Positions 1 to 64,000 of a stretch of 64,000 nucleotides of DNA are shown piece after piece. A model generated the notes under the pieces. The model worked only from the letters and a program-made list of their open reading frames with translations, searched no databases and was not told the origin of the DNA. Made by a program: the position numbers and the translations under genes. Source of the stretch: Patescibacteria group bacterium. GTDB taxonomy: Bacteria > Patescibacteriota > Dojkabacteria > J137. The stretch spans positions 395,569-459,568 of the forward strand of contig BOLA01000001.1 of NCBI GenBank assembly GCA_016861265.1, in the 5' to 3' direction. Within the stretch, counting starts at the first letter, position 1; each line of letters starts with the position of its first letter.

Positions 1-251
1 GCAATTTTTAAAGCGTCAGTAAAGTCTGTATGCTCAACTTCTTCAATGAATTTAATTACATCCCCTGCCTTACCGCATCCAAAACATTTAAAAATCTGCA
101 GTGATGGATTTACAGTAAAGGAAGGAGTTTTTTCGGAGTGAAATGGACAGCAGGCCTTATAGTTGGCTCCTGCTTTTTTTAAATCCGGCACATAAGAAGC
201 TATAACGTCTACTATATCAAGTTTTGATTTTATTTCCTCTATGTCTGCCAT
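1..251 (-). CDS. dnaG: DNA primase DnaG, N-terminal CHC2 zinc-finger region (partial, continues beyond window start)
   Basis: Minus-strand translation from the ATG at 251 reads MADIEEIKSKLDIVDVIASYVPDLKKAGANYKACCPFHSEKTPSFTVNPSLQIFKCFGCGKAGDVIKF. This is the classic primase zinc-binding motif (CPFHxEKTPSF...FxCFGCG). The ORF runs off the window edge. Confidence 0.8.
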   Translation of the reverse strand, partial: MADIEEIKSKLDIVDVIASYVPDLKKAGANYKACCPFHSEKTPSFTVNPSLQIFKCFGCGKAGDVIKFIEEVEHTDFTDALKI

Positions 252-448
252 ATTTTATACATTTGTATACTAGATTATACCCAATGTATACCTAATACCG
301 CGATTATTTTATATTAGCTTTAGCTAATAAACAATTAGACCAATTTCTGACAAAATATGACTTAAACCTGGCTTACTTTCCTATCTGTTTTTGCTTAAGT
401 CATATACCTAAGGTATACCATTATGTAGAATTATTTCTATCACCTATT

Positions 449-919
449 TTAAAGTAGATAGAACAACAGAAAGATTAAAAAAATTGGTATGGCAAATTTA
501 AGAAACTTTAACAGTGTAAAATCTTTTTCCAGAGCTCTGAAATTATTAAGCTTATCTTCGTCAAAATCCCAGTCCGGAGTATCTTTTAAAATATCAGGAG
601 CTGATTCCTTTAACTTAGTAATCATTTCTTCATAATCTTCATCGGATATTGTTTCCTGGTTAAGAGCGTTATTTAGTAATGTAAAGTTTTTGAAATATTC
701 AAAATGCTCAGTGGTTAATCGAGTTGCCTTGTCGCATACCGGACAAGATAAATAATATTTTGTACTGTAAGGCACCACAGGTATAAAGAAGAATTCAAAA
801 TAAGTTGTAACCTTAGATAAATGCCATTTTGATACATTCTTACAGTTATTGCACTCATGTGTGTAGACTGGGCCGTAATTAGTAAATTTTTTATGTCCCC
901 AACCGAAAAGTATTAACAT
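449..919 (-). CDS. zinc-ribbon (CxxC...CxxC) domain protein with C-terminal hydrophobic tail; function unknown
   Basis: 156-aa ORF with two Cys pairs (CNNC, CPVC) and a hydrophobic C-terminus. No recognisable catalytic motif. Confidence 0.45.
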   Translation of the reverse strand: MLILFGWGHKKFTNYGPVYTHECNNCKNVSKWHLSKVTTYFEFFFIPVVPYSTKYYLSCPVCDKATRLTTEHFEYFKNFTLLNNALNQETISDEDYEEMITKLKESAPDILKDTPDWDFDEDKLNNFRALEKDFTLLKFLKFAIPIFLIFLLFYLL

Positions 920-1054
920 ACAATCAAATAGGATAATTAATTACATGGATTTTAACACTAAGACCAATACAATTACATTACAAGCCTCGCGATATTCAAA
1001 TAAAGCTATTTGTGTATATAATGAGCATAAATCATAACTTTTTAAATAAAACTT

Positions 1055-1525
1055 ATGCAGGTATATATTGCAGCTGATCATGGTGGATTCGAGCTTAAGG
1101 ACAAAATTAAACACTTACTTTTAAGTATGGATATTACCCCAATAGACTGTGGCGCAGATAGTGTTGACCCCGAAGATGACTATCCTACATACGCATTAAA
1201 ATTATGCAATAAACTTACAGACGACAATATTGAAGGTGCAATAGGGATACTAATATGTAGATCCGGAGTAGGAATGTCTATTGTCGCTAATAAGGTTAAA
1301 GGTGTATACGCTGCACTATGTACAGCACAAGAACAGGCCATTAAAGCCCGAGAACATAATAATGCTAATGTTATATGTTTAGACGCAGATTATCAGGACG
1401 ATCAGTTGCATTTTGATGTAGTAAAAGCGTTTCTAACTACCGAATTTGCAGGCTGGGATTCAAGACACGGACGAAGACTTAAGCAGATCCTGGATTACGA
1501 AAATAACCATTTAAGCAGAGCTTAA
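1055..1525 (+). CDS. rpiB: ribose-5-phosphate isomerase B (RpiB/LacAB family)
   Basis: N-terminus MQVYIAADHGGFELK and the CRSGVGMSIVANK region match RpiB. The length of 156 aa is typical. Confidence 0.85.
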   Translation: MQVYIAADHGGFELKDKIKHLLLSMDITPIDCGADSVDPEDDYPTYALKLCNKLTDDNIEGAIGILICRSGVGMSIVANKVKGVYAALCTAQEQAIKAREHNNANVICLDADYQDDQLHFDVVKAFLTTEFAGWDSRHGRRLKQILDYENNHLSRA

Positions 1526-1533
1526 GAAAGAAA

Positions 1534-1556
1534 GAAGGGCGCCAAAGACGCCCTTT
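1534..1556. terminator. bidirectional intrinsic terminator between the convergent rpiB and 1568..2221 genes
   Basis: GC-rich hairpin aagggcg-ccaaaga-cgccctt flanked by A and T runs. Confidence 0.6.
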
Positions 1557-1567
1557 AAATAGCCTTA

Positions 1568-2221
1568 TTATTTAGCTGTAGAACTTATAGTTAAGATCAT
1601 ATCCTCACCTGCCTCTGTTGATCCTAATACAGAAATCAAAACCTCTCTTTGAGAGTTTTCGTACTCTAGTATGTTACCAAATATATTAACTTCGGATTTT
1701 AGTTCGTAACCTGCAGTTTCCATTTTAGTTTTATAAAATGCTACCACATCGTTTAAATTAGCCTTTAATGCAAATGTAACAGACGAAGTTTCTTTACCCT
1801 GATCGTTTACATCGGAAGCACTAAACGAAGCAGTTGCACCACTGTAAATAGGAATATCACTTGGAAAGTTTGATGGCAATGACGTTCCAACACTAAAACT
1901 TCCTGATCCGTCAGATGAATTAAAAGTATAAGTATCATCTTCTGTATTTGAGTCACTTGAAGTATTGTACATAGAGTTTAGTACAGTATTTGTAAATGAA
2001 CTGTTTAGTGTATCAGAAGCTCTATTCAATACTTGTGTAAAAACTACCCACGCAGCTCCAGCGCAAACAACACATAAACAAAGTAATATAACTAAGATAA
2101 TAATAATCTTTGGTAATGCTGAGCCTGATTTTTTTTCCTCAACTTTTGTAGTTGTGGTAGCTGTAGTTTCCGGCTTAACATCAGCAGTAATCGTATCTGA
2201 GTTTTTTACTTCTTCGGACAT
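1568..2221 (-). CDS. membrane-anchored Ser/Thr-rich hypothetical protein
   Basis: 217-aa ORF with an N-terminal TM helix (IIIILVILLCLCVVCAGAAWVVF) and a low-complexity S/T-rich region. No known motif. Confidence 0.45.
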   Translation of the reverse strand: MSEEVKNSDTITADVKPETTATTTTKVEEKKSGSALPKIIIILVILLCLCVVCAGAAWVVFTQVLNRASDTLNSSFTNTVLNSMYNTSSDSNTEDDTYTFNSSDGSGSFSVGTSLPSNFPSDIPIYSGATASFSASDVNDQGKETSSVTFALKANLNDVVAFYKTKMETAGYELKSEVNIFGNILEYENSQREVLISVLGSTEAGEDMILTISSTAK

Positions 2222-2282
2222 AGATTTATTTTAAAAATTAATTGTGATTAAAATATAGCAGTATAGCAGGGGCATTACAAGG

Positions 2283-2963
2283 TTACAGATCACTCAGATT
2301 AAAATTAGTCCAGGGGTCAGAATTAGGAGGCGTAGTTCTGAATGTAACCAATTCCTTAGAGACCGGATGAAAGAAGCTTAGCTTATATGCCCATAGAGCT
2401 ATTGGTGTTTTACTGTCTCTAATGCCATCTATATACAAACTATCTCCCACTATTGCATGCCCTATCTTTGAAAGCTGCACCCTTATCTGGTGAGCTCTTC
2501 CCGTCTTTAGTGCAACTTCAACTAACGAGTAACCATTTTTTACATCCATTACCTTAAAGCTTAACTCAGCATATTTTGAATTATTTACCTCATCATCGAA
2601 TGCAATACTCCTTCTCTGTTCCTCAGATTTTACGAGGTAATGTTTTAGTGTTTGTTCTTTTTCTTTTATCGCACCTTTAACAACAGCTAGATAAGTCTTC
2701 TGAAATTTGTGACTTTGTATTTGCTTGGATAATCTTGCTGCTGCCTTTGAAGTTTTGGCAAAGACCATTACCCCTCCAACATTCTTATCGAGTCTATGTA
2801 CTAATCCGACAAAAACATTGCCTGGTTTATCGTATTTTTGCTTAATATATTTCTTTAATTCGGTTAATATGTCGGGATCACCCGTTATATCAGACTGTGA
2901 AAGCAATCCAAAAGGTTTTTCAGCAACAATAATGTGGTTATCTTCGAAGAGTATTCTAATCAT
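2283..2963 (-). CDS. RluA-family pseudouridine synthase
   Basis: Catalytic HRLDKNVGG motif (the HRLD aspartate motif) and the RluA-family size. Confidence 0.8.
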   Translation of the reverse strand: MIRILFEDNHIIVAEKPFGLLSQSDITGDPDILTELKKYIKQKYDKPGNVFVGLVHRLDKNVGGVMVFAKTSKAAARLSKQIQSHKFQKTYLAVVKGAIKEKEQTLKHYLVKSEEQRRSIAFDDEVNNSKYAELSFKVMDVKNGYSLVEVALKTGRAHQIRVQLSKIGHAIVGDSLYIDGIRDSKTPIALWAYKLSFFHPVSKELVTFRTTPPNSDPWTNFNLSDL

Positions 2964-3831
2964 TTATCTGTGCTAATCCGTAAAGCCCTGCGGGAAGAAT
3001 AAAACCTCTATTTGAGTCCTTTAGACCGACTTCCCCTGATTGAATCAAGAATTTGCTGCCAAGATTATCTTTTAGAATATTTTCTAGTGCAACCGATGAA
3101 AAGGTAGTCGCGTAGGCATTTACTAAGAAGAATAATGGATCCTCTATAATGCGGCTGCACGAGGCAACTAAATCGCTTAAATTATTCTCAATCTCCCAGA
3201 GTTGGCCTGTTGGGCCTCTTCCGTATGCAGGGGGGTCCATTATAATTCCAGAATACTTATTGCCCCTTCTTTCTTCCCTTTCTACGAATTTTAGTACGTC
3301 CTCAACTATAAATCTTGTACCAATACCGTCAAGCCCTGAATCTATTATATTTTGTCGAGCAATGGTAGTCATTCCCTTTGATGCATCAATGTGGGTAACA
3401 ATTGCCCCTGCTGCTGTACAGGCAGCGGTTGCTCCTCCTGTATACGCAAACAGGTTTAAAATTTTTATATCTTTAGAACCGTTTATACTTTTTCTTTTTG
3501 AAATTAATTCTGTTAGTTTTTCCCAATTAACTGCCTGCTCGGGAAATAGACCGGTATGCTTAAACTGGGTTGGTCTAATATTGAATGTTAGCTGCTTGTA
3601 GTTAATTTGCCAGTCTTGTGGAACACTTGTTAACTCCTCCCAATGTCCGCCCCCTGAGTTACTTCTGTGATAAATCATGTCAGGATTTTCCCATTGTTTT
3701 ATAGAGTTATCTCTATTCCAAATTGCCTGGGGATCCGGTCTTCGTAGAATATATTGCCCCCATCGCTCCAATTTCTCACCATTTCCTGAATCTAGTAGTT
3801 CATAGTCCTGCCATTCTTTTGGAAATTCCAT
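2956..3831 (-). CDS. class I SAM-dependent RNA methyltransferase, RlmI/RlmK-like (rRNA m5C)
   Basis: Motif I NLFAYTGGATAACTAAGA and motif IV IIMDPPAYGRG (DPPxY). It overlaps the upstream rluA-like gene by 8 nt, consistent with an operon. Confidence 0.7.
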   Translation of the reverse strand: MEFPKEWQDYELLDSGNGEKLERWGQYILRRPDPQAIWNRDNSIKQWENPDMIYHRSNSGGGHWEELTSVPQDWQINYKQLTFNIRPTQFKHTGLFPEQAVNWEKLTELISKRKSINGSKDIKILNLFAYTGGATAACTAAGAIVTHIDASKGMTTIARQNIIDSGLDGIGTRFIVEDVLKFVEREERRGNKYSGIIMDPPAYGRGPTGQLWEIENNLSDLVASCSRIIEDPLFFLVNAYATTFSSVALENILKDNLGSKFLIQSGEVGLKDSNRGFILPAGLYGLAQIND

Positions 3832-3933
3832 TTTTATAATCTTAAATTTATATTGTAATTTTAGCAGAAACTTTGAATTGACTTAAATATACGGGTGTGA
3901 CAAACTTTAAGAACCACTTTTAAGCGAAAAAAT

Positions 3934-4656
3934 ATGCTAAAAATTAATAAGACAAAACTTTTAGGCTTCTATAAACTTACACGAGTACGAACAATAATGG
4001 ATTTCTATCCTTTTCTTGTGATATTTGGAATTTTAAGTACAAGAACATATATAAATCTACTTAGTATTGTAGTATCTGTAAGTATTTTACTCCTACTTAT
4101 TGGCTCTTTTATTATAAACGATATTGAAGACTCAGAAGATGATGCGAAGGATCCAAAAAAAGTAAATAGAAATCCAATCTCTGCGGGAATAATATCAAAA
4201 AAGGAAGGATATCTTTTTTATATTGCTACAAATGTAGTGGCTCTACTTCCTCTACTATTTATTAATAATCAGATATTCCTAGTAGGAACCCTGGCAGCTA
4301 TTATTGGCTATGTCTACTCATGCTTACCATTAAGGCTTAAATCAAGACCTATTGTAGATATACTTTCCCACGGGTTCTTTCTTGCAGGAGTACAAGTGAT
4401 TATGTATGCCTTATTACCTGACAATTTGACTGATAGCAGAACACTAATTGTATTTGTAGGTTTATACCTATTTTCCATGGGTGGGGATTTATACAACGAA
4501 GTCAGGGACTGGAAGGTAGACAGGGAGGTTGGTTTAAAGAATTCTGCCTCATTTCTAGGTTTTAATCTAGCACGCTACGTGAGCTACCTCTTTTATATTG
4601 TCGGAGTTCTGCTAATTACAATAGCTTCAATACTAATAGTCTTTAAGATTAATTAA
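3934..4656 (+). CDS. UbiA-family prenyltransferase (polytopic membrane)
   Basis: NDIEDSEDDAKDPKKVNRNPISAG matches the UbiA first Asp-rich motif (NDxxDxxxD...R.PL.SG). A second D-rich motif lies near GGDLYNEVRD. Multiple TM helices. Confidence 0.65.
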   Translation: MLKINKTKLLGFYKLTRVRTIMDFYPFLVIFGILSTRTYINLLSIVVSVSILLLLIGSFIINDIEDSEDDAKDPKKVNRNPISAGIISKKEGYLFYIATNVVALLPLLFINNQIFLVGTLAAIIGYVYSCLPLRLKSRPIVDILSHGFFLAGVQVIMYALLPDNLTDSRTLIVFVGLYLFSMGGDLYNEVRDWKVDREVGLKNSASFLGFNLARYVSYLFYIVGVLLITIASILIVFKIN

Positions 4657-4660
4657 TAAA

Positions 4661-4682
4661 AAACCCGCCTAACGGCGGGTTA
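4661..4682. terminator. bidirectional intrinsic terminator (UbiA-like / greA convergent pair)
   Basis: Perfect hairpin aacccgcc-taac-ggcgggtt preceded by an A run and followed by a T run. Confidence 0.65.
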
Positions 4683-4700
4683 AAATTTATCGAATCAATC

Positions 4701-5177
4701 TTACGCAGCCTTTACAAATTTATTAATCTTGTACTGATTTACTTTTCCACTTGGTAATTTTACTTCCACAATATCCCCTATTTTTGCGTTTAGAACGGCT
4801 TTACCAATAGGTGAGTCTGTAGATAATTTTCCTTCTGTAGGGTTTGCAGATTTGCTTTCCTCAGATCCTACCAAAATAATATTTCTCTTTTGACTGTTTT
4901 CAACATTCTCGATTTCGATTGTTTCACCAACATTTACAATGTTATCGGTGTTTGTTGCTTGGTCATCTACTATATAAACCAATGCAATAATGCTCTCTAA
5001 CTCATTAATTCTGTTTTCATTCATTTCTTTCTTTTCCATAGCTACTGTGTAGGCATGGTTTTCTGAAAGATCTCCCAATTCTCTAGCCGCAGAAATCTCT
5101 TCTGCTATTTCAGGCCTAAGTTCCTCAATTCTGTGACTTAACTCTTTTTTTAGCTCATCATATGAGCTTTGAGTCAT
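4701..5177 (-). CDS. greA: transcription elongation factor GreA
   Basis: MTQSSYDELKKELSHRIEELRPEI...GDLSENHAY aligns with the GreA N-terminal coiled coil. The C-terminal FKBP-like domain is present. The ORF track extends to 5225 (MARTKKTT...). The internal Met at 5177 fits the GreA alignment better. Confidence 0.8.
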   Translation of the reverse strand: MTQSSYDELKKELSHRIEELRPEIAEEISAARELGDLSENHAYTVAMEKKEMNENRINELESIIALVYIVDDQATNTDNIVNVGETIEIENVENSQKRNIILVGSEESKSANPTEGKLSTDSPIGKAVLNAKIGDIVEVKLPSGKVNQYKINKFVKAA

Positions 5178-5323
5178 AGTTATTTGATTTTCGTTCTGTT
5201 TTGTTGTTTTTTTTGTTCTTGCCATAATTATTTACCTTTTTTTAATAAATTAGGTTCATACCAACCTTTTCTAGGGTATTTATTTTAACAGACTAATAAT
5301 AACATATGCAAGTCCTAAAAATG

Positions 5324-8300
5324 TTATTTTTTTAGGACAATCTTAACATAAGTGTCATTTTTAGGCTGACTGGTAAATGCGAAGGAATTACCATTTTGTC
5401 CGACCTGAGGGACAAACTCCTCTATTCTCAGAGTTGGGTCAGCTGTTACTTTCATGTCAAGAGTGTTTGAACCACCCCTGATCTTTAATATACCATAAGT
5501 AACCTCTCTTAAGGAGTCACTTGTTATTTTTCCAACTGGTGCGGTCTTCCATTTAAGGCTCACATTCGATTCCGATATTACCATAATATTGGTACATTTT
5601 TCTTCGTTATACGTAGCTTTAACGTACCTTTCTATAGGAATATTATCCACCACAATTGAAGAATCGGAGATGCTTGCCGGTAAGCACAAGGAGATCTCAG
5701 CAGTTGATGCCAGATTAGGAAATCTAAAGCTTAGTTTATTATCTAAACTCAAATCTGAATTAACCTGACTTTCTATGGCAGTGGTAAAGCTAGGCATTTT
5801 GTCTGAACCCAGATATTTTGGATCGTTAATGCTGAAAGCCAAGTCTACAGGCAACGAATTGTTAAGTACTGCAGACTGATTAAAGTCATTACTTACAATA
5901 TAATCTTGGTACTCTAAACCGGAAGTCGAGGTAAGTAAGTCTCTGTTTAACGCACTATTTGTAAGGTTTGCAACTAAGCCAGCTGAATTCATCTTAAGTA
6001 CATCTATTATATTATTCAAAACAAAGCCCGCAAGCTGAGCAAAAATTGCGTTTCTACTCCTTGAGTTCTGATTATCACTTTGTGCTAACTGAATTTGCCT
6101 TAACACATCGTCCTTCCCGAAGGTCACAGAATTAATCTCAACAGTTCTTCCAGTATTATCATTTACAAAATGAACAAGGGAATTCAAAGAATCTGCATTT
6201 ATTGTAACTACCCCTGATATTTCTCTGGAAAAGCTTTCCTTGAAGACTTTGGAAATAATAGTATTAAAGTCATCAATATTTTTAATACTCGCTAAATCGT
6301 TAATTGTAATATTAGCCTTTGTTTTTATGCCGAATTTCCTTAAATTTATTAATTGCAGGTCAGATTCCGATAAAGTATTAAACTTAAAGTTAGTATCGTC
6401 TGTGGATTGAACTACGGTTTCAACAATACTACCCTTGTTCATGGTAACCATTGCATAAGCGCTAATATATCCACCTAGAGGTGATGGAATGGTATTATCG
6501 AGAATAACAAATAAATAGGTCTTTGGTGAATCAATTCCAAATAAGGAGTTAAAATATTTAACAGTATCCATGTTTTCAGTTGTTAATGCCACTGAGTTAA
6601 TTTTTGTATTTAGTGGATTAAGATTCTGAACAAGAAAGTCCGGAATTAAACTGTAGTTTAGGGAATTAATTATTCCTGAACTTTTTTGAATTTTAGCTAT
6701 TCCATCTTGAACATAAGGAAACGAATTATTTAATTGAGCGAATATATCGGAGTAATCTAAGCCTGAACTAGACAAAGATACGTAACTATCAGTGGCAGCC
6801 CTTGCAACTGTATTATTTTGCAGATTTTTCAAATACGTATTAAAAGGCTCTAATCCTTTACTAAGATTCTTAGCTCCATCAATAAAAATTGAATATGCCT
6901 CGAGATTCTTTTGGACTTCGTTATACTGATTATCTAATGCTAGTAAACTTGCAAGACCTTGAAATTTGGTAAATATATTTCTTGTATCTTCAAAATGGAA
7001 ACTTACAGTATCTAAGTTTGATTTTATCTCGGAAAAATTCCCCTTGCTTACACTCTTCTCTATCTGGGAAACTTCTGGATATAGAATCAAAAGATTTCTA
7101 CCCAAAGCAATTACTGGTGAAAAGTAATTAATATAAAAGATTACTAAAACAACAATTACGCCAAGCATCAAAACTATTTGAGATGGCGATTTATTTTTAA
7201 ATATATTAAAGCTTTCGCCCAGTCCTCTAAAGAAACTCCACAGTCCATCCTCTAGCTTTTCTCTAAAAGTTTTCTTAGGTCTTCTTCTTTTTTGAGACGC
7301 CTGAGCTGCATTTGTAATACTCTGTTTCTTAAGTTCCTCCTGACGTTTTCTTTCTGCTATTAATCTGCTGACTGCACCTGCTTCTGAAGACATTGTTGTG
7401 TCTGTTTCTGCTAATGCTAGAAATCCTTTAATCTTATCTACTAGATTATTATTATTTTTAGTTAATGATTTGTTTTCTAATATGAATATCTTTGCTGCTG
7501 CCAATGACTGCTTTACTGCTTTATCAAAATTAACTTTTGGATTCCACCCAATGGACGATAAGTTTGGGGCAGGTTTATATAACTTAAGCGGCGGAAGATT
7601 ATCTGTTTCATCAAGAAAAATTATTTCTCTTGCATCTGAATCGTATTCCTGAATCTTATATGCAACAGAAAGATTAGTAAAAGGGGTTTCGTAAGTTAAC
7701 GAATAGATTTCTCCAGTTGTTACTCTAGAGAATTGTGCTTTTATAATACCGTAGGCTGCATCTAATATATTCACATACCACTCGGTGTCCAAGCCGTCTT
7801 TTCTTAACCTAATTTGATTATTAGTTACAGCATCTAAAAGGATTTGAGTAAATGCAGTACTATTATTAAAGTCTATACCATCTCCAATAAGCTCACCTAG
7901 TCTGATTATTCTTATATCCAACTTTTCACGTTCAAAATATTCAATTGCTAAACTTTCAGCATATTTTTGTAACTCCATTTCTGTGTAAATTGTATGTCTT
8001 GAAGAGCTTATCCCATAACCATATTCAAGATTTAAATCTTGTTTTGAAAGTATCAATTGATGAGCTTTTATTGAAGTAGTCAATAAAAATTTAGCATTGA
8101 ATTTCTTTGCTAAGTTCAGCGATGCGTCTAAGTAATTTGATAAATTCAAGAATTCACTTGTTGAGATCTTCTTATTTAGGTCTTCGGAATCGTGTTGAAA
8201 GTAGAATACGTAGTCGAGTCTTCTAATATCTTCATCGAGATGTGGAATTGCTGTGTAATCCAAGAAACTGATTAAAGCGTTATTTGAAAATACGCTTAGC

Positions 8301-8461
8301 TTTGCATCGGCATCGGGTGTATACGCATCCACAATAATTACATAACCTCCTTGCTCAATTAAGGAATCTGCTATTTCTAAACCAAGCTTATTTAGTCCTC
8401 CAATAATTACTGAAGTAGGATATTTAATTGTATTTTTTAATCTGTATTTTTCCGGAATCAT
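5324..8461 (-). CDS. large multidomain envelope protein: N-terminal NAD(P)-binding epimerase/dehydratase-like Rossmann domain, basic linker, single TM helix, ~600-aa extracytoplasmic domain
   Basis: The N-terminus has an IIGGLNKLGLEIADSL glycine-rich dinucleotide-binding motif and SDR-like spacing over about 330 aa. A KRRRPKK basic stretch follows. A TM helix (IVLMLGVIVVLVIFYINYF) comes next, then a long Asn/Ser-rich domain without known motifs. Confidence 0.55.
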   Translation of the reverse strand: MIPEKYRLKNTIKYPTSVIIGGLNKLGLEIADSLIEQGGYVIIVDAYTPDADAKLSVFSNNALISFLDYTAIPHLDEDIRRLDYVFYFQHDSEDLNKKISTSEFLNLSNYLDASLNLAKKFNAKFLLTTSIKAHQLILSKQDLNLEYGYGISSSRHTIYTEMELQKYAESLAIEYFEREKLDIRIIRLGELIGDGIDFNNSTAFTQILLDAVTNNQIRLRKDGLDTEWYVNILDAAYGIIKAQFSRVTTGEIYSLTYETPFTNLSVAYKIQEYDSDAREIIFLDETDNLPPLKLYKPAPNLSSIGWNPKVNFDKAVKQSLAAAKIFILENKSLTKNNNNLVDKIKGFLALAETDTTMSSEAGAVSRLIAERKRQEELKKQSITNAAQASQKRRRPKKTFREKLEDGLWSFFRGLGESFNIFKNKSPSQIVLMLGVIVVLVIFYINYFSPVIALGRNLLILYPEVSQIEKSVSKGNFSEIKSNLDTVSFHFEDTRNIFTKFQGLASLLALDNQYNEVQKNLEAYSIFIDGAKNLSKGLEPFNTYLKNLQNNTVARAATDSYVSLSSSGLDYSDIFAQLNNSFPYVQDGIAKIQKSSGIINSLNYSLIPDFLVQNLNPLNTKINSVALTTENMDTVKYFNSLFGIDSPKTYLFVILDNTIPSPLGGYISAYAMVTMNKGSIVETVVQSTDDTNFKFNTLSESDLQLINLRKFGIKTKANITINDLASIKNIDDFNTIISKVFKESFSREISGVVTINADSLNSLVHFVNDNTGRTVEINSVTFGKDDVLRQIQLAQSDNQNSRSRNAIFAQLAGFVLNNIIDVLKMNSAGLVANLTNSALNRDLLTSTSGLEYQDYIVSNDFNQSAVLNNSLPVDLAFSINDPKYLGSDKMPSFTTAIESQVNSDLSLDNKLSFRFPNLASTAEISLCLPASISDSSIVVDNIPIERYVKATYNEEKCTNIMVISESNVSLKWKTAPVGKITSDSLREVTYGILKIRGGSNTLDMKVTADPTLRIEEFVPQVGQNGNSFAFTSQPKNDTYVKIVLKK

Positions 8462-8479
8462 TATTAATCTAAATTACTC

Positions 8480-9166
8480 TTAAATGTTATTCACTTCAAC
8501 AGGTTGCAACATTAATTGTATGTCAACGTTAAAATCAGAATTCTTTAACTTATCACGATCACTCTGCATTTCGGGTAACAAGGTAAATACTAACGACTCG
8601 TAACCGGATTTGCCAATTTTAATTTCATGCTGCCTGGAAAAATCTACAGACATTACCTTTGTATTGCTTTCAACTTTTTCTACAGGAAGGCCATCGAAAG
8701 TTAAATTAAAATCCTTTGTATTTACAGTAATATTTAATTTAGAATCCGAATTAGAATTTTCTTTTTTGGTTGTGTAAATTATGTGGCCTTCGGAAAAAAC
8801 TTCGTCAGGACCAATGTTATACCCTATTACAACGGCTGAGTTTTCTTCAAATGTAATTAATTTATTGAATGTAGAATACGAATCTGCAAATTCCCCTGTC
8901 CTTTTTAAGGTCACTAGATGATCACCCGGAGTAACTCTATCCAGTATAAATGGAGAGATATCGGGAGTTACTTTTGCTACTGAATTATTATCTATAAACA
9001 CTTCTATTTCACCTGCCAAAGAACTAACCTGTAAGCCGGAAATTGAATCCGGTTTTCTTACACCAAAAAGATTAGCCAAATCAATGTTCCACCTTAACCA
9101 AGGCGACCAAATTGCCAGAAGTACTAGAACTACTATAGTTAATGTTGCAAATAAGATTTTTTTCAT
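8480..9166 (-). CDS. membrane-anchored hypothetical protein (PEGA-like beta-sandwich region)
   Basis: N-terminal TM helix. The VTPGDHLVTLKRTGE segment resembles PEGA-type motifs. It lies 18 nt downstream of the large protein, so they are probably co-transcribed. Confidence 0.4.
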   Translation of the reverse strand: MKKILFATLTIVVLVLLAIWSPWLRWNIDLANLFGVRKPDSISGLQVSSLAGEIEVFIDNNSVAKVTPDISPFILDRVTPGDHLVTLKRTGEFADSYSTFNKLITFEENSAVVIGYNIGPDEVFSEGHIIYTTKKENSNSDSKLNITVNTKDFNLTFDGLPVEKVESNTKVMSVDFSRQHEIKIGKSGYESLVFTLLPEMQSDRDKLKNSDFNVDIQLMLQPVEVNNI

Positions 9167-9253
9167 AATTATGTGATTATCCCAACATAATTATTCTACA
9201 AGAAATGCAAATAAGATTAAAGCACGTAATTTATTGCTGAAAAGAAAATTCGC

Positions 9254-10144
9254 TTATTTAGCCCAAGACTTTAATAACTCCACCTGCTGCATTGCACCTT
9301 CGGGAGTATCAAGCGCAGGAGTTTCTAATACAAAATCTTTATCTTTTAATTTAGGATGATTCAAAAATGCAGTCATTGCCTTTTCACCAATTTTTGCATC
9401 AGGACTACCTAAATTTTCATGCCTATCCTTATTTGAACCCAGATCAGTCTTTGAGTCATTAAAGTGAATTACAGGAATCTTATTTAAATCTAAAAGTTTA
9501 TCCGCATGCTCTACTACATTATCAAGCTCATTTACTAAGTCGTAACCGGAGGCAAACATATGCTGAGTGTCAAGGCAAAAGCCCAATTTATGCTTATGCT
9601 CATCTTTTACACCTGCATAAATCTCGGCTAACTCTTCAAATCTATCACCAACAACATTTCCCGAACCCGCTGCTACTTCAAGAAATAATTTAGGCTTATC
9701 CCAGAATTGTTTACTAGCACTTGGCATTTCATCGACAGTATCAAAAATCCAATTCAAACCATAAATTACTCTGTCGTACCCTGTCTTTTGGTCAGGTTGA
9801 TCCTTTAAAGATCCTGTATGAAAGATTACACCATCTCCATTAATTTGACGCAGCAAATCTAAATGATGAACTAGCGATAGTTTAGACAGGTGGAATTTCT
9901 GCTTATCGGGATTCGCCAAATTTATTAAATAGATACCATGAAAGTAAACTTTTTGTATATTTGTATCTAGTGTTTTTGCTTTATTATATTTTTCAATTGC
10001 TTCTTCTTTGAATGGTTGAGAATTCCATCTCTGTGGAGGGGCCGGGTGAGTCATAACAGTATTGATATTCAACTGATTGCCTCTTTCAATAATATTGAAT
10101 AATCCTCCTGCACACGAAACAAAGGCTCCGAGATTTCTTTGCAT
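9254..10144 (-). CDS. nfo: endonuclease IV (AP endonuclease family 2)
   Basis: N-terminus GAFVSCAGGLFN (compare E. coli Nfo GAHVSAAGGL). HGIYLINLA and the FHTGS/DTQH metal-ligand regions are present. Confidence 0.8.
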   Translation of the reverse strand: MQRNLGAFVSCAGGLFNIIERGNQLNINTVMTHPAPPQRWNSQPFKEEAIEKYNKAKTLDTNIQKVYFHGIYLINLANPDKQKFHLSKLSLVHHLDLLRQINGDGVIFHTGSLKDQPDQKTGYDRVIYGLNWIFDTVDEMPSASKQFWDKPKLFLEVAAGSGNVVGDRFEELAEIYAGVKDEHKHKLGFCLDTQHMFASGYDLVNELDNVVEHADKLLDLNKIPVIHFNDSKTDLGSNKDRHENLGSPDAKIGEKAMTAFLNHPKLKDKDFVLETPALDTPEGAMQQVELLKSWAK

Positions 10145-10986
10145 TATTTCTTATTCCTAAAAAATACAATTACTATTAACATTGATATTATTACCAGCCC
10201 TACTCCGGTTATAAAGAAACTAGATTTGTGAGTGATATCATCTCTATAAATTATCAACAATGTTAAAAACAAAGTACTTATAAATGTCATGAAGGCATAT
10301 TTGTTGAATCTGTATAAGTCATCTGAGGTTCTAACCTGAAACTTGGTATTTATAGAGTTCATTAATGTTTCGCAGAATTCCTTTGCATAATTTAATTCTT
10401 CCTCAAGATAGGTCTTCTTATAGTTTAAAGAACTCTGCTGAGTCTTATTCATATAATCATCTACTAATTCAATTAACTTATTTTGATTAGCAAATATTAA
10501 TTTAAGACTAGAAATATTAATTTCTGCGTTTGTTAAATGTCTGATAACCTTGTAATTATCAGATTTATACAAATATTCTTTCCTAATCTCATCGGTATCG
10601 CCTAGTATGTGACTTACAATTCTTGAAACATCTTCAAATACTAAAGATAGAAATTTTTCAAAGAAGCCACCAAAAGTCTTAAAATTCATTTGAGCTATTT
10701 CTTGAGAGTATTTTTCAAAAAAATATGTAGAGTTATTTGCAAATACATCTACTGAGCCTTCCTTAGCGGGGAACACAATATTAATTTCTACCGTATCAAT
10801 TGCCTTTGTAGTCTTGTTGTACTCAGGTATATAGAAAATCATGAATAGATGTTCTTCTTCTTCTTTAAATTCTACTCTAGAATTTTCTGCAGTTATCTTA
10901 GACTTAATTGAATCGGGAACATCTATCTTTTTTAATACTGAATTTAATTCAGAATCGGATAGATTTAGGTGAAGGTTTATATTCAT
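10144..10986 (-). CDS. hypothetical protein with C-terminal TM anchor
   Basis: 280-aa ORF with no recognisable motif. Hydrophobic C-terminal helices. Confidence 0.4.
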   Translation of the reverse strand: MNINLHLNLSDSELNSVLKKIDVPDSIKSKITAENSRVEFKEEEEHLFMIFYIPEYNKTTKAIDTVEINIVFPAKEGSVDVFANNSTYFFEKYSQEIAQMNFKTFGGFFEKFLSLVFEDVSRIVSHILGDTDEIRKEYLYKSDNYKVIRHLTNAEINISSLKLIFANQNKLIELVDDYMNKTQQSSLNYKKTYLEEELNYAKEFCETLMNSINTKFQVRTSDDLYRFNKYAFMTFISTLFLTLLIIYRDDITHKSSFFITGVGLVIISMLIVIVFFRNKK

Positions 10987-11064
10987 AGAAAAGTGTTAAA
11001 TTTCTATTAATATATCACAAAAATAAATTACTTTACGAATTGGAATATAGAATACGTATAACTG

Positions 11065-12510
11065 TTACTCGCTTACTTGTAAAAGCTTCTGCAGCTCTTC
11101 TTCTGCAATTTTCGGATTTACCTTTCCCTGAGTCTGACGCATTACCTGACCAACTAATGCCTTTATTACATTTGGATTCTTTGCAAAATCAGAAACAAGC
11201 TTTGGATTCTCGTTAATTACTTTTTGTGCAACATCTGCAACAAAGCTTGAATCAGTAATCTGTGTGAGACCTTTAGATTCAATTATTACCTTAGCACTTC
11301 CTCCTTCTTCAAATATGGTATTTATTACATCTTTTGCTATAGTTCCGGAAATTGTCTTTTCTTGCATTTGCCTTACAAGTTCCAATAAATCTGTATTAGA
11401 AAGCTTCATTTCTAAAATAGAATGATCTCGTTTTTCCAAGTGACCAGAAATCTCGCCCACAATCCATTTTGCAGCCTCTTTAATCTCCTCTTTTATTTCT
11501 GTTAATTTTATAAATTCATCGAACCAATCTCCTTTTTGCTTATCTTCTACAAATATATCGGCCTGCTCTCCTTCGAGACCAAGTTCCATATATCTTTGTT
11601 TACGTTCATGAGGCAATTCTACAAGATTGTTTTTAATTTCTTCAATTTGAGAACTCTCAATTCTGATTGGAGGAATATCGGGTTCAGGAAAATATCTATA
11701 ATCATCTGAAGTTTCCTTTCCTCTTTGAAATAAAGTTTCCCCAGTCATTCCCTTTAAACCTCTTGTCTGAGGCTTTATTTTCTCACCTTTTTCTAGTAAT
11801 TCAGTCTGTCTTTTGACCTCAAAGTTTAAGACTTTCTCCAAAACAGAAATAGAGCCAATATTTTTAACCTCTACCTTGTAATCAGGTAATTGCCCGGCAG
11901 GCATTGTATCGGGTTTAACACTAATATTTAATTCAAATCGCATTTGTCCTTTTTGCATTTCAGCATCGGAAATATCAAGGTATTTAACAATCTGCTTTAG
12001 TCTTTTTGCAAATAGAATAACTTCTTCAATTGATTCAAAATCCGGATAGGTTACTATCTCAATTAATGGTACTCCAGATTTGTTGTAATCAATAAGTGTG
12101 TCATCGTTCTCTGAGTGTAGAGATTTCGCTGTGTCTTCCTCTAAATGAATTCTTTGAAGTCTAATTCTTCTTGAGTCTCCCATAACCTCAATTTCTACAT
12201 AACCATTCTCCCCTATTGGCTGGTCATACTGCGAAATTTGATAACCCTTTGGCAAATCAGGGTAAAAATAGTTCTTTCGGTCGAATTTAGTTTCTTGATT
12301 TATTGTGCAATTTAATGCAACAGCAAGTCTTAGAGCCTTGTTAAACGCTTCCTTGTTAGGAATAGGCAATGCTCCTGGTAAGCCAAAACATACTGGACAA
12401 ACATGTGAATTAGGTTCGCTTTCAAAATACTGAGACGAACATCGGCAAAACATTTTTGAGTTTGTTTTTACCTGTAAGTGAATTTCAAGCCCTACAACTG
12501 GTGAATACAT
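11065..12510 (-). CDS. gatB: Asp-tRNA(Asn)/Glu-tRNA(Gln) amidotransferase subunit B
   Basis: N-terminus VVGLEIHLQVKTNSKMFCRCS...CPVCFGLPGALP is diagnostic for GatB. The C-terminal GatB/YqeY domain is present. Confidence 0.9.
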   Translation of the reverse strand: MYSPVVGLEIHLQVKTNSKMFCRCSSQYFESEPNSHVCPVCFGLPGALPIPNKEAFNKALRLAVALNCTINQETKFDRKNYFYPDLPKGYQISQYDQPIGENGYVEIEVMGDSRRIRLQRIHLEEDTAKSLHSENDDTLIDYNKSGVPLIEIVTYPDFESIEEVILFAKRLKQIVKYLDISDAEMQKGQMRFELNISVKPDTMPAGQLPDYKVEVKNIGSISVLEKVLNFEVKRQTELLEKGEKIKPQTRGLKGMTGETLFQRGKETSDDYRYFPEPDIPPIRIESSQIEEIKNNLVELPHERKQRYMELGLEGEQADIFVEDKQKGDWFDEFIKLTEIKEEIKEAAKWIVGEISGHLEKRDHSILEMKLSNTDLLELVRQMQEKTISGTIAKDVINTIFEEGGSAKVIIESKGLTQITDSSFVADVAQKVINENPKLVSDFAKNPNVIKALVGQVMRQTQGKVNPKIAEEELQKLLQVSE

Positions 12511-12633
12511 AATATTTGTTTAAACTGGATTGATTATATAGCATGCGGAGTTTTTTTTGTACTTGCAGCACAACTCAAGGATTATAAACGAATAAATTAG
12601 TATTATAGATTTGCGATATCACCGAAGACGGTT

Positions 12634-13395
12634 TTATTTAAAGAAGCAATCTACCGCAAATAGATCCTCCGCACTTTCAGTTGGACAAATTCCATTCGCT
12701 CTTCTCTCAAAAAAATTAGAGTCCTGTAATTTTACAGCTGAATCAGCAAAATCCGTCGGATAGACTTTCTCGCTAGTATGCTGCCAGAATGCTACAGAAA
12801 CTAGATAAAAGGATAGTAATACACCCATAAAAATCGCAATTTTCTTAATTTGTGTATTATGAATATATCTTGTTACCTTGCTTTTAAAAGTGACTTCTTT
12901 GTTTTCTGTTAAATCCTCTGCAAATGTACCGCTAATCCATAGAGACAAACCTATTCCGAAGAATGCCCCTGTTAAGAATCTTACTAAGTCGTTACTTGAG
13001 TATACCGGTATTCCCATCAAGCCGCCTTTATACGATAAATTCAACATAGTAAACACTGTTTGAATTCCTCCATCCAATCCAATTGGGATAGCAAAAGGAA
13101 TTACCCAATACCATTTAATCGGTTTTATCTTATTATATTTTAATGCCCATGCTACGAATGCTACACCTGCCCATATTCCTGCATCTCTTGCACACCAAGC
13201 GTACTGGTAATCGAATAGGTGAATCGATCTGGTCGCGAATTGATGACAAAAGAAACTATAAATAAAGTAAATTATCTTTGCTGGGAATATTAAACCCAAC
13301 TTCAGTAAAACAGGGGCGAGAATTGGGAGCGCAACAAGTGTTGTTAATACGCCTAAATACCAATTATAAAAGATTTCTGAAGACTTTTTTGTCAT
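12634..13395 (-). CDS. DUF2085-like polytopic membrane protein
   Basis: Multiple TM helices plus an FFCHQFATRS motif reminiscent of the DUF2085 CHQ signature. The family assignment is from memory. Confidence 0.45.
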   Translation of the reverse strand: MTKKSSEIFYNWYLGVLTTLVALPILAPVLLKLGLIFPAKIIYFIYSFFCHQFATRSIHLFDYQYAWCARDAGIWAGVAFVAWALKYNKIKPIKWYWVIPFAIPIGLDGGIQTVFTMLNLSYKGGLMGIPVYSSNDLVRFLTGAFFGIGLSLWISGTFAEDLTENKEVTFKSKVTRYIHNTQIKKIAIFMGVLLSFYLVSVAFWQHTSEKVYPTDFADSAVKLQDSNFFERRANGICPTESAEDLFAVDCFFK

Positions 13396-13397
13396 AG

Positions 13398-14096
13398 TTA
13401 ATTAATTTCAGTACCTATAAATGCATTGCCAGTTAGTAGATTTTTTAGATTCTCAAAATCCATTCCGCTAACAACATAGAATGTTATACCATTTTCCTTC
13501 GCCAATCTAGCAGCAATTGGATCTACAGGTAAATTAGCCCCCGGGGTGTGCTTTTCTGGATTACCAATAATTCCTAAGTATTCATCCCAATCAACCTTTG
13601 ACAATCTTTTTGCATTAGGGTTCTTATCGGGATCTTCTGAGTAAACAGCATCAATATCCTTTAAGGTTACTATTTGCTTGGCTCCTAAACGCTTAGCTAG
13701 CCAAGTTGCATCCCAATCACTGCTAGGTCCCGGCTGACCAGCACCCGCAATTAGGAATCTTTTATTAAATTTAATCGGCGAATCTGAATTTAAATCGCCT
13801 AGACCTAGAATCTTGTCTTCGGCTAGATTACCAAAGACACTCCTTAACATTACCGCGTTCATATTACACGCAACAGTTCCAATATAATGCTGATCGTATT
13901 CTGGGTAGTTATTATCCTTTAATAATTGTTGATATTCTCTACTAATATTGCCACCCCCAGTTATTAGTACAAATTTTAGATTTGAATCTACTGAATTAAA
14001 AAATTCTTTTATCCTTTGGGCTTCTTGAAAATCGAAAAGTTTATCCTTTAAAGATAAAACAGAGCCACCAATTTTTACAACGAAGATATTTTCCAT
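13398..14096 (-). CDS. pyrH: UMP kinase (amino-acid-kinase fold, archaeal-type short form)
   Basis: VVKIGGSVL N-terminus and a VLITGGGNISREY glycine motif (compare PyrH GGGNIFRG). 232 aa. Confidence 0.7.
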   Translation of the reverse strand: MENIFVVKIGGSVLSLKDKLFDFQEAQRIKEFFNSVDSNLKFVLITGGGNISREYQQLLKDNNYPEYDQHYIGTVACNMNAVMLRSVFGNLAEDKILGLGDLNSDSPIKFNKRFLIAGAGQPGPSSDWDATWLAKRLGAKQIVTLKDIDAVYSEDPDKNPNAKRLSKVDWDEYLGIIGNPEKHTPGANLPVDPIAARLAKENGITFYVVSGMDFENLKNLLTGNAFIGTEIN

Positions 14097-14162
14097 AAAA
14101 ATTCTTAAGTTATTACTTTATATCACAGCTTATATAATCAATAAAGGAATTAAGAAGGGATT

Positions 14163-14183
14163 GCCTCCGAATTATCGGAGGCG
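14163..14183 (-). terminator. intrinsic terminator of the GC-rich islet-1 gene
   Basis: Hairpin gcctccga-atta-tcggaggc lying 6 nt downstream (minus sense) of the TGA stop of 14189..14548. Confidence 0.55.
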
Positions 14184-14188
14184 TCTCC

Positions 14189-14548
14189 TCACAGCCTAGG
14201 ATTAGATGTTATTTCTGGCTGAGGCGGTACTCTTCGCCTTCTGCGGAAATGCTCCTTTCGATCCCAGAGACCGAATATTGCATGACTAGCCACCGCAATC
14301 AGAAAGCCCCACATTGTGAGATTGCCAATGTTCATGTATATCTCACTTCCGGTTTCGAAGTGTACGATATAGCAACCCCAGCCTCCGCCTGCGAACACCA
14401 GTATCGACAATACGCTTATCAGAACAGAATAGTGATCATCCCGTTCCATAAAGCGGATTACGACTTGTGCTACGAAGATGATAACCGCGACTACGGACAA
14501 CACAGGTGCAATATATGCCGTAGCTTTAATTAGCCAAACTAGCTGCAC
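14189..14548 (-). CDS. small 3-TM membrane protein with Arg-rich C-terminus, encoded in a GC-rich islet; function unknown
   Basis: GTG start 5 nt downstream of a strong SD GGGAGGTG. GC-rich codon usage of about 48% GC against about 33% background. Three hydrophobic helices, then an RRRRRVPPQP tail. Followed by its own hairpin terminator. Confidence 0.6.
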   Translation of the reverse strand: MQLVWLIKATAYIAPVLSVVAVIIFVAQVVIRFMERDDHYSVLISVLSILVFAGGGWGCYIVHFETGSEIYMNIGNLTMWGFLIAVASHAIFGLWDRKEHFRRRRRVPPQPEITSNPRL

Positions 14549-14845
14549 GATACACCTCCCAGGTTTACAATGAGCAGTAGCTAATTATAACATTGGTTGG
14601 CTATTTAAAGCCTCTTACAGAATTAATGCTATAATAAATCCGAATAAAAGCAGAAGTTTGATAATAATTAGCACAAAAACTTCAGTAAAAAGCCTAAGAG
14701 AACTGATTTATATTGAATTGCCGAAGAAATTCAACTATAAAAAATCCCTCAGAATATCTTCTTTTTAACGAATAGTTTGTTAATTACCCTATAACTTGGA
14801 ATTGAATAACTTTTGCAACTAAATTAAAATACATTAAAAATAAAT

Positions 14846-16609
14846 ATGGAAAACTTAGAAACAAAGAAAGAAGTTCCTGCGCAGGAACCAAAATTAAATT
14901 TTGGTGGACTTGAAAAAAGACCTACGCACAAAAGAACAGCACCACAAGGTGATTTAAAAATTATACCGTTGGGCGGAGTTGAAGAAATAGGTATTAACTG
15001 TACCGCATACGAATACAACAACGACATTCTTATAGTTGATTTAGGATTGGGATTTTCTGAATTCGACTATTATGGAATCGACGCAGTTGTTCCGGATATT
15101 AAGTACCTTGTACCTAAAAGAAAAAGAATTAAAGGTATTTTTGTAACTCACGGTCACTTAGACCATATAGGTGCGTTTCCTTATCTAATTGAGGAATTAG
15201 GATTCCCACCAGTGTATGGATCTAAATTCACAATTGAGATGATAAAACAGAGAGTTGATGAGATACCTGGCCTACTACAAAGATTATTGCCTAAACTACA
15301 TGTTGTAGAGGAAAAAGACGTAGTTAAGCTTGGTAGCTTTAAGCTTGAATTCTTTCATGTAAACCACTCAATTCCTCAGTGTCTGGGAGTTTGTATACAA
15401 ACACCAACAGCAAGAGTTGTACAAACAGGAGACTTTAAATTTGACAATACTCCAATTAACGAACCCGTAGCAAACTTTGGAAAAATTGTTGAGTTCGGTA
15501 ATAGAGGCGTAGATGTTCTACTTGCTGACTCTACTAATTCACTTAAGAAAGGATATCCGGTTTCGGAGAGCGACGTCGCAAAAAACTTGGAAGATGCTAT
15601 TGATAGAGCTGAAGGAAGAGTTATTGTTGGTACGTTCTCGGGCTTAGTAGGTAGACTTTACCAACTAATTCAAATTGCAGTAAAGCAAAAAAGGAAAGTG
15701 GCTATTGCCGGCTTTTCTATGAACAAAACTTTAACACTAGCACAAGAAATCGGTTATATAAAAATACCACCTGGATTATTAATTCAGATGAAAGATGTAA
15801 TGAGATACGATCCTTCACAGGTATTAATATTAACAACGGGAGCACAAGGTGAGCCCGATGCCGCGTTAAGTAAAATGTCCTCCGAAGATTATAAAGGTTA
15901 TCAAATACAAAAAGGTGACAAAGTAATTATTTCGGCTAAAACAATTCCAGGTAACGATAGGGCCGTTCAGTTAATGGTAGACAACATTACAAGAAGAGGA
16001 GCTACCGTAGCACAATTGGATGATCTTGATTTATTCACATCAGGACACGGTTACCAGGAAGACCAGAAAATAATGTTGAACTTGGTAAAACCAAAATTCT
16101 TTATGCCAGTTCATGGGTACCAATATTTCTTAAGGGCACACGGCGAAACAGCTGTAAAAGTTGGAGTAAAAAGAGAGAATCTTATTATTGCACAAAGAGG
16201 CTGTGTTATTGAGGGTAATAGATTCAAAGGTTTTAAGATAACAAGAAAGTTTCCTTGTGAACCATTAATAGTATCGGGATCAGGGGTTGGCGATATTGGA
16301 ACAGTTGTTCTAAAAGAAAGAGAACAAATGGCTAACTACGGAATGATTATTATAAGTTTGATGGCCGACAAAGATAGAAAACTTACAAGATCACCATTCG
16401 TATTAACAAGAGGATTTGTATATGTAAAAAAGAATCAGGAATTAATTCAATACATTTCTGATAGTGTAGAAAAAATATACGCGGGTGCTATAAAAGATGG
16501 TTTAGACAATAATGCTATTAAGGATGCACTATCTAACGAAATTGGAAGATTAGTGTTTAAGGAAACAGAAAGAGAGCCAATAATAATGACTATACTAAAT
16601 TACGTCTAA
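14846..16609 (+). CDS. rnj: ribonuclease J (metallo-beta-lactamase/beta-CASP RNase)
   Basis: VTHGHLDHIGAFPYL (the HxHxDH motif) and the beta-CASP region. 587 aa is typical of RNase J. Confidence 0.85.
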   Translation: MENLETKKEVPAQEPKLNFGGLEKRPTHKRTAPQGDLKIIPLGGVEEIGINCTAYEYNNDILIVDLGLGFSEFDYYGIDAVVPDIKYLVPKRKRIKGIFVTHGHLDHIGAFPYLIEELGFPPVYGSKFTIEMIKQRVDEIPGLLQRLLPKLHVVEEKDVVKLGSFKLEFFHVNHSIPQCLGVCIQTPTARVVQTGDFKFDNTPINEPVANFGKIVEFGNRGVDVLLADSTNSLKKGYPVSESDVAKNLEDAIDRAEGRVIVGTFSGLVGRLYQLIQIAVKQKRKVAIAGFSMNKTLTLAQEIGYIKIPPGLLIQMKDVMRYDPSQVLILTTGAQGEPDAALSKMSSEDYKGYQIQKGDKVIISAKTIPGNDRAVQLMVDNITRRGATVAQLDDLDLFTSGHGYQEDQKIMLNLVKPKFFMPVHGYQYFLRAHGETAVKVGVKRENLIIAQRGCVIEGNRFKGFKITRKFPCEPLIVSGSGVGDIGTVVLKEREQMANYGMIIISLMADKDRKLTRSPFVLTRGFVYVKKNQELIQYISDSVEKIYAGAIKDGLDNNAIKDALSNEIGRLVFKETEREPIIMTILNYV

Positions 16610-16956
16610 GGATTTAGTGCACTTTCGAGGTCATTGCTTAGTGTTATGTTCTTAAAGCTTAGCCGGAGTTGAATAATAATTGCTTTTTGTAAATCAATTC
16701 CGGTTATGTGAGGCTGCTGGATTAACGACAGAATATCTCTAAGCAATTTCTCCTTATGAATTTCAAAATCATCAGGATTAGTTTCTACCGAGACTTCACC
16801 CTGCCAAAAGCTAAGAAAAGGATTCGAAGACTTTCTACTGAATATTATTACGAAAGAATTAAGGTAATCGATAAAATCAAAGTATATATCGCCAAAAGGA
16901 GTACTATAGTCGGGAAATGGCATTTCTTTGGGGTAAAGATCAATTCCCCTTCTCAA
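16606..16956 (-). CDS. hypothetical protein
   Basis: 116-aa ORF with no recognisable motif. Overlaps the rnj stop by 4 nt on the opposite strand. Confidence 0.35.
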   Translation of the reverse strand: MRRGIDLYPKEMPFPDYSTPFGDIYFDFIDYLNSFVIIFSRKSSNPFLSFWQGEVSVETNPDDFEIHKEKLLRDILSLIQQPHITGIDLQKAIIIQLRLSFKNITLSNDLESALNP

Positions 16957-16958
16957 GG

Positions 16959-17228
16959 TTAAATTCTAACTCGTGTTTGCAGGTACTTTACCAAATAGTA
17001 GCTTAATGGTGTTAGCACTGCACCTAATAAGAAAGAGTTTATTAACCTGGCAAAAAATGAAGACAAGCCAGAAGTATTTGTTAGATTAATTGGAAATCCG
17101 TATAAGAATGAACCCTTTAGTAATTCAATTGCCAAGAAATTAATCAATGCACTAACAATTACGGCAACTATAAAGGAAAAGATCCATAACTGTTTTGCAA
17201 CCGGATCCATTTGATTAAACATAGTCAT
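16959..17228 (-). CDS. small membrane protein (2-3 TM)
   Basis: 89-aa hydrophobic ORF immediately upstream of 16606..16956. Confidence 0.35.
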   Translation of the reverse strand: MTMFNQMDPVAKQLWIFSFIVAVIVSALINFLAIELLKGSFLYGFPINLTNTSGLSSFFARLINSFLLGAVLTPLSYYLVKYLQTRVRI

Positions 17229-17280
17229 ACTTTTAAAGATATTACTAGTATTTTAAGGAAATTAGCAGCTATTTACAAGC

Positions 17281-18579
17281 TTAAAAAAGAGTTCTGATTT
17301 GACTCCAGGTTTTATCTGCGGTCTTTTCCCAGTCGTACCTTTCTGCCACAGCCCTACCCTTTTTAATAAACTCCTGCTGAAGGTTGTTGTCTCTTAGGTA
17401 TTCAATTATTTCTTTACTTGCCTTCTCTATATTTGCAGAATCAACTAAATACGCACCGCCATCTGTAACTTCTGGCAAACATGAGTAATTGCCAACCACT
17501 GCAGGTACTTGGGCCGCCATTGCCTGTAAAGGACCAAAACTGAATCCTTCGTACTTAGAAAAGTTAAAGTAGCAGTAGGCTTCTTTAATTAAGACCGTTA
17601 GGTCTTCATCACTGACCCTATCAGTAGTTGTTATATTTTCTAGAAGTCCATTTCTTTTTAACTCCTTAAGCACTCTATCGGCCCTTTCATTTTTTGGTTT
17701 AATTTTTGAACCTGTGGCCTTTGTAAAGTCCTTCCCAACCAAAACAAGCTTATTAGGTACATTATCAATATTAGATTCGGTTATTACTTTAAATAGTTTT
17801 ATTAAATCAAAAATACCTTTGTTTTTCTCTAAACCTGAATCGTAAATAAAGTATTTTTTTTCTTCGAGAGAAAATGCCTTCATTACGTGAGTCAACAATT
17901 TGGGATCAGTATCTTCAAAAAATTTTTCATCAACACCTAGATATATCGGGTAGATTTTCTCTTCCTTTACTCTTCCGTGTTTTACCAAATCTTTTTTAGA
18001 GAAATTAGAGTTTGTTAATACTAGGTCAGCATGCCTTATTCCATTGAACATTGAACGGTAGAATATTCCTTTAAGAATATTATGGATAAAACTTTTAGAA
18101 GAATAACTGTTTGTTGCAATTGGAATTGCATCGTGGGCCATTACTACTGTTTTAGGAACAAACGAAAGCTCTCTTTTTAATATCCAGGTAGAAGGTAATC
18201 CTCTTTCAAAGTTTACCGAGAAATATACATCAGGTTTGATTTCTTCAATCGCAGGTTTAAAAGTTAATTTCCATCTTTTAATATTTCCAACACTTGAATC
18301 CACTGCTTCTCCCAATGAATAAAAGCCGATTGTTTTAATATATTGGTCAACACTGAATTGAGACAATCCTAATGCAATGAGATTTTTTTTAAGGTCGTAG
18401 AAACCAACAAAATATACTTCTATGCTGTCTTCCAAAGCTAGTTTAATAATTCTTTTTATGACTTCTTTACCGTACTTACCAATCCCTCTAAATGAATACT
18501 GATCAAAGAGAAATGTAGTGTCGATTAGTAATCTTTTTGTCTCAATCTGTTCACTTTGAGTTTGTGCGTTGTCTTGCAT
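17281..18579 (-). CDS. glycosyltransferase family 4 (GT-B, GT1/GT4 type)
   Basis: C-terminal EGFSFGPLQAMAAQVPAVVG matches the GT4 E-x7-E sugar-nucleotide-binding motif. Confidence 0.7.
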   Translation of the reverse strand: MQDNAQTQSEQIETKRLLIDTTFLFDQYSFRGIGKYGKEVIKRIIKLALEDSIEVYFVGFYDLKKNLIALGLSQFSVDQYIKTIGFYSLGEAVDSSVGNIKRWKLTFKPAIEEIKPDVYFSVNFERGLPSTWILKRELSFVPKTVVMAHDAIPIATNSYSSKSFIHNILKGIFYRSMFNGIRHADLVLTNSNFSKKDLVKHGRVKEEKIYPIYLGVDEKFFEDTDPKLLTHVMKAFSLEEKKYFIYDSGLEKNKGIFDLIKLFKVITESNIDNVPNKLVLVGKDFTKATGSKIKPKNERADRVLKELKRNGLLENITTTDRVSDEDLTVLIKEAYCYFNFSKYEGFSFGPLQAMAAQVPAVVGNYSCLPEVTDGGAYLVDSANIEKASKEIIEYLRDNNLQQEFIKKGRAVAERYDWEKTADKTWSQIRTLF

Positions 18580-18677
18580 AAAATTATTTTAATACTTTAT
18601 TGATAGATTAAGAACAAGATTTTAACTCGAGATTGTAAAATAAACATTAAAAAATTTATTAATGCTAAAATTTATAC

Positions 18678-19628
18678 ATGACAACAGCAATAATAATTGT
18701 AAATTATCAAACTGCAAAGTATTTAAAAAAGTGCTTGAGATCTGTATTTAAGAATACTCAAGATTTTAAAGTTATTCTTGTTCAAAATTCCCCTGATGAA
18801 GATTCAATTAAAGTTCAAGTTGAGTTTCAGAGAAAATACCCTGATCTAATTCATGTAATAACACACGGCAGAAATTTAGGTTTTGTAGGTGGAATTAACT
18901 CTGCATTTGAGGAAGCAATAAAATATGAAAAAATATGTTTGCTAAATAGCGATGTTGAAGTTACAAGAAATTGGCTAGCTGAATTAAACAAACTTTTAGA
19001 TGATCCGGAAATTGTTCAAATTAGTCCGGATACAAACACTCTTCATATATATAGAGAACCATTATTAAATAGAATTCTAAGAAGAACTCCTTTGGGTGCT
19101 TACAAAATATTATTCAAACCACTTAAATCTTTAGCAGACACTAAAGGATTTAAAGAATACTCTCAATTCTATGAATTCCCGGGAGGCTATTGCAACGTGT
19201 TCAAATCGGAGTTCTTTAAAGAACCCTATTCAAGAAAGGATTACTTTGTTGACCCCAATATTATTCATGGCTACTGGGACGAGTTTGACTTAACAAACTA
19301 CCTAAGATTATTTGGAAAAGTTGGCTGGACCGACAATTCTTATGTATATCATTACTATAATGTGAGCTTTAACAAGATAAAAGAAGATGCTCAAGGAATG
19401 AAAGAAAAGCTTCAATTACTTAACGGGTTATATGTAATGCAAAAATGGAAAGATTATATGTTTAAATCATTATCCGAAATGCCTATACAAGTATTAATAG
19501 ACAGAAACGATTCCTATGTGGTAAAAATGGCACTATCATATTTGGGAATTCTTCAAACAAATCCGAATGCGGAGGAATATATAAATTCAATACCCGCAAA
19601 AGAAATAGGAGAAAAATTCTTAAAATAA
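18678..19628 (+). CDS. glycosyltransferase family 2
   Basis: N-terminal AIIIVNYQTAKYLKKCLRS (GT2 IIVNYN-type start) and a downstream DxD region. Confidence 0.65.
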   Translation: MTTAIIIVNYQTAKYLKKCLRSVFKNTQDFKVILVQNSPDEDSIKVQVEFQRKYPDLIHVITHGRNLGFVGGINSAFEEAIKYEKICLLNSDVEVTRNWLAELNKLLDDPEIVQISPDTNTLHIYREPLLNRILRRTPLGAYKILFKPLKSLADTKGFKEYSQFYEFPGGYCNVFKSEFFKEPYSRKDYFVDPNIIHGYWDEFDLTNYLRLFGKVGWTDNSYVYHYYNVSFNKIKEDAQGMKEKLQLLNGLYVMQKWKDYMFKSLSEMPIQVLIDRNDSYVVKMALSYLGILQTNPNAEEYINSIPAKEIGEKFLK

Positions 19629-19646
19629 TATTTATAATTAAAAAAT

Positions 19647-20639
19647 TTGCTTATGAAATTAGCTGTAGTTACCGGTTCGGCCGGATTTATAGGGACCAAT
19701 CTTGTGAAATTATTACTTGAGAAAGAATACTATGTTATAGGTATTGATAATTTTTACTCCAGTGAACAATGGAAGTCTGAACTTTTTAAGGAAAATGATA
19801 ACTACGAGTTTATAATGCATGACATTGTAAAACCATATATTGATATTGTAGAAAATTCCAGACTATTTAAATTGCATGGTAAAGTTGATGAAATCTATAA
19901 TTTAGCATGTCCTGCATCTCCACCTAGATATATTGATTTATCTTTGGAGACAATTAGAATTAATACCGACGGAGTGTTCAATGCACTAGAATTAGCAAAA
20001 AAACATAATGCAAAAATATTGCATACTTCAACTTCCGAAGTATACGGTGATCCTCTTGTTCATCCACAGGTAGAAAGTTATAGAGGTAATGTTAATACCG
20101 TTGGGCCACGAAGCTGCTACGACGAAGGGAAAAGAATTAGCGAGACCATTTGTTACGAATATAAAAGATTATTCAATACAAAAATTAAGTTAGTTAGAAT
20201 TTTTAATACTTATGGTCCTTACATGGACCCTAACGATGGTAGAGTTATTACCAATTTTATTAATCAGGCTTTAAAGGGTGAAAATCTAACAATATACGAA
20301 GAAGGCAAGCAAACCAGATCTTTTCAATATATTGATGATTTATTAGAAGCGTTCCTAAAATTAATGGCAACGGAAGATGACTTTTATGGACCAATAAATT
20401 TGGGTAATCCGGACGAATTTACAATAAAAGAATTAGCTGAGATAGTGCTTGAGCTGATTGAGTCAAAAAGTCAAATTGATTATATAAAAATGGATGCCAA
20501 TAACCCATATAAATCATCACACGATCCGCAGCAACGAAGACCAGATATAAGTCTTGCAAAAGAAAAGTTGAACTGGGAGCCTAAAATAAAATTAAGAGAT
20601 GGTTTAGTAAAAACAATTGAATACTATAAAAGTCTGTAA
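19647..20639 (+). CDS. UDP-glucuronate decarboxylase (UDP-xylose synthase), NAD-dependent epimerase/dehydratase family
   Basis: VVTGSAGFIGTNL Rossmann motif and a YDEGKR catalytic region typical of UXS-type decarboxylases (YxxxK active site). 330 aa. Confidence 0.75.
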   Translation: MLMKLAVVTGSAGFIGTNLVKLLLEKEYYVIGIDNFYSSEQWKSELFKENDNYEFIMHDIVKPYIDIVENSRLFKLHGKVDEIYNLACPASPPRYIDLSLETIRINTDGVFNALELAKKHNAKILHTSTSEVYGDPLVHPQVESYRGNVNTVGPRSCYDEGKRISETICYEYKRLFNTKIKLVRIFNTYGPYMDPNDGRVITNFINQALKGENLTIYEEGKQTRSFQYIDDLLEAFLKLMATEDDFYGPINLGNPDEFTIKELAEIVLELIESKSQIDYIKMDANNPYKSSHDPQQRRPDISLAKEKLNWEPKIKLRDGLVKTIEYYKSL

Positions 20640-20642
20640 CTT

Positions 20643-20665
20643 AAAGCGCGGCAAAGCCGCGCTTT
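20643..20665. terminator. bidirectional intrinsic terminator
   Basis: Perfect hairpin aaagcgcggc-aaa-gccgcgcttt between convergent genes. Confidence 0.65.
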
Positions 20666-22187
20666 ATTCTCGCTTAAGGATTTGAAATCCTTTGTACTGC
20701 TCTACTTCAATAAAATTATCATCAATTTCTGTTTTTAAACTTGGTTTAATTGCCAAGTCACTTTGAAGAAAAATTATATCGGCAGAAAGAATGTTTGCTT
20801 TTTCCTTCTCATACATTTCTTCTGTAAAATACATTTGTACATAAAAGAAATAATTATTAATAAAGTGAAGCTTGCTGAATGTGAATACCCAGGTATTAGA
20901 TGTATATAAATAAGGTCTTTTATAGTCTGAGTATTTGTTTACAATATATTCCGAAAAATTTTCAGTTAAATTATCTTTTTGAAAGAATAAACTTTCTACT
21001 TTATTTGTATCTTGGAAAAATGAACTGTAATAGAAATATGGAGATAACGATATATTTAATACTTTACCAACATTGCCCTCCTGCTCTGTAAAAAGGAAAA
21101 GCAGCAATCCAAATCCCGAAATAAAAATTAGAAGTTTTGTAAATTTAAAAAATATTTGAGTTGTCTTCTTAAAGTTATTTACAAAATATATTAATAGAAA
21201 TAATATTCCAGGCATTAACTGTAATAAATAATGCGGATAACTCCTTTGAGGATACAGTACAAGAAAAATCTCAAAAATAATTATATTGATTAGTACATAA
21301 TTCTGATGAGTGAGTATGTTTCTTTTATTAAGAAAAACATATTTAAATGATACTGCCGCAACTGCACCTCCAAATAGAATTAACAAAAGCAGACTTCGAC
21401 CTATCACACTACCTAGAATGTTTACTGTATATGTAGTCTGGTCCGCATAACCAAAGTTAATAGTGATTAGAGTCTTGTATGCTTCTTCTAAATTTCCGCT
21501 TATTATGAATACAAAAATCAGTATTAACAAAGGGACAAGAAACCCCACCAAAAACTTTACTAAGTCCTTGATCAACAGCTTTCTATTGCTAATCAAGATT
21601 GAGAATATATAAATACCTGTAACAAACAAGATCTCTGCAAATGCTTGGAATTTAAAACAAAAGCTCAGAAACAACAGGAAACCTTCAAAGTAGGAAAGTC
21701 TATTATTTAATATCCTAAGAAAAAATAGAGATATTATTGGGACAAAAAAGACTTCAACGTTTACTGTATTACCTTCTAAGACGGGAAGTACAAGTAATAA
21801 GGAAATAATTGATAATACAAAACTTGAGGTTTTCTTACCTACTCCTAGCTTCTTTAATATATGATAAAAAATTATTATATTCAGAATCTTAATTACAATT
21901 GCTGCACATCTGAGAAAGAACATACCACTAATAGGCCCCAGAACAGATGTAACCATATAAATAATATAGATTAGTGGGGGTTTATGGTCCCAAACATCTT
22001 GATATAAAACCTCTCCGCTTAACATTGAGTGGGCAACAGCAGCATATACTCCTTCGTCAATTTCAAAGTATTTCTGAAATAAGTGAGGAATACTCAATAC
22101 TATAAGTAATAAGATTGGGATAAATAGTGTGGATCTAAAAATCTTACTAAGGCTATTTAATTTCATATACAAATACCTTATTATCAA
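20664..22187 (-). CDS. polytopic membrane protein, GT-C-fold glycosyltransferase-like (ArnT/PMT-type)
   Basis: 507 aa with more than 10 predicted TM helices. A periplasmic-loop D/E-rich N-terminal region is typical of GT-C (GT39/GT83-like) enzymes. Confidence 0.5.
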   Translation of the reverse strand: MIIRYLYMKLNSLSKIFRSTLFIPILLLIVLSIPHLFQKYFEIDEGVYAAVAHSMLSGEVLYQDVWDHKPPLIYIIYMVTSVLGPISGMFFLRCAAIVIKILNIIIFYHILKKLGVGKKTSSFVLSIISLLLVLPVLEGNTVNVEVFFVPIISLFFLRILNNRLSYFEGFLLFLSFCFKFQAFAEILFVTGIYIFSILISNRKLLIKDLVKFLVGFLVPLLILIFVFIISGNLEEAYKTLITINFGYADQTTYTVNILGSVIGRSLLLLILFGGAVAAVSFKYVFLNKRNILTHQNYVLINIIIFEIFLVLYPQRSYPHYLLQLMPGILFLLIYFVNNFKKTTQIFFKFTKLLIFISGFGLLLFLFTEQEGNVGKVLNISLSPYFYYSSFFQDTNKVESLFFQKDNLTENFSEYIVNKYSDYKRPYLYTSNTWVFTFSKLHFINNYFFYVQMYFTEEMYEKEKANILSADIIFLQSDLAIKPSLKTEIDDNFIEVEQYKGFQILKRE

Positions 22188-23550
22188 ACTCCTTAATTAA
22201 ACTTGCATTAGAATCGATATCTTCCTTAGTGATTTTGTTTGTAATTGGACTCCATTCTGTCCATACATAAATTCCAGGTGTCCTTAGAGCGTAGTCATCC
22301 GAAAAATAAATCTTTGAATTTAACAAGTTTCTTTGCGAGTAGTAAAGAATCTCAGGTCTATCTGCTGCAATAAATGTTTCTTCCGTATAATTATCTTTTA
22401 ACCATTCACCAGATTCGACAAAGTAACTTTCTACTTTGGGAAACTCTTTGGTATTTACGATTGTCCCAGTTAAATACATACCTAATAATGCAGTTTGTAA
22501 TGCTGAGACAATGACCAAGCTCAATATAAAAATTCGTGGTGAAAATAGTGATCTGATTATTACAAAAATTGAACATATAAAAATAATAAGAAAAGGAATA
22601 ACGGAAACGAAATATCGCATTAGCCCTGCTGTACCAAAGGCTCCCCGACTCCACAAAACCGCTTGTACGGTTACAAAACCAGTAAACAATACGAATGAAT
22701 ATGTAATAAGTTTTTTATTGACTAGTTTATGCTTATATTTACCTAGAAAAAATACTGCAATAATAAAGCAAGTGCTCAAGATAAACTCTTTTGTCAGGAA
22801 AAGTTTTGGATAATCAAACAATGTACCATTGCCATAGTTACCGGCAGAATAAGATTGAAAAAAAGTTCTAAAGTATAGAATATCTCCTGTAATAAAGAAT
22901 CCCAATAAATCCCAAATTATGAATGGCAAGAATGAATATAGAGTATTTTTTACAATTTGTTTTGCAGTTAGTTTATATGCGTACAAAATATAACCAAGAT
23001 AAATAGCAATAAAAAATAGACCTTCAATTCTTGCCAGCACGCTAAGACCAATAAAAAGACTTGCTAACGTAAACTTCTTTTTTGTAAGAAAATAGAAAGA
23101 ACCTACTAATGTTAGTGTGAAAATTGGTTCTGTAAGAACTGATACAGAAGATTTGAATAGCGTTAAGCTAAATGAACTTAATATTAATGCCACAACTGCA
23201 ACTGCAAAATTCTTATAGACATTCAAAACAATTTTATAAACCAACCACGAAATTAAAATAAATATTAAAGTATTAATTATTTCTATAAGAAAAAAATCTT
23301 TAATATTAAATATTTGCACTATTAATCCCAAAGGGTAAATGTAAAGAGGTTTAGACCAAACATTCAATCCTAATATCAGGTTTTGCGGAAAGTCTGCGAA
23401 TATGGATCTTAGTTCTAAGAAATGCATATATGAGTCTGGTTCCCACTCGGTATTATTAAACGTGAATAAGGTTACTAACTTAACAAGAAATACTACTACT
23501 ATTAAAAGTAAGACAAACTTTGTTTTGTTATTTAATATCCAGGATTTCAT
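22153..23550 (-). CDS. polytopic membrane protein, GT-C-fold glycosyltransferase-like (paralog)
   Basis: 465 aa, highly hydrophobic. Overlaps the downstream paralog by 35 nt. Confidence 0.45.
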   Translation of the reverse strand: MKSWILNNKTKFVLLLIVVVFLVKLVTLFTFNNTEWEPDSYMHFLELRSIFADFPQNLILGLNVWSKPLYIYPLGLIVQIFNIKDFFLIEIINTLIFILISWLVYKIVLNVYKNFAVAVVALILSSFSLTLFKSSVSVLTEPIFTLTLVGSFYFLTKKKFTLASLFIGLSVLARIEGLFFIAIYLGYILYAYKLTAKQIVKNTLYSFLPFIIWDLLGFFITGDILYFRTFFQSYSAGNYGNGTLFDYPKLFLTKEFILSTCFIIAVFFLGKYKHKLVNKKLITYSFVLFTGFVTVQAVLWSRGAFGTAGLMRYFVSVIPFLIIFICSIFVIIRSLFSPRIFILSLVIVSALQTALLGMYLTGTIVNTKEFPKVESYFVESGEWLKDNYTEETFIAADRPEILYYSQRNLLNSKIYFSDDYALRTPGIYVWTEWSPITNKITKEDIDSNASLIKEFDNKVFVYEIK

Positions 23551-23697
23551 AAATATATATTATCAATTCTTTTAGATATTAACCTAAAAAATTTTATATT
23601 CATAACCTATAGCGTTAATTGAGTAATTTTTTTGAATAATTATGATAGTATTTTTATTAGTCTAGAACTAGACTGTAAATAATATTCATTTTAAATT

Positions 23698-25284
23698 ATG
23701 GGAAATTCGTCTCAACTAAAACTAATTGGCATATCATTCTTTAATAGACTAATTACAATCTTAAGAAAGTACGGATTACTTATAATATTTTTACTAGCAT
23801 ATCTGCTACTATCACTACTCACCTATAAAGATTATGGAATTACCTGGGACGAAAGAGATGTTTATACATATGGAGAACAGTACTATCTACACTCAACAGG
23901 AAAACCATCTTCCTTTTTTGACCGAGATCTTGGAAGTGCACAGAATGAAAATTTATTAGTACTATACAATCATTTCTATCCTGGCGTTATTTTTGCAATT
24001 AATTACTTTATTAGTGGTAGTAGAGAAATAAATTACACCAACATGCATTTAATCAATCTATGCATGGCATCGTTTATTTTTATTGCAGCTTACGTTGTTT
24101 TATTAAAGAAATATAAAAAATCGACAACAGCAATTCTAGGTCCATTATTCTTGTTACTACTTCCTAGATTCATAGGCGATATACCAACTAATGTTCGTGA
24201 TGTAAGTTTTGCGATTTTCTTCTTTATTGCAATTTCACTTATATATAAGTTTTATCCTAATATTGATAGATTCAAACTAATTATACTTGGGTTAATATTT
24301 GGTCTTACCCAAAGCTCTAGAGTAGTTGGGTTTACACTCTACTTTATTTACTTTACGTATGCGTTGTTAATCTTTTATCGTGATAATAAAAAAATCACGT
24401 TTAAAATAGTACGCAAATTAGTAATTGATTTAGTAATAATTGGAATGATTGCACTACTTGTGAATGTAATCACCTCTCCATATTTAGGCTCAAACTTTTT
24501 AGTCAATTTTATAAATAGTATTAAGTATTCTAGGGCAATTTCTAGCCAGGGTGAAATGTTATTTAATGGAGAAAATGTAATTTATTCCGATGCAGGATTG
24601 GCTTACCTACCTACATTATTTATGATTACTACGCCAATAATGTTTATGTTGTTATCCGGCTATTCATTTTACAGATTAATACGAAACAAACTAGAAAATA
24701 ATCTGCTTCTAATCTTCTGGATTGCAATAGTTTACAGTTTTGGCCTTTACTTTATATCCAGGCCCATAATATTTGATGGCATTCGTCACTTTCTATTCTT
24801 ACTACCTTTAATTTCTATAGTATCTACAATAGGGATTATCGAAATTGCGAAAACACGAAATAAAACAGTAAGATTAGCTACAGTTGCCTTTATAGCACTT
24901 AATTCACTGCTTGTAATAATACAATATGCACGCTTATATCCTTATCAATATATATATTTTAATGAGTTAATCGGATATACAAGCGGTGCCTATCAAAAGT
25001 ATGAAAATGACTATTGGGGAGCAAGCTATAAGGAAGCTATACAGTGGCTAGTAGATAATCAAATAAATGCAAACGATAACTATACAATTAATACATGTGC
25101 ACACCCTATGCAAAGTATCTACTATCTTCCCGACAATTTAAAATGGACGGACAAAACTAGCGATGCAGATTTCTTTGTGTGTTACGGTAGAACTAACGAA
25201 AACTTGAAAGTCGACCAGAGTAAATTAATACATGTTATAACTAGAGAAAATGTTCCACTGAATTACATTTACAAGTTAAAATAA
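23698..25284 (+). CDS. polytopic membrane protein, GT-C-fold glycosyltransferase-like (paralog)
   Basis: 528 aa, with an N-terminal TM bundle and a C-terminal soluble domain, as in ArnT/PMT-type GT-C enzymes. Confidence 0.5.
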   Translation: MGNSSQLKLIGISFFNRLITILRKYGLLIIFLLAYLLLSLLTYKDYGITWDERDVYTYGEQYYLHSTGKPSSFFDRDLGSAQNENLLVLYNHFYPGVIFAINYFISGSREINYTNMHLINLCMASFIFIAAYVVLLKKYKKSTTAILGPLFLLLLPRFIGDIPTNVRDVSFAIFFFIAISLIYKFYPNIDRFKLIILGLIFGLTQSSRVVGFTLYFIYFTYALLIFYRDNKKITFKIVRKLVIDLVIIGMIALLVNVITSPYLGSNFLVNFINSIKYSRAISSQGEMLFNGENVIYSDAGLAYLPTLFMITTPIMFMLLSGYSFYRLIRNKLENNLLLIFWIAIVYSFGLYFISRPIIFDGIRHFLFLLPLISIVSTIGIIEIAKTRNKTVRLATVAFIALNSLLVIIQYARLYPYQYIYFNELIGYTSGAYQKYENDYWGASYKEAIQWLVDNQINANDNYTINTCAHPMQSIYYLPDNLKWTDKTSDADFFVCYGRTNENLKVDQSKLIHVITRENVPLNYIYKLK

Positions 25285-25327
25285 CTAAAGAATAATTAAT
25301 ATATCATTTTTAAATTAAAACATTGCA

Positions 25328-26062
25328 ATGAAAACGCTATCAATAGTAATACCAGTCTATAACGAGGAAAAGACATTAGAAATACTTGTGAATAAAGTAT
25401 TGGAAGTAAAATTTCCTTCTGAAATTCAAACAGAAATTATTTTGGTTAATGATGGATCAAAGGACAAAAGTGGGGAGATAATGGATGAACTTGCAAGAAG
25501 GCATGACAATATAAAGTCTTATCATAACGAAAAAAACTCAGGGAAAACACAGACTGTAAAGAATGGGTTAAGTTATACCACAGGCGAGATTGTTGTTATT
25601 CAAGATGCAGACCTAGAATACGAACCCAATGAATTGGCAGAAATGCTTGAGGTAATGATGAGTAATAACCTAGATGTAGTCTACGGAAATAGATTCGGAA
25701 AGAAGAACAAAGTGATCTATCTACAAAATTACATTGGCAACAAAGCGTTATCGTTTTTTTCAAATGTGTTTACTTACCCTAGAATTAAAACCTACATCCC
25801 TGACATGGAAGTTTGCTACAAAATGATGCCGGGATCAGTTGCAAGGGAACTAGGGAAAACAATTACATCTACTAGCAAATTTGGCTTAGAACCAGAAATT
25901 ACTGCTAAGCTTTCAAAGTATAAATTGAATGGCAAACATTTAAAGTTTGGAATTGTTCCTATTAGTTACTACCCAAGGACAATAGCTGAAGGGAAAAAAA
26001 TGAGTGCATTCAGCGATGGGGCTAAGGCATTAAAAGAAATAATTGAATATAATTTAAAATAA
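25328..26062 (+). CDS. GT2 polyprenyl-phosphate sugar synthase-like (Dpm1/GtrB/ArnC-like)
   Basis: LSIVIPVYNEEKTLE...VNDGSKD...VIQDADLEYEP, a compact GT2 with the DAD motif. Its size and motifs are typical of polyprenyl-P-mannose/glucose synthases. Confidence 0.7.
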   Translation: MKTLSIVIPVYNEEKTLEILVNKVLEVKFPSEIQTEIILVNDGSKDKSGEIMDELARRHDNIKSYHNEKNSGKTQTVKNGLSYTTGEIVVIQDADLEYEPNELAEMLEVMMSNNLDVVYGNRFGKKNKVIYLQNYIGNKALSFFSNVFTYPRIKTYIPDMEVCYKMMPGSVARELGKTITSTSKFGLEPEITAKLSKYKLNGKHLKFGIVPISYYPRTIAEGKKMSAFSDGAKALKEIIEYNLK

Positions 26063-26066
26063 TAGT

Positions 26067-27389
26067 GTGAAGACAATTGCGATATTAGGAGGAGGTTTTA
26101 CCGGACTAACTGCCGCCTACAGACTTGCTCAGAAAGGTTACAAAGTTACAATATACGAAAAAGGTGACTCTGTTGGTGGTTTGGCGAGTGGTTTTGAAAT
26201 AAGTGGCAATAATTTAGAAAAAGCCTATCACCATATTTTCAAAACCGATACCGACATAATTGCTATAACTAATGAACTGGGAATCCAGGACAAACTACAG
26301 TGGCACGATAGTTCTGTATCTATTTACAGAAAAGGTAAATTATATCCATTTATTACACCTATCGATCTAATTAAATTTTCTCCACTTAGCATCTTTAGTC
26401 GAATACGAGCTGGCTTGGTTGTGCTTTATTTACAAAAGTCTAGCAATTGGAAGAATCTACAAGAACAAACAGCTGCACAATGGATGAGAAGATGGTCAGG
26501 ACGACAAGTCTATAACGTAATTTGGAAGCCATTATTACTAGGTAAGTTCGACAAATTCTACGATAAAATATCGATGGCTTGGCTTTGGGCAAGAGTTCAT
26601 ATTAGGGCTAACTCTAAACAAAAAGGAGATAGCAAAGAAAAACTAGGATACTACAAGGGAGGCTTTATACAAGTTGTAAATGCCTTAGAGAATAAATTAA
26701 AGGGACTCGGAGCTGATATTACGTTAAATGCGGCAGTTGATTCCATTAAAACCACACATAACAAGACTGAGATCAAAGTAAATAATCAGCAGTACAAATT
26801 TGACGCCGTACTCTCTACTCTACCTTCAAATGTATTTGCAAAACTAATTAAGGAAGATAGCAAGAAAATTAAAGAATATGTAAGTAAGCTTGACTCTATT
26901 AATTATATTGGGGCGGTATTAAATGTATTTTCTTATCCCGAAAGTCTCAGTGAATACTATTGGCATAATATAAATGATACTAGCTTTCCTTTTCTAGTAT
27001 TTATTCAACATACGAATTTAGTTGGAACTAAAGATTATAATAATCATCATATTTACTATATTGGTACATATGTTCCCCATGATCATAAATACTTTTCGTC
27101 CAACGATAAAGAGATAAAAGACGAATGGTACAGCTATTTAAAAAGGATTTTCAAAGATTTTGAACCTGAAAAAATTATTGAGAATAATATATTCAAGTTT
27201 AAGTTTGCTCAGCACATAGTAGATACAGAATATCAAAATAAAATTCCAGATTATAAAACACCTCTTAAAAATGTTTACTTGTCTAACTTTTCTCAAATAT
27301 ACCCTGAAGATAGAGGTACCAATTACGCTGTAAGAGAAGGTAATAAGATTGCAGAAATCATAGATAAGGATTTACAATTAGCTGAATAA
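26067..27389 (+). CDS. FAD/NAD(P)-binding oxidoreductase (amine-oxidase / protoporphyrinogen-oxidase-like fold)
   Basis: N-terminal IAILGGGFTGLTAAYRLAQKGYKVTIYEKGDSVGG dinucleotide-binding motif. 440 aa. Confidence 0.6.
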   Translation: MKTIAILGGGFTGLTAAYRLAQKGYKVTIYEKGDSVGGLASGFEISGNNLEKAYHHIFKTDTDIIAITNELGIQDKLQWHDSSVSIYRKGKLYPFITPIDLIKFSPLSIFSRIRAGLVVLYLQKSSNWKNLQEQTAAQWMRRWSGRQVYNVIWKPLLLGKFDKFYDKISMAWLWARVHIRANSKQKGDSKEKLGYYKGGFIQVVNALENKLKGLGADITLNAAVDSIKTTHNKTEIKVNNQQYKFDAVLSTLPSNVFAKLIKEDSKKIKEYVSKLDSINYIGAVLNVFSYPESLSEYYWHNINDTSFPFLVFIQHTNLVGTKDYNNHHIYYIGTYVPHDHKYFSSNDKEIKDEWYSYLKRIFKDFEPEKIIENNIFKFKFAQHIVDTEYQNKIPDYKTPLKNVYLSNFSQIYPEDRGTNYAVREGNKIAEIIDKDLQLAE

Positions 27390-27403
27390 TTTATACATAC
27401 AAT

Positions 27404-27892
27404 ATGAAAGAAAAATTTACAAAAGTTACTAATATAGTATTAGGTTTAATTAAGTCCAAGGAGTTTCAAAAGTTCTTTGTTATTGGAATATCGACTTTCA
27501 TTCTTGACTTTACTTTACTACAGATATTCCTAAGAGCCTTTAATATACCACCAGAGGATCATGCTAGGGAAACAGTCGCGAATATAGGTTCCTCACTTAT
27601 TGCAATTGCTGTTAATTATATTCTTCAACGAAGTTGGGCATTTCAGTCCAAGAACAAAGATATTGTAAGAGAATCTGGAAAATTCTTTCTCGTACAGGGT
27701 TTAAATTTGGTATTATTCCAAACACTTCTATTTAGTGCTGTGAACTATTTATTAACTCCTGGAATTTCGAAAGTTATTGTTACTGGAATTCAGATCGCGT
27801 TTAGTTTTGTAATGTACAAATTCTTCGTTTTTAAAACCAAAGTTACTACATCTGAGGAAATTCAGGAAACAGTAGCTGGAGGAATGGTTTAA
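27404..27892 (+). CDS. GtrA-family membrane protein (polyprenyl-P-sugar translocation associated)
   Basis: 162 aa with 4 TM helices, a QRSWAFQSK motif and a C-terminal KFFVFK, typical of the GtrA family. Confidence 0.65.
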   Translation: MKEKFTKVTNIVLGLIKSKEFQKFFVIGISTFILDFTLLQIFLRAFNIPPEDHARETVANIGSSLIAIAVNYILQRSWAFQSKNKDIVRESGKFFLVQGLNLVLFQTLLFSAVNYLLTPGISKVIVTGIQIAFSFVMYKFFVFKTKVTTSEEIQETVAGGMV

Positions 27893-29461
27893 TTAAACGG
27901 GGCGTTTGTAACACCTGGACACAGTAAATACATTATTTGTATAAATAACTTCTTTATCACATAATTCAGCGAATTTTGTGATAAATATCTCATTACCCCA
28001 GTTAAAAAAGTCACTCTTAACTAGATAGACTTTATTATTATCTAAATACTCCTGTTGCATATAGTAACAATTTTTAAAATTCAGCGAGTCCTTCATTATG
28101 TATTCCAGATCCCTATTTGCCCACCAACCGCATCCAGCTAAAACTACATCCGGATTATCTCTCTTAAAATTATCTAGGAACTCGGCAGTCTGCAATAAAG
28201 CTGTAAGTCGGGAAGTATCTGATAATTCACTATTATCTCTTAAAGTAATTGCTGCTCTAGTAATTAATGTAAGTAAGATAAAAAATATACAACAAAACTG
28301 GGTAATATTTCTTTTGTTCCAACTCCGAAATACTAGTACAGAAACTATAAATGACATGTACATTAAAATCTGAATTATGTGTCTTAACCAACCATCTTGA
28401 GATATAGTAAACCACCATACTAAATGTAGTAAGGTATTTAATACTAAGGCAAACATAATTACATTAATTCTATTAACCTTAAAGGAACGAATTATTTTTA
28501 GAGATAGGATTATTGCAATAATAAGCGTTAACAACAAGAATATTAATGCGAAAATATCACCTCTTAAATAAGTAGAAAGCGTACTAAAACTTCGATCAAT
28601 ATTTTCGCCTATGACTACTAACTTTGAGTTAATTCCATGTGTGCTAATTAGTTTTGATAAACCGGAGGCTTTAAGAAAGAATTCGGAAAATGATTCTGAG
28701 GCCTGCATTACATTAGATGGTAGAATCTTTTCCCCGAGAAATTTTAAAATTAAATAAGCTAGGTATGTTATTACAAATGATGCAGAAAATATAGAGACTA
28801 ACTTAGCTTTATGTAGTATTAGGTGTCTTTTATGTGAATTAGACTCAGAACGTGCGGCAATTATTATTGTAATAATTGCCGCTGGGAAAAATAAAAATAC
28901 AATAGATTTTATAAGTGCGGCTAACCCCAATAAAATTCCTGCTACAATTAACGCTTTGGTAGTAAATTTGGATAAGAATATTGCTGCTAATATTATGAAT
29001 AGTGCCGAAGGAACTTCGCCTAAAAATGTCACAAAGTTTTCAACAGGAACTAATAGGAATGAAAGTAGCAAGAAAAGAGTCAACGATAAGTACAACTTCC
29101 TGGATTTAATAAATCTCGTGTAAAGTATTGCTACAATTCCTACAAGGAAGAAAGCGTAAGTTATTAGCTGAGGTACCCAATATTGATTACCAAACAATTT
29201 TATAAGCAGCGCTGCAGGCACAACCATAACCGGACCGGTTGTTACCTCTGAATTAAAATATATATAATTATCGTATGAACTTACATAAGAAAGACCACTT
29301 GCTAAATTCTTGGCTATACTTATATTATAAGCATCGTCATATGCAATAGATTGAGTAAATACTCTAACTAAAAGTATTATCGATAAAGACAAGAAAACAA
29401 AAGTAAATAATGCAAAAGGAAAATACTTTGATTTTACAAAGTTTAAAAATTTATTTCTCAT
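27893..29461 (-). CDS. polytopic membrane protein, GT-C-fold glycosyltransferase-like (paralog)
   Basis: 522 aa, more than 10 TM helices. Confidence 0.45.
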   Translation of the reverse strand: MRNKFLNFVKSKYFPFALFTFVFLSLSIILLVRVFTQSIAYDDAYNISIAKNLASGLSYVSSYDNYIYFNSEVTTGPVMVVPAALLIKLFGNQYWVPQLITYAFFLVGIVAILYTRFIKSRKLYLSLTLFLLLSFLLVPVENFVTFLGEVPSALFIILAAIFLSKFTTKALIVAGILLGLAALIKSIVFLFFPAAIITIIIAARSESNSHKRHLILHKAKLVSIFSASFVITYLAYLILKFLGEKILPSNVMQASESFSEFFLKASGLSKLISTHGINSKLVVIGENIDRSFSTLSTYLRGDIFALIFLLLTLIIAIILSLKIIRSFKVNRINVIMFALVLNTLLHLVWWFTISQDGWLRHIIQILMYMSFIVSVLVFRSWNKRNITQFCCIFFILLTLITRAAITLRDNSELSDTSRLTALLQTAEFLDNFKRDNPDVVLAGCGWWANRDLEYIMKDSLNFKNCYYMQQEYLDNNKVYLVKSDFFNWGNEIFITKFAELCDKEVIYTNNVFTVSRCYKRPV

Positions 29462-31538
29462 TTATTAACCCAATTGAAGTAATCATAGTTCTATCAGCAC
29501 TCTCAGTTGAGTAGAAATCAATTCGAAGTTTATTAGATTCACAATTGAGTTTTACAGGTTTATCTAACGAATCTGTTTGCGAATATACGTATTCAATATT
29601 ATTCTCACTAGAACTTATACAGTCAACACCAAGGCTGTCATTTTTACCGTAGGCTCTGAATGTTAAATATACATAATCAAATTCTGTATCTGAAATAACT
29701 TCCAGGGACGATTTCTTATCAACACTAACGGGAGAAATATTAAAAACGGGAGTCGAATCTGTAGGTTTTTTAATCTGTACTTCAAGTAACTTAGTATCTA
29801 TGTTCATTCCGTTGCTGACCCGATTACCAGAGAAATCAGTAAAGTAACCCTGATAGTCATTTACTGAATTATTTATCTTATAAAGTTTATAACCTTCTTC
29901 ATCCATTACTAATTCTAAATCTGGGTTTTCAATTTTACCTGTATAAGTTGGATTAACAATAACATGGGTTACACCCATTTCTTTAAGCTTTATTAAACCA
30001 ATATCATTTAGGTGATCTTCAAACAAGTGCTTATTGAAATTGTAATCTTTAGGTTCAAACCCACTGTATCCATTTACAATTGGTTTAAAGTGTATTCCTC
30101 CATAATAAATGTATTTTGTAGTTTCAAAAGGACCAACGTCAATAGGAAGTTCCAAGATGGCTTTCACTGTGGAATCGTTTTTAACCTGATTATAGACCTG
30201 TGGTGTTTTGGCAACATCTTCGTAGCTAAAGAAATTATGATATGGGTAATATTCGCCAAGTATGAACACACTTACAATGGCAGTGAATGCTATTGCCCAC
30301 TTTCTACTTTTAAATTTAGATAATATTCTTGCGAAACCAAAGCCAGCAAGAATTCCTAGGAACATAAAGACCACGGTTGCGAACCTCCCCGTAACTCTAA
30401 TAAAGCGAATAGGCGGCAGCAAGTTAAAGACAAACCAATAAAGCAATGGTACCCTAGTTACCATATCGCTTAAATGTAGAAAAGGTCCAAAAGATAATAA
30501 TACAAAGAAGAGTCCAATGGCTGCAAAAATTAGTTTGGTTTTATCAATCTTAACCTTGAAACCATAAGATGTTCTTTTAAAAGAAAAAATTGCAATTATT
30601 GATAGCACTAGTGCAATATAACCTAAGAAGTTTATATTTTCTTGCCACCTATCTTTAGTTATTTTTAACCACGGTAACACTACTCCACCAATAAATGTAT
30701 TGGGTGGTGGCATTAAGTATCCGCCAATATCGGCAGAGTAAATCTTCAATTCATTAATTGTATATGCCGACTGATTCTCTTTATTAAATGCAAAATACGG
30801 CAGTGCGAATGGAAGAATTATAATTAGATTGGCCGCAATCATTACCCCAAATCTAATTAGATCTTTTTTTGCCAACTGCTTTTTATAAATAAAATAAGCC
30901 ACTAATAGCACAAACATGGCCCAAATAAAAATCATGTGGTACCAACTTGTTAATGACATTAGTAATAAAGAAGCTCCTACTCCCAACAAGAATTTAGTCT
31001 TCTTATTCTCAAAGTACCTAAATAGGAAGTAAATCACCAATGGGATATAAAATACAAGCATGTTCTGTAAGTGGCTGAAGTTGGCTATTCTATATGAACA
31101 GTAACCAAAAATTATTCCTGCCACTATTCCAGCAAGTCTTCGTTTTGTTAAATATTTAACTAGAATATATGCGCAGAATGCATTTAATGTATATCCTAGA
31201 ATCATTAAAAAGTTAAAAGATGCTGCAGGATTACCATTAGTTATTAACCATACTGGAATTGCCAAGATACTGCCAGCAATAAAATGCTCGCTATAAGTTA
31301 GGGTGTTTGAATTGGGATAATAAATATTTGCATTGTAAATATTCAGAGGATCAGTAAGTAACTTGTGAATATCCCAAGATACTGTCCATGCAAGTAATCT
31401 ACCGTCATTTTTTTCAATCTGAGTGGAAAATCCCGTAAATATTGTAGGGTTTATTACAAATGTAATACCTAGAAAGAAGATAAGAGGTAAAAAATATGTA
31501 ATTAAAAAATTCTTAAAGATACTTTTTCTTGTAATCAT
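29451..31538 (-). CDS. large polytopic membrane protein (GT-C / YfhO-like) with C-terminal soluble domain
   Basis: 695 aa, with an N-terminal TM bundle of about 450 aa and then a soluble C-terminal domain. Overlaps the downstream paralog by 11 nt. Confidence 0.45.
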   Translation of the reverse strand: MITRKSIFKNFLITYFLPLIFFLGITFVINPTIFTGFSTQIEKNDGRLLAWTVSWDIHKLLTDPLNIYNANIYYPNSNTLTYSEHFIAGSILAIPVWLITNGNPAASFNFLMILGYTLNAFCAYILVKYLTKRRLAGIVAGIIFGYCSYRIANFSHLQNMLVFYIPLVIYFLFRYFENKKTKFLLGVGASLLLMSLTSWYHMIFIWAMFVLLVAYFIYKKQLAKKDLIRFGVMIAANLIIILPFALPYFAFNKENQSAYTINELKIYSADIGGYLMPPPNTFIGGVVLPWLKITKDRWQENINFLGYIALVLSIIAIFSFKRTSYGFKVKIDKTKLIFAAIGLFFVLLSFGPFLHLSDMVTRVPLLYWFVFNLLPPIRFIRVTGRFATVVFMFLGILAGFGFARILSKFKSRKWAIAFTAIVSVFILGEYYPYHNFFSYEDVAKTPQVYNQVKNDSTVKAILELPIDVGPFETTKYIYYGGIHFKPIVNGYSGFEPKDYNFNKHLFEDHLNDIGLIKLKEMGVTHVIVNPTYTGKIENPDLELVMDEEGYKLYKINNSVNDYQGYFTDFSGNRVSNGMNIDTKLLEVQIKKPTDSTPVFNISPVSVDKKSSLEVISDTEFDYVYLTFRAYGKNDSLGVDCISSSENNIEYVYSQTDSLDKPVKLNCESNKLRIDFYSTESADRTMITSIGLINEK

Positions 31539-31564
31539 ACAACTTTACTAAGCTTTAAATATAA

Positions 31565-32758
31565 CTATAAATTTATATTCAACTTTAGCAGTATTGACTT
31601 TAGTTGCAAATGCATATTTGCTTTTGAATATTTCTTCGAAGAAAGAATTGCTTTTTTTGACAACTCCCTAACCAATTCTTCATTTGCAATTAATTTAGCA
31701 GTCTTATTAATTAATTCAGATTTTGAATTCCATAAGAATCCATTTTTACCATCTTCTACAATCTCCACCTGTCCTCCCTGTGCAATTACAACTGGAACTG
31801 CACCTGCAGCCATAGATTCCACAGTGGTCATTCCAAAATGCTCGAATCTATCCGGGAATTTTCTTGGATTTTCACCAAATCCAGATGCATGCCAGAAGAT
31901 CTTAGCCTTTGAATATATATCTTTTAGGTCTGAGAATGCGATATTTTCATGAATAAAGATTGGATAACCTACTGCTTCTTCCTCACATCTTTTCAAGTAT
32001 TCGGCACTTAGCTCATCGTGGTGAACACTTCCGCATAAATGATATTCGTATTTTTTAGCCTCAGGATTTTTATCGTAGAGTTCCTTAAATATTTGAATCA
32101 TTTCAAGTTGTTTTTTATTATGACTATGAACAAAGAATCTACCTACACTCAAGATAATATTTTCTTTTTTCCCAGGTAAAAATTCATCTACATCTATTGG
32201 TGGATACAAGATCTCGCTATCTACGCCAAATTCTTTTTTTATCCATTTTTGAGTGTATCTTGAGTTCGCAATAAACATGTCATAGGTAGAAATATATTCT
32301 CTATCTAGTACGAAGTTATGTTGCGATTGATAGAATCTATTAATAAAATGAATACCTGTATCGTTAGTAAATCTGAAGAGAGTTTTATTCAATATGTTGT
32401 AGGTAAAGTATTTTACCCAAGCAGGAAATTTTCTATTCCATATTCTTGGGAACCATATCAGCATTGCACTTTTTTTGCATTGACTCTTTAACGTAGATAA
32501 ATAAGTGCAGTTTATAAAGAAATCATATTCAGCAGAAATTTCTGAATACTTTTCATGATCATGTTCAAGACCCATTGGTCTTATAGTTACACTAGAAAGA
32601 TCAAGGTTTAACTTATTACAAAGCACATCTTTATCTACATCTTCACTGCAGATAAATTCTACCTCGTGGTTCTTCGAAAGAAATTCAGCGACAACACCTA
32701 TATGTTTTTCGCCACCTCCCATAGTATGTAAATTAGCATTATAAATTCCTATTTTCAT
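31565..32758 (-). CDS. glycosyltransferase family 4
   Basis: C-terminal FGMTTVESMAAGAVPVV (E-x7-E GT4 motif). Confidence 0.7.
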   Translation of the reverse strand: MKIGIYNANLHTMGGGEKHIGVVAEFLSKNHEVEFICSEDVDKDVLCNKLNLDLSSVTIRPMGLEHDHEKYSEISAEYDFFINCTYLSTLKSQCKKSAMLIWFPRIWNRKFPAWVKYFTYNILNKTLFRFTNDTGIHFINRFYQSQHNFVLDREYISTYDMFIANSRYTQKWIKKEFGVDSEILYPPIDVDEFLPGKKENIILSVGRFFVHSHNKKQLEMIQIFKELYDKNPEAKKYEYHLCGSVHHDELSAEYLKRCEEEAVGYPIFIHENIAFSDLKDIYSKAKIFWHASGFGENPRKFPDRFEHFGMTTVESMAAGAVPVVIAQGGQVEIVEDGKNGFLWNSKSELINKTAKLIANEELVRELSKKAILSSKKYSKANMHLQLKSILLKLNINL

Positions 32759-35364
32759 TATACTGATTTAATAACATTGAATTTTTTTAGCAGGATTACC
32801 GGCAAGTTTCTGTAAAAAGTAACAGAGCTCTTCAGTATAACCTTTAACCTTGAATTGTGGTACCCGTTTCTGAGTTTAAATCTTAAGGCATCTTTTAACT
32901 CCCTCAACTCTATTTTTGTTAATTCTGCTAATGCATAAAGACTCGGTCTAATTCCAAAGTTCTTAATTACAAATGCAGGTTTATTCTTCCAAACATGATA
33001 GGTAAACAAAGGAGAATACTCAGTTGAACTACCTGCATGTATGTGCCTTACAACCGCCTTTGGTTGATACATTAACTTGTAACCTGCATGTCGTATTCTA
33101 AGACTCAAATCAGAATCTTCGTAATAAACAAAAAAGTACTCATCAAAGATGCCTACATTCTGTAGCGTTTCCGCTTTGAATAATACCGCTCCTCCGCATA
33201 TCATTTCTGCTTCCTTTATGTGATCATACTGTCCTTTGTCTATTTCGGCATTTCCATTTAAACTGCCGATATCGTAACCATTAAACTGTGCTGTAATTCC
33301 GGAAGAGGCGTTCTGAATTAAATCAAATTTATGCTCCTCTATTACTTCTCTTGGAATATTTACTAAATAGTTTTTTTTACCAGTTTTTAGCTCAAGAGAT
33401 TGTTTAAAATCGCCAATAGAAATTTTAATTGTATGATTTTCTATCTGTTCAGGACTTTCAATAGACAAAACTAGCTCGTAATCTTTGTCTAGTTTAACGC
33501 TTCCGATTGGCAAATCTATTACAAAGGTTTTGTCGGTCCAAGAATAATCCCCTTCCATTCCATAAAAACCTTCCCTCATAAATTTCTTTATGTAATGGGT
33601 ATGTTCAAACCTGCATTCACCTAAGTAGAATTTAATGCCAAGGTTTCTTGTGTCTTCTCCAATTCCAACTTCTTTTGGATTAAATGTTTGAGTGACGGCA
33701 CTTAATCTTACATATGGTTCGTAAAAAAGTAATTTCGAGGTCACCGCACCATAGTCTTTACTTTCTTTTGCTAATTCAATTAGGCTTTTAAGCCAGTCTT
33801 GAGTAACTTGTGTATCATCATTTAGTAGTACTACGTAATCATATGCACCGCTCTTAAGCACTTCTCTCATAACCGAGTTGTTTCCACCGGCAAATCCGCA
33901 GTTTTTTACATTCTTCTTTATATAAACTCTGGGAAATAAACTCTTTGTTAGTGCTAAACTATTTTCCTTCTCTGAATTATCGTATACAAAAATATCGAAT
34001 TCTCTGTGTGATTGTTCGTAAACTCTTTTTATTGCCTCAATTAACAGGCCTTCATTTTGCTCGCGAACAAAGCCTAAAATTACCGCAGCCTTATCTGGTT
34101 GTCTTGTGGTAATTCTGGTAGTTGCTTCAATTAAAAATTGTTTGTAAAAATCTGTATCGTTTTTATATAAAAATAAATCTTTTTCACTTTTAATAAAATC
34201 AGAATTTTCGGTAATGTTATTGTAATGGTTATGTGCTCCACCTTCGGTAGCGTTATTGTATCTAGGTTTTCGCTCTTCAAAGATCTTTCTCTTGGACTGA
34301 GTGCTCGATCTTAGAGGGTAATGCTTTAATAAAAAATTTAATGGATATACCTTTCTGCCTTCAAATAACACTTCATGACCAAAATGAAAACTTAAATCAA
34401 CTTCTTGTTTTAAATTTTTCCAGGCTTTTATTTGTAAAGTATGTCCCGCATTTCTTCCGAAATCAAAATGACTAAAGAATTCTTCTGGATTATCTGAGTT
34501 GCTAAATCCATCTCTTGTTGCTTCAAAGTTTAGAACTGTAAAATCAATTGCATTAAAACCTAAACTATCTACAAACGAGATTGAATCTTGGATATTACTA
34601 TTCAACCAAGGTGAAATTCTTATTTCATCAGAATCATAATGAATAATCCAGTCGTAGTCTTTGTTAATATTTGCTGTTGCCTTCAAATTTAATGTTTCCT
34701 TCCACATAAATTTATCTGAAGGTTTTTCAGGGAATTTTGTAATAAAAATTCTATTAGGATTTTCCTTGGCAAATTCTTCAATAAATTTTGCAGTGTTATC
34801 TGTAGACCAGTTATCAATTACGTGAACATCTACCTCTTGATTAAGTAAGTGTTGTAAAACTTGACTGATAATATCCTCATCGTTAAATGTAGAAACTGCA
34901 GCAAGAATCTTCTTTTTTTCAACGGATTTGATTCTTGTATATTTACCCGATAAAACAAAGTTAATGTTATTGTGACTACTTACAAAATCTTGATTTATGT
35001 TGTTTTCCTTTAATAAAGCGGAAAACTCTTGGCCCGATAAATTAGAACTAATCAACACTAAAGGCACTGAATCTATGTATTTACTCAGTAACTTTAATTT
35101 CTCAGAAAGCTGTTTAGTGGAGTTTTCGTCGATAAATAACACTAAATCGTCTACTTTGACGTTATTTAAATACTTATCCAGGTCTGTATTTACGTTTTGC
35201 AAATGTAGATCTGTCCTTGAATAACTTAAAGATTCCTTAACACCGTCAAAATTTGAAGTCGAAAACACGAGTTCTTTGGCATTTATAGCTTCTGAAAGAA
35301 ACTTTGCGTAGTCAATTAACTTTGCATATTTAGTTCTGCCCTCGGGTGTTAGTTTCTGGATCAT
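32758..35364 (-). CDS. multidomain glycosyltransferase with two tandem GT2 domains
   Basis: Two GT2-like modules (ILAAVSTFNDEDII...VIDNWSTDNT and AAVILGFVREQNEGLL...IFVYDNSEKE) in one 868-aa ORF. Confidence 0.65.
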   Translation of the reverse strand: MIQKLTPEGRTKYAKLIDYAKFLSEAINAKELVFSTSNFDGVKESLSYSRTDLHLQNVNTDLDKYLNNVKVDDLVLFIDENSTKQLSEKLKLLSKYIDSVPLVLISSNLSGQEFSALLKENNINQDFVSSHNNINFVLSGKYTRIKSVEKKKILAAVSTFNDEDIISQVLQHLLNQEVDVHVIDNWSTDNTAKFIEEFAKENPNRIFITKFPEKPSDKFMWKETLNLKATANINKDYDWIIHYDSDEIRISPWLNSNIQDSISFVDSLGFNAIDFTVLNFEATRDGFSNSDNPEEFFSHFDFGRNAGHTLQIKAWKNLKQEVDLSFHFGHEVLFEGRKVYPLNFLLKHYPLRSSTQSKRKIFEERKPRYNNATEGGAHNHYNNITENSDFIKSEKDLFLYKNDTDFYKQFLIEATTRITTRQPDKAAVILGFVREQNEGLLIEAIKRVYEQSHREFDIFVYDNSEKENSLALTKSLFPRVYIKKNVKNCGFAGGNNSVMREVLKSGAYDYVVLLNDDTQVTQDWLKSLIELAKESKDYGAVTSKLLFYEPYVRLSAVTQTFNPKEVGIGEDTRNLGIKFYLGECRFEHTHYIKKFMREGFYGMEGDYSWTDKTFVIDLPIGSVKLDKDYELVLSIESPEQIENHTIKISIGDFKQSLELKTGKKNYLVNIPREVIEEHKFDLIQNASSGITAQFNGYDIGSLNGNAEIDKGQYDHIKEAEMICGGAVLFKAETLQNVGIFDEYFFVYYEDSDLSLRIRHAGYKLMYQPKAVVRHIHAGSSTEYSPLFTYHVWKNKPAFVIKNFGIRPSLYALAELTKIELRELKDALRFKLRNGYHNSRLKVILKSSVTFYRNLPVILLKKFNVIKSV

Positions 35365-35439
35365 TTTTTGTATTATTATTAGCTGTATTATAAAAGTCTA
35401 TTGTGTTTTTCACAACCCTTCTATAATTACACTTAGTTG

Positions 35440-36297
35440 TTAGGAAATTTTTCGTTTCCTAAAGAAATCTGTAATTTTCAAATTTCTAAAATGATCTTTT
35501 AGCGCTTTATTTTCCTTATTCAATCTATTGATCGTTTGATCGTAGTCATAAATTACGTCACTTGCTGCCTTCAAAACCTCAATTATATCAATATTTTTTA
35601 GTAGTAATTCATGTTTCTTCAAGATATATTCATATGTCGCATCTTTAAATGAGGTATTACTTCTTAGCATGGAGTTCTCCCTTATTCTGTAAAGAAACAA
35701 CACCTTATTTATTACCTCCCAGTCATATCCTCTTTCGACAGCAGAGAGCCAAAAATCCCAATCTTGCTTACCTCTTTTCATATTTTCATCATATCCACTA
35801 ACATCAACCCAAACCTTTCTTCTGAACATTGACGCAACATGAGGTACATTTTTCACCAACATTTCGGGAGTATTTTTCTTGATCTGGACTGTGGTATCAG
35901 GTCCATTTATCAATCCAAATGGCTGAAACCACGTCGTTACAAATCCATATGTAGGATTCTCTTCCAAGAATCGACTACAATCAGCTACAAATTCTGGGCA
36001 ATACTTATCATCAGCGTCAATGCAACAAATATATTTCCCTGTGGATCTAGATATTCCAAAATTTCTTGCAGCTGCTAGACCTTTATTTTTAGTTCTATAT
36101 AAAGTTACCCTCTTATCCCAAAAGTCCTTATATTTTTTCAACTTTTTAATAGATTTCACCTCTGTTGATCCATCATCAATTATTATTACTTCAAGATTCT
36201 TATAGGTCTGATTTAAGACAGAAGTCACAGTTTCATCAATAAAATCACCTAGATTATAGAAGGGTATGATTACACTTACTTTAAAGTTTTGCTCCAT
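35440..36297 (-). CDS. glycosyltransferase family 2
   Basis: VSVIIPFYNLGDFIDETVTSVLNQTYKNLEVIIIDDGSTE, the canonical GT2 N-terminus. Confidence 0.75.
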   Translation of the reverse strand: MEQNFKVSVIIPFYNLGDFIDETVTSVLNQTYKNLEVIIIDDGSTEVKSIKKLKKYKDFWDKRVTLYRTKNKGLAAARNFGISRSTGKYICCIDADDKYCPEFVADCSRFLEENPTYGFVTTWFQPFGLINGPDTTVQIKKNTPEMLVKNVPHVASMFRRKVWVDVSGYDENMKRGKQDWDFWLSAVERGYDWEVINKVLFLYRIRENSMLRSNTSFKDATYEYILKKHELLLKNIDIIEVLKAASDVIYDYDQTINRLNKENKALKDHFRNLKITDFFRKRKIS

Positions 36298-37201
36298 TAT
36301 TTAATGTTTGATTATATGTATATTTTAAATAGCTGGAACAAATTGTCCAGTTCCTGCTTTTCTTTGTTTCATCGGCAATAAATTTTCTTTTGTTACGAAC
36401 ATAGTTTAAATTTCTATTACACCAATTCAGTGCACTTTGAAGGTCTTCCACAGTTCGTTGCTCTAATATAATTCCATTATTATAATTCTGTATCAACTCG
36501 GGAACAATACCTACATCTGTCGAAACAGGAAAGCATCCGGTTGCCATGCTTTCGAAAAGAGGAATTGGCTCTCCTTCATTTTTTGATCCAACCAATAATA
36601 CGTCTATGGAGTTATAAAATTTATTCATTTCAGTATGTGTTACATTACCAGGTGCTAACTTAATCTCAAATTTATTTCTTATAGCAGGTTCAATAATATC
36701 TTGATATCCTTTAATTGGATCAGAGATCCTTCCAGCCCAGCCTAGCTTCAAACCACCATTAATATTTCCCATTCTAAAAAATTTTGAGGTATCATAGCCA
36801 TTAGGTACAAAAAAAATATTATTACTTACTTCATTAAAAATATTATATAAACGCTTGGAAACTGTTATAACACTATCTGCATCGTTTAAATAAACCTCCT
36901 TAACTTCCCTAGGAGACTTTGGCCCAATAGGGGGAGTATCTTCCCACCTATGACTTGAGATCTCTTTTATAACTTTGGCTCCTTTCAAATCAAAGTTTTT
37001 ATAATAATCATCTGCGTAAAAGAAAATGTGAAGTAGGTCAAAATCATACCTATTAAGATCAGGTTTAAGTTCCGAATATACAATCTCAAAATCAAAATCT
37101 TTTCTAAGATACGGAATGAAACCTTTCGCACAATTATCAAATGCCCAATCCGGAACGTCTACCATTAACAGTATTTTAGGTTTGGATTTGAAAAATAGCA
37201 T
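36281..37201 (-). CDS. glycosyltransferase-like protein (GT-B C-terminal half-like)
   Basis: 306 aa. It lies in the GT operon and overlaps the upstream GT2 by 17 nt. Motifs are weak. Confidence 0.4.
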   Translation of the reverse strand: MLFFKSKPKILLMVDVPDWAFDNCAKGFIPYLRKDFDFEIVYSELKPDLNRYDFDLLHIFFYADDYYKNFDLKGAKVIKEISSHRWEDTPPIGPKSPREVKEVYLNDADSVITVSKRLYNIFNEVSNNIFFVPNGYDTSKFFRMGNINGGLKLGWAGRISDPIKGYQDIIEPAIRNKFEIKLAPGNVTHTEMNKFYNSIDVLLVGSKNEGEPIPLFESMATGCFPVSTDVGIVPELIQNYNNGIILEQRTVEDLQSALNWCNRNLNYVRNKRKFIADETKKSRNWTICSSYLKYTYNQTLNNGAKL

Positions 37202-37279
37202 ATTTTAAAATAATATTAAGTAATAATTACAAATGGATTAGCATATTAGAGGTGGTCATATGGCCACCTCTCTATCAGA

Positions 37280-38029
37280 TCATTGTATGTAGAACCTGGA
37301 TTCTCCTGTTATATTACTTTCAGATTGAATCATTATTGTACCTGAGGCGCTACAACTATAATTATTGTAGTTACCCTGAAGTATTGGGTTGGAACCACTA
37401 CATCCGCTCTGTTCATTAGCTGTAAAAATTATAGGTGTTCCGTACCCTATATAGCAATACGTTACCGTTTGCCCATTCTCTTGCCTGTGCATCATACATC
37501 CACTCGTACCTTGATCATATTCATCGAAATAGTAACCACTCATTGTAATTCTATCTGGATCGTTTGTACCTTGTTTGCTTTCAAATCTCAAGTGCAGATG
37601 CGTACCATCAGAGTTTCCACATCCATCGGAGAAGGGTCCTGAATACAACTCTCCTAACTTCTGTCCTTTCGTAACTGTCTGACCATTACTAACATTAACA
37701 TGATTTTTGTCTAAGTGATAAAACTGCATTTCATAACCATTGAATTCTATTACCAAATTTGTTGAATAGTTGCAAACATCTTTGTGCGTTACAACTCCAT
37801 CCTCAGGGGAGACAATATTCGCAACACTAGTATCACTTCTTTGAACATCTATAGCATAATTATCACCCGAAACCCAATTGTGGGAAGAATTATAATATAA
37901 TCCCTGTGCATGCCATGTTTGGGAAAATTTTAAATCTAAATTATCTTCAAATGGGAAACGATAGTTTGCACTGACAATATGTTGAGTAAAAAGCGAGAAT
38001 AGGACTAATATAAGAATTAGCGTTTTCAT
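37280..38029 (-). CDS. secreted M23-family (LytM-like) metallopeptidase-like protein
   Basis: Signal peptide. YAIDV...GVV...FYHLDKNHVNVSNGQTVTKGQKLGEL...GNSDGTHLHLRFE follows the M23 motif order (HL...GQ.IG...G.TG.STGPHLHFE). Confidence 0.55.
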   Translation of the reverse strand: MKTLILILVLFSLFTQHIVSANYRFPFEDNLDLKFSQTWHAQGLYYNSSHNWVSGDNYAIDVQRSDTSVANIVSPEDGVVTHKDVCNYSTNLVIEFNGYEMQFYHLDKNHVNVSNGQTVTKGQKLGELYSGPFSDGCGNSDGTHLHLRFESKQGTNDPDRITMSGYYFDEYDQGTSGCMMHRQENGQTVTYCYIGYGTPIIFTANEQSGCSGSNPILQGNYNNYSCSASGTIMIQSESNITGESRFYIQ

Positions 38030-38817
38030 TTTAAATTCTTTAAACTATTAAGTATGATATTTTTTAAAGTATCTGCTTCTATGCTGTTCTCAGTGTTTTT
38101 TGTCTCGATGAATGACTGATATGTATCTGATGTAGCATAATCAATATCCCAATTTTCAAGATTCTCAAACGCCCTGCCATCTATTGTTTGTCTATCATAT
38201 TTACTATATAGAGTATAAAAATTTAGCTGAGTTTCATATCCGAAAGGGGTCTTCTGAAGATAGACTATATCTAACAGAGGGTAATCTCTGTAATATTTAC
38301 TATTTTCAAATATTTTGATAATAGATTTGAGAAAAGAACTCTCATTCTTAACAACTACATCTTTTGAGATTCGGATAAATCGTTTCTCTTTTTCATTAAT
38401 TAAAAATAATCGAGTACTTCCTTTGTAATATTTTGTAAGAAAGTTGTTGTCATAAATTTCTATAAAGTTATCCTGCTCAAATTCATAAGTTACCCATTCC
38501 TTGTTACTATAATCCACTACAGAATATTTACTATAATTTTGAGGAACGAGTAACTTTTCTATTAACTTTGATCTCACCTCATCTGGTAATACAGTAATGG
38601 TATTTTTAATTGGAATATCATCCCTTTCGATATTACTTCCACTAATGAACTCTATGAACTTTTGTTGAAGCTCCAATTCGTCTCCTTCATCACCACCTGT
38701 ACCAGTGGAGATATTTTCTATAGTACTATCATTACTGTTACTTACTTTAGTATACGTAAGATATAAGATAGATACTATAGCAATGATGATGCTCGTTGCA
38801 GCAAGAAATTTTCTCAT
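38026..38817 (-). CDS. hypothetical exported/membrane-anchored protein
   Basis: N-terminal hydrophobic anchor and no motif. Sandwiched in an operon between the M23-like and tail-fibre-like genes. Confidence 0.4.
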   Translation of the reverse strand: MRKFLAATSIIIAIVSILYLTYTKVSNSNDSTIENISTGTGGDEGDELELQQKFIEFISGSNIERDDIPIKNTITVLPDEVRSKLIEKLLVPQNYSKYSVVDYSNKEWVTYEFEQDNFIEIYDNNFLTKYYKGSTRLFLINEKEKRFIRISKDVVVKNESSFLKSIIKIFENSKYYRDYPLLDIVYLQKTPFGYETQLNFYTLYSKYDRQTIDGRAFENLENWDIDYATSDTYQSFIETKNTENSIEADTLKNIILNSLKNLK

Positions 38818-38835
38818 GTTTGTAATCTATAACAA

Positions 38836-39747
38836 TTATTTCTGAAGGCTCAACAATGTTTCTCTAAGTTGTGCATTCTCCTCCTCGATCCTATTCATCC
38901 TCTCATCTAAGTTTATTAGATATAGGGTTAACTCTTCAATTTTTTCCATCTGTTTTTGTTGCATGTCCCCTAGTGACAGCCCATTCTCCTCGATATCTTT
39001 TGCAGCTGGTATTCCAGGTAGATGTTTATTTTTACTAATATAATTTTTTACCTCTGCTAAAGTTCTTAGTCTATAAGTACTCTCAAATACGTAATCTGCC
39101 CATACATTTGATGTAACCTTAACCTCATTAGCTTTAATTTTCCCAGGCACTATGAGCGCACCTCCATTTGTGGTGATGACAACATTGGCTCCAGATATTT
39201 CATTGGCTATTGTAAAATTATCGTCACTTGAATTTCCATAACCAGTCCATGCTTTCCTCCCCGAACTATAGCCATCGGGATACCACCTTATGTATGAATG
39301 TGTACCGCCTTCAAGTGTTAACATTCCTGCTGTAGAACCTTTAATATGTAGTTGAGACTGTGGGCTAGTAGTTCCTAGACCAACGTTTCCAGTAGTATCT
39401 ATTAGTAAACTTGGTGTACTACTAGCGTGGGTTGCTACAGAGAACTTATCTCCAGAGCCAGTTTGAATAGTTACATTTGTTGCTGAAGTTGGAATATCAT
39501 AACTTGAGAAAATCTTTAAATCAGCATAATCAGCGTCATTTCGAATTGCAAAGTTTAATCCAGTAGTTGACTGCTTAATCTGTAGTTTTGTAGACGGGAC
39601 ATCTGTTCCGATACCTACATTACCATCATTATAATATATTACATTTCCTGTGGAAGACCATTGTCCCGCAGTGGCTAATATTGGAAGATTTATAAAGAAG
39701 GTCCCTAAAAGTAGAGCTGTAATAATATATTTTTTATCTAGTTTCAT
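38836..39747 (-). CDS. secreted tail-fibre-like protein with S74-type C-terminal intramolecular chaperone-like module
   Basis: Signal peptide and two GNVG(I/L)GT..P...L.IK.ST repeats, as in tail-fibre-domain proteins. The C-terminus ESTYRLRTL...HLPGIP...GLSLGDM...EELTLYLINLDERMNRIEEEN follows the S74 chaperone pattern (S-x-x-RLK, lPelv, coiled coil). Confidence 0.5.
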   Translation of the reverse strand: MKLDKKYIITALLLGTFFINLPILATAGQWSSTGNVIYYNDGNVGIGTDVPSTKLQIKQSTTGLNFAIRNDADYADLKIFSSYDIPTSATNVTIQTGSGDKFSVATHASSTPSLLIDTTGNVGLGTTSPQSQLHIKGSTAGMLTLEGGTHSYIRWYPDGYSSGRKAWTGYGNSSDDNFTIANEISGANVVITTNGGALIVPGKIKANEVKVTSNVWADYVFESTYRLRTLAEVKNYISKNKHLPGIPAAKDIEENGLSLGDMQQKQMEKIEELTLYLINLDERMNRIEEENAQLRETLLSLQK

Positions 39748-39873
39748 ATTTATAAATAAAAGGTAAGGAATGTAAGAAGAGAATAACTATGGAGGATGTT
39801 CGGTGATAATCATTATTTAATATAACCACTCACATGGTAATCTACTCGGGCAGTAATTTCAATTTATAGCAAA

Positions 39874-41070
39874 TTATAATATTTCCCAATCTACCGGCAA
39901 CGATACTGCACCCTGATCCTGATTCTTAAGAAGAATTCTAAACTGATACCTATTAGAGTGGTAATCTAACGTTTCGTTTGTAACTGCATCAAAGATTGCT
40001 GCCGTAATAGCATAATCGTTATCCAGCAAAAAATTATTAGATATTTTAATTTTCACTAACCCACTGTTGTTTGGAGTAATTACAATGTTTCTATTAGTCG
40101 TATTGGTTCCCGTAATATGCAAACCATCCTGTCTATAGATTCCTATACCAAACATTACTTCTTTATGATCAGGTTTATTTACTTTATAGGAGATATCAAT
40201 ATTAATATTTCCAACTTCTTTAAATTCCTTTACAACTTCACCTTTGTCATTCTTTATTTCTATGTTTGTTATTTCTACATCTTTATTACCCCATCTGTCT
40301 TTTTCTGTTGCTTCTTTCACCTGGGGAATAGAAACTTCGTTAATTCTTTTGTATTCTTCCGTAACTAGGTAAGGGTTTCCATCCATTTTTAGTTCGGATC
40401 TATCTACCAGAAGAGCCCTGTCACAGTAGGCCTTAACTGAGTCCATATTGTGACTTATGTATATAATTGTCTTTCCTTCCTTCTTTAATTTTCTTATTAC
40501 ACTAGCTGATTTCTTCTGAAAATTTTCATCTCCAACAGACAAAATTTCATCAAGCAAATATATTTCTGCATTACTTTGAATCGCTATAGAGAATGCCAGC
40601 CTAACCATCATTCCGCTTGAATAGTTTTTTACAGGTACGTCTATAAAATTTCTTAACTCAGCGAAGTCTACAATCTCGTCAAACTTTTCTTCAAGAAAAT
40701 GTCTTGTCATGCCTAATATAGTTCCATTCAAGAAGATATTTTCTCTTCCGCTTAAATCAGGGTTAAAACCCACACCCAATTCTAAAAAGGGCACCATAGT
40801 TCCATTAATCTTAATTGTACTGCCCTTATTCGCGTTATATATTCCTGCGAGAATTTTAAGCAATGTAGATTTTCCACTTCCATTTCTACCAACTATTCCT
40901 ACAAACTCACCTCGTTTAATTTCAAAGTTGATATTTTGCAGTGCCTTAAATTCCCTTGTTTTACCTTGATTAAAAAACGAGGTAAACAATGCTCTTAGTG
41001 TGGATTTCTTATCTTCGTGTATATAAAAAGTCTTATTTAAATTTTGTACTAAAATTGCTGTTTCATTCAT
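39874..41070 (-). CDS. ABC transporter ATP-binding protein, polysaccharide/teichoic-acid exporter type (Wzt/TagH-like) with C-terminal extension domain
   Basis: Walker A GIVGRNGSGKSTLLKILAG, the LSGRE signature and Walker B IYLLDEILSVGD. An extra C-terminal domain of about 150 aa is present, as in Wzt. Confidence 0.8.
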   Translation of the reverse strand: MNETAILVQNLNKTFYIHEDKKSTLRALFTSFFNQGKTREFKALQNINFEIKRGEFVGIVGRNGSGKSTLLKILAGIYNANKGSTIKINGTMVPFLELGVGFNPDLSGRENIFLNGTILGMTRHFLEEKFDEIVDFAELRNFIDVPVKNYSSGMMVRLAFSIAIQSNAEIYLLDEILSVGDENFQKKSASVIRKLKKEGKTIIYISHNMDSVKAYCDRALLVDRSELKMDGNPYLVTEEYKRINEVSIPQVKEATEKDRWGNKDVEITNIEIKNDKGEVVKEFKEVGNINIDISYKVNKPDHKEVMFGIGIYRQDGLHITGTNTTNRNIVITPNNSGLVKIKISNNFLLDNDYAITAAIFDAVTNETLDYHSNRYQFRILLKNQDQGAVSLPVDWEIL

Positions 41071-41071
41071 A

Positions 41072-41869
41072 TTAAAAATATTCTGCGATTTCTCTTACTT
41101 TAACTGTAAAATACGACCAACCCACAACAAATACAATAATACTTGCTATTAAGTATGCAAACATTAATGGAATATTCAGTTGACCATAAATTCCGAATGC
41201 AGCTCTTGCCTGATTTATGATAATTCCTAATGGGTTTGCTGCAATATAATTTGATACACTACCTTCCACTAAATTTGAAGAAATCGAATAGAAGATAGGG
41301 GTTAGCCATTGTAGTAAAAACATTCCCAATTCGAAAACGTTCTTTAAATCCCTTAATTTTATTGTGGCTATACTTGTGAAGAATGAAATTCCTACACCGA
41401 ATATAAATAAGATTATAGATAAGAATATAAAGTAGATTATTGAGAATGGTGTAATTGTAACGTTATTAATTAGAGCAATAATTATAAAGAACACCATATT
41501 AATGGCTAGATTTATAAACGCGCTTATTAATGCACTGAAAATAGCAATCTGCCTAGGGAAACTAACTTTTAGAATTATGTGAGCCCTATCAAGTAGCGAC
41601 ATTTGCCCTAAGATTATCAGTTCGTTAAAAAAGGTGAACATTATAATTCCTAACAGCAAATAGAGTTGATAATTAGGAATCTGAAAATTAGTAATTCTTG
41701 TCCAAACCACATATTGAACTAAGAATTGCGAATAGGGTTTAATTAAGACCCACAACACTCCTAGGGCGGAGTTTTGATATCTCATTTTAAAGCTGGTTTT
41801 AACTAATTCGCTTAGCAGGTCTATTTTATTTTGTGAAAGTAAATTCATATTCGAAATATTATAACTCAT
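41072..41869 (-). CDS. ABC-2 type transporter permease (Wzm/TagG-like)
   Basis: 265 aa with 6 TM helices, lying immediately upstream of the ATPase with a 1-nt gap. Confidence 0.7.
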   Translation of the reverse strand: MSYNISNMNLLSQNKIDLLSELVKTSFKMRYQNSALGVLWVLIKPYSQFLVQYVVWTRITNFQIPNYQLYLLLGIIMFTFFNELIILGQMSLLDRAHIILKVSFPRQIAIFSALISAFINLAINMVFFIIIALINNVTITPFSIIYFIFLSIILFIFGVGISFFTSIATIKLRDLKNVFELGMFLLQWLTPIFYSISSNLVEGSVSNYIAANPLGIIINQARAAFGIYGQLNIPLMFAYLIASIIVFVVGWSYFTVKVREIAEYF

Positions 41870-41919
41870 TTAATACGGTTTTCTATATTTAGGCAATATC
41901 AATATGTTAAATTATATTT

Positions 41920-43278
41920 ATGACCAAAAATTTACATGTATTCAAAAACAGAAAGGAAACATTATTCTTTGTGGTCTTATTCATTATTTCGATTATTTCT
42001 ACTGGGTTGGTTTACGCACTCCACTTTAATGGACCACCTATTAGAAGCGACGGACTAGGCTATTACGTATATCTACCATCAATATTTGTCTACAACGATA
42101 TTTCTATGAACAAATTTATTGATGCCTACTCAAAACACTATAACGATACCCCTACTGATTATTGGAATGGAGTCTATAAATACGAAAATTCAGGCAACTA
42201 TCTGGATAAATACCCCGTGGGTGTCGCAGTGATGTCTTTACCGTTCTTTTTATTAGCCCATTTTGGTACATTAATTATAAGTAATTTCTCTGGTATTCCT
42301 CCGAATGGTTTTACAGATCCCTTGTATCACGCAGCACAAAGCTTTAGTGGCTTATTTTACGCACTACTAGGACTCTTAATTCTAAAAAGAATATTAGATA
42401 AATACTTTAGTTCCAAGTCGGTTTATCTAACTTTGATTGCAGTAACATTCGGAACAAATTTATTTCACTACTTCACATACGATGCAGTGTTTAGTCACCC
42501 CTACTCATTTTTCTTATTTACTTTGTTTATATACTTAACAATTAAATGGTACAGTAATCCCAATAAAATAAATTCAATATTGATTGGTATTACAACAGGA
42601 TTAATAACAATTGTAAGGCCCACAAACTTGGTTATTGTTCTATTTTTCCTTCTTTTTGGTTTAGGCAGCCGCAACACTTTTACGCAGATACAAGAAAGAA
42701 TAAGTCTGTACTTTTATAAGTATAAAAAGATAATACTTATAATAACTTCTGCCCTTTTAGTATTAAGCATACAAATACTTTATTGGTACTTAATAACAGG
42801 AAGATTATTTGTCTATTCTTATACGGATGAATATTTTGATCTGAAAAATCCTCAGATTTTAAACGTATTATTTAGCATTAGAAAAGGGTTTTTCTTTTGG
42901 TCTCCAATTCTTTTATTGTCTATACCCGGATTAATATTTGTTAGGAGAAAACTAAAAGGCTTTAATCTCGCCTTCTTAATTTTCTTTTTTGTAAATGTAT
43001 ATATAGTGTCAAGTTGGTGGAGCTGGTGGTATGGTGGCGGATTTGGAATGCGTGCCCTGATTGAAGTAATACCATTTTTGGCTTTGCCGATTGCAGCAAT
43101 TTTTGAAAAAATATTAGAAATAAGGAATAAAACAAAAAAATACATATTTCTTTTTGTAATAGTAATCTTAATTGTCTTTACAACATACATGATGATTCAA
43201 TACTGGAGGGGATTAGTTCCAATTGACAATCCAGGGATTACAACTGTTATGAATGCCTTGTTAAATAGATATGTTTAA
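41920..43278 (+). CDS. polytopic membrane protein, GT-C-fold glycosyltransferase-like (paralog)
   Basis: 452 aa, more than 10 TM helices. Confidence 0.45.
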   Translation: MTKNLHVFKNRKETLFFVVLFIISIISTGLVYALHFNGPPIRSDGLGYYVYLPSIFVYNDISMNKFIDAYSKHYNDTPTDYWNGVYKYENSGNYLDKYPVGVAVMSLPFFLLAHFGTLIISNFSGIPPNGFTDPLYHAAQSFSGLFYALLGLLILKRILDKYFSSKSVYLTLIAVTFGTNLFHYFTYDAVFSHPYSFFLFTLFIYLTIKWYSNPNKINSILIGITTGLITIVRPTNLVIVLFFLLFGLGSRNTFTQIQERISLYFYKYKKIILIITSALLVLSIQILYWYLITGRLFVYSYTDEYFDLKNPQILNVLFSIRKGFFFWSPILLLSIPGLIFVRRKLKGFNLAFLIFFFVNVYIVSSWWSWWYGGGFGMRALIEVIPFLALPIAAIFEKILEIRNKTKKYIFLFVIVILIVFTTYMMIQYWRGLVPIDNPGITTVMNALLNRYV

Positions 43279-43280
43279 AA

Positions 43281-43304
43281 AATGGAGCCTTTCGACTCCA
43301 TTTT
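43281..43304. terminator. bidirectional intrinsic terminator
   Basis: Hairpin aatggag-cctttcg-actccatt with flanking A and T runs. Confidence 0.55.
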
Positions 43305-43613
43305 TCAAAATATATCAAAAATTTCTCCTAAAATAGATTCCTTCTTTTTATGTTTATAGTGCCCTCCGTTATTGTTTCTGTAGTCATCATCCCGTTTGTC
43401 AAACTTTGGGGAATTATCATAGTTGCTAAATGAAGGCGCATTAGTATTTGAGTACTTTTGCTTTGCCTTATCTTCAACAATCTCAACTAATTTTTCTAAT
43501 TCACCTTTATCTAGCCAAACGCCACCCGATTCAGGACAATATTCAATTTCTATTCCTCCATACGGTAATACCATCTTACGCATCTCAATTTCCGAATTTA
43601 CTGGACTTCGCAT
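43305..43613 (-). CDS. small protein with degenerate zf-TFIIB-like half-motif (CPESGGVWLDKGELEKL)
   Basis: A C-P-x-x-G-G-x-W-L-D-x-G-E-L-x-K motif occurs in TFIIB-type Zn-finger proteins. Only one Cys pair is present. Confidence 0.4.
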   Translation of the reverse strand: MRSPVNSEIEMRKMVLPYGGIEIEYCPESGGVWLDKGELEKLVEIVEDKAKQKYSNTNAPSFSNYDNSPKFDKRDDDYRNNNGGHYKHKKKESILGEIFDIF

Positions 43614-43631
43614 AAATATAGTTGATAATAA

Positions 43632-44465
43632 TTAAAATCTTATATTAAGTAATCGCTCTACTCTTTTTTCGGTAGGTGGATGTGTAGAAAATAACTCAGA
43701 CACCCCCTTAAACTTAAATGGATTTTGAATATATAACGATGCCATTGCTGAATTTACCTGCATAGGATAATTCATTGCAATTGATTCAATTTTTATTAAT
43801 GCATTCGCAAGACCTTTAGGATCCTTGGTAAATCTTGCAGCAGTTTCATCGGCAATATATTCTCTACTTCTTGAAATCGCAAGTTGAAGTATTAGTGCGA
43901 TTATCGGAGCTACTATAATTAATAATAATGAAACAAGTGGGTTTTGATTATCTTCATCATCTCCAAAAATTGCACTAAACATTAAAAAGTCAGTTATAGA
44001 ACTAATTGTTCCTGCAATTACAGCAGCAATAGTTGATATTAAAACATCTCTATTTTTTATGTGCGCTAGTTCATGTGCTAATACTCCCTCAATCTCTTCA
44101 TTATTTAAATTTGTTAATAACCCCGTTGTAAAACACACTGCTGAGTTATTCAGATTTCTTCCAGTTGCAAAGGCATTGGGCTGAATCGCATTCGAAATAT
44201 ACAGACGAGGCATTGGAATTTGCATTCTGTCGGTTAAACTTTTTGTCATTCTAAAAATTTCGGGATAATCATTTTCTGTAATTTGTTGTGCCCTACTTAC
44301 AGCTAATGCAATTTTGTCACTAAAGAAATAAGATACAAAATTTATTACAAGAGAGAAACCAAACATAAGTATAAGTCCATTACTTCCACCAACTAGGTAA
44401 CCAATAGTAACCAGTAAAGCAGTTAAAGCTGAAAGCAACAAACTCGTCTTAAGGTAGGATGTCAT
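43632..44465 (-). CDS. htpX: protease HtpX (M48 zinc metalloprotease)
   Basis: N-terminal TM helices and a HELAHIKNRD (HExxH) motif. 277 aa. Confidence 0.85.
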   Translation of the reverse strand: MTSYLKTSLLLSALTALLVTIGYLVGGSNGLILMFGFSLVINFVSYFFSDKIALAVSRAQQITENDYPEIFRMTKSLTDRMQIPMPRLYISNAIQPNAFATGRNLNNSAVCFTTGLLTNLNNEEIEGVLAHELAHIKNRDVLISTIAAVIAGTISSITDFLMFSAIFGDDEDNQNPLVSLLLIIVAPIIALILQLAISRSREYIADETAARFTKDPKGLANALIKIESIAMNYPMQVNSAMASLYIQNPFKFKGVSELFSTHPPTEKRVERLLNIRF

Positions 44466-44556
44466 TGAGTATTAAATTAAATATTAATACCGCAATTATA
44501 TATTGAGAAAATGAAATTCTTATGAATATTGTTTGTAGGCAAGAACTTTAAGCAAA

Positions 44557-44580
44557 AAAGCAGCATTGCTGCTGCTCTTT
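44557..44580 (-). terminator. intrinsic terminator downstream of hisS
   Basis: Hairpin agcagc-attgct-gctgct, which has a T run in the minus sense immediately after the hisS stop. Confidence 0.55.
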
Positions 44581-44581
44581 T

Positions 44582-45898
44582 TTAGATCTTAATTTCAACC
44601 TGTTCGCCGCTTTTCATATCTTTTAGTAGGTACTTCCCTTCTGCCAGTTCATTTTCCCCTAGTATAACAACATAATCTACACTCATTTTATTTGCCTGCT
44701 CAAGAGCCTTTCCCATCCTTTGAACATCTAAACCTACTTTAACAACATTAGTTTCACTTTTCCTTAGTATCGAAGCAAGTTCCAAAATCTTATTGGTTAA
44801 TTTTTCATCAAGCACAGGTAAGTAGTAAGACTTGTACTCACTTGTTGAATTTTTAAATAATCCGTATTCTTCTAAGAATATTTTGGTTGTCTCATCACCG
44901 GGTGCGAAGCCAACTGCAGGAAATGATTGGCCTCCAAAAATACCTGCTAGCCCGTTGTACCTACCACCACCGAATAAAGATCTAAAACTATCTTCAGTCT
45001 TTAACTGCCCTTTTCTTTTTAGATAGTCGCGCCTATCGTAAACTTCAAAGACCATACCGTCGTAATAATCAAAACCTCGAACCATTGATGGGTTATACTT
45101 TATATATTCGCCCAAACCTAGGGTCTCAAGTTTATTAGCAATCTGCATTAAATCTTTAATGCCTTCATTCTCTTTTAAATAATTTTGATAAACATACTCA
45201 AAAGCATCTTCTTCAAGGTTTAAAAAGTCTAGTAAGATTGTTGTATTGTCAATTTTTGCTCCCACTTCCTGTTTTAATCTTAAAACCAATTCATCGTTGT
45301 TTATCTTTCCGAATTTATCTAGTATCCTTGTTGCCTCTGCTACCTTAGAGACATCTGCTTTTAAGAAATCAGTTACGATTGCTTCTATTAATCTTCGATC
45401 GTTATAGTAAACAATAAATTGATCTTTGGTAGCACCAAATTCCTTCATTATTTCTATAGCAAGTTGAAGTATTTCAACGTCGGCCATTAATGAATTGCTC
45501 CCAAAAATATCACAGTTTAGCTGCCAGAATTCCCGATTTCTACCCTTCTGAGGTTTTTCATTTCTTAGGAAGTTGGCAATAGAAAATAGTCGTAAAGGTT
45601 TAGGTGAACTTTCATAAATTCTACTCACCATTCTAGTTACTGAAGGAGTCATTTCGGGCCTTATTGCTAATTCCCGTCCTGCTCTGTCAGTCATTACCAT
45701 TAATTCCTTTCCTCCCACATCTTCACCGGATTTAGCTCTGTAAACATCCGCGGATTCTATTACAGGAGTAAGATATTCTTCATAACCGAAACTCAGGCAT
45801 ACCTTACGCCAAGTATCAAAGATAAATTTTCTCTTTTTATACTCTTCAGGAAACCAATCGCTTGTGCCCTTTGGGGGCATATTTGATATTGTATTCAT
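44582..45898 (-). CDS. hisS: histidine--tRNA ligase
   Basis: N-terminus PKGTSDWFPEE...FGYEEYLTPVIE and motif 2 ELAIRPEMTPSVTRMV are typical of class IIa HisRS. A C-terminal anticodon-binding domain is present. Confidence 0.85.
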   Translation of the reverse strand: MNTISNMPPKGTSDWFPEEYKKRKFIFDTWRKVCLSFGYEEYLTPVIESADVYRAKSGEDVGGKELMVMTDRAGRELAIRPEMTPSVTRMVSRIYESSPKPLRLFSIANFLRNEKPQKGRNREFWQLNCDIFGSNSLMADVEILQLAIEIMKEFGATKDQFIVYYNDRRLIEAIVTDFLKADVSKVAEATRILDKFGKINNDELVLRLKQEVGAKIDNTTILLDFLNLEEDAFEYVYQNYLKENEGIKDLMQIANKLETLGLGEYIKYNPSMVRGFDYYDGMVFEVYDRRDYLKRKGQLKTEDSFRSLFGGGRYNGLAGIFGGQSFPAVGFAPGDETTKIFLEEYGLFKNSTSEYKSYYLPVLDEKLTNKILELASILRKSETNVVKVGLDVQRMGKALEQANKMSVDYVVILGENELAEGKYLLKDMKSGEQVEIKI

Positions 45899-45930
45899 AT
45901 TTTCAATTTTAACATTTAATAATTAAGTAA

Positions 45931-46002
45931 TAAAAAACCCTCCTTTTCATGGAGGGTTCTAATTTATATAGATATAGAAAAGCACCCTCTTTAAAGAGAG
46001 TG
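45931..46002 (-). promoter_or_regulatory. hisS 5' leader with tandem hairpins: upstream stem (cacucucuuu/aaagagggug) and terminator-like stem-loop (aacccucc-augaaaa-ggaggguu + U run) about 35 nt before the hisS AUG; candidate attenuator
   Basis: Read in the hisS sense, an 8-bp GC hairpin followed by UUUUUUAUU sits just upstream of the start. The 3' arm of the upstream hairpin (agagggug) can pair with the terminator 5' arm (acccuc). Confidence 0.4.
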
Positions 46003-46109
46003 AATATGGTTTATCAATGTATTTACGAATAATCTTTTCACATGCATATTATAGCACTATATTAGAGTTTTCTGGTAAAATCCTGAACTGGTAACTAAGG
46101 AGGTAACTT

Positions 46110-46331
46110 ATGAGATTAATGCTTGTTCAACGAAAAGTGGGTGATCCGACTTTGGAACAGATAGAGCGTAACCCACAAGGTCATGTCGAGCCTGTCGCTA
46201 TTATCGTCGTTAATACCGAACTTACCGATGCCGAGATGAACGAGTTAGGACAATCTGTCCTTGCAATTATTGGCGATAAGCCAGTAAATACCGAGGAACT
46301 AAGAGATTTTTACTCAATGTTCATGGGTTAG
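46110..46331 (+). CDS. small hypothetical protein (73 aa) in GC-elevated islet 3
   Basis: Strong SD AAGGAGGT 7 nt upstream of the ATG. GC-rich codons of about 45% GC. Followed by a perfect hairpin terminator. Confidence 0.5.
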   Translation: MRLMLVQRKVGDPTLEQIERNPQGHVEPVAIIVVNTELTDAEMNELGQSVLAIIGDKPVNTEELRDFYSMFMG

Positions 46332-46336
46332 TCTCG

Positions 46337-46362
46337 GCAGGGCGGAGTTTACTCCGCCCTGC
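46337..46362. terminator. intrinsic terminator, perfect 12-bp GC-rich stem
   Basis: gcagggcggagt-tt-actccgccctgc, which lies between the small ORF on the plus strand and the convergent rsmB-like gene on the minus strand. Confidence 0.65.
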
Positions 46363-46369
46363 ACTAAAC

Positions 46370-47317
46370 TTAGAGTTTTACTATCTTCGCAACATAAAAA
46401 GCGGTAAATTCCTCGGTTGGTAAAACTCGTACAGTTTTTAATAAGTCATTATTAAATTTCTTATTTCTATATTCAAGTTTTCCGGATTGAAGCGAATGCA
46501 GATTTAAATTAATATCCATTAATTTGGCATTACTATTCTTCTTTAAGAACCAGTTCACAACTTCTTCATTTTCTTCAATACTGTAAGTACACGTTGAGTA
46601 AATTAAAGTTCCATTTCTTTTAAGCATTTTAAATGCAGAATTTAGCAATCCTTTTTGGAGTTTTGAGATATCTTTTGCATTCGATAGTTTCCACTCTTTA
46701 AGTGAATCGTGTTCGTTAATATTTATTTTTGATTCGGTTGTACATGGTACGTCTACCAAAACTTTGTCAAAATAATTATTATATTCCGGTTTTATAAAAA
46801 CTAATCTATTAGCATCCGCATTAAAAACATTTACATTTACTACACCATTCTCATTTAAATTTTCCTTCAACTTGAAGAATCGATTTCTATTTTTTTCAAC
46901 CGCGGTTACAAAAGATTGGTTATTTGTTAGTGCTTGAATTAAAGATGTCTTACTTCCAGGAGAAGCACACATATCCAAAATTTTTTCATTTGGTTTGGGG
47001 TTTAGTTCAATAACGGGCAAGGCACTTGAAACTTCTTGAATATATATTAAATGTTTACTAAACGCTTCGGTCCTTGATAACGGAATGGATTCCTTAGTAA
47101 CCAAATAAAAATTACTAACTTCTGTTTGTTTAAAAACAATACCTTCACGGCTTAGCATTTCTAGAGACCGTGCTTTATTTGCATCTATCAAAGTATTAAT
47201 TCTAAAAGTTTTTGCTCTGTTAATTGAGTGTGTTGCAAAAACTTTTTCAAAATCAGAATTATATATTTCTAATAACTTGTTCTTAAAACTTTCTAATTTA
47301 TCTTCGTAGGATTTCAT
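46370..47317 (-). CDS. NOL1/NOP2/Sun-family RNA m5C methyltransferase (RsmB/RsmF-like)
   Basis: DMCASPGSKTS (SAM motif I), DVPCTTE and YSTCT (catalytic Cys motifs) are typical of RsmB/Nop2. Confidence 0.75.
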   Translation of the reverse strand: MKSYEDKLESFKNKLLEIYNSDFEKVFATHSINRAKTFRINTLIDANKARSLEMLSREGIVFKQTEVSNFYLVTKESIPLSRTEAFSKHLIYIQEVSSALPVIELNPKPNEKILDMCASPGSKTSLIQALTNNQSFVTAVEKNRNRFFKLKENLNENGVVNVNVFNADANRLVFIKPEYNNYFDKVLVDVPCTTESKININEHDSLKEWKLSNAKDISKLQKGLLNSAFKMLKRNGTLIYSTCTYSIEENEEVVNWFLKKNSNAKLMDINLNLHSLQSGKLEYRNKKFNNDLLKTVRVLPTEEFTAFYVAKIVKL

Positions 47318-47480
47318 AAAGTATTTATCTATAAAATGATTATCGCTTAAAGTATTAATCTATTCAATAAACATAAAGATTGAAAGTGTTGATAGTCAAC
47401 TATAATAAAGAGACTAGATATTGACATTCATAAGAATTTATTACACACTATATATGTAATAATTTTTTATTTACAAAAAT

Positions 47481-47654
47481 ATGGCAGTTGCAAAAAGAAA
47501 AACTGTTGCAAAGAGAAAACCAGCTGCAAAAAAAGCAGTTAGAAAGGTTGTTGCAAAGAAGAAGACTGTTGCTAAGAGAAAGCCAGCAGCTCGAAAGACT
47601 GTTGCTAAGAAGGCAACTAGAACAACAGCTAAAAGAAAAACTTCAAGAAAATAA
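47481..47654 (+). CDS. lysine/alanine-rich basic repeat protein (histone H1/Hc1-like nucleoid protein), 57 aa
   Basis: The ATG at 47481 gives MAVAKRKTVAKRKPAAKKAVRKVVAKKKTVAKRKPAARKTVAKKATRTTAKRKTSRK*, a stretch of imperfect tandem repeats. The stop is followed at once by a strong terminator. The ORF track offers a different frame at 47488..47793 that runs through the terminator. Confidence 0.5.
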   Translation: MAVAKRKTVAKRKPAAKKAVRKVVAKKKTVAKRKPAARKTVAKKATRTTAKRKTSRK

Positions 47655-47680
47655 TTTCTTAGAAGTTTTTTTTAACGCTA

Positions 47681-47708
47681 AAAAAATCCCTGCTCGCAGG
47701 GATTTTTT
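47681..47708. terminator. bidirectional intrinsic terminator
   Basis: aaaaaa-atccctg-ctcg-cagggat-tttttt hairpin with an A run and a T run. Confidence 0.65.
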
Positions 47709-47729
47709 ATTACTAATATTTTTAGACGC

Positions 47730-49028
47730 CTATTTTTTGTCTAAACTAAAGTTTAAACTTTGTTTCTTAAACACACCTACTAACCACTTGTGACTTCTCT
47801 GCTCATGATCAATCTTGACAACACTTAATCCTGCAGCCTTTGCTCTTGCCTCTAATTCTTCCACACTAAATAAGTGATAGAATCTTTCCATTTCTGAATA
47901 TTTCTTTTTTTCCTTTTCGTATATTTCACCTTGACCTTCCCTTACAATTACATACAAGACTCCATTTTCAACTAACGAATCACTTATCTTCTTAAACACA
48001 TCTGGTAAATGCTCTTCGGGAATATGATGCAACATATCTCTAGACCAAATTCCTTTATATTTATTCTTTGGCAAATCATAACTAATAATATCTGCGTTTA
48101 TTATTTCAGCATTTGGGTTTTCAAAGCTTGCCATATCAGCAAACTTTTTAACAATTTCTAATCCCGTAACTGAATATTTTTCTGAAAGGACTTTAGTGTC
48201 CGATCCCGGACCGCAGCCCAAATCTAGAACTTGTGCAGGCGGATTTACCAAGGAAATAAACTCATCGAGTTGATCTTGAGCAACATTTTTACCAACATTC
48301 GCTGAATGATATTCAGCCGCAACTTTCTTATAAGTTTCTAATGTTACCTTTACCTTCGGATTAATTACAAATCCAGACTCATCACCTACTCTTGGCTTAA
48401 GGTCTAATTTCTGATACATTTCTTCGAATGATTGTACAAGAGCAAGAACCTGTTCAGGTGTTGTTGCTCTTTTTAGAACTGCCATTTCTACTTCATCAAT
48501 ATACATGGCCTTTTGAAATGATAATATTAAATCATCCCAAAAATCTCCATATAAAATGACAGGTTTATGACTTCCATAATACAATTTTGCTAAGCACCAA
48601 ACCATCCCAAATTCTGAAACCGTTCCGGTTCCACCCTTGCAAACTACAAAAACATCACCCTTTTCTATTAATCCCAATGTTCTCATTACATAATTTGAAT
48701 ATGTTTCGGCTTCATCTGTTAAATTAGCTGTGTTTTTACCTTCAAAGTGAGACGCCAATTTAGGTTCCCAATAAATGGCAATTGTTCTTCCATCTGCTTC
48801 CTGTGCCCCACTTGTTGCAGCTTGCATTATACCGGGACCGCCTCCATCAACAATTGTAAAACCATTTGTTGCCAATAGTTTTGCAGTTGCCTTTACATTT
48901 TCATAAATTGGATCACCTTCTGGTATAGCTGAATCTCCAAAGAAAGTAACATTATTTATTAGCCTACCCTGGTTTTTATTAAGTTCATTATCCGAACCTC
49001 CGTCTTTTTTTAATTCAATATCGAGCAT
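47730..49028 (-). CDS. fusion protein: N-terminal LOG-family (TIGR00730 Rossmann, lysine-decarboxylase-like) domain + C-terminal class I SAM-dependent methyltransferase
   Basis: The N-terminal half carries GGGPGIMQAATSGA...VVCKGGTGTVSEFGMVW, the LOG family signature. The C-terminal half carries VLDLGCGPGSDT (SAM motif I) and a downstream methyltransferase fold. Confidence 0.65.
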   Translation of the reverse strand: MLDIELKKDGGSDNELNKNQGRLINNVTFFGDSAIPEGDPIYENVKATAKLLATNGFTIVDGGGPGIMQAATSGAQEADGRTIAIYWEPKLASHFEGKNTANLTDEAETYSNYVMRTLGLIEKGDVFVVCKGGTGTVSEFGMVWCLAKLYYGSHKPVILYGDFWDDLILSFQKAMYIDEVEMAVLKRATTPEQVLALVQSFEEMYQKLDLKPRVGDESGFVINPKVKVTLETYKKVAAEYHSANVGKNVAQDQLDEFISLVNPPAQVLDLGCGPGSDTKVLSEKYSVTGLEIVKKFADMASFENPNAEIINADIISYDLPKNKYKGIWSRDMLHHIPEEHLPDVFKKISDSLVENGVLYVIVREGQGEIYEKEKKKYSEMERFYHLFSVEELEARAKAAGLSVVKIDHEQRSHKWLVGVFKKQSLNFSLDKK

Positions 49029-49037
49029 ATAAGATTT

Positions 49038-49682
49038 TTAAAATTTACTTTCAAGCACTTCCTCAAGCATTCTATACGATTCTCTTACGTTTTGCGATTT
49101 TTGTAAGTAAGAACCAACACTTAATCTATCTACGGAGGAATTCTTTACTTTATCGACAGTGTCTAAGTTAATTCCGCCATCTAAACTAATTTTGCCAAAG
49201 TACCCAAGCCTGGTAAGCGCTTCAACTCTATCTAGAACTTCTTCCTTAAATGGATTGCCCTGCCTGCCTGTTTCAATGCTCATTAATTGGACCTCCTCGA
49301 ATTGCCTGTAAAATTCAAGAGTCATTAGTGGACTATCTAATTTTACAGCCACACACTTAATCCAATTTTGCGGCCATTCAAAGTAGTTTAGAAATTCAAG
49401 TTCACTTTCTTGATGCAAATAAATTCTGAGAGCTTTTTCTTTAGCATTTGAATTCATCAAAAATTCAAGGTCCCTAATTGGATCATTAACCATAAAATGA
49501 AATCCAATAGAATAATGGTCAAAGTCTATTAAATTCATAATATCTATTAATTGCAAGGTTGTATTCTCTACAAAGGGTGGTCTTGAAATATCAATATCAA
49601 CAGTTTGAGTAAACTCAAATTCTTTGATAAGTTTAGAAAATATATTAATATCAGAAGTTAAAATTGCTGGTGTTATTTGCAT
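49038..49682 (-). CDS. ribulose-phosphate 3-epimerase-like protein (divergent)
   Basis: N-terminus MQITPAILTSD (compare Rpe IAPSILSADF) and C-terminus LDGGINLDTV...SVGSYL (compare VDGG.N...AGAD..V.GSAIF). 214 aa. Confidence 0.5.
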   Translation of the reverse strand: MQITPAILTSDINIFSKLIKEFEFTQTVDIDISRPPFVENTTLQLIDIMNLIDFDHYSIGFHFMVNDPIRDLEFLMNSNAKEKALRIYLHQESELEFLNYFEWPQNWIKCVAVKLDSPLMTLEFYRQFEEVQLMSIETGRQGNPFKEEVLDRVEALTRLGYFGKISLDGGINLDTVDKVKNSSVDRLSVGSYLQKSQNVRESYRMLEEVLESKF

Positions 49683-49748
49683 ATTAAGAGTATAAAAAAA
49701 GTCCTAAAGATAGTTTACTTTAGGACTTTAAATTTTTACAAATTATTA

Positions 49749-50465
49749 TTATCTAATAGACATTTCTCCATACTTTACTATAACGTTTCCATCGCCTCTA
49801 TATAATACTATTTTGTTTGCTCTGCTAAATGTTGCGACTACATCATTCTCTTTAGCCTCTGAGTAAAAATCAGGATTCGAGGTTTTTAGATCTTGCAATT
49901 CAGTAGTAATAATTCTTAACTGTGGACTCTCATCGTCGTCGTTAGGAATAATTCCAGATTCTTTGACCTTAGCGATTAAGTTCTTCACTAATGTTTCTTG
50001 ATTACTGTTTAATATCTGTGCAGGAGTCGCACCTTCGTAAATGATTCTATTCTCTGAGTCTCTAAAAATAATCATTTTATTAGAGTAAACCACAACGTAG
50101 TCACCATCTTTTGCATCCTTATAGACTTGAGCTTGGATCTCGTTATCTTTTCTTAATGTTTCGGCATCTGGAAGTAAGGTGTTATCGCCTACGGTTCCAA
50201 TTGCAGTAGGAATTTCACCTCCAGGAACTACAGTTAGTTTAGAAATCTTATTTACTATTTGAACAGAATTTAACTGTGTTAAAACGTTTAGTGGGTTAAT
50301 CAAAAAGTACAGAATTACGAGTTGAAACACCACGATTAGTAACATTAGAAATTTTACAGAAGTTAATGCTCTTAAAGTATCTCTACTAAAAAATCTTTTA
50401 GGACTAATTCCTCTTTTAGCTTCACCGTCTTTTGAAAGAGAGGAAAATGTCATTATTGGTTGCAC
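49749..50465 (-). CDS. membrane-anchored hypothetical protein
   Basis: Single N-proximal TM helix. No motif. Confidence 0.4.
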   Translation of the reverse strand: MQPIMTFSSLSKDGEAKRGISPKRFFSRDTLRALTSVKFLMLLIVVFQLVILYFLINPLNVLTQLNSVQIVNKISKLTVVPGGEIPTAIGTVGDNTLLPDAETLRKDNEIQAQVYKDAKDGDYVVVYSNKMIIFRDSENRIIYEGATPAQILNSNQETLVKNLIAKVKESGIIPNDDDESPQLRIITTELQDLKTSNPDFYSEAKENDVVATFSRANKIVLYRGDGNVIVKYGEMSIR

Positions 50466-50600
50466 ATGAGAATGATTAAATAAGTACGTAACAAATAATA
50501 CATTAAAAATATTCCTCAGACTAGTTATTTACAGGAAATACATTAACAATTTTATTTGTTAACGGTCTATAAATAATTACCTTATCTTTATACACAAGCA

Positions 50601-52325
50601 TTAAGTCACTGTTGCATATAAATACTTTCCCTCAACTTTAACTGCAATTGGTTTTTCCCCTGCTCCTAGGCTAATAGTACCTGCTGCAGATGGGCTATTC
50701 ACATCAGAAATATTTTCAATTTCAATTGACATTGGAGATTCAGAAGCTATATAAGCATAATTACCTTTAACGTCTAACCCCCTTGGATAACCTGTTAAAG
50801 TATAGGTTGTTATAACTGAAGGGCTGGCTGGATTCGATGTATCTACGATTGACAATGTTTTATCGGTCAGACTAGTGACAAAGGCATATTTCCCTTGCAC
50901 ATCAACTCCCCATGCTGTACTTGTGCCTACGGCTACAGATCCCGCAACACTAGCAATACCTGTAGCAGAAATAATATTTTTAATATTTCCTACTACATCT
51001 AACTTTGCGCTCGGCGTACTTGTACCTATACCTACATTCGCATTAACAAAATTAACTTCATCAGTTGATTGATCATCAAATTCAATTCTCCCTGCAGCAG
51101 AACCTAACCCAATCCATTTATCATCCACCACCGTAAGGTTACTATTAGTAGTAAGGGTAGTTGCACTACTTCTATATAAAGTTGCATCCCCTCCCAATAA
51201 TAAACCTCCATTTGAACCAGTTACCGACAATTGCAATTGTCCCGCGTTTGTTAATACACCTCTAGATGAACCTGCAACTTGAAATTCAAATAAATTCGGA
51301 GTACCGGTTCCATTTTCATTTACTATTAGCAACGGATTTGTTGCAGCTGTCGCTGTACTTATTAAATTAATTAAACTATTTGTACTGGTGGTTGTTTGGG
51401 CTGCAGCTGGTGCAAAACTCACACAGGTAGAACAAGACCCTGCAAGCAAATCAATTGTTGAAGATGCCGATCTAAAATTTAAGCTTGTTCCATTCCACCA
51501 CAAGTCTCCACTGTTTGGAGAAGATGGATTGGTACCTCCACTACTAACTAGTCGCAATGAAGATTGAGCCGTTGTGGCTACTGCAACGTTTAAAAACGCG
51601 GTGTTCGTTGTTGTTCCAGCTAATACGTTGCCATCGAATCTATTTATGCCTGCATCACTCCAAATTGCATAAGTATCTGCACCTTCTACATAAAGACCAT
51701 AATCGTTTGTTCCACCAGTTGTGTTCGCCAGGAAAATGCCGTAATTATCACCTATCGTGCCGCCGCCAGAATTAATACTTGATACGTGTATTCCATAGGC
51801 AGTAGTAACCGTTGCTGTACTTAGCTGTTGAATTGCAAACCTTCCTCCATAGGCAGTTGTTATTGTTCCAGCTGATTGAAATTGAATATATCCATCAACT
51901 GCCCGGGCTTGATTTACGGTGTTTCCAGTACCGGGATTAATTTGCAGATTACTTAATACACCGCCTGTAACTCCGGTCATATTTCCTGTCTGAGTTATCT
52001 TACCCAATAAGGCTTGGTAGCCAGTACCACCACTATAAGTCCTCTCCGTTCTAAAACCTATAGTATCAGATGCCGCTGTATCTCCAACCGCAATCGATCC
52101 GCTATTTTTAAGAGTAAATTTATTAACCCCACCTACTTGAATATTTATTAAATCAGGAGAACCACTGCCGTTTTCGTTTACTAATATTAAAGGGTTAGTT
52201 GCACTTGTAGCAGTTGACTCAAGATTAATGAGGCTGCTCGTGCTTGTTGTAGTTTGAGTTGCACTTGGCGCTAACTGTACAAAACCAGTAGCTCCAATTC
52301 TGTGCAACGAATGCACTCGGAACAC
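50601..52325 (-). CDS. repeat-rich surface protein fragment (tail-fibre-like GIGT motif, internal duplication, C-terminal LVIVD-like repeats); probably the 3' part of a frameshifted gene
   Basis: It contains NANVGIGTSTPSAKLDVVGN. It has duplicated segments of about 55 aa (ATQTTTSTSSLINL... and AAQTTTSTNSLINL...). The C-terminus has KYAFVTSL..LSIVDTSNPASP and NYAYIASE..., which look like LVIVD repeats. The last repeat is cut short. Confidence 0.5.
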   Translation of the reverse strand: MFRVHSLHRIGATGFVQLAPSATQTTTSTSSLINLESTATSATNPLILVNENGSGSPDLINIQVGGVNKFTLKNSGSIAVGDTAASDTIGFRTERTYSGGTGYQALLGKITQTGNMTGVTGGVLSNLQINPGTGNTVNQARAVDGYIQFQSAGTITTAYGGRFAIQQLSTATVTTAYGIHVSSINSGGGTIGDNYGIFLANTTGGTNDYGLYVEGADTYAIWSDAGINRFDGNVLAGTTTNTAFLNVAVATTAQSSLRLVSSGGTNPSSPNSGDLWWNGTSLNFRSASSTIDLLAGSCSTCVSFAPAAAQTTTSTNSLINLISTATAATNPLLIVNENGTGTPNLFEFQVAGSSRGVLTNAGQLQLSVTGSNGGLLLGGDATLYRSSATTLTTNSNLTVVDDKWIGLGSAAGRIEFDDQSTDEVNFVNANVGIGTSTPSAKLDVVGNIKNIISATGIASVAGSVAVGTSTAWGVDVQGKYAFVTSLTDKTLSIVDTSNPASPSVITTYTLTGYPRGLDVKGNYAYIASESPMSIEIENISDVNSPSAAGTISLGAGEKPIAVKVEGKYLYATVT

Positions 52326-52884
52326 TCTTCAATCCTGTCCTAGTGAATAATTCAGAAAAACTACCTAGGGATCCGCTCGTATCGGATGGTGCAAAACCAA
52401 CTTCAATATATAAATCTGCCCTATCAAAATTAACACCAGGGTTCGAGTCACTGTCACTATCATCAACTACGGTACAAGTTCCTACTGTGGTACCCCATTG
52501 ACTATTACCAGATACAGTACTTCCACAACTATTTATTACTAAATTAAAAGTACCATTAGTGTCTCCAATCTCAACGTCTTGAAATGTTTGTGTAAACATT
52601 AAATTCCCAGAACCGGGTGTAGTGCTTGTGTTGGTAGCATGGTTCCATATTCTTATTTGAAAGTCGCAAGTATCGGCACCAGACTTAACGCAAGCCGGTG
52701 TTCCGTTTGTAATATTAAGACCGGTAACTTTATCAACAATTTTACTTTGAAAATTTATTGTATTATTTATAGCAGCTTTGACAGAATTTAACGACGAGGA
52801 AAAACCAACTAGACACAAGAACAAGAACCCAAATAGGAGGGCTAAAAATATGTTTTTTATATATAGGCTATAAATATGTCTCAA
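52225..52884 (-). CDS. N-terminal part (signal peptide) of the same disrupted surface protein gene
   Basis: Signal peptide/TM at the N-terminus. It overlaps the next ORF by 100 nt in another frame, so the two are probably one gene with a frameshift. Confidence 0.45.
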   Translation of the reverse strand: MRHIYSLYIKNIFLALLFGFLFLCLVGFSSSLNSVKAAINNTINFQSKIVDKVTGLNITNGTPACVKSGADTCDFQIRIWNHATNTSTTPGSGNLMFTQTFQDVEIGDTNGTFNLVINSCGSTVSGNSQWGTTVGTCTVVDDSDSDSNPGVNFDRADLYIEVGFAPSDTSGSLGSFSELFTRTGLKSVPSAFVAQNWSYWFCTVSAKCNSNYNKHEQPH

Positions 52885-53066
52885 ACTCGTAAAGGTACTA
52901 TCTATTCAACATATCATACTATCATAAAGAAATATCCCTCTCAAACGTCCTAAGTCTTTACTCATAATAAAAATCACTATGCTTACGGTAGTTTTACAAG
53001 ATATAAAAATTTAACCAATAAATTTTCTAAAAGTAAGAATTAAACAGTATAATTAGCCAGAATTTT

Positions 53067-54131
53067 ATGGAGATAATTAACGCAGAAGACAAAAAAATAA
53101 TTCAAAAAACATGTGAAGTTTTGAATAATGGCGGACTAATAGTCTACCCTACCGAAACTTCTTATGCTGTAGGAGTTGATGCCACTAACTCTGCTGCAGT
53201 TACAAAGTTACTCGAATATAAAAAAAGACCAGAAGGCCGAGCAATATCAGTTGCAGTTGCTAGTAAGGATCAAGCCGAAGAATTTGTAGAAATAAATTCT
53301 CAGGCCCAGAATTTCTATAAGAATTTTATGCCTGGCCCTGTAACAATAATATCAAACTCTAAGAACAAAGTTGATTATAGGTTAGAGGCAGAAAATGGAA
53401 CTCTAGGAATACGAATTCCCAACTATAAATTAATTCTAAATATTCTATCTGAATTTAAGAAGCCCGTTACCGCAACCCTAGCAAGTTTACCAGGAGCAAA
53501 GACTCCCTATTCGATAGACGACATTCTAAGCACTCTGCCCAATAAACAAAAAGACTTAATTGACTTGATTATTGACGGTGGTCAACTACCAAAGAATCCA
53601 CCTTCAACGGTGATCGATACAACTGCAAGTGAACTTACCGTACTAAGAACTGGAAGAATAGATCCACTAAAGACAGTGCTAACTAATACACTAGATAGCA
53701 GTTCCGAACAAGACACAATCGAAATTGGAAAGAGAATAATAAAGGACTTATACAATTCCCATAGCACTCTACTAATATTATTAAACGGAGAATTAGGTGC
53801 CGGGAAAACCCATTTAACAAAGGGATTTGCATTGGAACTTGGAATAAACCAAGTTATAAAATCGCCCACTTATAATTATGTAAATGAATATAAATTTGAA
53901 AATAATAAATTATTTCATATGGATGCCTGGAAGATTCAGAGTAAGGAAGATTTAAATGCTCTCGGATTCTATGAATGGTTCAAACTTGGGAATGTTGTTG
54001 TTGTGGAATGGCCTAGTGTAATAATGAACTTAGACGATCAATTCTTTGAGAATCAACAATACTTATTCATAGAATTTATTAACTATGAACAAAATAACAG
54101 AACTCTAAAAGTGTACTCCTATAAGCCCTAG
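53067..54131 (+). CDS. fusion of L-threonylcarbamoyladenylate synthase (TsaC/YrdC domain) and TsaE ATPase (t6A37 tRNA modification)
   Basis: The N-terminal part has IVYPTETSYAVGVD and KKRPEGRAISVAV (YrdC/Sua5 fold). The C-terminal part has LLNGELGAGKTHLTKGFA...KSPTYNYVNEY...HMDAWKI (TsaE P-loop family). Confidence 0.7.
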   Translation: MEIINAEDKKIIQKTCEVLNNGGLIVYPTETSYAVGVDATNSAAVTKLLEYKKRPEGRAISVAVASKDQAEEFVEINSQAQNFYKNFMPGPVTIISNSKNKVDYRLEAENGTLGIRIPNYKLILNILSEFKKPVTATLASLPGAKTPYSIDDILSTLPNKQKDLIDLIIDGGQLPKNPPSTVIDTTASELTVLRTGRIDPLKTVLTNTLDSSSEQDTIEIGKRIIKDLYNSHSTLLILLNGELGAGKTHLTKGFALELGINQVIKSPTYNYVNEYKFENNKLFHMDAWKIQSKEDLNALGFYEWFKLGNVVVVEWPSVIMNLDDQFFENQQYLFIEFINYEQNNRTLKVYSYKP

Positions 54132-54188
54132 CTGTTATTCAATTCTCAAGATTGGTACTTATGTTTATAATTAGTCGTTAATATATTA

Positions 54189-55064
54189 ATGACTAGTATG
54201 GCAATTACGAAAGCTATTATTACAGCAGCAGGTTACGGTACAAGGTTCTTACCGGCAACAAAGAATGTACCCAAAGAATTACTTCCAGTAATTAATACTC
54301 CAACAATTCACTATATTGTTCAGGATTGTATAAAAGCAGGAATCAAAGATATTATTATTGTTACTCGATTCGGAAATCATTCTGTAGAAGATTATTTCGA
54401 TACAACACCGGCTTTAGAAAGTTATTTAGAATCCAAAGGTAAGGTAAAGGAAGCTGAAGCAATTCATGAAATTTATTCCTCAGCCAATTTTATTTTTATT
54501 AGACAAGACCCTGATTTACCTTATGGAAATGCATCTCCGCTTTATTCTGCAAAGAGTTTAATACAGAAAGACGAATCGTTTATTTACGCATGGGGTGACG
54601 ACATAATACTGGGTGAAAATGCTGGGATTCAGGAAATTATTGAAGACTATAAAAATGAGTATGCCGATGTAATTCTAAACTGTACAAAGGTAGGTGAGGA
54701 TCAAATTACCAAACTTGGAATTGTTAAATTCAAGAACAATGAATCCACACAAATTGAACAAATAATTGAGAAACCTACTTTAGAGCAGGCACCAAGCGAT
54801 ATAGCATCGGTCTCGCCTTATTTATTTAACGCAAAAATTTTTGATTACCTAGATCCACTAACAGTTGAACCGGGAAAAGAATTTATGATTCAAAATGCAA
54901 TCGATGCTCTTTGTAAAGACGGCATTGTAAAAGCAAATGTAACAAAGGGAACATGGCTAACCACAGGCGATCCTTTAAACTATTTAAAAGCAACAGTAGA
55001 GATTGCTCTAAGCAGAGACGATCTTAGAGATGAGTTTATAAATTACTTAAAGACTAAAATTTAA
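54189..55064 (+). CDS. galU: UTP--glucose-1-phosphate uridylyltransferase
   Basis: N-terminus KAIITAAGYGTRFLPATKNVPKELLPVINTPTIHYIVQD matches the GalU signature. Confidence 0.8.
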   Translation: MTSMAITKAIITAAGYGTRFLPATKNVPKELLPVINTPTIHYIVQDCIKAGIKDIIIVTRFGNHSVEDYFDTTPALESYLESKGKVKEAEAIHEIYSSANFIFIRQDPDLPYGNASPLYSAKSLIQKDESFIYAWGDDIILGENAGIQEIIEDYKNEYADVILNCTKVGEDQITKLGIVKFKNNESTQIEQIIEKPTLEQAPSDIASVSPYLFNAKIFDYLDPLTVEPGKEFMIQNAIDALCKDGIVKANVTKGTWLTTGDPLNYLKATVEIALSRDDLRDEFINYLKTKI

Positions 55065-55070
55065 GTTGAT

Positions 55071-55097
55071 AAAGCGAAGCGCATAGCGCTTCGCTTT
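55071..55097. terminator. bidirectional intrinsic terminator
   Basis: Perfect hairpin aaagcgaagcgc-ata-gcgcttcgcttt between convergent genes. Confidence 0.7.
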
Positions 55098-56172
55098 ACA
55101 GAGCTTCATTAAAACCCTTATCCTTTATTTCATCTAAAATCTTTTTTATATCTCCCGTTCTATCTTTTGAACAAACCAATAAAGCGTCGGGAGTATCTAC
55201 AATAACAATATTATCGAGTCCGATTGCTGCTATAACCTTCTCGTTAGAACCTTTTAGTAGTGCATTTGAAGTATCTATATTTATTATTTTTCCATCCTTG
55301 TATACTTCACCTGGATTTACAAAATAACTATATAACGAATCCCATGTTCCAACATCAGTCCAATTAAATGGAGTAAGAATAATATAACCCTCTGCGAAAA
55401 CATGTTTCGTGACATCTTCTGTAGGTCCTTCCTGCATTTCGGAATAAATCTTATCTGTTAACTCTTTTTCGTTGTCTTTCCCAAAGGTTTCTTTAATTTT
55501 CATTAGTGATTCATACCAATCAGGCTTATATTTTTTATATGCATCCAACATTAAATCTGGATACCAACAATTATGGTTACAGTGAGTCGATACATTAAAC
55601 TTTTGTATTAGATCTTTTGTTTTAGAATAATCACCTAATCTATAAACAAATTCATCAACAGCGTAAATATCTAACCCATCGTCAGTTTCTAGTTTTTTAC
55701 CTAACTTAAGATAGTCACTCCCCATGTCTGGATTAATAGCTTTCTGACCTGCAGAAATAAACTTTCTATCTCTTTTTACAAGCATTTCAGCAGATTTAAT
55801 CATCTCTATAAATTTATCTTCAGGAGATCTTATACAGTCTGATTGAATTATCATGAAAGGCTCATCGGGATGGATTACAGAAAGTTTTAGAATTGCATAG
55901 CCTTCCCCAGGTCCTCTATTCTTCTTATACGGAGGTTCAATAATAATATTTCCCTTGGGAATTTCAGGAGAATCTTTTAATACTAATTCTAAATAAATCT
56001 CTTTAGTAGATATAAAAATATCTTCCGGTCTATAGGCTTTTAACAAAGTATCTATTTGGTAACGGAATAAAGTTTTTTCTCCTACAATATTTTGGAATTG
56101 TTTAGGTCTAGCTTCGCGGCTCATTGGCCAAAGTTTTGTTCCTTGACCCCCAGCAGTAATAATAAATTTCAT
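55096..56172 (-). CDS. mannose-1-phosphate guanylyltransferase-like nucleotidyltransferase
   Basis: N-terminus MKFIITAGGQGTKLWPMSREARPKQF matches ManC/CpsB-type enzymes (ILAGG.GTRLWPLSR..PKQF). Confidence 0.7.
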   Translation of the reverse strand: MKFIITAGGQGTKLWPMSREARPKQFQNIVGEKTLFRYQIDTLLKAYRPEDIFISTKEIYLELVLKDSPEIPKGNIIIEPPYKKNRGPGEGYAILKLSVIHPDEPFMIIQSDCIRSPEDKFIEMIKSAEMLVKRDRKFISAGQKAINPDMGSDYLKLGKKLETDDGLDIYAVDEFVYRLGDYSKTKDLIQKFNVSTHCNHNCWYPDLMLDAYKKYKPDWYESLMKIKETFGKDNEKELTDKIYSEMQEGPTEDVTKHVFAEGYIILTPFNWTDVGTWDSLYSYFVNPGEVYKDGKIINIDTSNALLKGSNEKVIAAIGLDNIVIVDTPDALLVCSKDRTGDIKKILDEIKDKGFNEAL

Positions 56173-56275
56173 CTTCTGACTGTAAGAAGTAGTGAAATTA
56201 TTATATCAGAAGAAATTTTTTGAATTAAAACTGTAAAGGTAGCAGCTAACAACAATTGTTTGTTATTAATTGCTA

Positions 56276-56298
56276 CCTTCGGAAAGCCGATCCGAAGG
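56276..56298 (-). terminator. GC-rich hairpin terminator of islet-2 gene A
   Basis: ccttcgga-aagccga-tccgaagg, 17 nt downstream (minus sense) of the stop at 56315. Confidence 0.5.
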
Positions 56299-56314
56299 TG
56301 CCGTTCACGAAGAA

Positions 56315-56785
56315 CTAGCGCTGGGTAAAGATCACGCTGTGGTGGTCGCCGATCCCTGCGGTTGCCACAATGGGCAAACCGTTAAAGGTGGCAAACACGC
56401 CGTAGGCTTTACCCTTAAGAACCATTTGATCACCAACAAACCATCCGACACGCTGGAAGGTTGACCCTCCCGCAGCTGCGGTTGTGTATGTTCCGAATTC
56501 GCTTCCGCGAACCGAGTAGTTTTGTCCGTCAATGGTAACCCAGCCAGCATTAGCTAACTGGTTTGCGACCATTGCGGTTCCAAATCCTTTGGAACCGCAA
56601 TGAATCCCGGCGACCATCAGAACAATTATGAATACAAGGTAGACCATTCCATCGTGCCGTCCGGCAAACTTTCCCAGAATCAGAACGAGAATAGTACCAA
56701 TTCCCAATGTCGCCGCCACTGCAGCATACTCCAGACCGAGAAACATGAATGCTCCCGCTGTGAGTGCTGCAACCAGAACGAACAA
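56315..56785 (-). CDS. membrane-anchored hypothetical protein (156 aa in ORF-track frame) in GC-rich islet 2; start ambiguous / possible frameshift
   Basis: GC-rich codons of about 50% GC. Two N-terminal TM helices, then a Gly/Ala/Thr-rich domain. The track start is TTG. An SD-led ATG (AGGAG-N8-ATG at 56817) opens a 45-aa ORF in a neighbouring frame that overlaps this gene's start. Confidence 0.5.
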   Translation of the reverse strand: MFVLVAALTAGAFMFLGLEYAAVAATLGIGTILVLILGKFAGRHDGMVYLVFIIVLMVAGIHCGSKGFGTAMVANQLANAGWVTIDGQNYSVRGSEFGTYTTAAAGGSTFQRVGWFVGDQMVLKGKAYGVFATFNGLPIVATAGIGDHHSVIFTQR

Positions 56786-56855
56786 AACGCAACGAATCTC
56801 TTACCTGTGCTGCTCATTGCCTGTACTCCTGTGATCAATTAATCCTAGATCGTAT

Positions 56856-56903
56856 GTTACCGATCTTTCTGAGAACCAACTGATTCGCAAGAAGATCGGT
56901 AAC
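56856..56903. promoter_or_regulatory. perfect 12-bp inverted repeat (gttaccgatctt / aagatcggtaac, 24-nt spacer) upstream of islet-2 gene A; candidate operator
   Basis: Exact reverse-complement arms. A third CGGTAAC copy lies at 56993-56999. Confidence 0.4.
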
Positions 56904-57028
56904 AAGCTTTCCGAAGTTTTAAAGAACCTTAGCTTTATTAAGCATAAGATATATATAGTATATACCTATAATATATTTCTGTCAACCATTGTCGGTAACA
57001 CTAGGTAAATTTAATAAGAAATTTAATA

Positions 57029-57052
57029 CCCCGGTACTCTGATTTCCCGGGG
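57029..57052 (-). terminator. hairpin terminator of the 31-aa peptide gene
   Basis: In the minus sense, gccccggg-aaatcagagta-ccggggt followed by a U-rich tract, 12 nt after the TAG stop. Confidence 0.5.
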
Positions 57053-57063
57053 CATTGCTTGTA

Positions 57064-57159
57064 CTACTGATGAATGACCTGTTCAGCATTCCGCTTCAGC
57101 AGAATGTACGCGAGACCAAACAAAACCAACCCTACTACTACCACTTGCCACAGCGGCAT
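57064..57159 (-). CDS. 31-aa single-TM hydrophobic peptide (MPLWQVVVVGLVLFGLAYILLKRNAEQVIHQ); not in ORF track
   Basis: ATG preceded by the SD GGAGGTG with a 6-nt spacing. GC-rich codons. Followed by its own terminator. Its composition resembles small membrane regulatory peptides and type I toxins. Confidence 0.45.
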   Translation of the reverse strand: MPLWQVVVVGLVLFGLAYILLKRNAEQVIHQ

Positions 57160-57460
57160 AGCACACCTCCAATAAATATTTACGGGCAACGAGTTATATA
57201 ACAACAATATATTTTATACAATTTACTTGGCCATCTAACATGCTATAATTTTTATATGAATAGATACAGAATGTTAAATATAACTATCTTCTGGGCCTAA
57301 GCCCTCTACTTTCATACCTAATCTTAGAAAAACAACTACCTTAACTACGGCTTTATAGCTTAGTTTTAATATATCAAAAGGTTCTAATAACAAGAATCTG
57401 CTTTTGAAAATCATAATCCGGCGATTAAGTTGTTATAATCTATATAATTATTATAAAAAT

Positions 57461-58465
57461 ATGACAAATACAAAAAGAATTCTAACAGGAGACCGACCAA
57501 CTGGAAAAATGCATTTGGGCCATTACGTAGGCTCTCTACAGAATAGGGTTAAATTACAAGATGAATACGAGACCTTTATTATGGTCGCAGATGTTCAAGC
57601 CCTGACAGATAATTACGATAATCCAAAAAAGATTCAAGATAATATTCTCGAAACTACTATGGATAACTTAGCATCTGGGGTAGATCCTAAAAAAGCAACC
57701 TTTTTTATACAGTCTCAAATTCCCGAAATTGCTGAATTGACAGTTTTCTTTATGAATTTAGTGACTCATAATCAAGTATTACGAAATCCAACTGTAAAGA
57801 CCGAGATTGCTCAAAAGAAGTTTGGTGAAAGTGTTCCATTTGGGTTTGTAGCGTATCCTGTAAGTCAAGCAGCTGATATCCTTGTGCTAAGAGCTGGATT
57901 GGTTCCAGTAGGCAACGACCAAGCCCCAATGATTGAATTAGCTAGCGAAATATCTGATAGATTTAATAAAACATATAAAACGAATATCTTCCCAAAAGTA
58001 GAAGGCTATTATAGTGAAGCCGGACGACTTATTGGCACAGATGGGAATGCAAAAATGAGCAAATCCTTAGGTAATGCAATACTATTAAGTGATTCCGAAG
58101 AGGAAGTTATTGCCAAGGTAAAGAAAATGTACACCGATCCTAATAGAATAAGGCCTACAGATCCAGGGAAAGTGGAAGGCAACCCTGTATTCATTTACCA
58201 TGATTTATTCAACCCAGATAAAAACGAAGTTGAAGACTTAAAACAAAGGTATTTAGTTGGAAAAGTTGGGGATGTCGAAGTAAAGGATAAATTATCAAAA
58301 GCAATTAATCTGTATCTAGATCCAATTAGGGAAAGAAGAAAGCTATACGAGACAAACCCTCAAATGGTAATCGACATTCTAAAGGAAGGTACACAAAAGG
58401 TTCGACAAGAAGCAAAACTAACACTAAAAATGGTCAGAGAGGCAATGGGTATAAACTACTTTTAA
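57461..58465 (+). CDS. trpS: tryptophan--tRNA ligase
   Basis: [22 protein letters not shown] (HIGH-type motif) and [10 protein letters not shown] (KMSKS). The ORF track starts at 57404. The Met at 57461 (MTNTKRIL) matches TrpRS N-termini. Confidence 0.85.
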
Positions 58466-58508
58466 CCCCTATCGCAGCATACCCGCTCTTAATTGTGGAG
58501 AGCGGGTA

Positions 58509-59729
58509 TTAATAAAGCTTCTTATTTCTTAAGAATTCTGCGGGATAACTTCTCCCGTAATATTTAGTCTTGTACTCTGTAGCTAATTCAATACCAATAA
58601 ACCTATAATGCCAAGGTTCATGGATATAACCAGTAAGCTCATCTTTCCCAAAGGGATACGACATTACAAATCCATATTCATGAGCATGGTCCTTTAACCA
58701 AAGCCAGAAGCTTTCATTTGCAGCACAAACTGTTTCTATACCAATACAATCAAGAGAGGAAATATCTGCAGTAGTGCCAAGCTGGTGTTCTGAAAAACCG
58801 GGTAATGCAGAATATGTATTTGCATCCGATTCTGCTTGTGCTCTGCTCTTACCGAAACCCATCTCGTATTGAACCCATGCCTCATATACTTCTTCCTGAT
58901 CGGTATAGGATCTGTAGGCGGAAGTTAGCCTCATGTTATGACCAGCAGCTACTGCAGCCGAATACAGATCGAGTAAATGACCATATGCAGCCTTTGAAAA
59001 TTTTTGTCCGCCCGGAATTCCGTCAGCATTTATAACTTCAATTGCATAATCTCTAGAGAGTGGATGGGTTTTATCTACTGGATAGTAAGTGCAATCTGTA
59101 CAATTGGTAGGAAAAGGTTCATCGGGAACCTTATACTTTTCACAAAGTGAATTTTCGAACTCAGGAATTCCCGAAAACTCATAGTTCTTTAGGCTCAATA
59201 AATAATTCAGTTTTAAACTATTGTAAAAGTTGCAATTCCCCATGAATACATCAATATTTCCTATACTTAATGTATTTGAACTTAAATTTGTTCTTTCAGA
59301 TAGATTAAAACTAAAGTCCTCAATAGTTAAATTTTGATATTTCTCTTTATCTTCTGAAAATAAATTTTTTAGATTGTCTTGCAAACGTTCAATAACTTCT
59401 GACTTAGAAAGTTTTCCTAAAAACACAACTTCGTTTATTGGGTCAGTGTGTATAGTTTCAAAGGAGGTCTGAATTTTTAGATCTTTTATTACCAATCTCT
59501 TTGTCACTTGTAGATCACTACCATCTTGTCCCTCAGCCACATAAATTTTTCCTTCAATAAAATTAGGATCAATTAGCGTAGTTGTTGTGTACGATATGGG
59601 GGAATAGTCATACTCCGGTGTTACTCTGTAGGATAATTCACTCCCAATAAATGAACCTACTATTATTGAAAGGATTATTAGAACAGTAAGAGCAAATACG
59701 GCTCTTACTGTTTTTTTTAAATTTCGCAT
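58509..59729 (-). CDS. membrane-anchored D-Ala-D-Ala carboxypeptidase, peptidase M15B (VanY-like)
   Basis: N-terminal TM helix. TSAYRSYTDQ, SEHQLGTTADI (SxHxxGxAxD zinc motif) and EPWHYRF are typical of VanY/M15B. Confidence 0.75.
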   Translation of the reverse strand: MRNLKKTVRAVFALTVLIILSIIVGSFIGSELSYRVTPEYDYSPISYTTTTLIDPNFIEGKIYVAEGQDGSDLQVTKRLVIKDLKIQTSFETIHTDPINEVVFLGKLSKSEVIERLQDNLKNLFSEDKEKYQNLTIEDFSFNLSERTNLSSNTLSIGNIDVFMGNCNFYNSLKLNYLLSLKNYEFSGIPEFENSLCEKYKVPDEPFPTNCTDCTYYPVDKTHPLSRDYAIEVINADGIPGGQKFSKAAYGHLLDLYSAAVAAGHNMRLTSAYRSYTDQEEVYEAWVQYEMGFGKSRAQAESDANTYSALPGFSEHQLGTTADISSLDCIGIETVCAANESFWLWLKDHAHEYGFVMSYPFGKDELTGYIHEPWHYRFIGIELATEYKTKYYGRSYPAEFLRNKKLY

Positions 59730-59768
59730 TAAGCTTTGCTTTATTTATTTAAAGTACTGCTTAGTATA

Positions 59769-60860
59769 TTATTTCTCGTCCTTTTTTACTTCCTTTTTTT
59801 CTACTTCTACACCTTTAACAATATCTATTAACTTAGCCAAGCCTCGTTCTCTAGTCATTATCGTTCTTAGATAATCCTTATTAGATTGGTTCTTGTATCT
59901 AGCTCTTAGTTGTTTGTCCTCCATTTTTTCAATCTCAGCCTCAACTTCTTCTTCTGTTGCAACCAATCCTTCCTTTACTGCCAAATTAACCAGAAGTAAG
60001 TCACTAGAAATTCTTGCCTTGGCATCTGCAGCCCAGTGGCTTCTCATTTCCTCTATTGTTGTTCCTTGAGTCTGAATATAGTTCTCTAGGCTTAATTTAA
60101 TCTGTTTTAATCTTGATTTAAAGTCTTCTTCTAAACCCGCAACCTGATCATCTATCATTTCATGCGGTACGTGAAAGTTTGCAGCTTTTATAGCCTCGTC
60201 TAATACCTTATTAGTATATTCAGTATCTGATTGTTGTTTCTTTAGAGTCTTTAATGTCTCACGTACATTTTGTTTTAATTCATCTAAAGTCTTAGAATCT
60301 TCGTACTTTAATTCCTTAATTAACTCGTCTGTTAACTCAAAATCCTTAACATCAGAATCTTTATCTCCTTCTTTTCTTTCTACAAATTTAATCTTATCTT
60401 CTGAAACATTATTTCTAACCATATTCTTAATTACATCCTCAACCTCTTTCTCTGTTATTTCTGTCTTAGGTTCATCAACCTTAATACCTTTAAAATCTTC
60501 TGGTCTTATTACAGGTTGAGTAACAACCTCGAATGTAAATAAAACTCCATGCTCTTTGTCTAATTCCTTTAAATCATAATGCAAGTGAGAAATTGGCGAA
60601 AGCTCCTCTTTTACCATAACTTCCTCTGCAAAATCGGGAAGAATTAGATTAATTGCTCTACTAAAAATCTTAGTAGCAACTTCTTTTTCAATCATTTCTC
60701 TTGGAGCCTGTCCTGGTCTAAATCCGGGTATCTTTACATTCGCAGCCTCAATTTTAAAAGCTCTATCCTCATATTTTTGAAATTCTGAGTAGTCAACAGT
60801 AACTTCGTAGGTGAATTTATTTCGATCTTCTTCAATTCGTTTAAATTTATAATTTTCCAT
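59769..60860 (-). CDS. tig: trigger factor (short form)
   Basis: N-terminal ribosome-binding-domain motif KIPGFRPGQAPREMIEKE (compare GFRKGKVP). Acidic C-terminal arm. 363 aa. Confidence 0.75.
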   Translation of the reverse strand: MENYKFKRIEEDRNKFTYEVTVDYSEFQKYEDRAFKIEAANVKIPGFRPGQAPREMIEKEVATKIFSRAINLILPDFAEEVMVKEELSPISHLHYDLKELDKEHGVLFTFEVVTQPVIRPEDFKGIKVDEPKTEITEKEVEDVIKNMVRNNVSEDKIKFVERKEGDKDSDVKDFELTDELIKELKYEDSKTLDELKQNVRETLKTLKKQQSDTEYTNKVLDEAIKAANFHVPHEMIDDQVAGLEEDFKSRLKQIKLSLENYIQTQGTTIEEMRSHWAADAKARISSDLLLVNLAVKEGLVATEEEVEAEIEKMEDKQLRARYKNQSNKDYLRTIMTRERGLAKLIDIVKGVEVEKKEVKKDEK

Positions 60861-60971
60861 ATATTTGTTTTAACATTTAGCTTTGCAATGATACCAAAAA
60901 ATGGGCTTTTTAGCGAGTGGAAAGCTTGTAGGGATTGAGTACTAAAAAAGTGCCATTTCTGGCACTTTTAT

Positions 60972-61313
60972 TTAAAAGTCATCGTCTCTATATGGATTAT
61001 CTATATCGTAGTCCTGGTCCATATCTAGGAAAATATCTTCATCTTTAACATTTAGCTCCTCATCTACCCAATCTTCTTCATCTTCATCGGTAGAGTCGAC
61101 TAACATTTTTTGTGATGCTTTTTTGAAATCTTCTGCATCGTTATCTTCGGAGTCATTAACCTGAATGTCTCCCATGTTATAGGTCACATCATCACTAGCC
61201 CCCATTGTTTCTGTTGGCTCTGTATAACTTTCATCGACTGTTCTTTTTGCTCTTCTTTTTCTAGGTGCCGCATCCTCTAAATCTGTATTTAAAGTCTTTT
61301 TGGTTTTTGCCAT
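60972..61313 (-). CDS. highly acidic hypothetical protein (D/E-rich, 113 aa)
   Basis: ORF only. N-terminal KKTLNTDLEDAAPRKRRAKR, then an acidic low-complexity region. Confidence 0.35.
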   Translation of the reverse strand: MAKTKKTLNTDLEDAAPRKRRAKRTVDESYTEPTETMGASDDVTYNMGDIQVNDSEDNDAEDFKKASQKMLVDSTDEDEEDWVDEELNVKDEDIFLDMDQDYDIDNPYRDDDF

Positions 61314-61444
61314 ATTTTTGTTTTGTCTAATAGTTACAATTTACTTGGAGGAAGATAAACCAAAAAAGGGATTTTGTCAATTAAATTTAAATCTTCCTTG
61401 CTGAGTGTTAAATAACAAGGATATAATCCCAGTAAGCGATTCCG

Positions 61445-62524
61445 CTATTCTCCCCATTCATTAAGCAATCTTTGTGCAGCAGATTTCCAGGAATATGTGG
61501 CAATAATAGAATTAGAATTTACATTCTCAAACTCTAGAAGTCTTTCCATAGCAGCCGCAATTTCTATGGAACTTGCATTTGGATCAATGTACTCACCTTG
61601 AATATTCAATTCATTATATACGCCAATATTTGAGGCTAGAACCGCCTTATTTCGAGCATTAGCCTCAATCAAAGGTAATCCGAAACCTTCATAAAAGCTT
61701 AAGTTCACTACGAACCTTGAAAGATCGTATACATAAGGCAAATCGTTATCAGGGACGTAACCTAGAAAGATCACGCTATCCTTTAAATTTAACTCCTCTA
61801 CTAGCTTAAAAATACTTTCATAGAACCAGCCTTTTTTTCCGGCAATAACTAATTTATACGCAGGTCTACTATTTAAGAATTCCTTGAACCCTCTAATTAA
61901 TGACCCTATGTTTTTTCTTGGCTCCAATGTTCCTACGAACAAAATATATTCCTCTGGAAGTCCATACTTATGAATAATCTCTTCTTTGTTCGAATCACTA
62001 CTTGAAGTAAACACCCACTCATGAAGTCCTTCAGAAATTAAAGTTACTTTTGGCTTAATGTTACTAAAGTACTTCCTAAGTTCTGACTCTACCGATTTAG
62101 AAGGAACTATAACTAGTCCTTTTCGTCTTAAAAGGATTCTTAGTTCTAACCTATACAACAAATTACCTTTCTTACGAAAAAATTCAGGACGTGCAATTTG
62201 AGCAATATCGTGAATTACAGTTGTGCAATTACTCAGTACGCAACCCCAAAACAAATTAGAAGGAGATAAAAACTTATCTAATTTGAGCTTCCAAATGCTA
62301 GGAAGACATTTAAGCATCCACTTTAGATTACCGGTACCTGCTATCTCAATTACCCTAAAATTATCTGAAAGTTTAAGATCCTCTAGGAGGTTTCTATTGT
62401 ATGTAAATAAATAATATTCATTTTTTTTATCAATCGTAGACAATGCTTCTATTAAGCTATAGGCATAGTAACCAATACCCGCCTTGTTACTATCAACCAT
62501 TGATGCATCAATTCCTATTCTCAT
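61445..62524 (-). CDS. glycosyltransferase family 4
   Basis: C-terminal EGFGLPLIEANARNKAVLASNIGVYNE (E-x7-E). Confidence 0.7.
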   Translation of the reverse strand: MRIGIDASMVDSNKAGIGYYAYSLIEALSTIDKKNEYYLFTYNRNLLEDLKLSDNFRVIEIAGTGNLKWMLKCLPSIWKLKLDKFLSPSNLFWGCVLSNCTTVIHDIAQIARPEFFRKKGNLLYRLELRILLRRKGLVIVPSKSVESELRKYFSNIKPKVTLISEGLHEWVFTSSSDSNKEEIIHKYGLPEEYILFVGTLEPRKNIGSLIRGFKEFLNSRPAYKLVIAGKKGWFYESIFKLVEELNLKDSVIFLGYVPDNDLPYVYDLSRFVVNLSFYEGFGLPLIEANARNKAVLASNIGVYNELNIQGEYIDPNASSIEIAAAMERLLEFENVNSNSIIATYSWKSAAQRLLNEWGE

Positions 62525-62582
62525 AAGTGTATTTTAATTAATTCAATTATACTTTAGAAACTTCCCTGTTAAAATTAGATTT

Positions 62583-63671
62583 ATGCTTAATCATATTGTA
62601 ATTAAAAACTATAGAAATATTACTTCCTTAAACACCAAGGTGTTAGAAGGGGGAAATTTGATAATAGCTCCGAATGGCTCAGGAAAGACAAATGCATTGG
62701 AATCTATTTATTATTCAGTACTGGGTGAGTCTTTTAAACCCATGGAAACCAACTCCGAGGTAATTGGCCCTTCTCAGGAATTTGCCAAAGTATCTACTAA
62801 ATGGGACAGTGATTCTCTTGATGTAACAATCTCAAATAATCAGAAACTCATTCGCAACTTTCAACTTAATACAAAGAAAACAATAATCAGTAAAATAAGT
62901 CCCAAATTCCCAGTAATTCTGTTTGCTCCACATACCGTGGATCTAGTAATCGGGGAACCTCAGATCCGCAGATCAGACCTTAATGCCTTTTTAAGTATAT
63001 TAAATCCTGAATACAAGAAAATCCTAAGTAAATATACAACTGTACTTAAAAATAGAAATGCAGTAATAAAACAAATTAGAGAAGGGAAGGTTCCGGAAAA
63101 GATGCTAGAATTTTGGACCGAAAAATTAATTGAGGATGGCACAGAAATATATAGTTATAGGTTAGATTTTTTTACTCAGATTAAGTCCTTCTTTCTTGAC
63201 GCACAAATGGTTCTATTTGGATTAGAAAACTTTACTTTAGGCATTGAATATATCCCTAACATTTCGCCAACTGAATTTGATTTTAAAACTACAATTACAC
63301 AAAAATTTATAAATAATAGAAGTAAGGAAATTATTGTAGGTAAAACTCTTTATGGTGTTCACAAGGACGATTACACAATATTATTGAATAATCAGAACTT
63401 AAAATTCAAGGGTTCAAGAGGTCAACAAAGAATTGGAATTAGTGTTTTAAAATTTGCGGAGTTACTTCTCTATTTTAAGAAATTTGGAGTTTATCCATTA
63501 TTATTGTTAGACGACATTATGTCTGAACTCGATGATGTTAACAGAAGCAAGATTGCAGGCTACTTGCTCGAAAAGAAACTACAATTTATATTAACCTCGG
63601 CTGAGCAAAAGGAGGTACCGGCAATCTTGCGTAATAATTGTAATATTATTGACCTAAGCTTAGCTGAATAA
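62583..63671 (+). CDS. recF: DNA replication and repair protein RecF
   Basis: N-terminus IKNYRNITSLN...IIAPNGSGKTNALESIYY (Walker A GxNGxGKTNxLEAI). C-terminal LLLDDIMSELDDVNR (Walker B/D-loop). Confidence 0.85.
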   Translation: MLNHIVIKNYRNITSLNTKVLEGGNLIIAPNGSGKTNALESIYYSVLGESFKPMETNSEVIGPSQEFAKVSTKWDSDSLDVTISNNQKLIRNFQLNTKKTIISKISPKFPVILFAPHTVDLVIGEPQIRRSDLNAFLSILNPEYKKILSKYTTVLKNRNAVIKQIREGKVPEKMLEFWTEKLIEDGTEIYSYRLDFFTQIKSFFLDAQMVLFGLENFTLGIEYIPNISPTEFDFKTTITQKFINNRSKEIIVGKTLYGVHKDDYTILLNNQNLKFKGSRGQQRIGISVLKFAELLLYFKKFGVYPLLLLDDIMSELDDVNRSKIAGYLLEKKLQFILTSAEQKEVPAILRNNCNIIDLSLAE

Positions 63672-63992
63672 CATTTTGAAATCTTCGATGGTCTCTATTT
63701 CTGATAAAGAAACATACACATCTAGAATTTCTTCACTCACAATATTTTCCACGTCGCTAAATCTTTTTAATTCATCGGTATTCATGTCTGATTTTACTGC
63801 CGATTTTTTTGTGTTAATTACTCCATCTCCCGGTGAATTAACCTGAAATACATATACATTCTTACAATTAGTACACTCAAGCTTACATACAATTTTATCT
63901 ATATCTACATTCACAACCTCTAAATCGCCCTTTAAATGCTTGTGTCCGCATTTATCGCAATAATGAGGCATTAAAGATGCTATTTGTTGCAT
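63660..63992 (-). CDS. small zinc-ribbon hypothetical protein (CxxC x2), start near window end
   Basis: Carries CDKCGHKH...CTNCKN. Overlaps the recF stop by 12 nt on the opposite strand. Confidence 0.35.
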   Translation of the reverse strand: MQQIASLMPHYCDKCGHKHLKGDLEVVNVDIDKIVCKLECTNCKNVYVFQVNSPGDGVINTKKSAVKSDMNTDELKRFSDVENIVSEEILDVYVSLSEIETIEDFKMLFS

Positions 63993-64000
63993 TAATTGTG

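What the first reader, a model, noticed from the sequence alone, without database searches (positions are those of the whole stretch)
14160..14580. GC-rich micro-islet 1: SD-driven small 3-TM protein gene with its own terminator, embedded in an AT-rich, SD-less genome
A stretch of about 400 nt has about 48% GC, against about 33% in the flanking DNA.

It holds a single minus-strand gene, 14189..14548, with GC-rich codons. Its GTG start sits 5 nt after a near-perfect Shine-Dalgarno sequence, GGGAGGTG. Its TGA stop is followed by a GC-clamped hairpin (gcctccga-atta-tcggaggc).

Essentially none of the housekeeping genes in this window has an SD sequence. The islet therefore differs from its host in base composition, codon usage and translation-initiation signals.

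The product is a 119-aa membrane protein with three TM helices and an RRRRRVPPQPE tail, with no recognisable family. It is inserted between pyrH and rnj in an otherwise conserved neighbourhood. That placement is typical of a recently acquired cassette.
Basis: seen in the sequence. Interest (0 to 1): 0.72.

Follow-up and report, generated by a model that had tools for sequence, protein, structure and literature searches.

The report
Old GC-rich small membrane-protein gene
The GC-rich patch is a real, self-contained gene for a small three-helix membrane protein, but it is not a recent import: a whole subgroup of Saccharibacteria has carried it in the same slot for a very long time, and its odd GC-rich coding and ribosome-binding site appear to be actively maintained.

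Summary
Window 14160-14580 has 47.7% GC against 33.5% for the window. It holds one minus-strand gene, 14189..14548 (119 aa, 3 TM), with the only strong Shine-Dalgarno (SD) site among about 56 genes and a GC hairpin after the stop.

The gene is truly protein-coding: dN/dS is 0.07-0.10, and only the sense frame stays open in the orthologues.

- Orthologues from 96% down to 25% identity sit in the same rnj/PIG-L | X | pyrH-DUF2085-gatB slot in at least six lineages of uncultured Saccharibacteria.
- dS equals that of the neighbouring genes.
- There are no relatives in phage, plasmid or viral collections, no tRNA and no flanking repeats.
- Two more distant genomes lack the gene, so it is clade-specific.

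Every orthologue keeps these features, although synonymous sites are saturated:
- GC3 of 0.46-0.58, against 0.15-0.30 in neighbours;
- an invariant TGnTATAAT box and a TG(C/T)TCATT leader;
- an SD;
- a terminator stem with compensatory changes.

The composition is therefore maintained, not a fading import signature. The mRNAs fold more stably than synonymous-codon shuffles in 7 of 7 orthologues; controls do not.

Best reading: an orphan small membrane protein expressed from an SD-dependent, highly structured, probably long-lived mRNA. The protein's function is unknown.

The parts
14584..14592 (-). Extended -10 promoter box TGTTATAAT of the small gene
   Evidence: TG-TATAATT is invariant in 8 orthologous upstream regions, although synonymous sites are saturated (alignment A4). 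Function as a promoter is inferred from consensus and conservation; it has not been measured.
14569..14576 (-). Invariant leader element TGCTCATT, near the predicted transcript 5' end
   Evidence: TG(C/T)TCATT is invariant in all 8 orthologues, 9-10 nt after the -10 box. It has no conserved pairing partner in the transcript and no other copy in the window. Its role is unexplained.
14553..14560 (-). Shine-Dalgarno sequence GGGAGGTG, 4 nt before the GTG start
   Evidence: An SD of 5-9 nt lies at canonical spacing in every orthologue. X is the only SD-led gene of 10-15 in each of four related loci.
14189..14548 (-). Coding sequence of the 119-aa three-TM protein 'X' (GTG start, TGA stop)
   Evidence: dN/dS is 0.07 and 0.10, with changes concentrated at codon position 3. 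Only the sense frame is open in all orthologues. The GTG aligns with ATG in the orthologues. AF2 gives three long helices at pLDDT 77.7.
14163..14182 (-). Terminator hairpin (8-bp GC-rich stem, 4-nt loop), 6 nt after the stop
   Evidence: The core 7-bp stem is 100% paired in 8 orthologues, and 4 of 7 pairs show compensatory double changes; 0 of 500 shuffles reach this. Most orthologues have a clear T-run after it. In the window copy the tail is only T-rich, and the simple scanner did not call it.
14135..14162 (-). T-rich tail after the hairpin (AATCCCTTCTTAATTCCTTTATTG...)
   Evidence: It is weaker than the T-runs of L002, L008, L011 and L012.
14117..14125 (-). Conserved TGATATAAA box upstream of pyrH; neighbouring pyrH promoter, marks the end of the X unit
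   Evidence: GCTGTGATATAAAG is conserved downstream of the X terminator in W, L001, L002, L005 and L008. It is also present in L019, which lacks X.

Best explanation
The islet is one monocistronic transcription unit of about 415 nt. In order it contains:
- an extended -10 promoter;
- a leader of about 28 nt with an invariant UGCUCAUU;
- a strong SD;
- a GTG start and 119 codons;
- an intrinsic terminator.

It encodes an orphan small integral membrane protein. The protein has three TM helices, with the N-terminus probably outside and a basic, Pro-rich tail inside.

The gene is specific to one subclade of uncultured Saccharibacteria and has been inherited vertically in a fixed slot just upstream of pyrH/DUF2085. 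Its GC-rich, nearly uniform codon usage and its SD are maintained by selection at the nucleotide/mRNA level. They are not a decaying signature of import.

The most likely mechanism is as follows. The message is built to be strongly folded and long-lived. It therefore cannot use the genome's default AU-rich, SD-independent initiation and depends on SD-anti-SD pairing. The 5' SD-bound ribosome, the GC-rich body and the 3' hairpin together protect it from RNase J, endonucleases and 3' exonucleases.

Shown: gene reality, synteny and vertical descent, conserved signals, maintained composition, excess folding.

Inferred: mRNA stability, SD dependence in vivo, topology, and any protein function.
For: Coding:
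- dN/dS is 0.07 and 0.10, with substitutions biased to position 3.
- The antisense ORF is not conserved.

Vertical descent:
- The same slot is occupied in L001, L002, L004, L005, L008, L011, L012 and L017.
- dS of X equals dS of pyrH (0.27 vs 0.28 against L001) and lies within the range of pyrH/rnj against L002 (1.5 vs 1.4-2.7). It is saturated beyond that.
- X is absent in the outgroups L019 and L021.

Maintained composition:
- GC3 is 0.46-0.58 in all orthologues, against 0.15-0.30 in their neighbours.
- X is the only GC islet in each 8-16 kb locus, and there is none in L019.
- Third positions are near-uniform (A .26, C .20, G .29, T .25) against host values (A .40, C .10, G .12, T .37). Both G and C rise in NNY, NNR and fourfold families, so this is not a C-ending optimal-codon pattern.
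- With dS above 2, neutral relaxation to the host GC3 should be essentially complete (my two-state estimate; inference).

Conserved signals: promoter and leader, SD, terminator covariation.

Folding:
- The whole transcript has z=-3.4 against dinucleotide shuffles.
- Synonymous-codon shuffles that keep protein and codon composition give z=-2.0 to -5.2 in 7 of 7 orthologues.
- Twelve control genes give -1.8 to +1.25. There is no overlap; the exact rank test gives p of about 2e-5.

Precedent, from papers:
- A strong SD blocks RNase J1 on B. subtilis hbs mRNA (PMC5737220).
- CPR bacteria other than some Parcubacteria retain the anti-SD (PMC9297842).
Against: - No conserved base-paired structure exists across the coding region (SCI 0.05). 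The folding excess is generic, and its functional meaning is inferred.
- No expression, half-life or ribosome data exist.
- No 16S rRNA lies in the window, so the anti-SD was not checked for this organism.
- Polarised changes between the two closest genomes lean GC>AT (11 vs 4, small numbers, distant outgroup). This is also what slow decay would give.
- Rare-codon slowing of translation would produce the same GC3 shift.
- The window copy has only a weak T-tract after the hairpin.
- Protein function is not addressed by any homology: Pfam, PDB, PHROGs and PADLOC gave nothing, and fold searches gave only generic helical bundles.
Confidence: 0.6

Rival explanations
1. Recently acquired horizontal cassette. 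In this view a foreign gene from a GC-richer, SD-using donor was dropped between pyrH and rnj and has not yet ameliorated.
For: - Composition, codon usage and SD are atypical.
- The family is an orphan with a narrow distribution.
- The gene is absent from two more distant genomes.
Against: - The same gene, slot and composition occur in six or more lineages, down to 25% identity.
- dS equals that of the neighbours.
- GC3 is uniform at about 0.47 despite saturated dS.
- No phage, plasmid or viral relatives exist.
- There is no tRNA, there are no bracketing repeats, and no mobility genes lie nearby.
Confidence: 0.03
2. Ancient single horizontal gain at the base of the clade, for example from a GC-rich, SD-using Actinobacterial host or its phage. 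The composition would then have been frozen by selection. This rival concerns origin only and is compatible with the best explanation for maintenance.
For: - The gene is present in genomes with pyrH identity of 63% or more and absent at 57% and 48%.
- It is a complete 'portable' expression unit: consensus promoter, SD and terminator.
- From the literature, Saccharibacteria live on Actinobacteria (PMC9297842).
Against: - No donor or outside homologue was found among 1.84 billion representatives or 5.8 billion clusters.
- Loss in the outgroups, or de novo birth, fit the data equally well.
Confidence: 0.3
3. GC-ending rare codons are selected to slow or limit translation of a potentially toxic or insertion-sensitive membrane protein (holin-like or channel-like). 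In this view mRNA folding is a by-product.
For: - GC-ending codons are rare in this genome, and X uses them about 2-3 times more often.
- The protein has holin-like architecture: about 120 aa, 3 TM and a basic C-tail.
- The second islet also encodes small hydrophobic proteins.
Against: - Shuffling synonymous codons within the gene, which keeps codon usage, still loses folding energy in 7 of 7 orthologues. Arrangement matters, not only codon choice.
- A strong SD and a consensus promoter argue against a design for low expression.
- The third islet (73 aa) is not hydrophobic, yet it shares these traits.
- There is no holin family match and no lysin partner.
Confidence: 0.2
4. The islet is primarily a structured non-coding or dual-function RNA. 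In this view GC richness reflects RNA structure and the ORF is incidental or secondary.
For: - GC-rich islets in AT-rich genomes are typically RNA genes.
- Folding z-scores are significantly negative.
- The 5' leader element is invariant.
Against: - There is no Rfam, tRNA or tmRNA hit.
- Purifying selection on the protein is strong.
- There is no conserved consensus structure and no covariation in the body (SCI 0.05).
- Only the terminator covaries.
Confidence: 0.07
5. Local GC-biased gene conversion at a recombination hotspot raises GC without selection on the transcript.
For: A recombination breakpoint lies within about 1 kb: dS between W and L001 drops from 0.28 in pyrH to 0.012 in DUF2085.
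Against: - The GC rise of about 20 points coincides with the transcript boundaries, from SD to terminator.
- It is absent from pyrH, which lies next to the breakpoint.
- It recurs identically in all lineages.
- It comes together with a conserved SD and promoter.
Confidence: 0.05

Closest known systems
rpsU (bS21) of Flavobacteriia: the lone strong-SD gene in an SD-'blind' lineage (PMC9976891, PMC13000453, PMC7797042)
   Same: - A conserved, strong SD sits on one or a few genes in a lineage whose other genes lack SD and use upstream A/U-rich signals.
- This implies a special translational regime for that mRNA.
   Different: - The product here is an orphan membrane protein, not a ribosomal protein.
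- Whole-gene GC enrichment and excess folding are not features of rpsU.
- Sequestration of the anti-SD, or the bS21 status, is unknown for this organism and was not testable from the window.
Ribosome/SD-mediated mRNA stabilisers of Bacillus (hbs mRNA, STAB-SD; PMC5737220)
   Same: - A strong SD sits in a short leader of a small monocistronic mRNA with a 3' hairpin.
- The organism encodes RNase J, here as the adjacent gene.
- The proposed logic is that a bound 30S/70S blocks 5'-to-3' decay.
   Different: - Stability has not been measured here.
- No conserved 5'/3'-UTR pairing was found.
- The GC enrichment spans the whole coding region, which is not described for hbs.
Horizontally acquired genomic islets / ORFan cassettes
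   Same: - GC content, codon usage and tetranucleotide composition are atypical.
- There are no homologues outside a narrow clade.
   Different: - Synteny is conserved across deep divergence.
- dS equals that of the neighbours.
- Composition has not ameliorated despite saturated dS.
- There are no mobility signatures.
Class I holins (lambda S type)
   Same: - Size is about 100-130 aa.
- There are three TM helices with predicted N-out/C-in topology.
- The C-terminal tail is highly basic.
   Different: - No PHROGs, Pfam or BFVD match reaches significance.
- There is no endolysin or phage context.
- There is no dual-start motif.
- The gene has been under long-term purifying selection in a housekeeping neighbourhood.

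Membership tests
Recently acquired genomic island / cassette | Composition and codon usage atypical for the host | tested here: met
   GC is 0.472 against 0.335. GC3 is 0.475 against 0.272+/-0.027. The tetranucleotide z-score is 4.2.
Recently acquired genomic island / cassette | Absent from the orthologous site in close relatives (patchy presence) | tested here: not met
   The gene is present at the same site in all relatives with pyrH identity of 63-100%. It is absent only at 57% and 48%.
Recently acquired genomic island / cassette | Divergence history different from the flanking genes | tested here: not met
   dS of X against pyrH is 0.27 vs 0.28 (L001). Against L002 it is 1.5 vs 1.4-2.7 for pyrH and rnj.
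Recently acquired genomic island / cassette | Mobility signatures: tRNA target, flanking repeats, integrase/transposase, phage or plasmid relatives | tested here: not met
   There is no tRNA in the window and no bracketing repeats. No phage, plasmid or IMG/VR relatives were found. The neighbours are housekeeping genes.
Shine-Dalgarno-led gene | At least 5 nt complementary to the 16S 3' tail, 4-9 nt upstream of the start, conserved in orthologues | tested here: met
   GGAGGTG lies 4 nt before the GTG. SDs of 5-9 nt are present in all orthologues.
Shine-Dalgarno-led gene | Anti-SD (CCUCC) present and accessible in this organism's 16S rRNA | not testable with these tools
   No rRNA gene lies in the window. 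The literature says most CPR bacteria retain the motif (PMC9297842).
Intrinsic (Rho-independent) terminator | GC-rich stem-loop directly after the stop, supported by covariation | tested here: met
   The stem is 100% paired in 8 sequences, and 4 of 7 pairs have double changes.
Intrinsic (Rho-independent) terminator | U-tract immediately 3' of the stem | tested here: inconclusive
   T-runs are clear in L002, L005, L008, L011 and L012. The window copy has only a T-rich tail and was not called by the scanner.
Known structured RNA families (Rfam, tRNA, tmRNA) | Covariance-model or ARAGORN match | tested here: not met
   There were no gathering-score hits in the window. Only chance-level hits (E above 4) fell in 14050-14850.
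Class I holin | Three TM helices, N-out/C-in, charged C-terminal tail, about 95-130 aa | tested here: inconclusive
   Three hydrophobic segments and a basic tail occur in all orthologues. Topology was inferred only from charge distribution; no dedicated predictor was available.
Class I holin | Sequence or profile membership in a holin family, and a phage or lysis-cassette context with an endolysin | tested here: not met
   PHROGs best hit is E=0.38, to a 'membrane protein' family. Pfam gave nothing. BFVD gave no match at E<=0.001. The neighbours are rnj or PIG-L and pyrH.

The most novel reading that the evidence does not exclude
This gene, together with the two other GC-rich, SD-led, self-terminated small genes in the window, may define a conserved second expression channel in AT-rich, SD-independent Saccharibacteria. 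The channel would be a small set of hyper-structured, long-lived, SD-dependent monocistronic mRNAs. They might be translated by a distinct ribosome state, or might persist through a host-free or low-transcription phase of the epibiont life cycle. Their composition would be held by selection on the RNA rather than by ancestry.
Probability: 0.2. Interest if true: 0.8.

Novelty: new variant of a known kind. Interest (0 to 1): 0.55.

Why it matters
- Compositional islands are routinely read as horizontal transfer. Here one is demonstrably old, vertically inherited and still unameliorated, so GC/codon-based transfer calls would be wrong for it.
- It gives a concrete, testable case of selection on synonymous sites and mRNA properties in a reduced, AT-rich episymbiont. 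It also gives a conserved SD-bearing exception in an otherwise SD-less genome, which bears on how Patescibacteria start translation and control mRNA decay.
- On the practical side, gene callers skipped the gene in two assemblies, and its sequence is missing from the NCBI-derived proteins of the same genome. Such genes are probably under-annotated.
- The encoded clade-specific membrane protein is a candidate for lineage-specific envelope or host-interaction biology. Nothing here shows that.

Tried and rejected
- Known RNA gene: Rfam at gathering and permissive thresholds and ARAGORN gave nothing.
- Overlapping antisense gene (94-aa plus-strand ORF 14249..14533): not conserved. The 96%-identical orthologue has 5 stops in that frame.
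- Conserved RNA structure in the coding body: codon-guided alifold gave SCI 0.05.
- SD sequestration by a conserved local hairpin: the predicted partners differ between orthologues.
- Leader-to-3' pairing as in hbs or icaR: no conserved partner.
- The leader motif as a recurrent genomic signal: no other copy in the window.
- Paralogy with the second islet's 156-aa protein: hhalign probability 0.1%. There are no paralogues in the window.
- JGI metagenome pattern scans found no further loci, and one alignment was too divergent to seed a scan.
- Sample accessions could not be linked to papers, so the habitat is unknown.
- Polarised substitution counts were too few to decide between equilibrium and slow decay.
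Full report
**1. What is in the sequence**

Window 14160-14580 is 47.7% GC. The window as a whole is 33.5% and the flanking kilobases are 34-36%. It is the second most GC-rich 360-nt stretch of the 64 kb (z=3.9) and a tetranucleotide outlier (z=4.2).

It holds one minus-strand ORF, 14189..14548, of 119 codons with a GTG start.
- GGGAGGTG lies at 14553-14560, 4 nt before the GTG.
- Six nt after the TGA lies the perfect hairpin GCCTCCGA-ATTA-TCGGAGGC (14163-14182).
- GC is raised at all three codon positions (0.54/0.40/0.475, against about 0.49/0.33/0.26 in the neighbours).

Resampling synonymous codons from the host's own usage predicts GC 0.387+/-0.014 and GC3 0.279+/-0.038 for this protein. 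Observed values are 0.472 and 0.475 (z=6.1 and 5.1). Roughly a third of the excess therefore comes from amino-acid composition and the rest from codon choice.

Among 56 crudely called genes with full upstream sequence, this is the only one with a 6-nt or longer match to the SD core. One other has a 5-nt match at a poor 2-nt spacing. The others carry a weak TTTAAAA motif at -14..-8 and almost no G upstream.

**2. Is it a gene or an RNA?**

A GC islet of this size in an AT-rich genome is classically a structured RNA. Rfam (gathering and permissive thresholds) and ARAGORN found nothing.

The ORF has relatives.
- Against the 96% and 74-76% identical orthologues, substitutions concentrate at codon position 3 (19 of 24; 51 of 93).
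- dN/dS is 0.07 and 0.10.
- Only the sense frame is open in all orthologues. The 94-aa antisense ORF of the window has five stops in the closest relative.
- The GTG aligns with ATG starts in the other genomes.

It is a protein-coding gene under purifying selection.

**3. Distribution and history**

A profile search of 1.84 billion representative proteins found only four real relatives. A word-indexed search of 5.8 billion clusters found six, including all four. The remaining hits were repeat artefacts.

Every homologue whose contig could be read sits in the same place. It is transcribed divergently from rnj (or from a PIG-L gene inserted next to rnj). It lies immediately upstream of pyrH-DUF2085-gatB-corA.
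- One more orthologue, a 166-aa protein in GCA_964414295.1, turned up while inspecting a genome with 76% pyrH identity.
- The one species-representative genome that matched a close-relative pattern scan (motifs taken from the three closest sequences) is titled 'uncultured Candidatus Saccharibacteria bacterium'.
- Identity to the window protein runs 96, 74-76, 41, 34, 29-31 and 25%.

dS of this gene equals that of its neighbours: 0.27 vs 0.28 for pyrH against L001, and 1.5 vs 1.4-2.7 against L002. It is saturated beyond that. The gene therefore shares their history.

Two more distant genomes lack it.
- In L019 (pyrH 57% identical), PIG-L and pyrH are separated by 113 AT-rich bases.
- L021 (48%) has a different arrangement.

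Other evidence against mobility:
- No relatives exist in 50,697 phage records or IMG/VR, and the only plasmid hit among 72,556 records was noise.
- No tRNA lies in the window.
- No repeats bracket the islet.

The identical islet occurs in independent assemblies from other samples, so it is not an assembly chimera.

What remains possible is one ancient gain (or birth) at the base of this subclade. No donor is identifiable.

**4. The unusual point: the anomaly is conserved**

Every orthologue has GC 0.46-0.51 and GC3 0.46-0.58, in genomes whose loci are 31-34% GC and whose neighbouring genes have GC3 0.15-0.30.
- In each related 8-16 kb locus it is the only GC islet, and the locus without the gene has none.
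- In four loci it is the only gene of 10-15 with an SD and the only one with GC3 above 0.3.

The upstream alignment shows an invariant TG-TATAATT (extended -10) and an invariant TG(C/T)TCATT 9-10 nt downstream, followed by an SD.

The terminator stem is paired in 100% of cells, with compensatory double changes at 4 of 7 pairs. None of 500 shuffles reaches this. Most orthologues have a clear T-run. The window copy has only a T-rich tail, and the simple scanner did not call it.

The GC rise starts at the SD and ends at the terminator.

Synonymous sites are saturated between the deep lineages. Under a simple two-state mutation model, neutral sites should therefore have relaxed almost completely to the host value (my estimate; inference). 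A GC3 of about 0.47 in six lineages means a directional force maintains it.

Third positions are close to uniform (A .26, C .20, G .29, T .25, against host A .40, C .10, G .12, T .37). G and C are both raised in NNY, NNR and fourfold families. That is a nucleotide-level signature, not a C-ending optimal-codon pattern.

**5. What the force may be**

The whole transcript folds better than dinucleotide shuffles (z=-3.4; the antisense strand gives -2.1).

A stricter control permutes synonymous codons within the gene, keeping the protein and the codon composition.
- It gives z=-2.0 to -5.2 in all seven orthologues tested.
- Twelve ordinary genes give -1.8 to +1.25.
- The distributions do not overlap.

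There is no conserved consensus structure in the body (SCI 0.05), no conserved SD-sequestering hairpin and no conserved leader partner. Selection therefore seems to favour generic compaction and stability, not a specific fold.

My best explanation is a message built to be strongly folded and long-lived. Such a message cannot use the default AU-rich, SD-independent initiation, so it relies on a strong SD. In Bacillus, a ribosome at a strong SD blocks RNase J1 (PMC5737220), and RNase J is encoded next door. The stability step is inferred, not shown.

Rivals that remain:
- Rare-codon slowing of a delicate or toxic membrane protein gives the same GC3 shift. It does not explain the arrangement effect or the strong promoter and SD.
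- A dual-function RNA.
- GC-biased conversion, which is unlikely because the GC rise follows the transcript borders.

A small excess of GC>AT changes between the two closest genomes (11 vs 4) fits AT-biased mutation opposed by selection. It is too weak to exclude slow decay.

**6. The protein**

AF2 (six-sequence alignment) predicts three long helices at pLDDT 77.7. Hydropathy finds three TM segments in most orthologues, at about 10-31, 42-62 and 77-95; the third segment falls below the threshold in L002.
- Loop 2 is acidic.
- Loop 1 carries the conserved motif R-x-x-E-[RK]-x-D-x-x-S.
- The tail has 4-10 Lys/Arg. In the distant orthologues it is followed by a Pro/Gln-rich extension.

The positive-inside rule suggests an N-out/C-in topology.

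Invariant residues are P15, Q28, R32, E35, D38, S41, G54, G58 (a GxxxG motif in TM2), I61, Y71, L83 and L94.

No family, solved structure or defence or phage model matches. Fold searches return generic helical bundles.

The architecture resembles a class I holin. However, no holin family matches, there is no lysis partner and there is no phage context, so I do not file it there. The surrounding conserved genes are largely envelope-glycan enzymes (GT2, GT4, PIG-L, GtrA, DUF4012). That is only weak guilt by association. Function remains unknown.

**7. Comparison with known systems and verdict**

The nearest analogue in logic is rpsU of Flavobacteriia. It is the lone strong-SD gene in an SD-blind lineage and is translated by a special ribosome state (PMC9976891, PMC13000453). 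SD-mediated mRNA stabilisers of Bacillus are a second analogue (PMC5737220). Neither involves whole-gene GC enrichment.

Against the 'genomic island' class, three of four defining features were tested and not met.

I rate this a new variant of a known kind: a compositional islet that is ancient, vertically inherited and selectively maintained, tied to the only SD in its neighbourhood.

Two further islets in the window share the syndrome. This raises the possibility of a small, dedicated class of such mRNAs. Their deep conservation could not be tested with the searches left.

Interest is moderate (0.55). The evolutionary pattern is surprising and testable, but mechanism and protein function are inferred.

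Noticed in passing
window 56200-57210 (-): This is a second, stronger GC islet (up to 55% GC; tetranucleotide z=6.7). It holds a 156-aa hydrophobic-N-terminus ORF at 56315..56785 (GC3 0.52, synonymous-shuffle folding z=-4.35, start codon uncertain), followed by a hairpin. Upstream lies a separate 31-aa single-TM ORF (about 57064..57159) with GGAGGTG 5 nt before its ATG and its own CCCCGG/CCGGGG hairpin. The 156-aa ORF has no Pfam match and no similarity to the ORF119 family.
   Followed up: partly
window 46060-46365 (+): This is a third GC-rich small unit. It is a 73-aa non-hydrophobic ORF at 46110..46331 with an AAGGAGGT SD, a TGGTAAAAT box upstream and the terminator GCAGGGCGGAG...CTCCGCCCTGC. 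Folding z is -2.35. There is no Pfam match.
   Followed up: partly
window, upstream of 54 called genes: Ordinary genes have no SD. Instead they have a weak positional TTTAAAA motif at -14..-8 (A at -11 in 40 of 54) and almost no G in the last 25 nt. This suggests short-leader or leaderless, or A/U-dependent, initiation.
   Followed up: partly
window 14585-14848 (+): The spacer between the small gene and rnj is conserved. An invariant TGCTATAAT box lies about 210 nt upstream of the rnj ATG, back-to-back with the small gene's promoter. An invariant TAAATTAAAATA lies just before the rnj start. This may be a long rnj leader with two promoters. No convincing conserved structure was found.
   Followed up: partly
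window 12634-14096 versus L001 1722-3184: Between the window genome and its closest relative, dS is 0.27-0.28 in the small gene and pyrH but 0.012 in the adjacent DUF2085 gene. This indicates a recent recombination breakpoint near 13396.
   Followed up: no
window ~47484-47651 (+): A short ORF encodes a Lys/Arg/Ala repeat protein (MAVAKRKTVAKRKPAAKK...). It looks histone-H1-like or nucleoid-protein-like, is followed by a hairpin with a T-run, and is a tetranucleotide outlier (z=4.7).
   Followed up: no
L014 752-1500, L015 752-1500; window 14189-14548: Gene calls on two independent assemblies skip this ORF although the sequence is identical. The exact protein is held only from Logan/ENA assemblies, not NCBI, although the identical pyrH protein is recorded from an NCBI 1.114-Mb contig. 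The gene is probably unannotated in the source genome.
   Followed up: partly
L011 8001-9378: In one lineage the small gene is followed directly by DUF2085 and pyrH is missing from the slot. The stable partner of the small gene is therefore the DUF2085-gatB block rather than pyrH itself.
   Followed up: no

What the first reader, a model, noticed from the sequence alone, without database searches (positions are those of the whole stretch)
14160..57180. Recurrent architecture: three compositionally foreign mini-cassettes (strong GGAGG SD + GC-rich codons + GC-clamped hairpin) scattered among SD-less housekeeping genes
Taken together, islets 1-3 look like independent insertions of one kind of element.

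Each carries one or two small genes, mostly membrane proteins or peptides. Each has a canonical strong SD and its own GC-rich terminator hairpin. Two of the hairpin stems share a tccga/tcgga core. I saw no flanking direct repeats or terminal inverted repeats, and no recombinase gene.

The host genes here initiate without an SD. That makes the islets either very recent horizontal acquisitions, or, if the islet-encoded genes are retained, a dedicated class of highly expressed small-protein genes. The donor would be a higher-GC organism, possibly the host bacterium of an episymbiont or a phage.

Either way the pattern is systematic and, to my knowledge, not a described element type.
Basis: inference. 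Interest (0 to 1): 0.7.

Follow-up and report, generated by a model that had tools for sequence, protein, structure and literature searches.

The report
Old GC-rich orphan genes, not insertions
Four small, GC-rich genes with classic ribosome-binding sites really do stand out in this AT-rich genome that otherwise lacks such sites, but they are old, fixed, lineage-specific accessory genes rather than copies of a new mobile element.

Summary
In a 33.5% GC window, 56 native genes have GC3 of 0.27 ± 0.03 and no Shine-Dalgarno (SD) site. Four genes in three intergenic islets have GC3 of 0.41-0.59 and conserved SDs.

The interpretation mostly fails. The islets share no sequence, ends or recombinase. 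Each sits at one syntenic locus in at least ten independent assemblies, including relatives with saturated synonymous divergence (dS ≥ 1.4). They encode proteins under purifying selection (ω 0.10-0.14), with homologues only in this clade. So they are neither recent nor chimeric.

They are dispensable and recombine:
- Islet 2 is missing in two relatives.
- The "31-aa peptide" is a 270-bp deletion remnant of a 124-aa protein.
- A 2-kb block spanning islet 3 is ~100% identical to a genome that is otherwise ~72-75% identical.

Best reading: these are ancient orphan accessory genes of probably foreign origin. Each is a self-contained unit with a sigma-70-like promoter, an SD, an ORF and a hairpin without a U-tract. 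Whether the GC richness is slow decay or selection is unresolved.

New side finding: the hypervariable islet-3a gene has a conserved structured leader that is complementary to its own 3' hairpin.

The parts
14583..14591 (-). I1 promoter-like extended -10 (TGTTATAAT)
   Evidence: Read from the sequence. The region is conserved in L005. It is predicted only; the consensus scan did not list it because no good -35 element is present.
14553..14560 (-). I1 Shine-Dalgarno site GGGAGGTG, 4 nt before the GTG start
   Evidence: Duplex energy -14.0 kcal/mol. It is conserved as GGGAGGG in L005, which is 78% nt identical overall.
14189..14548 (-). I1 ORF: 119-aa protein with three predicted TM helices and an Arg-rich C-terminal tail
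   Evidence: GC3 is 0.475. Against L005, ω = 0.10 and dS = 1.5, with substitutions at codon positions 28/14/51. Homologues occur only in close relatives. No Pfam, PHROG, NCBIfam or PADLOC family matched.
14163..14182 (-). I1 3' hairpin GCCTCCGA-ATTA-TCGGAGGC, with no U-tract
   Evidence: Fold energy about -20 kcal/mol with flanking bases. The terminator scan did not call it.
46035..46063 (+). I2 promoter-like site (TTTTCA-17-TATATT)
   Evidence: The upstream TTATAGCA region is conserved in L012. Predicted only.
46097..46104 (+). I2 Shine-Dalgarno site AAGGAGGT
   Evidence: Duplex energy -13.4 kcal/mol. L012 has AGAGGAGGT.
46110..46331 (+). I2 ORF: 73-aa acidic soluble protein
   Evidence: GC3 is 0.405. 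The only database homologue is a 99% identical sequence. A diverged orthologue is present in L012. The gene is absent in L009 and L019. The single-sequence structure model has pLDDT 59 and is not usable.
46337..46362 (+). I2 3' hairpin, shared with the convergent RsmB-like gene
   Evidence: 12-bp perfect arms. Fold energy -19.9 kcal/mol.
56236..56299 (-). 3a 3' end: two tandem hairpins, T1 (56275-56299) and T2 (56236-56279)
   Evidence: Both hairpins are conserved across alleles, with compensatory changes, in L003, L012, L017 and L020; L019 keeps T1 only.
56315..56816 (-). 3a gene: helical membrane N-terminus plus an 8-stranded beta domain. It is 166-167 aa in relatives. In the window a T-run indel near 56786-56800 leaves the ATG out of frame and a 156-aa TTG ORF (56315-56785).
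   Evidence: GC3 is 0.52. Against L003, ω = 0.14. The family comprises P0001/2/6/7/8 plus the L019 and L020 proteins. The AlphaFold2 model has pLDDT 79. There is a weak lipocalin-like beta-barrel match, 5cyb, E = 0.027.
56826..56830 (-). 3a Shine-Dalgarno site AGGAG
   Evidence: An SD (AGGAG, AAGGAGG, GGAG or AAAGGAAG) is kept in all seven diverged alleles.
56817..56950 (-). 3a structured 5' leader: P1 hairpin, invariant TTCTTTAAAACTTCGGAAA (56908-56926), and long P2 hairpin (56855-56904)
   Evidence: 15 of 29 predicted pairs show double-sided compensatory changes. The motif occurs only upstream of 3a homologues. It is complementary to the T1 loop and 3' arm: an 11-nt perfect inverted repeat at 56277-56287 / 56906-56916.
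56957..56985 (-). 3a promoter TTGACA-N17-TATACT
   Evidence: 11 of 12 consensus matches. It is present (nearly unchanged) in six of the seven diverged alleles; in L019 the -35 is TTGTAA.
57030..57053 (-). 3b 3' hairpin CCCCGG...CCGGGG
   Evidence: Fold energy -16.4 kcal/mol. It is present in L003.
57064..57159 (-). 3b remnant: a 31-aa ORF, the N-terminal TM anchor of a 124-aa protein. A 270-bp in-frame deletion between CAGTA repeats has removed the rest.
   Evidence: L003 has the full gene. L017 has a 126-aa orthologue at 34% identity. Window and L009/L010 are ~96-100% identical across this stretch with no alignment gaps, so the deletion allele appears to be shared.
57164..57170 (-). 3b Shine-Dalgarno site GGAGGTG
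   Evidence: Duplex energy -13.1 kcal/mol. It is conserved in L003 and appears as CGGAGGT in L017.

Best explanation
The islets are four separate, self-contained, single-gene transcription units encoding lineage-restricted orphan proteins.
- I1 encodes a 119-aa protein with three predicted TM helices.
- I2 encodes a 73-aa soluble protein.
- 3a encodes a membrane-anchored small beta-barrel protein.
- 3b encodes a single-pass anchored beta-rich protein.

Each unit has its own sigma-70-like promoter, a short or structured leader, a functional Shine-Dalgarno site, a GC-rich ORF and a stable 3' stem-loop without a U-tract.

They entered the common ancestor of this small-genome, AT-rich clade before its present species diverged. 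I infer the clade to be CPR/Patescibacteria-like. The origin was probably foreign and GC-richer; this step is also inferred.

Since then they have been inherited vertically at fixed loci. They have been kept as dispensable accessory genes under purifying selection, lost or damaged in some strains, and swapped between lineages by ordinary homologous recombination through the conserved flanks.

Translation depends on SD pairing because these GC-rich mRNAs lack the native A/T-rich start context. This dependence is inferred from SD conservation, not shown.

They are not a family of mobile elements.
For: **Real and not chimeric**
- The same junctions occur in independent assemblies from at least ten sequencing runs.
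- The window's native proteins are on record from an NCBI contig of 1,114,243 bp.

**Fixed synteny and age**
- I1 lies between RNase J and the AA-kinase gene in L005/L006. Backbone identity there is about 78%, and the islet is 74-81% identical, like its flanks.
- I1 dS is 1.5, against 1.4-2.9 for the flanks.
- The 3a family lies between TrpRS and the NTP-transferase gene in L003, L009, L012, L017, L019 and L020. Flank dS is 1.4-1.8.

**Protein-coding under selection**
- ω is 0.10 for I1 and 0.14 for 3a, with substitutions concentrated at third codon positions.

**SD kept in every orthologue although native genes have none**
-.

**Orphan status**
- Word-based searches returned only 1-2 close hits per protein.
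- The exhaustive HMMER search found only clade members.
- Nothing was found in Pfam, PHROGs, NCBIfam, PADLOC, PDB sequences (I2 and 3b only), INPHARED phages (all four proteins), or IMG/VR (3a and I1 families only).

**Dispensable**
- I2 is absent in L009 and L019.
- 3b carries a deletion and 3a a frameshift in the window.

**Exchange by homologous recombination**
- A ~2-kb block at window 56170-58200 (islet 3 plus about 800 nt of trpS) is ~100% identical to L009/L010, whose backbone is about 72-75% identical.
- L003 differs by about 10% only across 56200-57070, within otherwise identical flanks.

**Hint of ongoing GC loss**
- Polarised changes in I1 are 13 GC>AT against 4 AT>GC. In the adjacent native gene they are 8 against 15 (Fisher p = 0.012).
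Against: - No donor or foreign homologue was found, so the foreign origin is inference from composition alone.
- GC3 stays at 0.40-0.59 in every lineage despite saturated synonymous divergence of the flanks. Simple neutral amelioration from any realistic donor should have gone further.
- G/C bases at 4-fold sites are identical between the window and L005 in 11 of 22 I1 sites, against 4 of 53 in native genes (p = 1e-4). This points to synonymous constraint or a younger coalescence, not plain decay.
- The 13:4 polarisation is biased by a GC-richer, saturated outgroup.
- Promoters, transcription start sites and terminator function are predictions only.
- The organism's 16S 3' end (the anti-SD sequence) could not be inspected.
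Confidence: 0.55

Rival explanations
1. The islets form a selected expression class. They are native genes whatever their origin, and their GC-rich codons and SD are actively maintained. They would form a small set of SD-dependent mRNAs in an organism whose bulk translation is SD-independent. Translation might then occur only by a sub-population or state of ribosomes with an accessible anti-SD, as with rpsU in Bacteroidia.
For: - SD and high GC3 persist in all orthologues across dS ≥ 1.4, even in 3a alleles that are only 27-33% identical.
- G/C 4-fold sites are more conserved than in native genes.
- GC enrichment is confined to the ORFs, while promoters and leaders have native AT composition.
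- 3a has an elaborate conserved leader.
- There is a precedent: Bacteroidia ribosomes are SD-blind, and the SD-bearing rpsU is regulated through anti-SD availability (PMC9976891, PMC7797042, PMC13000453).
- Some CPR lineages lack the anti-SD motif (PMC9297842).
Against: - The genes are dispensable and decaying in some strains.
- No shared regulatory motif links the four genes.
- There is a hint of net GC loss.
- No expression data are available.
- The sample is only four genes in 64 kb.
Confidence: 0.3
2. One reading: recent, independent insertions of one kind of small mobile cassette from a GC-richer donor such as the host bacterium or a phage.
For: - Composition is atypical, and each unit has its own expression signals.
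- I2 shows presence/absence polymorphism.
- Islet 3 alleles move between lineages.
Against: - Loci are fixed and syntenic, and the islets co-diverge with their flanks.
- The islets share no sequence or ends.
- No recombinase gene lies nearby.
- The islet 3 transfer tract includes 800 nt of native trpS, so it is homologous recombination rather than element mobility.
- No donor or phage homologue was found.
Confidence: 0.04
3. The GC-rich islands are structured non-coding RNA genes or assembly chimeras, and the ORFs are chance products of GC-rich sequence.
For: - GC-rich islands in AT-rich genomes are often RNA genes.
- GC-rich DNA gives ORFs on both strands.
Against: - There is no Rfam hit, even at permissive thresholds, and no tRNA or tmRNA.
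- The substitution pattern is codon-periodic with ω of 0.10-0.14.
- Full-length protein homology holds at 27-30% identity.
- Junctions are identical in many independent assemblies.
Confidence: 0.02

Closest known systems
Phage 'morons' (PMC3594210)
   Same: Each is a single gene carried as an independent transcription unit with its own promoter and stem-loop. Its base composition differs from its neighbours. The genes are dispensable and often encode membrane or surface proteins.
   Different: The islets lie among housekeeping genes, not in a prophage. There are no phage homologues. They are fixed at syntenic loci for dS > 1.4 rather than recently added.
Horizontally acquired genomic islets / ORFan accessory genes undergoing amelioration (established concept; my own knowledge)
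   Same: GC3 is atypical, taxonomic distribution is narrow, presence/absence varies, and protein evolution is fast.
   Different: No donor is detectable. The atypical composition and the SD survive saturated synonymous divergence. The sites are conserved rather than variable.
SD-bearing rpsU in SD-blind Bacteroidia (PMC9976891, PMC7797042, PMC13000453)
   Same: A very few genes carry a strong SD in a genome whose other genes lack one.
   Different: Here the genes are orphan membrane or small proteins, not bS21. The organism is not a Bacteroidia. Anti-SD status and any regulation are untested.
Hypervariable surface-protein loci exchanged by homologous recombination through conserved flanks, for example capsule or O-antigen type switching (my own knowledge)
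   Same: The 3a/3b locus holds alleles of 27-33% identity between conserved housekeeping flanks, and it shows inter-lineage recombination tracts.
   Different: It is a single small gene, not a biosynthetic cluster. The promoter, leader and 3' hairpins are conserved while the ORF diverges.

Membership tests
Mobile element (IS / MITE / integron cassette) | Terminal inverted repeats or an attC-like site, plus target-site duplication at the element ends | tested here: not met
   The inverted-repeat scan of all three islets found no repeats that consistently mark the islet ends; direct repeats were not scanned for. The only notable inverted repeat (11 nt, 56277-56287 / 56906-56916) lies inside the 3a transcription unit, between the leader and the 3' hairpin.
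Mobile element (IS / MITE / integron cassette) | Several related copies, or a shared backbone between copies | tested here: not met
   The 3a leader motif occurs once in the window. 3a and 3b are not detectably related. The four proteins fall in no common family.
Mobile element (IS / MITE / integron cassette) | Variable genomic location between related genomes; a recombinase nearby | tested here: not met
   The loci are the same in all relatives. No integrase or transposase appears in the gene maps.
Phage moron | Autonomous promoter-gene-terminator unit with composition unlike its neighbours | tested here: inconclusive
   Composition is clearly different. 3a has an 11/12 sigma-70 consensus promoter. 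The other promoters are weak consensus matches, and the hairpins lack U-tracts. There are no transcript data.
Phage moron | Located in a phage or prophage genome | tested here: not met
   The neighbours are RNase J, an AA-kinase family gene, HisRS, RsmB, TrpRS and an NTP transferase. There are no significant PHROG hits and no phage matches.
Recent horizontal acquisition | Absent from sister lineages, or less diverged than the flanks | tested here: not met
   I1 divergence equals that of its flanks. 3a, 3b and I2 orthologues are present in relatives with flank dS of 1.4-1.8. The I2 absences in L009 and L019 are best read as losses.
Recent horizontal acquisition | Identifiable homologues in a donor lineage | tested here: not met
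   Searches returned only members of the same clade.
Type I toxin (for the 31-aa hydrophobic ORF) | A stand-alone small hydrophobic toxin gene, conserved as such | tested here: not met
   The ORF is the N-terminal remnant of a 124-aa protein after a 270-bp deletion.
Bacteroidia-type SD-regulated gene (rpsU paradigm) | Ribosomes with a sequestered anti-SD; the SD-bearing gene responds to anti-SD availability | not testable with these tools
   No 16S rRNA or bS21 gene lies in the window or the fetched loci. The collection scans were exhausted. Only the SD-less native context and the SD conservation in the islets are shown.
Known RNA families (Rfam 15) | Covariance-model match at or near the gathering score | tested here: not met
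   Searches gave no match. The best E-values were 0.3-4.5, to unrelated eukaryotic miRNA/lncRNA models and one far-below-threshold bacterial sRNA model.
Lipocalin-like beta-barrel lipoproteins (SP_0198 / 5cyb type), for the 3a C-terminal domain | Eight-stranded up-and-down beta-barrel fold | tested here: inconclusive

The most novel reading that the evidence does not exclude
This SD-independent, small-genome bacterium keeps a small, selectively maintained set of GC-rich, SD-dependent orphan genes as a separate translational class. Such a class might be read only by ribosomes with an accessible anti-SD. One member, 3a, would be controlled by a previously undescribed structured leader whose invariant 19-nt segment pairs with the gene's own 3' hairpin, giving 5'-3' UTR communication. 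This would sit at a hypervariable surface-protein locus.
Probability: 0.2. Interest if true: 0.75.

Novelty: new variant of a known kind. Interest (0 to 1): 0.5.

Why it matters
Composition-based calls of 'recent HGT' can be badly wrong. Here foreign-looking genes have sat at the same loci through saturated synonymous divergence.

If the GC richness and the SD are selected rather than relict, this would be a second natural example, after Bacteroidia rpsU, of a few SD-led genes with a special role in an SD-independent translation system. It would be the first in the small-genome candidate phyla, where some lineages are reported to lack the anti-SD (PMC9297842).

The 3a locus also offers two leads for studying how these uncultured bacteria vary their surface:
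- a compact candidate cis-regulatory RNA;
- a fast-evolving, recombining, membrane-anchored beta-barrel protein.

These genes are easily missed by gene callers. I1 was left uncalled in 3 of the 6 contigs of the window's own lineage (L001, L002, L011, L013-L015).

Tried and rejected
- **Known families.** Pfam, PHROGs, NCBIfam and PADLOC gave nothing significant for the islet proteins. PDB sequence searches for I2 and 3b likewise gave nothing.
- **GTDB genomes.** No locus encodes a 3a relative. The Sua5/TsaE flank returned only one distant MAG, so the organism could not be named.
- **Other collections.** IMG/VR and JGI scans with the 3a family and the I1 alignment were empty. INPHARED tblastn for all four proteins was empty.
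- **Leader motif in IMG/VR.** One 19-nt hit in a giant-virus MAG contig has no promoter or hairpin context. I read it as a chance match.
- **5'-3' UTR pairing test.** RNAduplex own-versus-cross energies were not discriminating (-31.0 versus -28.4 kcal/mol). The claim of allele-specific complementarity therefore rests on reading the helices.
- **Rejected ideas.**
  - GC-biased gene conversion was rejected as the cause, because recombination tracts also cover AT-rich native genes.
  - An invertible (phase-variable) 3a segment was considered because of the flanking inverted repeat. All 11 assemblies have the same orientation, so there is no support.
  - The LVIVD gene at 50601-52325 was considered as a fourth islet. 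It is native: GC3 is 0.24 and the GC comes from second codon positions.
- **Literature.** A search for the SRA run numbers found nothing.

Full report
**What is there**

The window is 33.5% GC. It has no tRNA genes and no Rfam matches.

Three stretches exceed 47% GC in 200-nt windows, or carry a GGAGG-led ORF in a long intergenic gap:
- **I1**, 14163-14591, minus strand.
- **I2**, 46035-46362, plus strand.
- **I3**, 56236-57201, minus strand, holding two genes, 3a and 3b.

A gene-by-gene table shows the contrast.
- 56 native genes have GC3 of 0.273 ± 0.028 (maximum 0.333) and essentially no SD-antiSD pairing.
- The four islet ORFs have GC3 of 0.475, 0.405, 0.522 and 0.594, which is z = 4.7-11.5.
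- Three of them have SD duplexes of -13 to -14 kcal/mol.
- Gene 3a has AGGAG 8 nt upstream of an ATG.

A scan of every ORF of at least 25 aa finds strong-SD starts outside native genes only in the islets. The only GC-enriched long intergenic gaps are these three. The census for this window is therefore complete, and the association is far beyond chance (Fisher p = 1e-4 to 1e-5).

The ribosomal-protein genes L17, L13 and S9 of a near-identical relative have GC3 of 0.14-0.20 and no SD. The islets therefore do not resemble native highly expressed genes.

**Corrections to the description**

1. In the window, the 3a ATG that carries the SD is out of frame with the long ORF. The window has a T4 run where L009 has T5. 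Relatives encode an intact 166-167 aa protein beginning MS(S)TGK. This may be a real frameshift or a homopolymer error in a long-read assembly.
2. The 31-aa 'peptide' is the N-terminal membrane anchor of a 124-aa protein. A 270-bp in-frame deletion between CAGTA repeats has removed the rest. The deletion allele appears to be shared with L009 and L010.
3. The I2 protein is a 73-aa acidic soluble protein.
4. GC-clamped hairpins are not diagnostic of the islets. Native transcription units end in equally strong hairpins (-13 to -18 kcal/mol). The native ones are flanked by A-runs and T-runs, as in classic bidirectional intrinsic terminators. The four islet hairpins (-16 to -20 kcal/mol) lack a U-tract.
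5. GC enrichment is confined to the ORFs and hairpins. The promoter and leader DNA of each islet is 29-33% GC, like the host.

**Not an artefact**

- The I1 protein is encoded with identical junctions in independent assemblies (L001, L002, L011, L013-L015).
- I2 and I3 recur in L003, L004 and L008-L010.
- The window's native proteins are on record from an NCBI contig of 1,114,243 bp. The source therefore appears to be a single ~1.1-Mb contig (probably a near-complete small genome).
- The gene caller behind the collection skipped I1 in three of these contigs although the DNA is identical.

**Not recent and not mobile**

I1 lies between the RNase J and AA-kinase genes in L005 and L006. These are about 78% identical to the window overall, and the islet is as diverged (74-81%) as its flanks. 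Against L005:
- I1 has dS = 1.5, dN = 0.15 and ω = 0.10, with codon-periodic substitutions (28/14/51).
- The flanks have dS of 1.4-2.9.

An exhaustive HMMER search with the 3a protein against 1.84 billion representatives found only four small relatives at 27-30% identity and one weak repeat match. Two of these, P0006 and P0008, lie at exactly the same place between trpS and the NTP-transferase gene. JGI relatives L019 and L020 carry further diverged members at the same place (hhalign probability 92%).

An I2 orthologue sits next to the RsmB-like gene in L012. A 3b orthologue at 34% identity sits in L017.

In every case the orthologue keeps high GC3 (0.40-0.59) and an SD. The surrounding genes remain at GC3 of 0.15-0.30 without an SD.

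The islets share no sequence with one another. They have no consistent terminal repeats, and no recombinase lies nearby (gene maps). 'One kind of element, independently inserted' and 'very recent acquisition' are therefore rejected.

**Dispensable and recombining**

- I2 is missing in L009 and L019. There, about 50-100 nt separate the RsmB stop from the conserved downstream hairpins. L012, a relative of L009, has the islet.
- Islet 3 shows striking mosaicism.
  - L003 is identical to the window on both sides but differs by about 10% across 56200-57070. 3a dS is 0.32, against 0.005 for the adjacent gene.
  - L009 and L010 have a backbone about 72-75% identical to the window. They share a ~2-kb block (56170-58200) at ~100% identity.
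  - That block includes about 800 nt of native trpS. The mechanism is therefore homologous recombination through conserved flanks, not element mobility.
- Similar mosaic blocks occur around I1.

**The proteins**

None of the four proteins matches any family in Pfam, PHROGs, NCBIfam or PADLOC; I2 and 3b also have no PDB sequence match, and all four have no INPHARED phage match.
- **I1** has three predicted TM helices and an Arg-rich tail.
- **3a** models with pLDDT 79 as three or four helices followed by an eight-stranded beta domain. The best structural matches are weak and lipocalin-like: the small beta-barrel lipoprotein 5cyb/3ge2 (E = 0.027) and potempin.
- **3a evolution** is very fast. 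dN is about 0.68 between L009 and L012, while the flanks have dN of 0.02-0.05. Alleles of 27-33% identity occur in genomes whose NTP transferase is 95-99% identical.

A membrane-anchored, fast-evolving, recombining small beta-barrel fits a surface or interaction role. That is inference.

**Why GC-rich and SD-led?**

SD conservation across saturated divergence, in a genome where native genes have none, argues that the SD is functional. It also implies that the ribosome has a usable anti-SD. This could not be checked, because no 16S gene is within reach.

Native genes instead show a TTTAAA-like motif centred about 13 nt upstream of the ATG.

Two readings of the composition remain.

*Relict of a GC-rich foreign origin, still decaying.* Polarised changes in I1 are 13 GC>AT against 4 AT>GC. 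The neighbouring native gene shows 8 against 15 (p = 0.012). The outgroup is GC-richer and saturated, so this is only a hint.

*Active maintenance.*
- GC3 is about 0.5 in all lineages despite saturation.
- G/C bases at 4-fold sites are identical between the window and L005 at 11 of 22 I1 sites, against 4 of 53 native sites (p = 1e-4).
- A younger coalescence of the islet alleles through recombination would also explain the second point.

I favour ancient foreign origin with slow and perhaps constrained decay (confidence 0.55) over a purpose-built translational class (0.3). The two are not exclusive.

The literature gives context. Some Parcubacteria lack the anti-SD motif (PMC9297842). Bacteroidia ribosomes are SD-blind, and there the strong SD of rpsU is used for autoregulation (PMC9976891, PMC7797042, PMC13000453). 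Architecturally the closest described thing is the phage 'moron' (PMC3594210), but the phage context is absent here.

**Side finding: the 3a leader**

All seven distinct 3a alleles share the following:
- a TTGACA-N17-TATACT promoter (11 of 12 matches in the window; the -35 is TTGTAA in L019);
- a ~110-150 nt leader containing a P1 hairpin;
- an invariant single-stranded TTCTTTAAAACTTCGGAAA;
- a long P2 hairpin, followed by the SD.

RNAalifold finds 29 pairs, of which 15 show double-sided compensatory changes.

The invariant segment is the reverse complement of the loop and 3' arm of the first post-ORF hairpin. In the window this is an 11-nt perfect inverted repeat. The complementarity extends in an allele-specific way:
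- 16 bp with one bulge in L003;
- 14 bp in L019;
- 12 bp in L012 and L020;
- including a G-C to A-U switch in L019 and L020.

The motif occurs only upstream of 3a homologues and matches no Rfam family. This suggests 5'-3' UTR pairing or competition with terminator formation. A simple duplex-energy test was not discriminating, so it remains a lead.

**Verdict**

The thing is a new variant of a known kind: compositionally atypical orphan accessory genes. It is unusual for the long-term retention of foreign-looking composition and SD dependence in an SD-less small genome. It also comes with an undescribed leader RNA at a hypervariable locus.

Noticed in passing
window 56817-56985 (-) and 56275-56299 (-); also L003, L012, L016, L017, L019, L020: The 3a gene has a conserved TTGACA-N17-TATACT promoter and a structured leader. 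The leader has P1 and P2 hairpins with compensatory changes and an invariant 19-nt TTCTTTAAAACTTCGGAAA. That segment is complementary to the gene's own first 3' hairpin, and the complementarity extends in an allele-specific way. It matches no Rfam family. It is a candidate new cis-regulatory RNA or 5'-3' UTR interaction.
   Followed up: partly
upstream regions of 49 native genes across the window: Native start codons lack an SD. Instead they show a TTTAAA-like motif centred about 13 nt upstream (TTAA starts at -13 in 12 of 49 genes and at -14 in 5 of 49) and a frequent T at -1. This could be an alternative initiation signal or a -10-like element of very short leaders.
   Followed up: partly
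window 56170-58200 versus L009/L010: A ~2-kb block is ~100% identical to a genome whose backbone is about 72-75% identical. It covers islet 3 and the first ~800 nt of trpS, and indicates recent inter-species homologous recombination. Smaller mosaic blocks are seen against L003 and L011.
   Followed up: partly
window 57064-57070 and 56786-56816: 3b carries a 270-bp in-frame deletion between CAGTA repeats. 3a has a one-base T-run difference that shifts the SD-led ATG out of frame. This is either gene decay or, for the T-run, a possible homopolymer sequencing error.
   Followed up: yes
L009 16627-16700 and L019 about 12171-12290, versus window 46014-46369: Islet 2 is entirely absent in two relatives, although the flanking RsmB-like gene and the downstream hairpins are conserved. 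It is a clean presence/absence polymorphism.
   Followed up: yes
window 50601-52884: The LVIVD-repeat protein genes raise local GC to 0.40-0.45, but through second codon positions (GC2 0.45-0.53). GC3 is 0.24-0.31. They are native genes, not a fourth islet.
   Followed up: yes
window, for example 4660-4700, 20640-20665, 43280-43305, 45936-45958, 47700-47730: Native transcription units end in GC-stem hairpins flanked by A-runs and T-runs, as in bidirectional intrinsic terminators. The islet hairpins lack the U-tract.
   Followed up: partly
window 14713-14736 (between I1 and the RNase J start): A small conserved hairpin, TTGAATT-TCTTCGGC-AATTCAA, lies in the divergent intergenic region upstream of the RNase J gene. 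It is also present in L005 with a compensatory-looking change. It might belong to an RNase J leader.
   Followed up: no
L020 9064-11200: About 2 kb has no long ORF, only 60-64 aa ORFs, two of them with GC3 of 0.40-0.48. In the window the corresponding position holds the LVIVD genes. It could be a decayed gene or another GC-richer insert.
   Followed up: no
L013, L014, L015 (I1 region): The gene caller used for the public collection did not call the I1 ORF in three contigs whose DNA is identical to the window. The ORF has a GTG start and atypical composition. Such genes are probably under-annotated.
   Followed up: yes

What the first reader, a model, noticed from the sequence alone, without database searches (positions are those of the whole stretch)
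17281..43278. 26-kb cell-envelope glycosylation super-cluster with six paralogous GT-C-like polytopic membrane proteins
One contiguous locus encodes the following:
- three GT4 and four GT2 enzymes, one with tandem GT2 domains
- a UDP-glucuronate decarboxylase, which yields UDP-xylose
- a GtrA-like protein and a Dpm1/GtrB-like polyprenyl-P-sugar synthase
- an FAD oxidoreductase
- a Wzm/Wzt-type ABC-2 exporter whose ATPase has a C-terminal extension

The most unusual part is six separate large polytopic membrane proteins. They lie at 20664-22187, 22153-23550, 23698-25284, 27893-29461, 29451-31538 and 41920-43278. All resemble GT-C (ArnT/PMT/YfhO-like) enzymes.

GT-C enzymes use lipid-phosphate-linked sugars on the outer face of the membrane. 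Six paralogs next to a Gtr-type polyprenyl-P-sugar synthase and flippase module imply extensive extracytoplasmic glycosylation of proteins or polymers. Such an expansion of one enzyme class within a single locus is unusual for a genome this reduced.
Basis: partly seen in the sequence, partly recalled or inferred. Interest (0 to 1): 0.55.

Follow-up and report, generated by a model that had tools for sequence, protein, structure and literature searches.

The report
Six-GT-C cell-envelope glycan locus in CPR
A tiny-genome (CPR/Patescibacteria) bacterium carries a 26-kb gene cluster that most likely builds a sugar polymer inside the cell, exports it, and decorates it outside the membrane with six very different membrane-embedded (GT-C) sugar transferases; every part is of a known kind, but six in one locus has not been described for this poorly understood group.

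Summary
All ORFs are at the stated coordinates. The soluble enzymes are three GT4, four GT2 (one tandem), a UDP-xylose synthase (human UXS1, E=1e-88), a GtrB/DPMS/ArnC-like GT2, GtrA, a flavoenzyme, and Wzm/Wzt with a Wzt_C domain.

All six polytopic proteins are best read as GT-C glycosyltransferases:
- AlphaFold models of M5 (pLDDT 93.5) and M6 (95.6) match only GT-C-fold structures at the top of the list (AftD, STT3, ArnT, PglB/AglB, ALG9, Emb, AftA). Transporters score at probability <0.1.
- The families of M1, M2 and M3 reach Pfam PMT_2/PMT. M3's profile aligns its WDE motif to yeast Pmt2.
- M4 is the weakest case (PMT_2 E=1e-3; 89% hhalign probability to M1).
- Each family has a conserved Asp just after TM1.

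"Paralogous" is overstated. BLAST finds no convincing pairwise similarity. Only profile-profile comparison links the six (nine pairs at 89-98%; reversed controls <7%).

Relatives keep the locus beside RNase J with 4-6 such polytopic proteins and a swappable cassette.

[quoted passage not shown] This is a new variant of a known kind. The conserved GT2-flavoenzyme-GtrA trio (family PRK07233, uncharacterised) is the most novel lead.

The parts
17281..18579 (-). GT4 glycosyltransferase (GT4a), cytoplasmic Leloir enzyme
   Evidence: Pfam Glycos_transf_1 2.2e-23 and Glyco_transf_4 1e-9. Ortholog present in L001 and L059.
18678..19628 (+). GT2 glycosyltransferase (GT2a), soluble
   Evidence: Pfam Glycos_transf_2 1.6e-16.
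19647..20639 (+). UDP-glucuronate decarboxylase (UDP-xylose synthase)
   Evidence: PDB: human UXS1 (4gll/2b69) at 1.2e-88 over the full length; the next family is at 6e-31. Pfam GDP_Man_Dehyd/Epimerase.
20664..22187 (-). M1, a GT-C-type membrane glycosyltransferase (PMT_2-like). The likely true start is the ATG at 22166.
   Evidence: Of 12 family members, 5 hit PMT_2 (best 1.5e-17) and one hits PMT (9e-8). D44, in the motif EIDEGVY after TM1, is invariant. hhalign probability to M2 is 97.7% and to M3 95.7%. The window protein itself has no Pfam hit and its profile has no PDB sequence hit.
22153..23550 (-). M2, a GT-C-type membrane glycosyltransferase
   Evidence: Its relative P0169 hits PMT_2 at 3.3e-7, above the gathering score. 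NCBIfam LA3751_2_3 'putative glycosyltransferase' 4e-8. W36-E37-P38-D39-S40 is invariant. hhalign probability to M1 is 97.7% and to M6 95%.
23698..25284 (+). M3, a GT-C-type membrane glycosyltransferase (PMT/PMT_2-like). It is the first gene of the M3-GT2-FAD-GtrA operon.
   Evidence: Homologs P0001 and P0003 carry PF13231/PF02366. Profile A1 hits yeast Pmt2 (6p25_B) at E=0.0022, with W50-D51-E52 aligned to the Pmt2 WDE motif. D51 is invariant.
25328..26062 (+). Polyprenyl-phosphate sugar synthase-like GT2 (GtrB/DPMS/ArnC-like); 244 aa, no TM helix
   Evidence: Pfam Glycos_transf_2 1.2e-32. The top PDB families are GtrB 5EKP 6e-18, DPMS 5MLZ 2e-13 and ArnC 6e-13. NCBIfam AglJ matches over the full length at 1e-19.
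26067..27389 (+). FAD-dependent oxidoreductase of the uncharacterised PRK07233 family (HpnE/PPO/CrtI-like)
   Evidence: NCBIfam NF005560 6e-144, 480 bits against a cutoff of 252. Pfam Amino_oxidase 3.8e-33. PDB: PPO 4e-11, phytoene desaturase 3e-10, UGM 1e-5. It starts 4 nt after the GT2 gene and ends 14 nt before gtrA. The trio recurs in 9 other loci.
27404..27892 (+). GtrA-family small membrane protein (flippase and/or membrane partner of the soluble GT2)
   Evidence: Pfam GtrA_DPMS_TM 6.3e-17.
27893..29461 (-). M4, a probable GT-C-type membrane glycosyltransferase (the weakest of the six)
   Evidence: PMT_2 E=1.1e-3, below the gathering score. hhalign probability to M1 is 88.9% over 193 columns, with D42-D43 aligned to M1 D44-E45. 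D42/D43 are conserved in its 3-sequence family. Its profile has no PDB hit. Orthologs are present in L058 and L059 and absent from L001.
29451..31538 (-). M5, a GT-C-fold glycosyltransferase (YfhO/PTPS_related/DUF6311-like) with a C-terminal CBM-like beta-sandwich at about residues 540-695
   Evidence: AF2 pLDDT 93.5, pTM 0.90. The top 26 Foldseek PDB hits are all GT-C (AftD 2e-8, STT3, ArnT, DPY19, AglB, PglB, Emb, AftA). The C-terminal domain hits CBM61/6/32/35. Family members hit PTPS_related (10), YfhO (4), PMT_2 and DUF2079. D45 is invariant in 67 sequences.
31565..32758 (-). GT4 glycosyltransferase (GT4b)
   Evidence: Pfam Glycos_transf_1 7e-21. Conserved in L001, L056, L058 and L059.
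32758..35364 (-). Tandem-GT2 protein (868 aa), a candidate backbone polymerase
   Evidence: Pfam Glycos_transf_2 with two stretches, plus Glyco_tranf_2_4 at 161-251 and Glyco_tranf_2_3 at 715-781. Weak NCBIfam hits to GlfT1 and rhamnosyltransferase. Conserved in L058 and L059.
35440..36297 (-). GT2 glycosyltransferase (GT2c), part of the window-specific cassette
   Evidence: Pfam Glycos_transf_2 2.9e-33. Absent from L058 and L059, which carry a GT4 plus an ATP-grasp protein here.
36281..37201 (-). Short GT4 glycosyltransferase (GT4c), part of the window-specific cassette
   Evidence: Pfam Glycos_transf_1 3.7e-14, partial match.
37280..38029 (-). M23 peptidase-domain protein, part of the window-specific cassette
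   Evidence: Pfam Peptidase_M23 8e-10.
38026..38817 (-). Unknown protein with an N-terminal TM segment or signal anchor (U1)
   Evidence: No family hit. One N-terminal hydrophobic segment.
38836..39747 (-). Fibre-like surface protein (U2): N-terminal anchor, GNVG(I/L)GT repeats, C-terminal coiled coil
   Evidence: PDB: Bdellovibrio bd2133 (8ond) 3.2e-7 and 'cell wall surface anchor family protein' (8ojn) 3.9e-6.
39874..41070 (-). Wzt ABC ATPase with a C-terminal glycan-binding Wzt_C domain
   Evidence: Pfam ABC_tran 4.7e-21 and Wzt_C 1.3e-22 at residues 257-389. NCBIfam TagH and galactan Wzt at 2e-53 to 4e-54, below cutoffs.
41072..41869 (-). Wzm ABC-2 permease
   Evidence: Pfam ABC2_membrane 2.3e-9. 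NCBIfam galactan Wzm 4e-13 and KpsM 7e-8.
41920..43278 (+). M6, a GT-C-fold glycosyltransferase of a very large unannotated family (LA_3751/3752-like)
   Evidence: AF2 pLDDT 95.6, pTM 0.94. The top 37 Foldseek PDB hits are all GT-C-fold proteins (ALG9 6.6e-4, AglB, STT3, PglB, ArnT TMq 0.53, Emb, AftA, AftB, Pmt4). Transporters score at probability <0.1. NCBIfam LA3751_2_3 4.4e-15. D44 is invariant in 77 sequences. The concatenated query gave 2449 proteins at E<=1e-30, and most of the best 150 match its M6 part.

Best explanation
The locus is a composite cell-envelope glycan factory in a Patescibacteria (CPR) bacterium.

Step 1 (inferred from gene content). The cytoplasmic Leloir enzymes build a glycan on a polyprenyl-PP carrier. 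These are three GT4, two single-domain GT2 and the tandem-GT2 candidate polymerase. They draw on sugar nucleotides that include UDP-xylose from the UXS.

Step 2 (inferred from family membership). Wzm/Wzt exports the finished chain. The Wzt_C domain recognises the chain end.

Step 3 (inferred). The soluble GtrB/DPMS/ArnC-like GT2 charges polyprenyl phosphate with a monosaccharide, and the GtrA-family protein acts as its membrane partner and/or flippase. The flavoenzyme encoded between these two genes probably remodels this lipid-linked donor, but its reaction is unknown.

Step 4. The GT-C fold and the conserved Asp are shown; the chemistry is inferred. Six GT-C enzymes use their conserved Asp in the first extracytoplasmic loop to transfer sugars from polyprenyl-P donors onto the exported polymer outside the membrane. 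This adds side branches or extends the chain. M5 uses its C-terminal CBM-like domain to hold the acceptor glycan.

The arrangement works like the multi-component transmembrane glycosylation systems that decorate rhamnose-rich wall polysaccharides and teichoic acids in Firmicutes. In scale it resembles the way mycobacteria build arabinan with several GT-Cs on an ABC-exported galactan.
For: GT-C fold and motifs:
- Fold for M5 and M6.
- PMT_2/PMT links for the families of M1, M2 and M3.
- Conserved Asp after TM1 in every family, mutually aligned.
- Nine of 15 profile-profile pairs score 89-98%; reversed controls stay <7%.

Donor module:
- The GT2's best PDB relatives are GtrB, DPMS and ArnC.
- GtrA.

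Export and polymer synthesis:
- Wzm, and Wzt with Wzt_C.
- UXS.

Gene arrangement:
- M4 and M5 lie in one tightly packed 14-kb minus-strand run with Wzm, Wzt and the GT4/GT2 genes. M5/M4 overlap by 11 nt and GT4b/tandem-GT2 by 1 nt.
- M3-GT2-FAD-GtrA are co-directional, with gaps of 43, 4 and 14 nt.

Other support:
- M5's C-terminal CBM-like domain matches the acceptor-binding CBMs of AftD and of GT136 ORF12 (PMC8035078; PMC11127046).
- Relatives L058, L059 and L001 conserve the arrangement beside RNase J.
- One GtrA flippase can serve several GT-Cs, and a soluble GT-A can pair with a small membrane protein (PMC8035078).
Against: - No priming phosphoglycosyltransferase (WecA/WbaP type) and no LCP ligase was found in the window. 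Polymer initiation and anchoring are therefore unaccounted for here.
- There is only one polyprenyl-P-sugar synthase for six GT-Cs. L001 has two.
- M4's assignment is weak.
- The window proteins M1, M2, M3, M5 and M6 do not themselves pass any Pfam GT-C threshold.
- M6-type genes elsewhere can stand alone beside surface proteins rather than beside glycan genes.
- Nothing identifies the sugars, the acceptor or the role of the flavoenzyme.
Confidence: 0.6

Rival explanations
1. Some or all of the GT-Cs are protein O-glycosyltransferases, like actinobacterial or eukaryotic PMT. They would modify secreted or surface proteins (pili, S-layer or fibre proteins such as U2) with sugars from the polyprenyl-P donor. 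The Wzm/Wzt polymer would be a separate product that merely sits next door.
For: - M1-M4 are nearest to PMT_2/PMT, and M3 aligns its WDE motif to yeast Pmt2.
- A fibre-like surface protein is encoded inside the locus.
- An M6 relative lies next to a large Ig/cadherin-repeat surface protein.
Against: - From my own knowledge, PMT_2 is a broad family that also includes ArnT-like and wall-polymer GT-Cs such as Listeria GtlB, which is listed as PMT-2 in PMC8035078.
- M4 and M5 are co-transcribed with the ABC-exported polymer genes.
- M5 carries a carbohydrate-binding-module-like domain.
Confidence: 0.2
2. The locus is a mosaic of several independent systems that accumulated at a recombination hot spot. 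The six GT-Cs would serve different acceptors (for example a lipid-anchored polymer, a wall polymer and proteins) rather than cooperate on one glycan.
For: - The six belong to several deeply diverged families.
- Gene content varies between close relatives. M4 is replaced by an unrelated 14-TM protein in L001. M2 and UXS are absent in L059. The cassette 35440-39747 is replaced by a GT4 plus an ATP-grasp protein in L058 and L059.
- There are five transcription directions across the locus.
Against: - The block M5-M4-GtrA-FAD-GT2-M3-M1 keeps its order and its position beside RNase J even at 44% protein identity. That argues for one functional unit.
- There is a single donor-synthesis module.
Confidence: 0.15
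3. The membrane proteins are not glycosyltransferases at all. They would be transporters, Wzy-type polymerases or O-antigen ligases.
For: - Five of the six window proteins have no direct Pfam hit.
- In L014, a Wzy_C protein occupies the slot next to the FAD gene.
Against: - No Wzy_C or transporter family matches any of the six.
- The M5 and M6 models match GT-C structures at probability 1.0, whereas transporters score <0.1.
- The conserved Asp sits after TM1, as in GT-C enzymes.
Confidence: 0.03

Closest known systems
Multi-component transmembrane (three-component, Gtr-type) glycosylation systems: GtrA/GtrB/GtrC of Shigella/Salmonella phages; CsbB/GtcA/YfhO and GtlA/GtcA/GtlB of Firmicutes; GacI/J/K/L of S. 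pyogenes; the Lactococcus Csd systems (PMC8035078, PMC9574508)
   Same: - A GT-A polyprenyl-P-sugar synthase, a GtrA-family protein and GT-C transferases are linked in one locus.
- One flippase may serve several GT-Cs.
- A soluble GT-A is paired with a small membrane protein, as in GacI/GacJ.
- The system sits beside an ABC-transporter-dependent polymer pathway, as in the Rha-CWPS loci.
   Different: - Six GT-Cs from several families sit in one locus, instead of one to three.
- A PRK07233-family flavoenzyme is inserted between the synthase and GtrA.
- The synthase has no TM helices.
- The organism is a CPR bacterium whose envelope polymers are unknown.
Mycobacterial arabinogalactan assembly: GlfT1/GlfT2, Wzm/Wzt (Rv3781/Rv3783), Rv3789 (GtrA-like), DprE1/DprE2, and the AftA-D/EmbA-C GT-Cs
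   Same: - A backbone made by cytoplasmic GT2 enzymes is exported by Wzm/Wzt and then extended outside by many GT-Cs using a polyprenyl-P-sugar.
- A flavoenzyme and a GtrA-like protein lie in the donor pathway.
- The M5 model's best structural match is AftD.
- Wzm and Wzt score against the NCBIfam galactan-exporter models, below cutoff.
   Different: - The donor synthase is a GT2, not a UbiA-type phosphoribosyltransferase.
- The flavoenzyme belongs to the Amino_oxidase/HpnE/CrtI family, not the DprE1 family.
- There is no DprE2.
- The GT-Cs are PMT_2/YfhO/LA3751-like, not Emb/Aft families.
Three-component pentofuranose systems (PPPRS, MATE flippase, GT136 GT-C; Kelly et al. 2024, PMC11127046)
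   Same: - Glycosylation happens outside the membrane, after polymerisation of an ABC-exported glycan.
- The GT-C has a C-terminal CBM.
- Auxiliary redox or epimerase enzymes diversify the lipid-linked donor.
- That paper noted loci with multiple GT-Cs and epimerases in Bacillus and Xanthomonas as unexplained.
   Different: - There is no PPPRS in the locus. A UbiA-family gene lies 13 kb away at 3934-4656 and is not linked.
- The flippase is GtrA-type, not MATE.
- Membership of GT136 was not tested.
Arn (L-Ara4N) lipid A modification pathway: ArnA/B/C/D/E/F/T
   Same: A UDP-GlcA decarboxylating SDR, an ArnC-like GT2, a small flippase and an ArnT-like GT-C occur together.
   Different: - The SDR is a true UXS type, not an ArnA type.
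- There is no aminotransferase, formyltransferase or deformylase.
- There is no lipid A in a monoderm CPR cell (my own knowledge).

Membership tests
GT-C fold glycosyltransferase superfamily | Polytopic membrane protein (8-13+ TM helices) with a cytoplasmic N-terminus | tested here: met
   Each of the six has roughly 8-13 hydrophobic segments, and Lys/Arg-rich N-termini precede TM1. The AF2 secondary structure of M5 and M6 agrees.
GT-C fold glycosyltransferase superfamily | Conserved acidic (Asp/Glu, DxD-like) motif in the first extracytoplasmic loop | tested here: met
   Asp invariant within each family alignment:
- M1 D44 (12 sequences)
- M2 D39 (10 sequences)
- M3 D51 (7 sequences)
- M4 D42/D43 (3 sequences)
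- M5 D45 (67 sequences)
- M6 D44 (77 sequences)

hhalign places M1 D44, M2 D39, M4 D42 and M6 D44 in register.
GT-C fold glycosyltransferase superfamily | Three-dimensional similarity to solved GT-C enzymes | tested here: met
   Met for M5 (top 26 PDB hits all GT-C) and for M6 (top 37 all GT-C-fold proteins). Not tested for M1-M4, because only two prediction jobs were allowed.
GT-C fold glycosyltransferase superfamily | Transfer from a polyprenyl-phosphate-linked sugar donor | not testable with these tools
   Needs biochemistry.
Pfam PMT_2 (PF13231) / PMT (PF02366), i.e. GT39/GT83-like | The protein itself scores above the family gathering threshold | tested here: not met
   M4 scores 19.7 bits against a cutoff of 26.1. 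M1, M2, M3, M5 and M6 have no hit. Only relatives pass: 5 of 12 for M1, P0169 for M2, and P0001/P0003 for M3. The six are therefore GT-C-like relatives of PMT_2, not demonstrable members.
YfhO (PF09586) family | Significant match of M5 to the YfhO model | tested here: not met
   M5 has no hit. Of its 67 relatives, 4 hit YfhO and 10 hit PTPS_related.
Gtr-type / multi-component transmembrane glycosylation system | GT-A polyprenyl-P-sugar synthase encoded with the system | tested here: met
   The best PDB families for the 244-aa GT2 are GtrB, DPMS and ArnC. The alignment covers only the N-terminal ~125 residues, and the protein lacks the usual TM helices.
Gtr-type / multi-component transmembrane glycosylation system | GtrA-family (or other) flippase encoded with the system | tested here: met
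   GtrA_DPMS_TM 6.3e-17.
Gtr-type / multi-component transmembrane glycosylation system | GT-C transferase genetically linked to the donor module | tested here: met
   M3 lies in the same co-directional gene run as GT2-FAD-GtrA. The linkage is conserved in L001, L055, L058 and L059.
ABC-transporter-dependent (Wzm/Wzt) glycan pathway | ABC-2 permease plus an ATPase with a Wzt_C glycan-binding domain | tested here: met
   The NCBIfam TagH and galactan Wzt/Wzm models match below their cutoffs.
ABC-transporter-dependent (Wzm/Wzt) glycan pathway | Priming phosphoglycosyltransferase (WecA/TagO or WbaP type) and a ligase (LCP or WaaL) | tested here: not met
   None was found among the window ORFs scanned by Pfam or inspected by eye. 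They may be encoded elsewhere in the genome.
Mycobacterial DPA/arabinan-type pathway | DprE1-type flavoenzyme (FAD_binding_4) with DprE2 and a UbiA-type DPPR synthase in the locus | tested here: not met
   The flavoenzyme belongs to the Amino_oxidase/PRK07233 family. The only UbiA-family gene is 13 kb away.

The most novel reading that the evidence does not exclude
The conserved trio of polyprenyl-P-sugar synthase, PRK07233-family flavoenzyme and GtrA defines an undescribed four-component variant of extracytoplasmic glycosylation. The trio is present here, in 7 other Patescibacteria-type loci and in 2 Verrucomicrobia-labelled MAG loci.

In this reading, an HpnE/CrtI/PPO-like flavoenzyme remodels the lipid-linked donor before a GT-C transfers it. 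It could do so in one of two ways:
- oxidise or epimerise the sugar, as a non-homologous analogue of DprE1; or
- saturate the polyprenyl carrier to a dolichol-like lipid.

In this CPR lineage the six GT-Cs would then assemble a whole extracytoplasmic glycan domain, arabinan-style, on an ABC-exported backbone. That would make it the organism's major wall polymer.
Probability: 0.15. Interest if true: 0.7.

Novelty: new variant of a known kind. Interest (0 to 1): 0.42.

Why it matters
The composition of the CPR/Patescibacteria cell envelope is largely unknown. These ultra-small episymbionts depend on surface contact with their hosts.

A locus this size is a large investment for such a genome: 21 genes, six of them GT-Cs. 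It is kept at the same chromosomal site across relatives, but with a swappable cassette and a varying set of GT-Cs. That pattern suggests a major, antigenically variable surface glycan.

The locus offers concrete targets: six catalytic Asp residues, one donor module and one exporter. These can be used for glycan analysis in cultivable relatives.

It also flags an uncharacterised flavoenzyme family that consistently rides with polyprenyl-P-sugar synthase and GtrA genes.

Tried and rejected
Searches that found nothing:
- An exact look-up of the window's M5 found no record.
- Direct Pfam and NCBIfam scans of the six proteins gave almost nothing: only M4 to PMT_2 weakly, and M2 and M6 to LA3751 below cutoff.
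- All-vs-all BLASTP found no paralogy.
- Profile searches against PDB sequences found nothing for M1, M2, M4, M5 or M6. Only M3 hit Pmt2.
- The listing of cluster members returned no source names.
- Paper searches for CPR plus GT-C or PMT_2, and for PRK07233, returned nothing.

- I concatenated queries. M1+M3 returned only M3 relatives.
- M4[1-400]+M2[1-365]+M6[1-430] in the exhaustive search was dominated by M6. M4 got only two relatives, so its alignment is shallow.

Libraries that were unavailable:

Ideas considered and rejected:
- The flavoenzyme as UDP-galactopyranose mutase. UGM matches only the N-terminal FAD-binding half at 1e-5. Amino_oxidase and HpnE match over the full length, and there is no GLF domain hit.
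- The flavoenzyme as DprE1. It belongs to a different family.
- The UbiA-family gene at 3934-4656 as part of the locus. It is 13 kb away, with housekeeping genes in between.
- The 3.7-kb contig that carries a 99%-identical M4 added nothing.

Full report
**Source and setting.** The window is AT-rich (GC about 0.30-0.39). A scan of reference genomes with the locus's flavoenzyme found 54 related loci, most of them labelled as Patescibacteria (CPR) MAGs. The closest is L001, labelled 'uncultured Candidatus Saccharibacteria', at 83% identity; most of the others are Shapirobacteria. The locus lies between RNase J (14846-16609) and a zinc-ribbon protein, an M48 protease and HisRS (43305-45898). The rest of the window is mostly housekeeping genes.

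**Observation check.**
- Pfam confirms three GT4, four GT2 (one with two GT2 domains), GtrA, an Amino_oxidase-type flavoenzyme, an ABC-2 permease, and an ABC ATPase with a Wzt_C domain.
- The SDR is a UDP-xylose synthase. Human UXS1 matches at 1.2e-88; the next family is at 6e-31.
- The three best solved relatives of the 244-aa GT2 are all polyprenyl-phosphate glycosyltransferases: GtrB 5EKP, DPMS 5MLZ and ArnC. Unlike them, it has no TM helix.

**Are the six membrane proteins GT-C enzymes?** Direct scans were nearly silent. Only M4 hit PMT_2 (E=1e-3, below threshold). M6 and M2 matched an NCBIfam 'LA_3751/LA_3752 putative glycosyltransferase' model below its cutoff. So I built a family alignment for each protein.
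- **M3.** Its three database homologs carry PF13231/PF02366. Its 7-sequence profile hits yeast Pmt2 (6P25_B, E=0.0022), with W50-D51-E52 aligned to the Pmt2 WDE motif.
- **M1.** Of 12 family members, 5 hit PMT_2 (best 1.5e-17) and one hits PMT.
- **M2.** One of seven relatives (P0169) passes the PMT_2 gathering score, and WEPDS is invariant.
- **M5.** It has a deep family (88 hits). Members hit PTPS_related, YfhO, PMT_2, DUF2079 and DUF6541, and are pre-annotated PF19830. As I recall, these families belong to Pfam's GT-C clan; I did not test that here. The AlphaFold2 model (pLDDT 93.5, pTM 0.90) has as its top 26 PDB matches only GT-C enzymes: AftD 2e-8, STT3 of the OST complexes, ArnT, DPY19, AglB, PglB, EmbA/B and AftA. 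Its C-terminal beta-sandwich matches CBM61/6/32/35 modules.
- **M6.** It belongs to a very large family. The concatenated query returned 2449 proteins at E<=1e-30, and most of the best 150 match its M6 part. The model (pLDDT 95.6, pTM 0.94) has as its top 37 PDB matches only GT-C-fold proteins: ALG9, AglB, STT3, PglB, ArnT (TM 0.53), Emb, AftA, AftB, Pmt4, ALG3, PIG-U and GPI-MT-I. Transporters appear only at probability <0.1.
- **M4.** This is the weakest case. It has only two relatives beyond a near-identical copy, and no PDB hit. Its profile does align to M1 at 88.9% probability over 193 columns.

**Conserved acidic motif.** Each family alignment has an invariant Asp 8-20 residues after TM1: M1 D44, M2 D39, M3 D51, M4 D42/D43, M5 D45, M6 D44. 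hhalign puts M1 D44, M2 D39, M4 D42 and M6 D44 in the same column. The N-termini are Lys/Arg-rich. By the positive-inside rule this loop is therefore extracytoplasmic, as the GT-C catalytic loop should be (PMC8035078).

**Paralogy.** All-vs-all BLASTP shows no convincing similarity. Profile-profile comparison connects all six:
- M1-M2 97.7% (E=1.4e-12, 361 columns)
- M3-M5 96.0%
- M1-M3 95.7%
- M2-M3 95.4%
- M2-M6 95.0%
- M1-M6 94.5%
- M1-M5 92.5%
- M3-M6 89.5%
- M1-M4 88.9%

Reversed-profile controls never exceed 6.9%. The six are therefore remote members of one superfamily, drawn from several old families. They are not a local duplication burst.

**Comparative genomics.**
- L058 (92% identical M5) keeps Wzt ... 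tandem-GT2-GT4-M5-M4-GtrA-FAD-GT2-M3-M2-M1-UXS-GT2. Between Wzt and the tandem GT2 it has a GT4 plus a RimK-like ATP-grasp protein, where the window has GT2c-GT4c-M23-U1-U2.
- L059 (M4 at 44% identity) keeps the same order and the same position beside RNase J. It lacks M2 and UXS.
- L001, L055 and L056 have M3 moved to follow GtrA, a second GtrB-like gene, and an unrelated 624-aa 14-TM protein in M4's place. That protein has no Pfam hit.
- The locus is therefore a stable feature of this lineage, with 4-6 GT-C-like genes and variable parts. This is the pattern seen in surface-antigen loci.

**Mechanism.** The 14-kb minus-strand run contains Wzm, Wzt, the variable cassette, four GTs, M5 and M4. 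Its genes are tightly packed, with several overlaps. This ties M4 and M5 to an ABC-transporter-dependent polymer. M3, GT2, FAD and GtrA form a second co-directional unit, with gaps of 43, 4 and 14 nt. The best-supported model has four steps:
1. The glycan is polymerised in the cytoplasm.
2. Wzm/Wzt exports it.
3. The GT2/GtrA pair makes and flips a polyprenyl-P-sugar donor.
4. The GT-Cs glycosylate the polymer outside the membrane, with M5's CBM-like domain binding the acceptor.

This is the logic of the multi-component transmembrane glycosylation systems reviewed in PMC8035078, and of the pentofuranose systems in PMC11127046. Because several GT-Cs are involved, it also resembles mycobacterial arabinogalactan assembly. 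Missing from the window are a priming phosphoglycosyltransferase and an LCP-type ligase.

**The flavoenzyme.** It is a full-length member of NCBIfam NF005560/PRK07233 ('hypothetical protein'; 480 bits against a cutoff of 252). It is related to HpnE, protoporphyrinogen oxidase and phytoene desaturases. Nine other loci, beyond the window, place it beside a GtrB-like GT2 and GtrA: L001, L004, L006, L008, L011, L014, L055, L058 and L059. Two of these carry Verrucomicrobia labels. The adjacent polytopic protein differs between loci: PMT_2 fused to GH8, DUF2142, Wzy_C, or unassigned. In most Shapirobacteria the gene instead lies between the EF-G/EF-Tu genes and the rml genes. Its reaction is unknown. 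Remodelling of the lipid-linked donor is a hypothesis only.

**Verdict.** All the parts are of known kinds. Three things amount to a new variant rather than a new kind:
- six GT-Cs from several families in one locus;
- a TM-less synthase paired with a separate GtrA;
- an embedded, uncharacterised flavoenzyme, all in a CPR bacterium.

Interest is moderate.

Noticed in passing
window 25328-27892; also L001, L004, L006, L008, L011, L014, L055, L058, L059: A trio recurs across Patescibacteria-type loci and two Verrucomicrobia-labelled MAG loci: a GtrB-like GT2, a PRK07233-family flavoenzyme (HpnE/CrtI/PPO-like, uncharacterised) and GtrA. The large polytopic protein next to it varies: PMT_2+GH8, DUF2142, Wzy_C or unassigned. 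In most Shapirobacteria loci the same flavoenzyme gene instead lies between the EF-G/EF-Tu genes and the rml (rhamnose) genes.
   Followed up: partly
window 38836-39747 (-): A 303-aa protein with an N-terminal anchor, repeated GNVG(I/L)GT motifs and a C-terminal coiled coil. It matches the Bdellovibrio fibre proteins bd2133 (8OND, 3e-7) and 8OJN (4e-6), so it is probably a trimeric surface fibre or adhesin. It is encoded inside the glycan locus of a likely episymbiont.
   Followed up: partly
window 35440-39747 versus L058:1804-4022 and L059:1889-4086: The segment between Wzt and the tandem GT2 is a strain-variable cassette. The window has GT2, GT4, M23 peptidase, an unknown protein and the fibre protein. 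The relatives have a RimK-like ATP-grasp protein plus a GT4.
   Followed up: partly
L001:16223-18097 (-), L056:2261-4135 (+), L055:51-1787 (+): Relatives carry a 578-624-aa protein with 12-14 TM segments, overlapping the start of M5, in the position M4 occupies in the window. It has no similarity to M1-M6 and no Pfam hit. Its identity is unknown.
   Followed up: partly
window 3934-4656 (+): A 240-aa UbiA-family prenyltransferase with an NDIEDSEDD motif, 13 kb from the locus. UbiA-type enzymes make the polyprenyl-P-ribose donors in the mycobacterial and GT136 systems. No link to this locus was shown.
   Followed up: no
window 54189-55064 (+), 55096-56172 (-), 61445-62524 (-): Two sugar-nucleotide pyrophosphorylase-type genes (NTP_transferase; ManC-like) and a further probable GT4 (EGFGLPLIEA motif, read by eye only) lie outside the locus. 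They may supply it or complement it.
   Followed up: no
window 5324-8461 (-): A 1045-aa protein whose only Pfam hit is DUF4012.
   Followed up: no
P0117, P0147, P0174, P0250 (relatives of M6): Some M6-family GT-C domains sit at the C-terminus of much longer proteins (769-1429 aa). This implies fusions to unknown N-terminal modules.
   Followed up: no
L011:4736-7411 (+): A PMT_2-type GT-C domain fused to a glycoside hydrolase family 8 domain, in a Moraniibacteriota MAG, next to the GtrA-FAD-GT2 module.
   Followed up: no
window 20664-22187 (-): The listed TTG start of M1 is probably 7 codons too far upstream. The ATG at 22166 gives 500 aa, the length of the orthologs P0004 and P0005 and of the gene called in L058.
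   Followed up: partly
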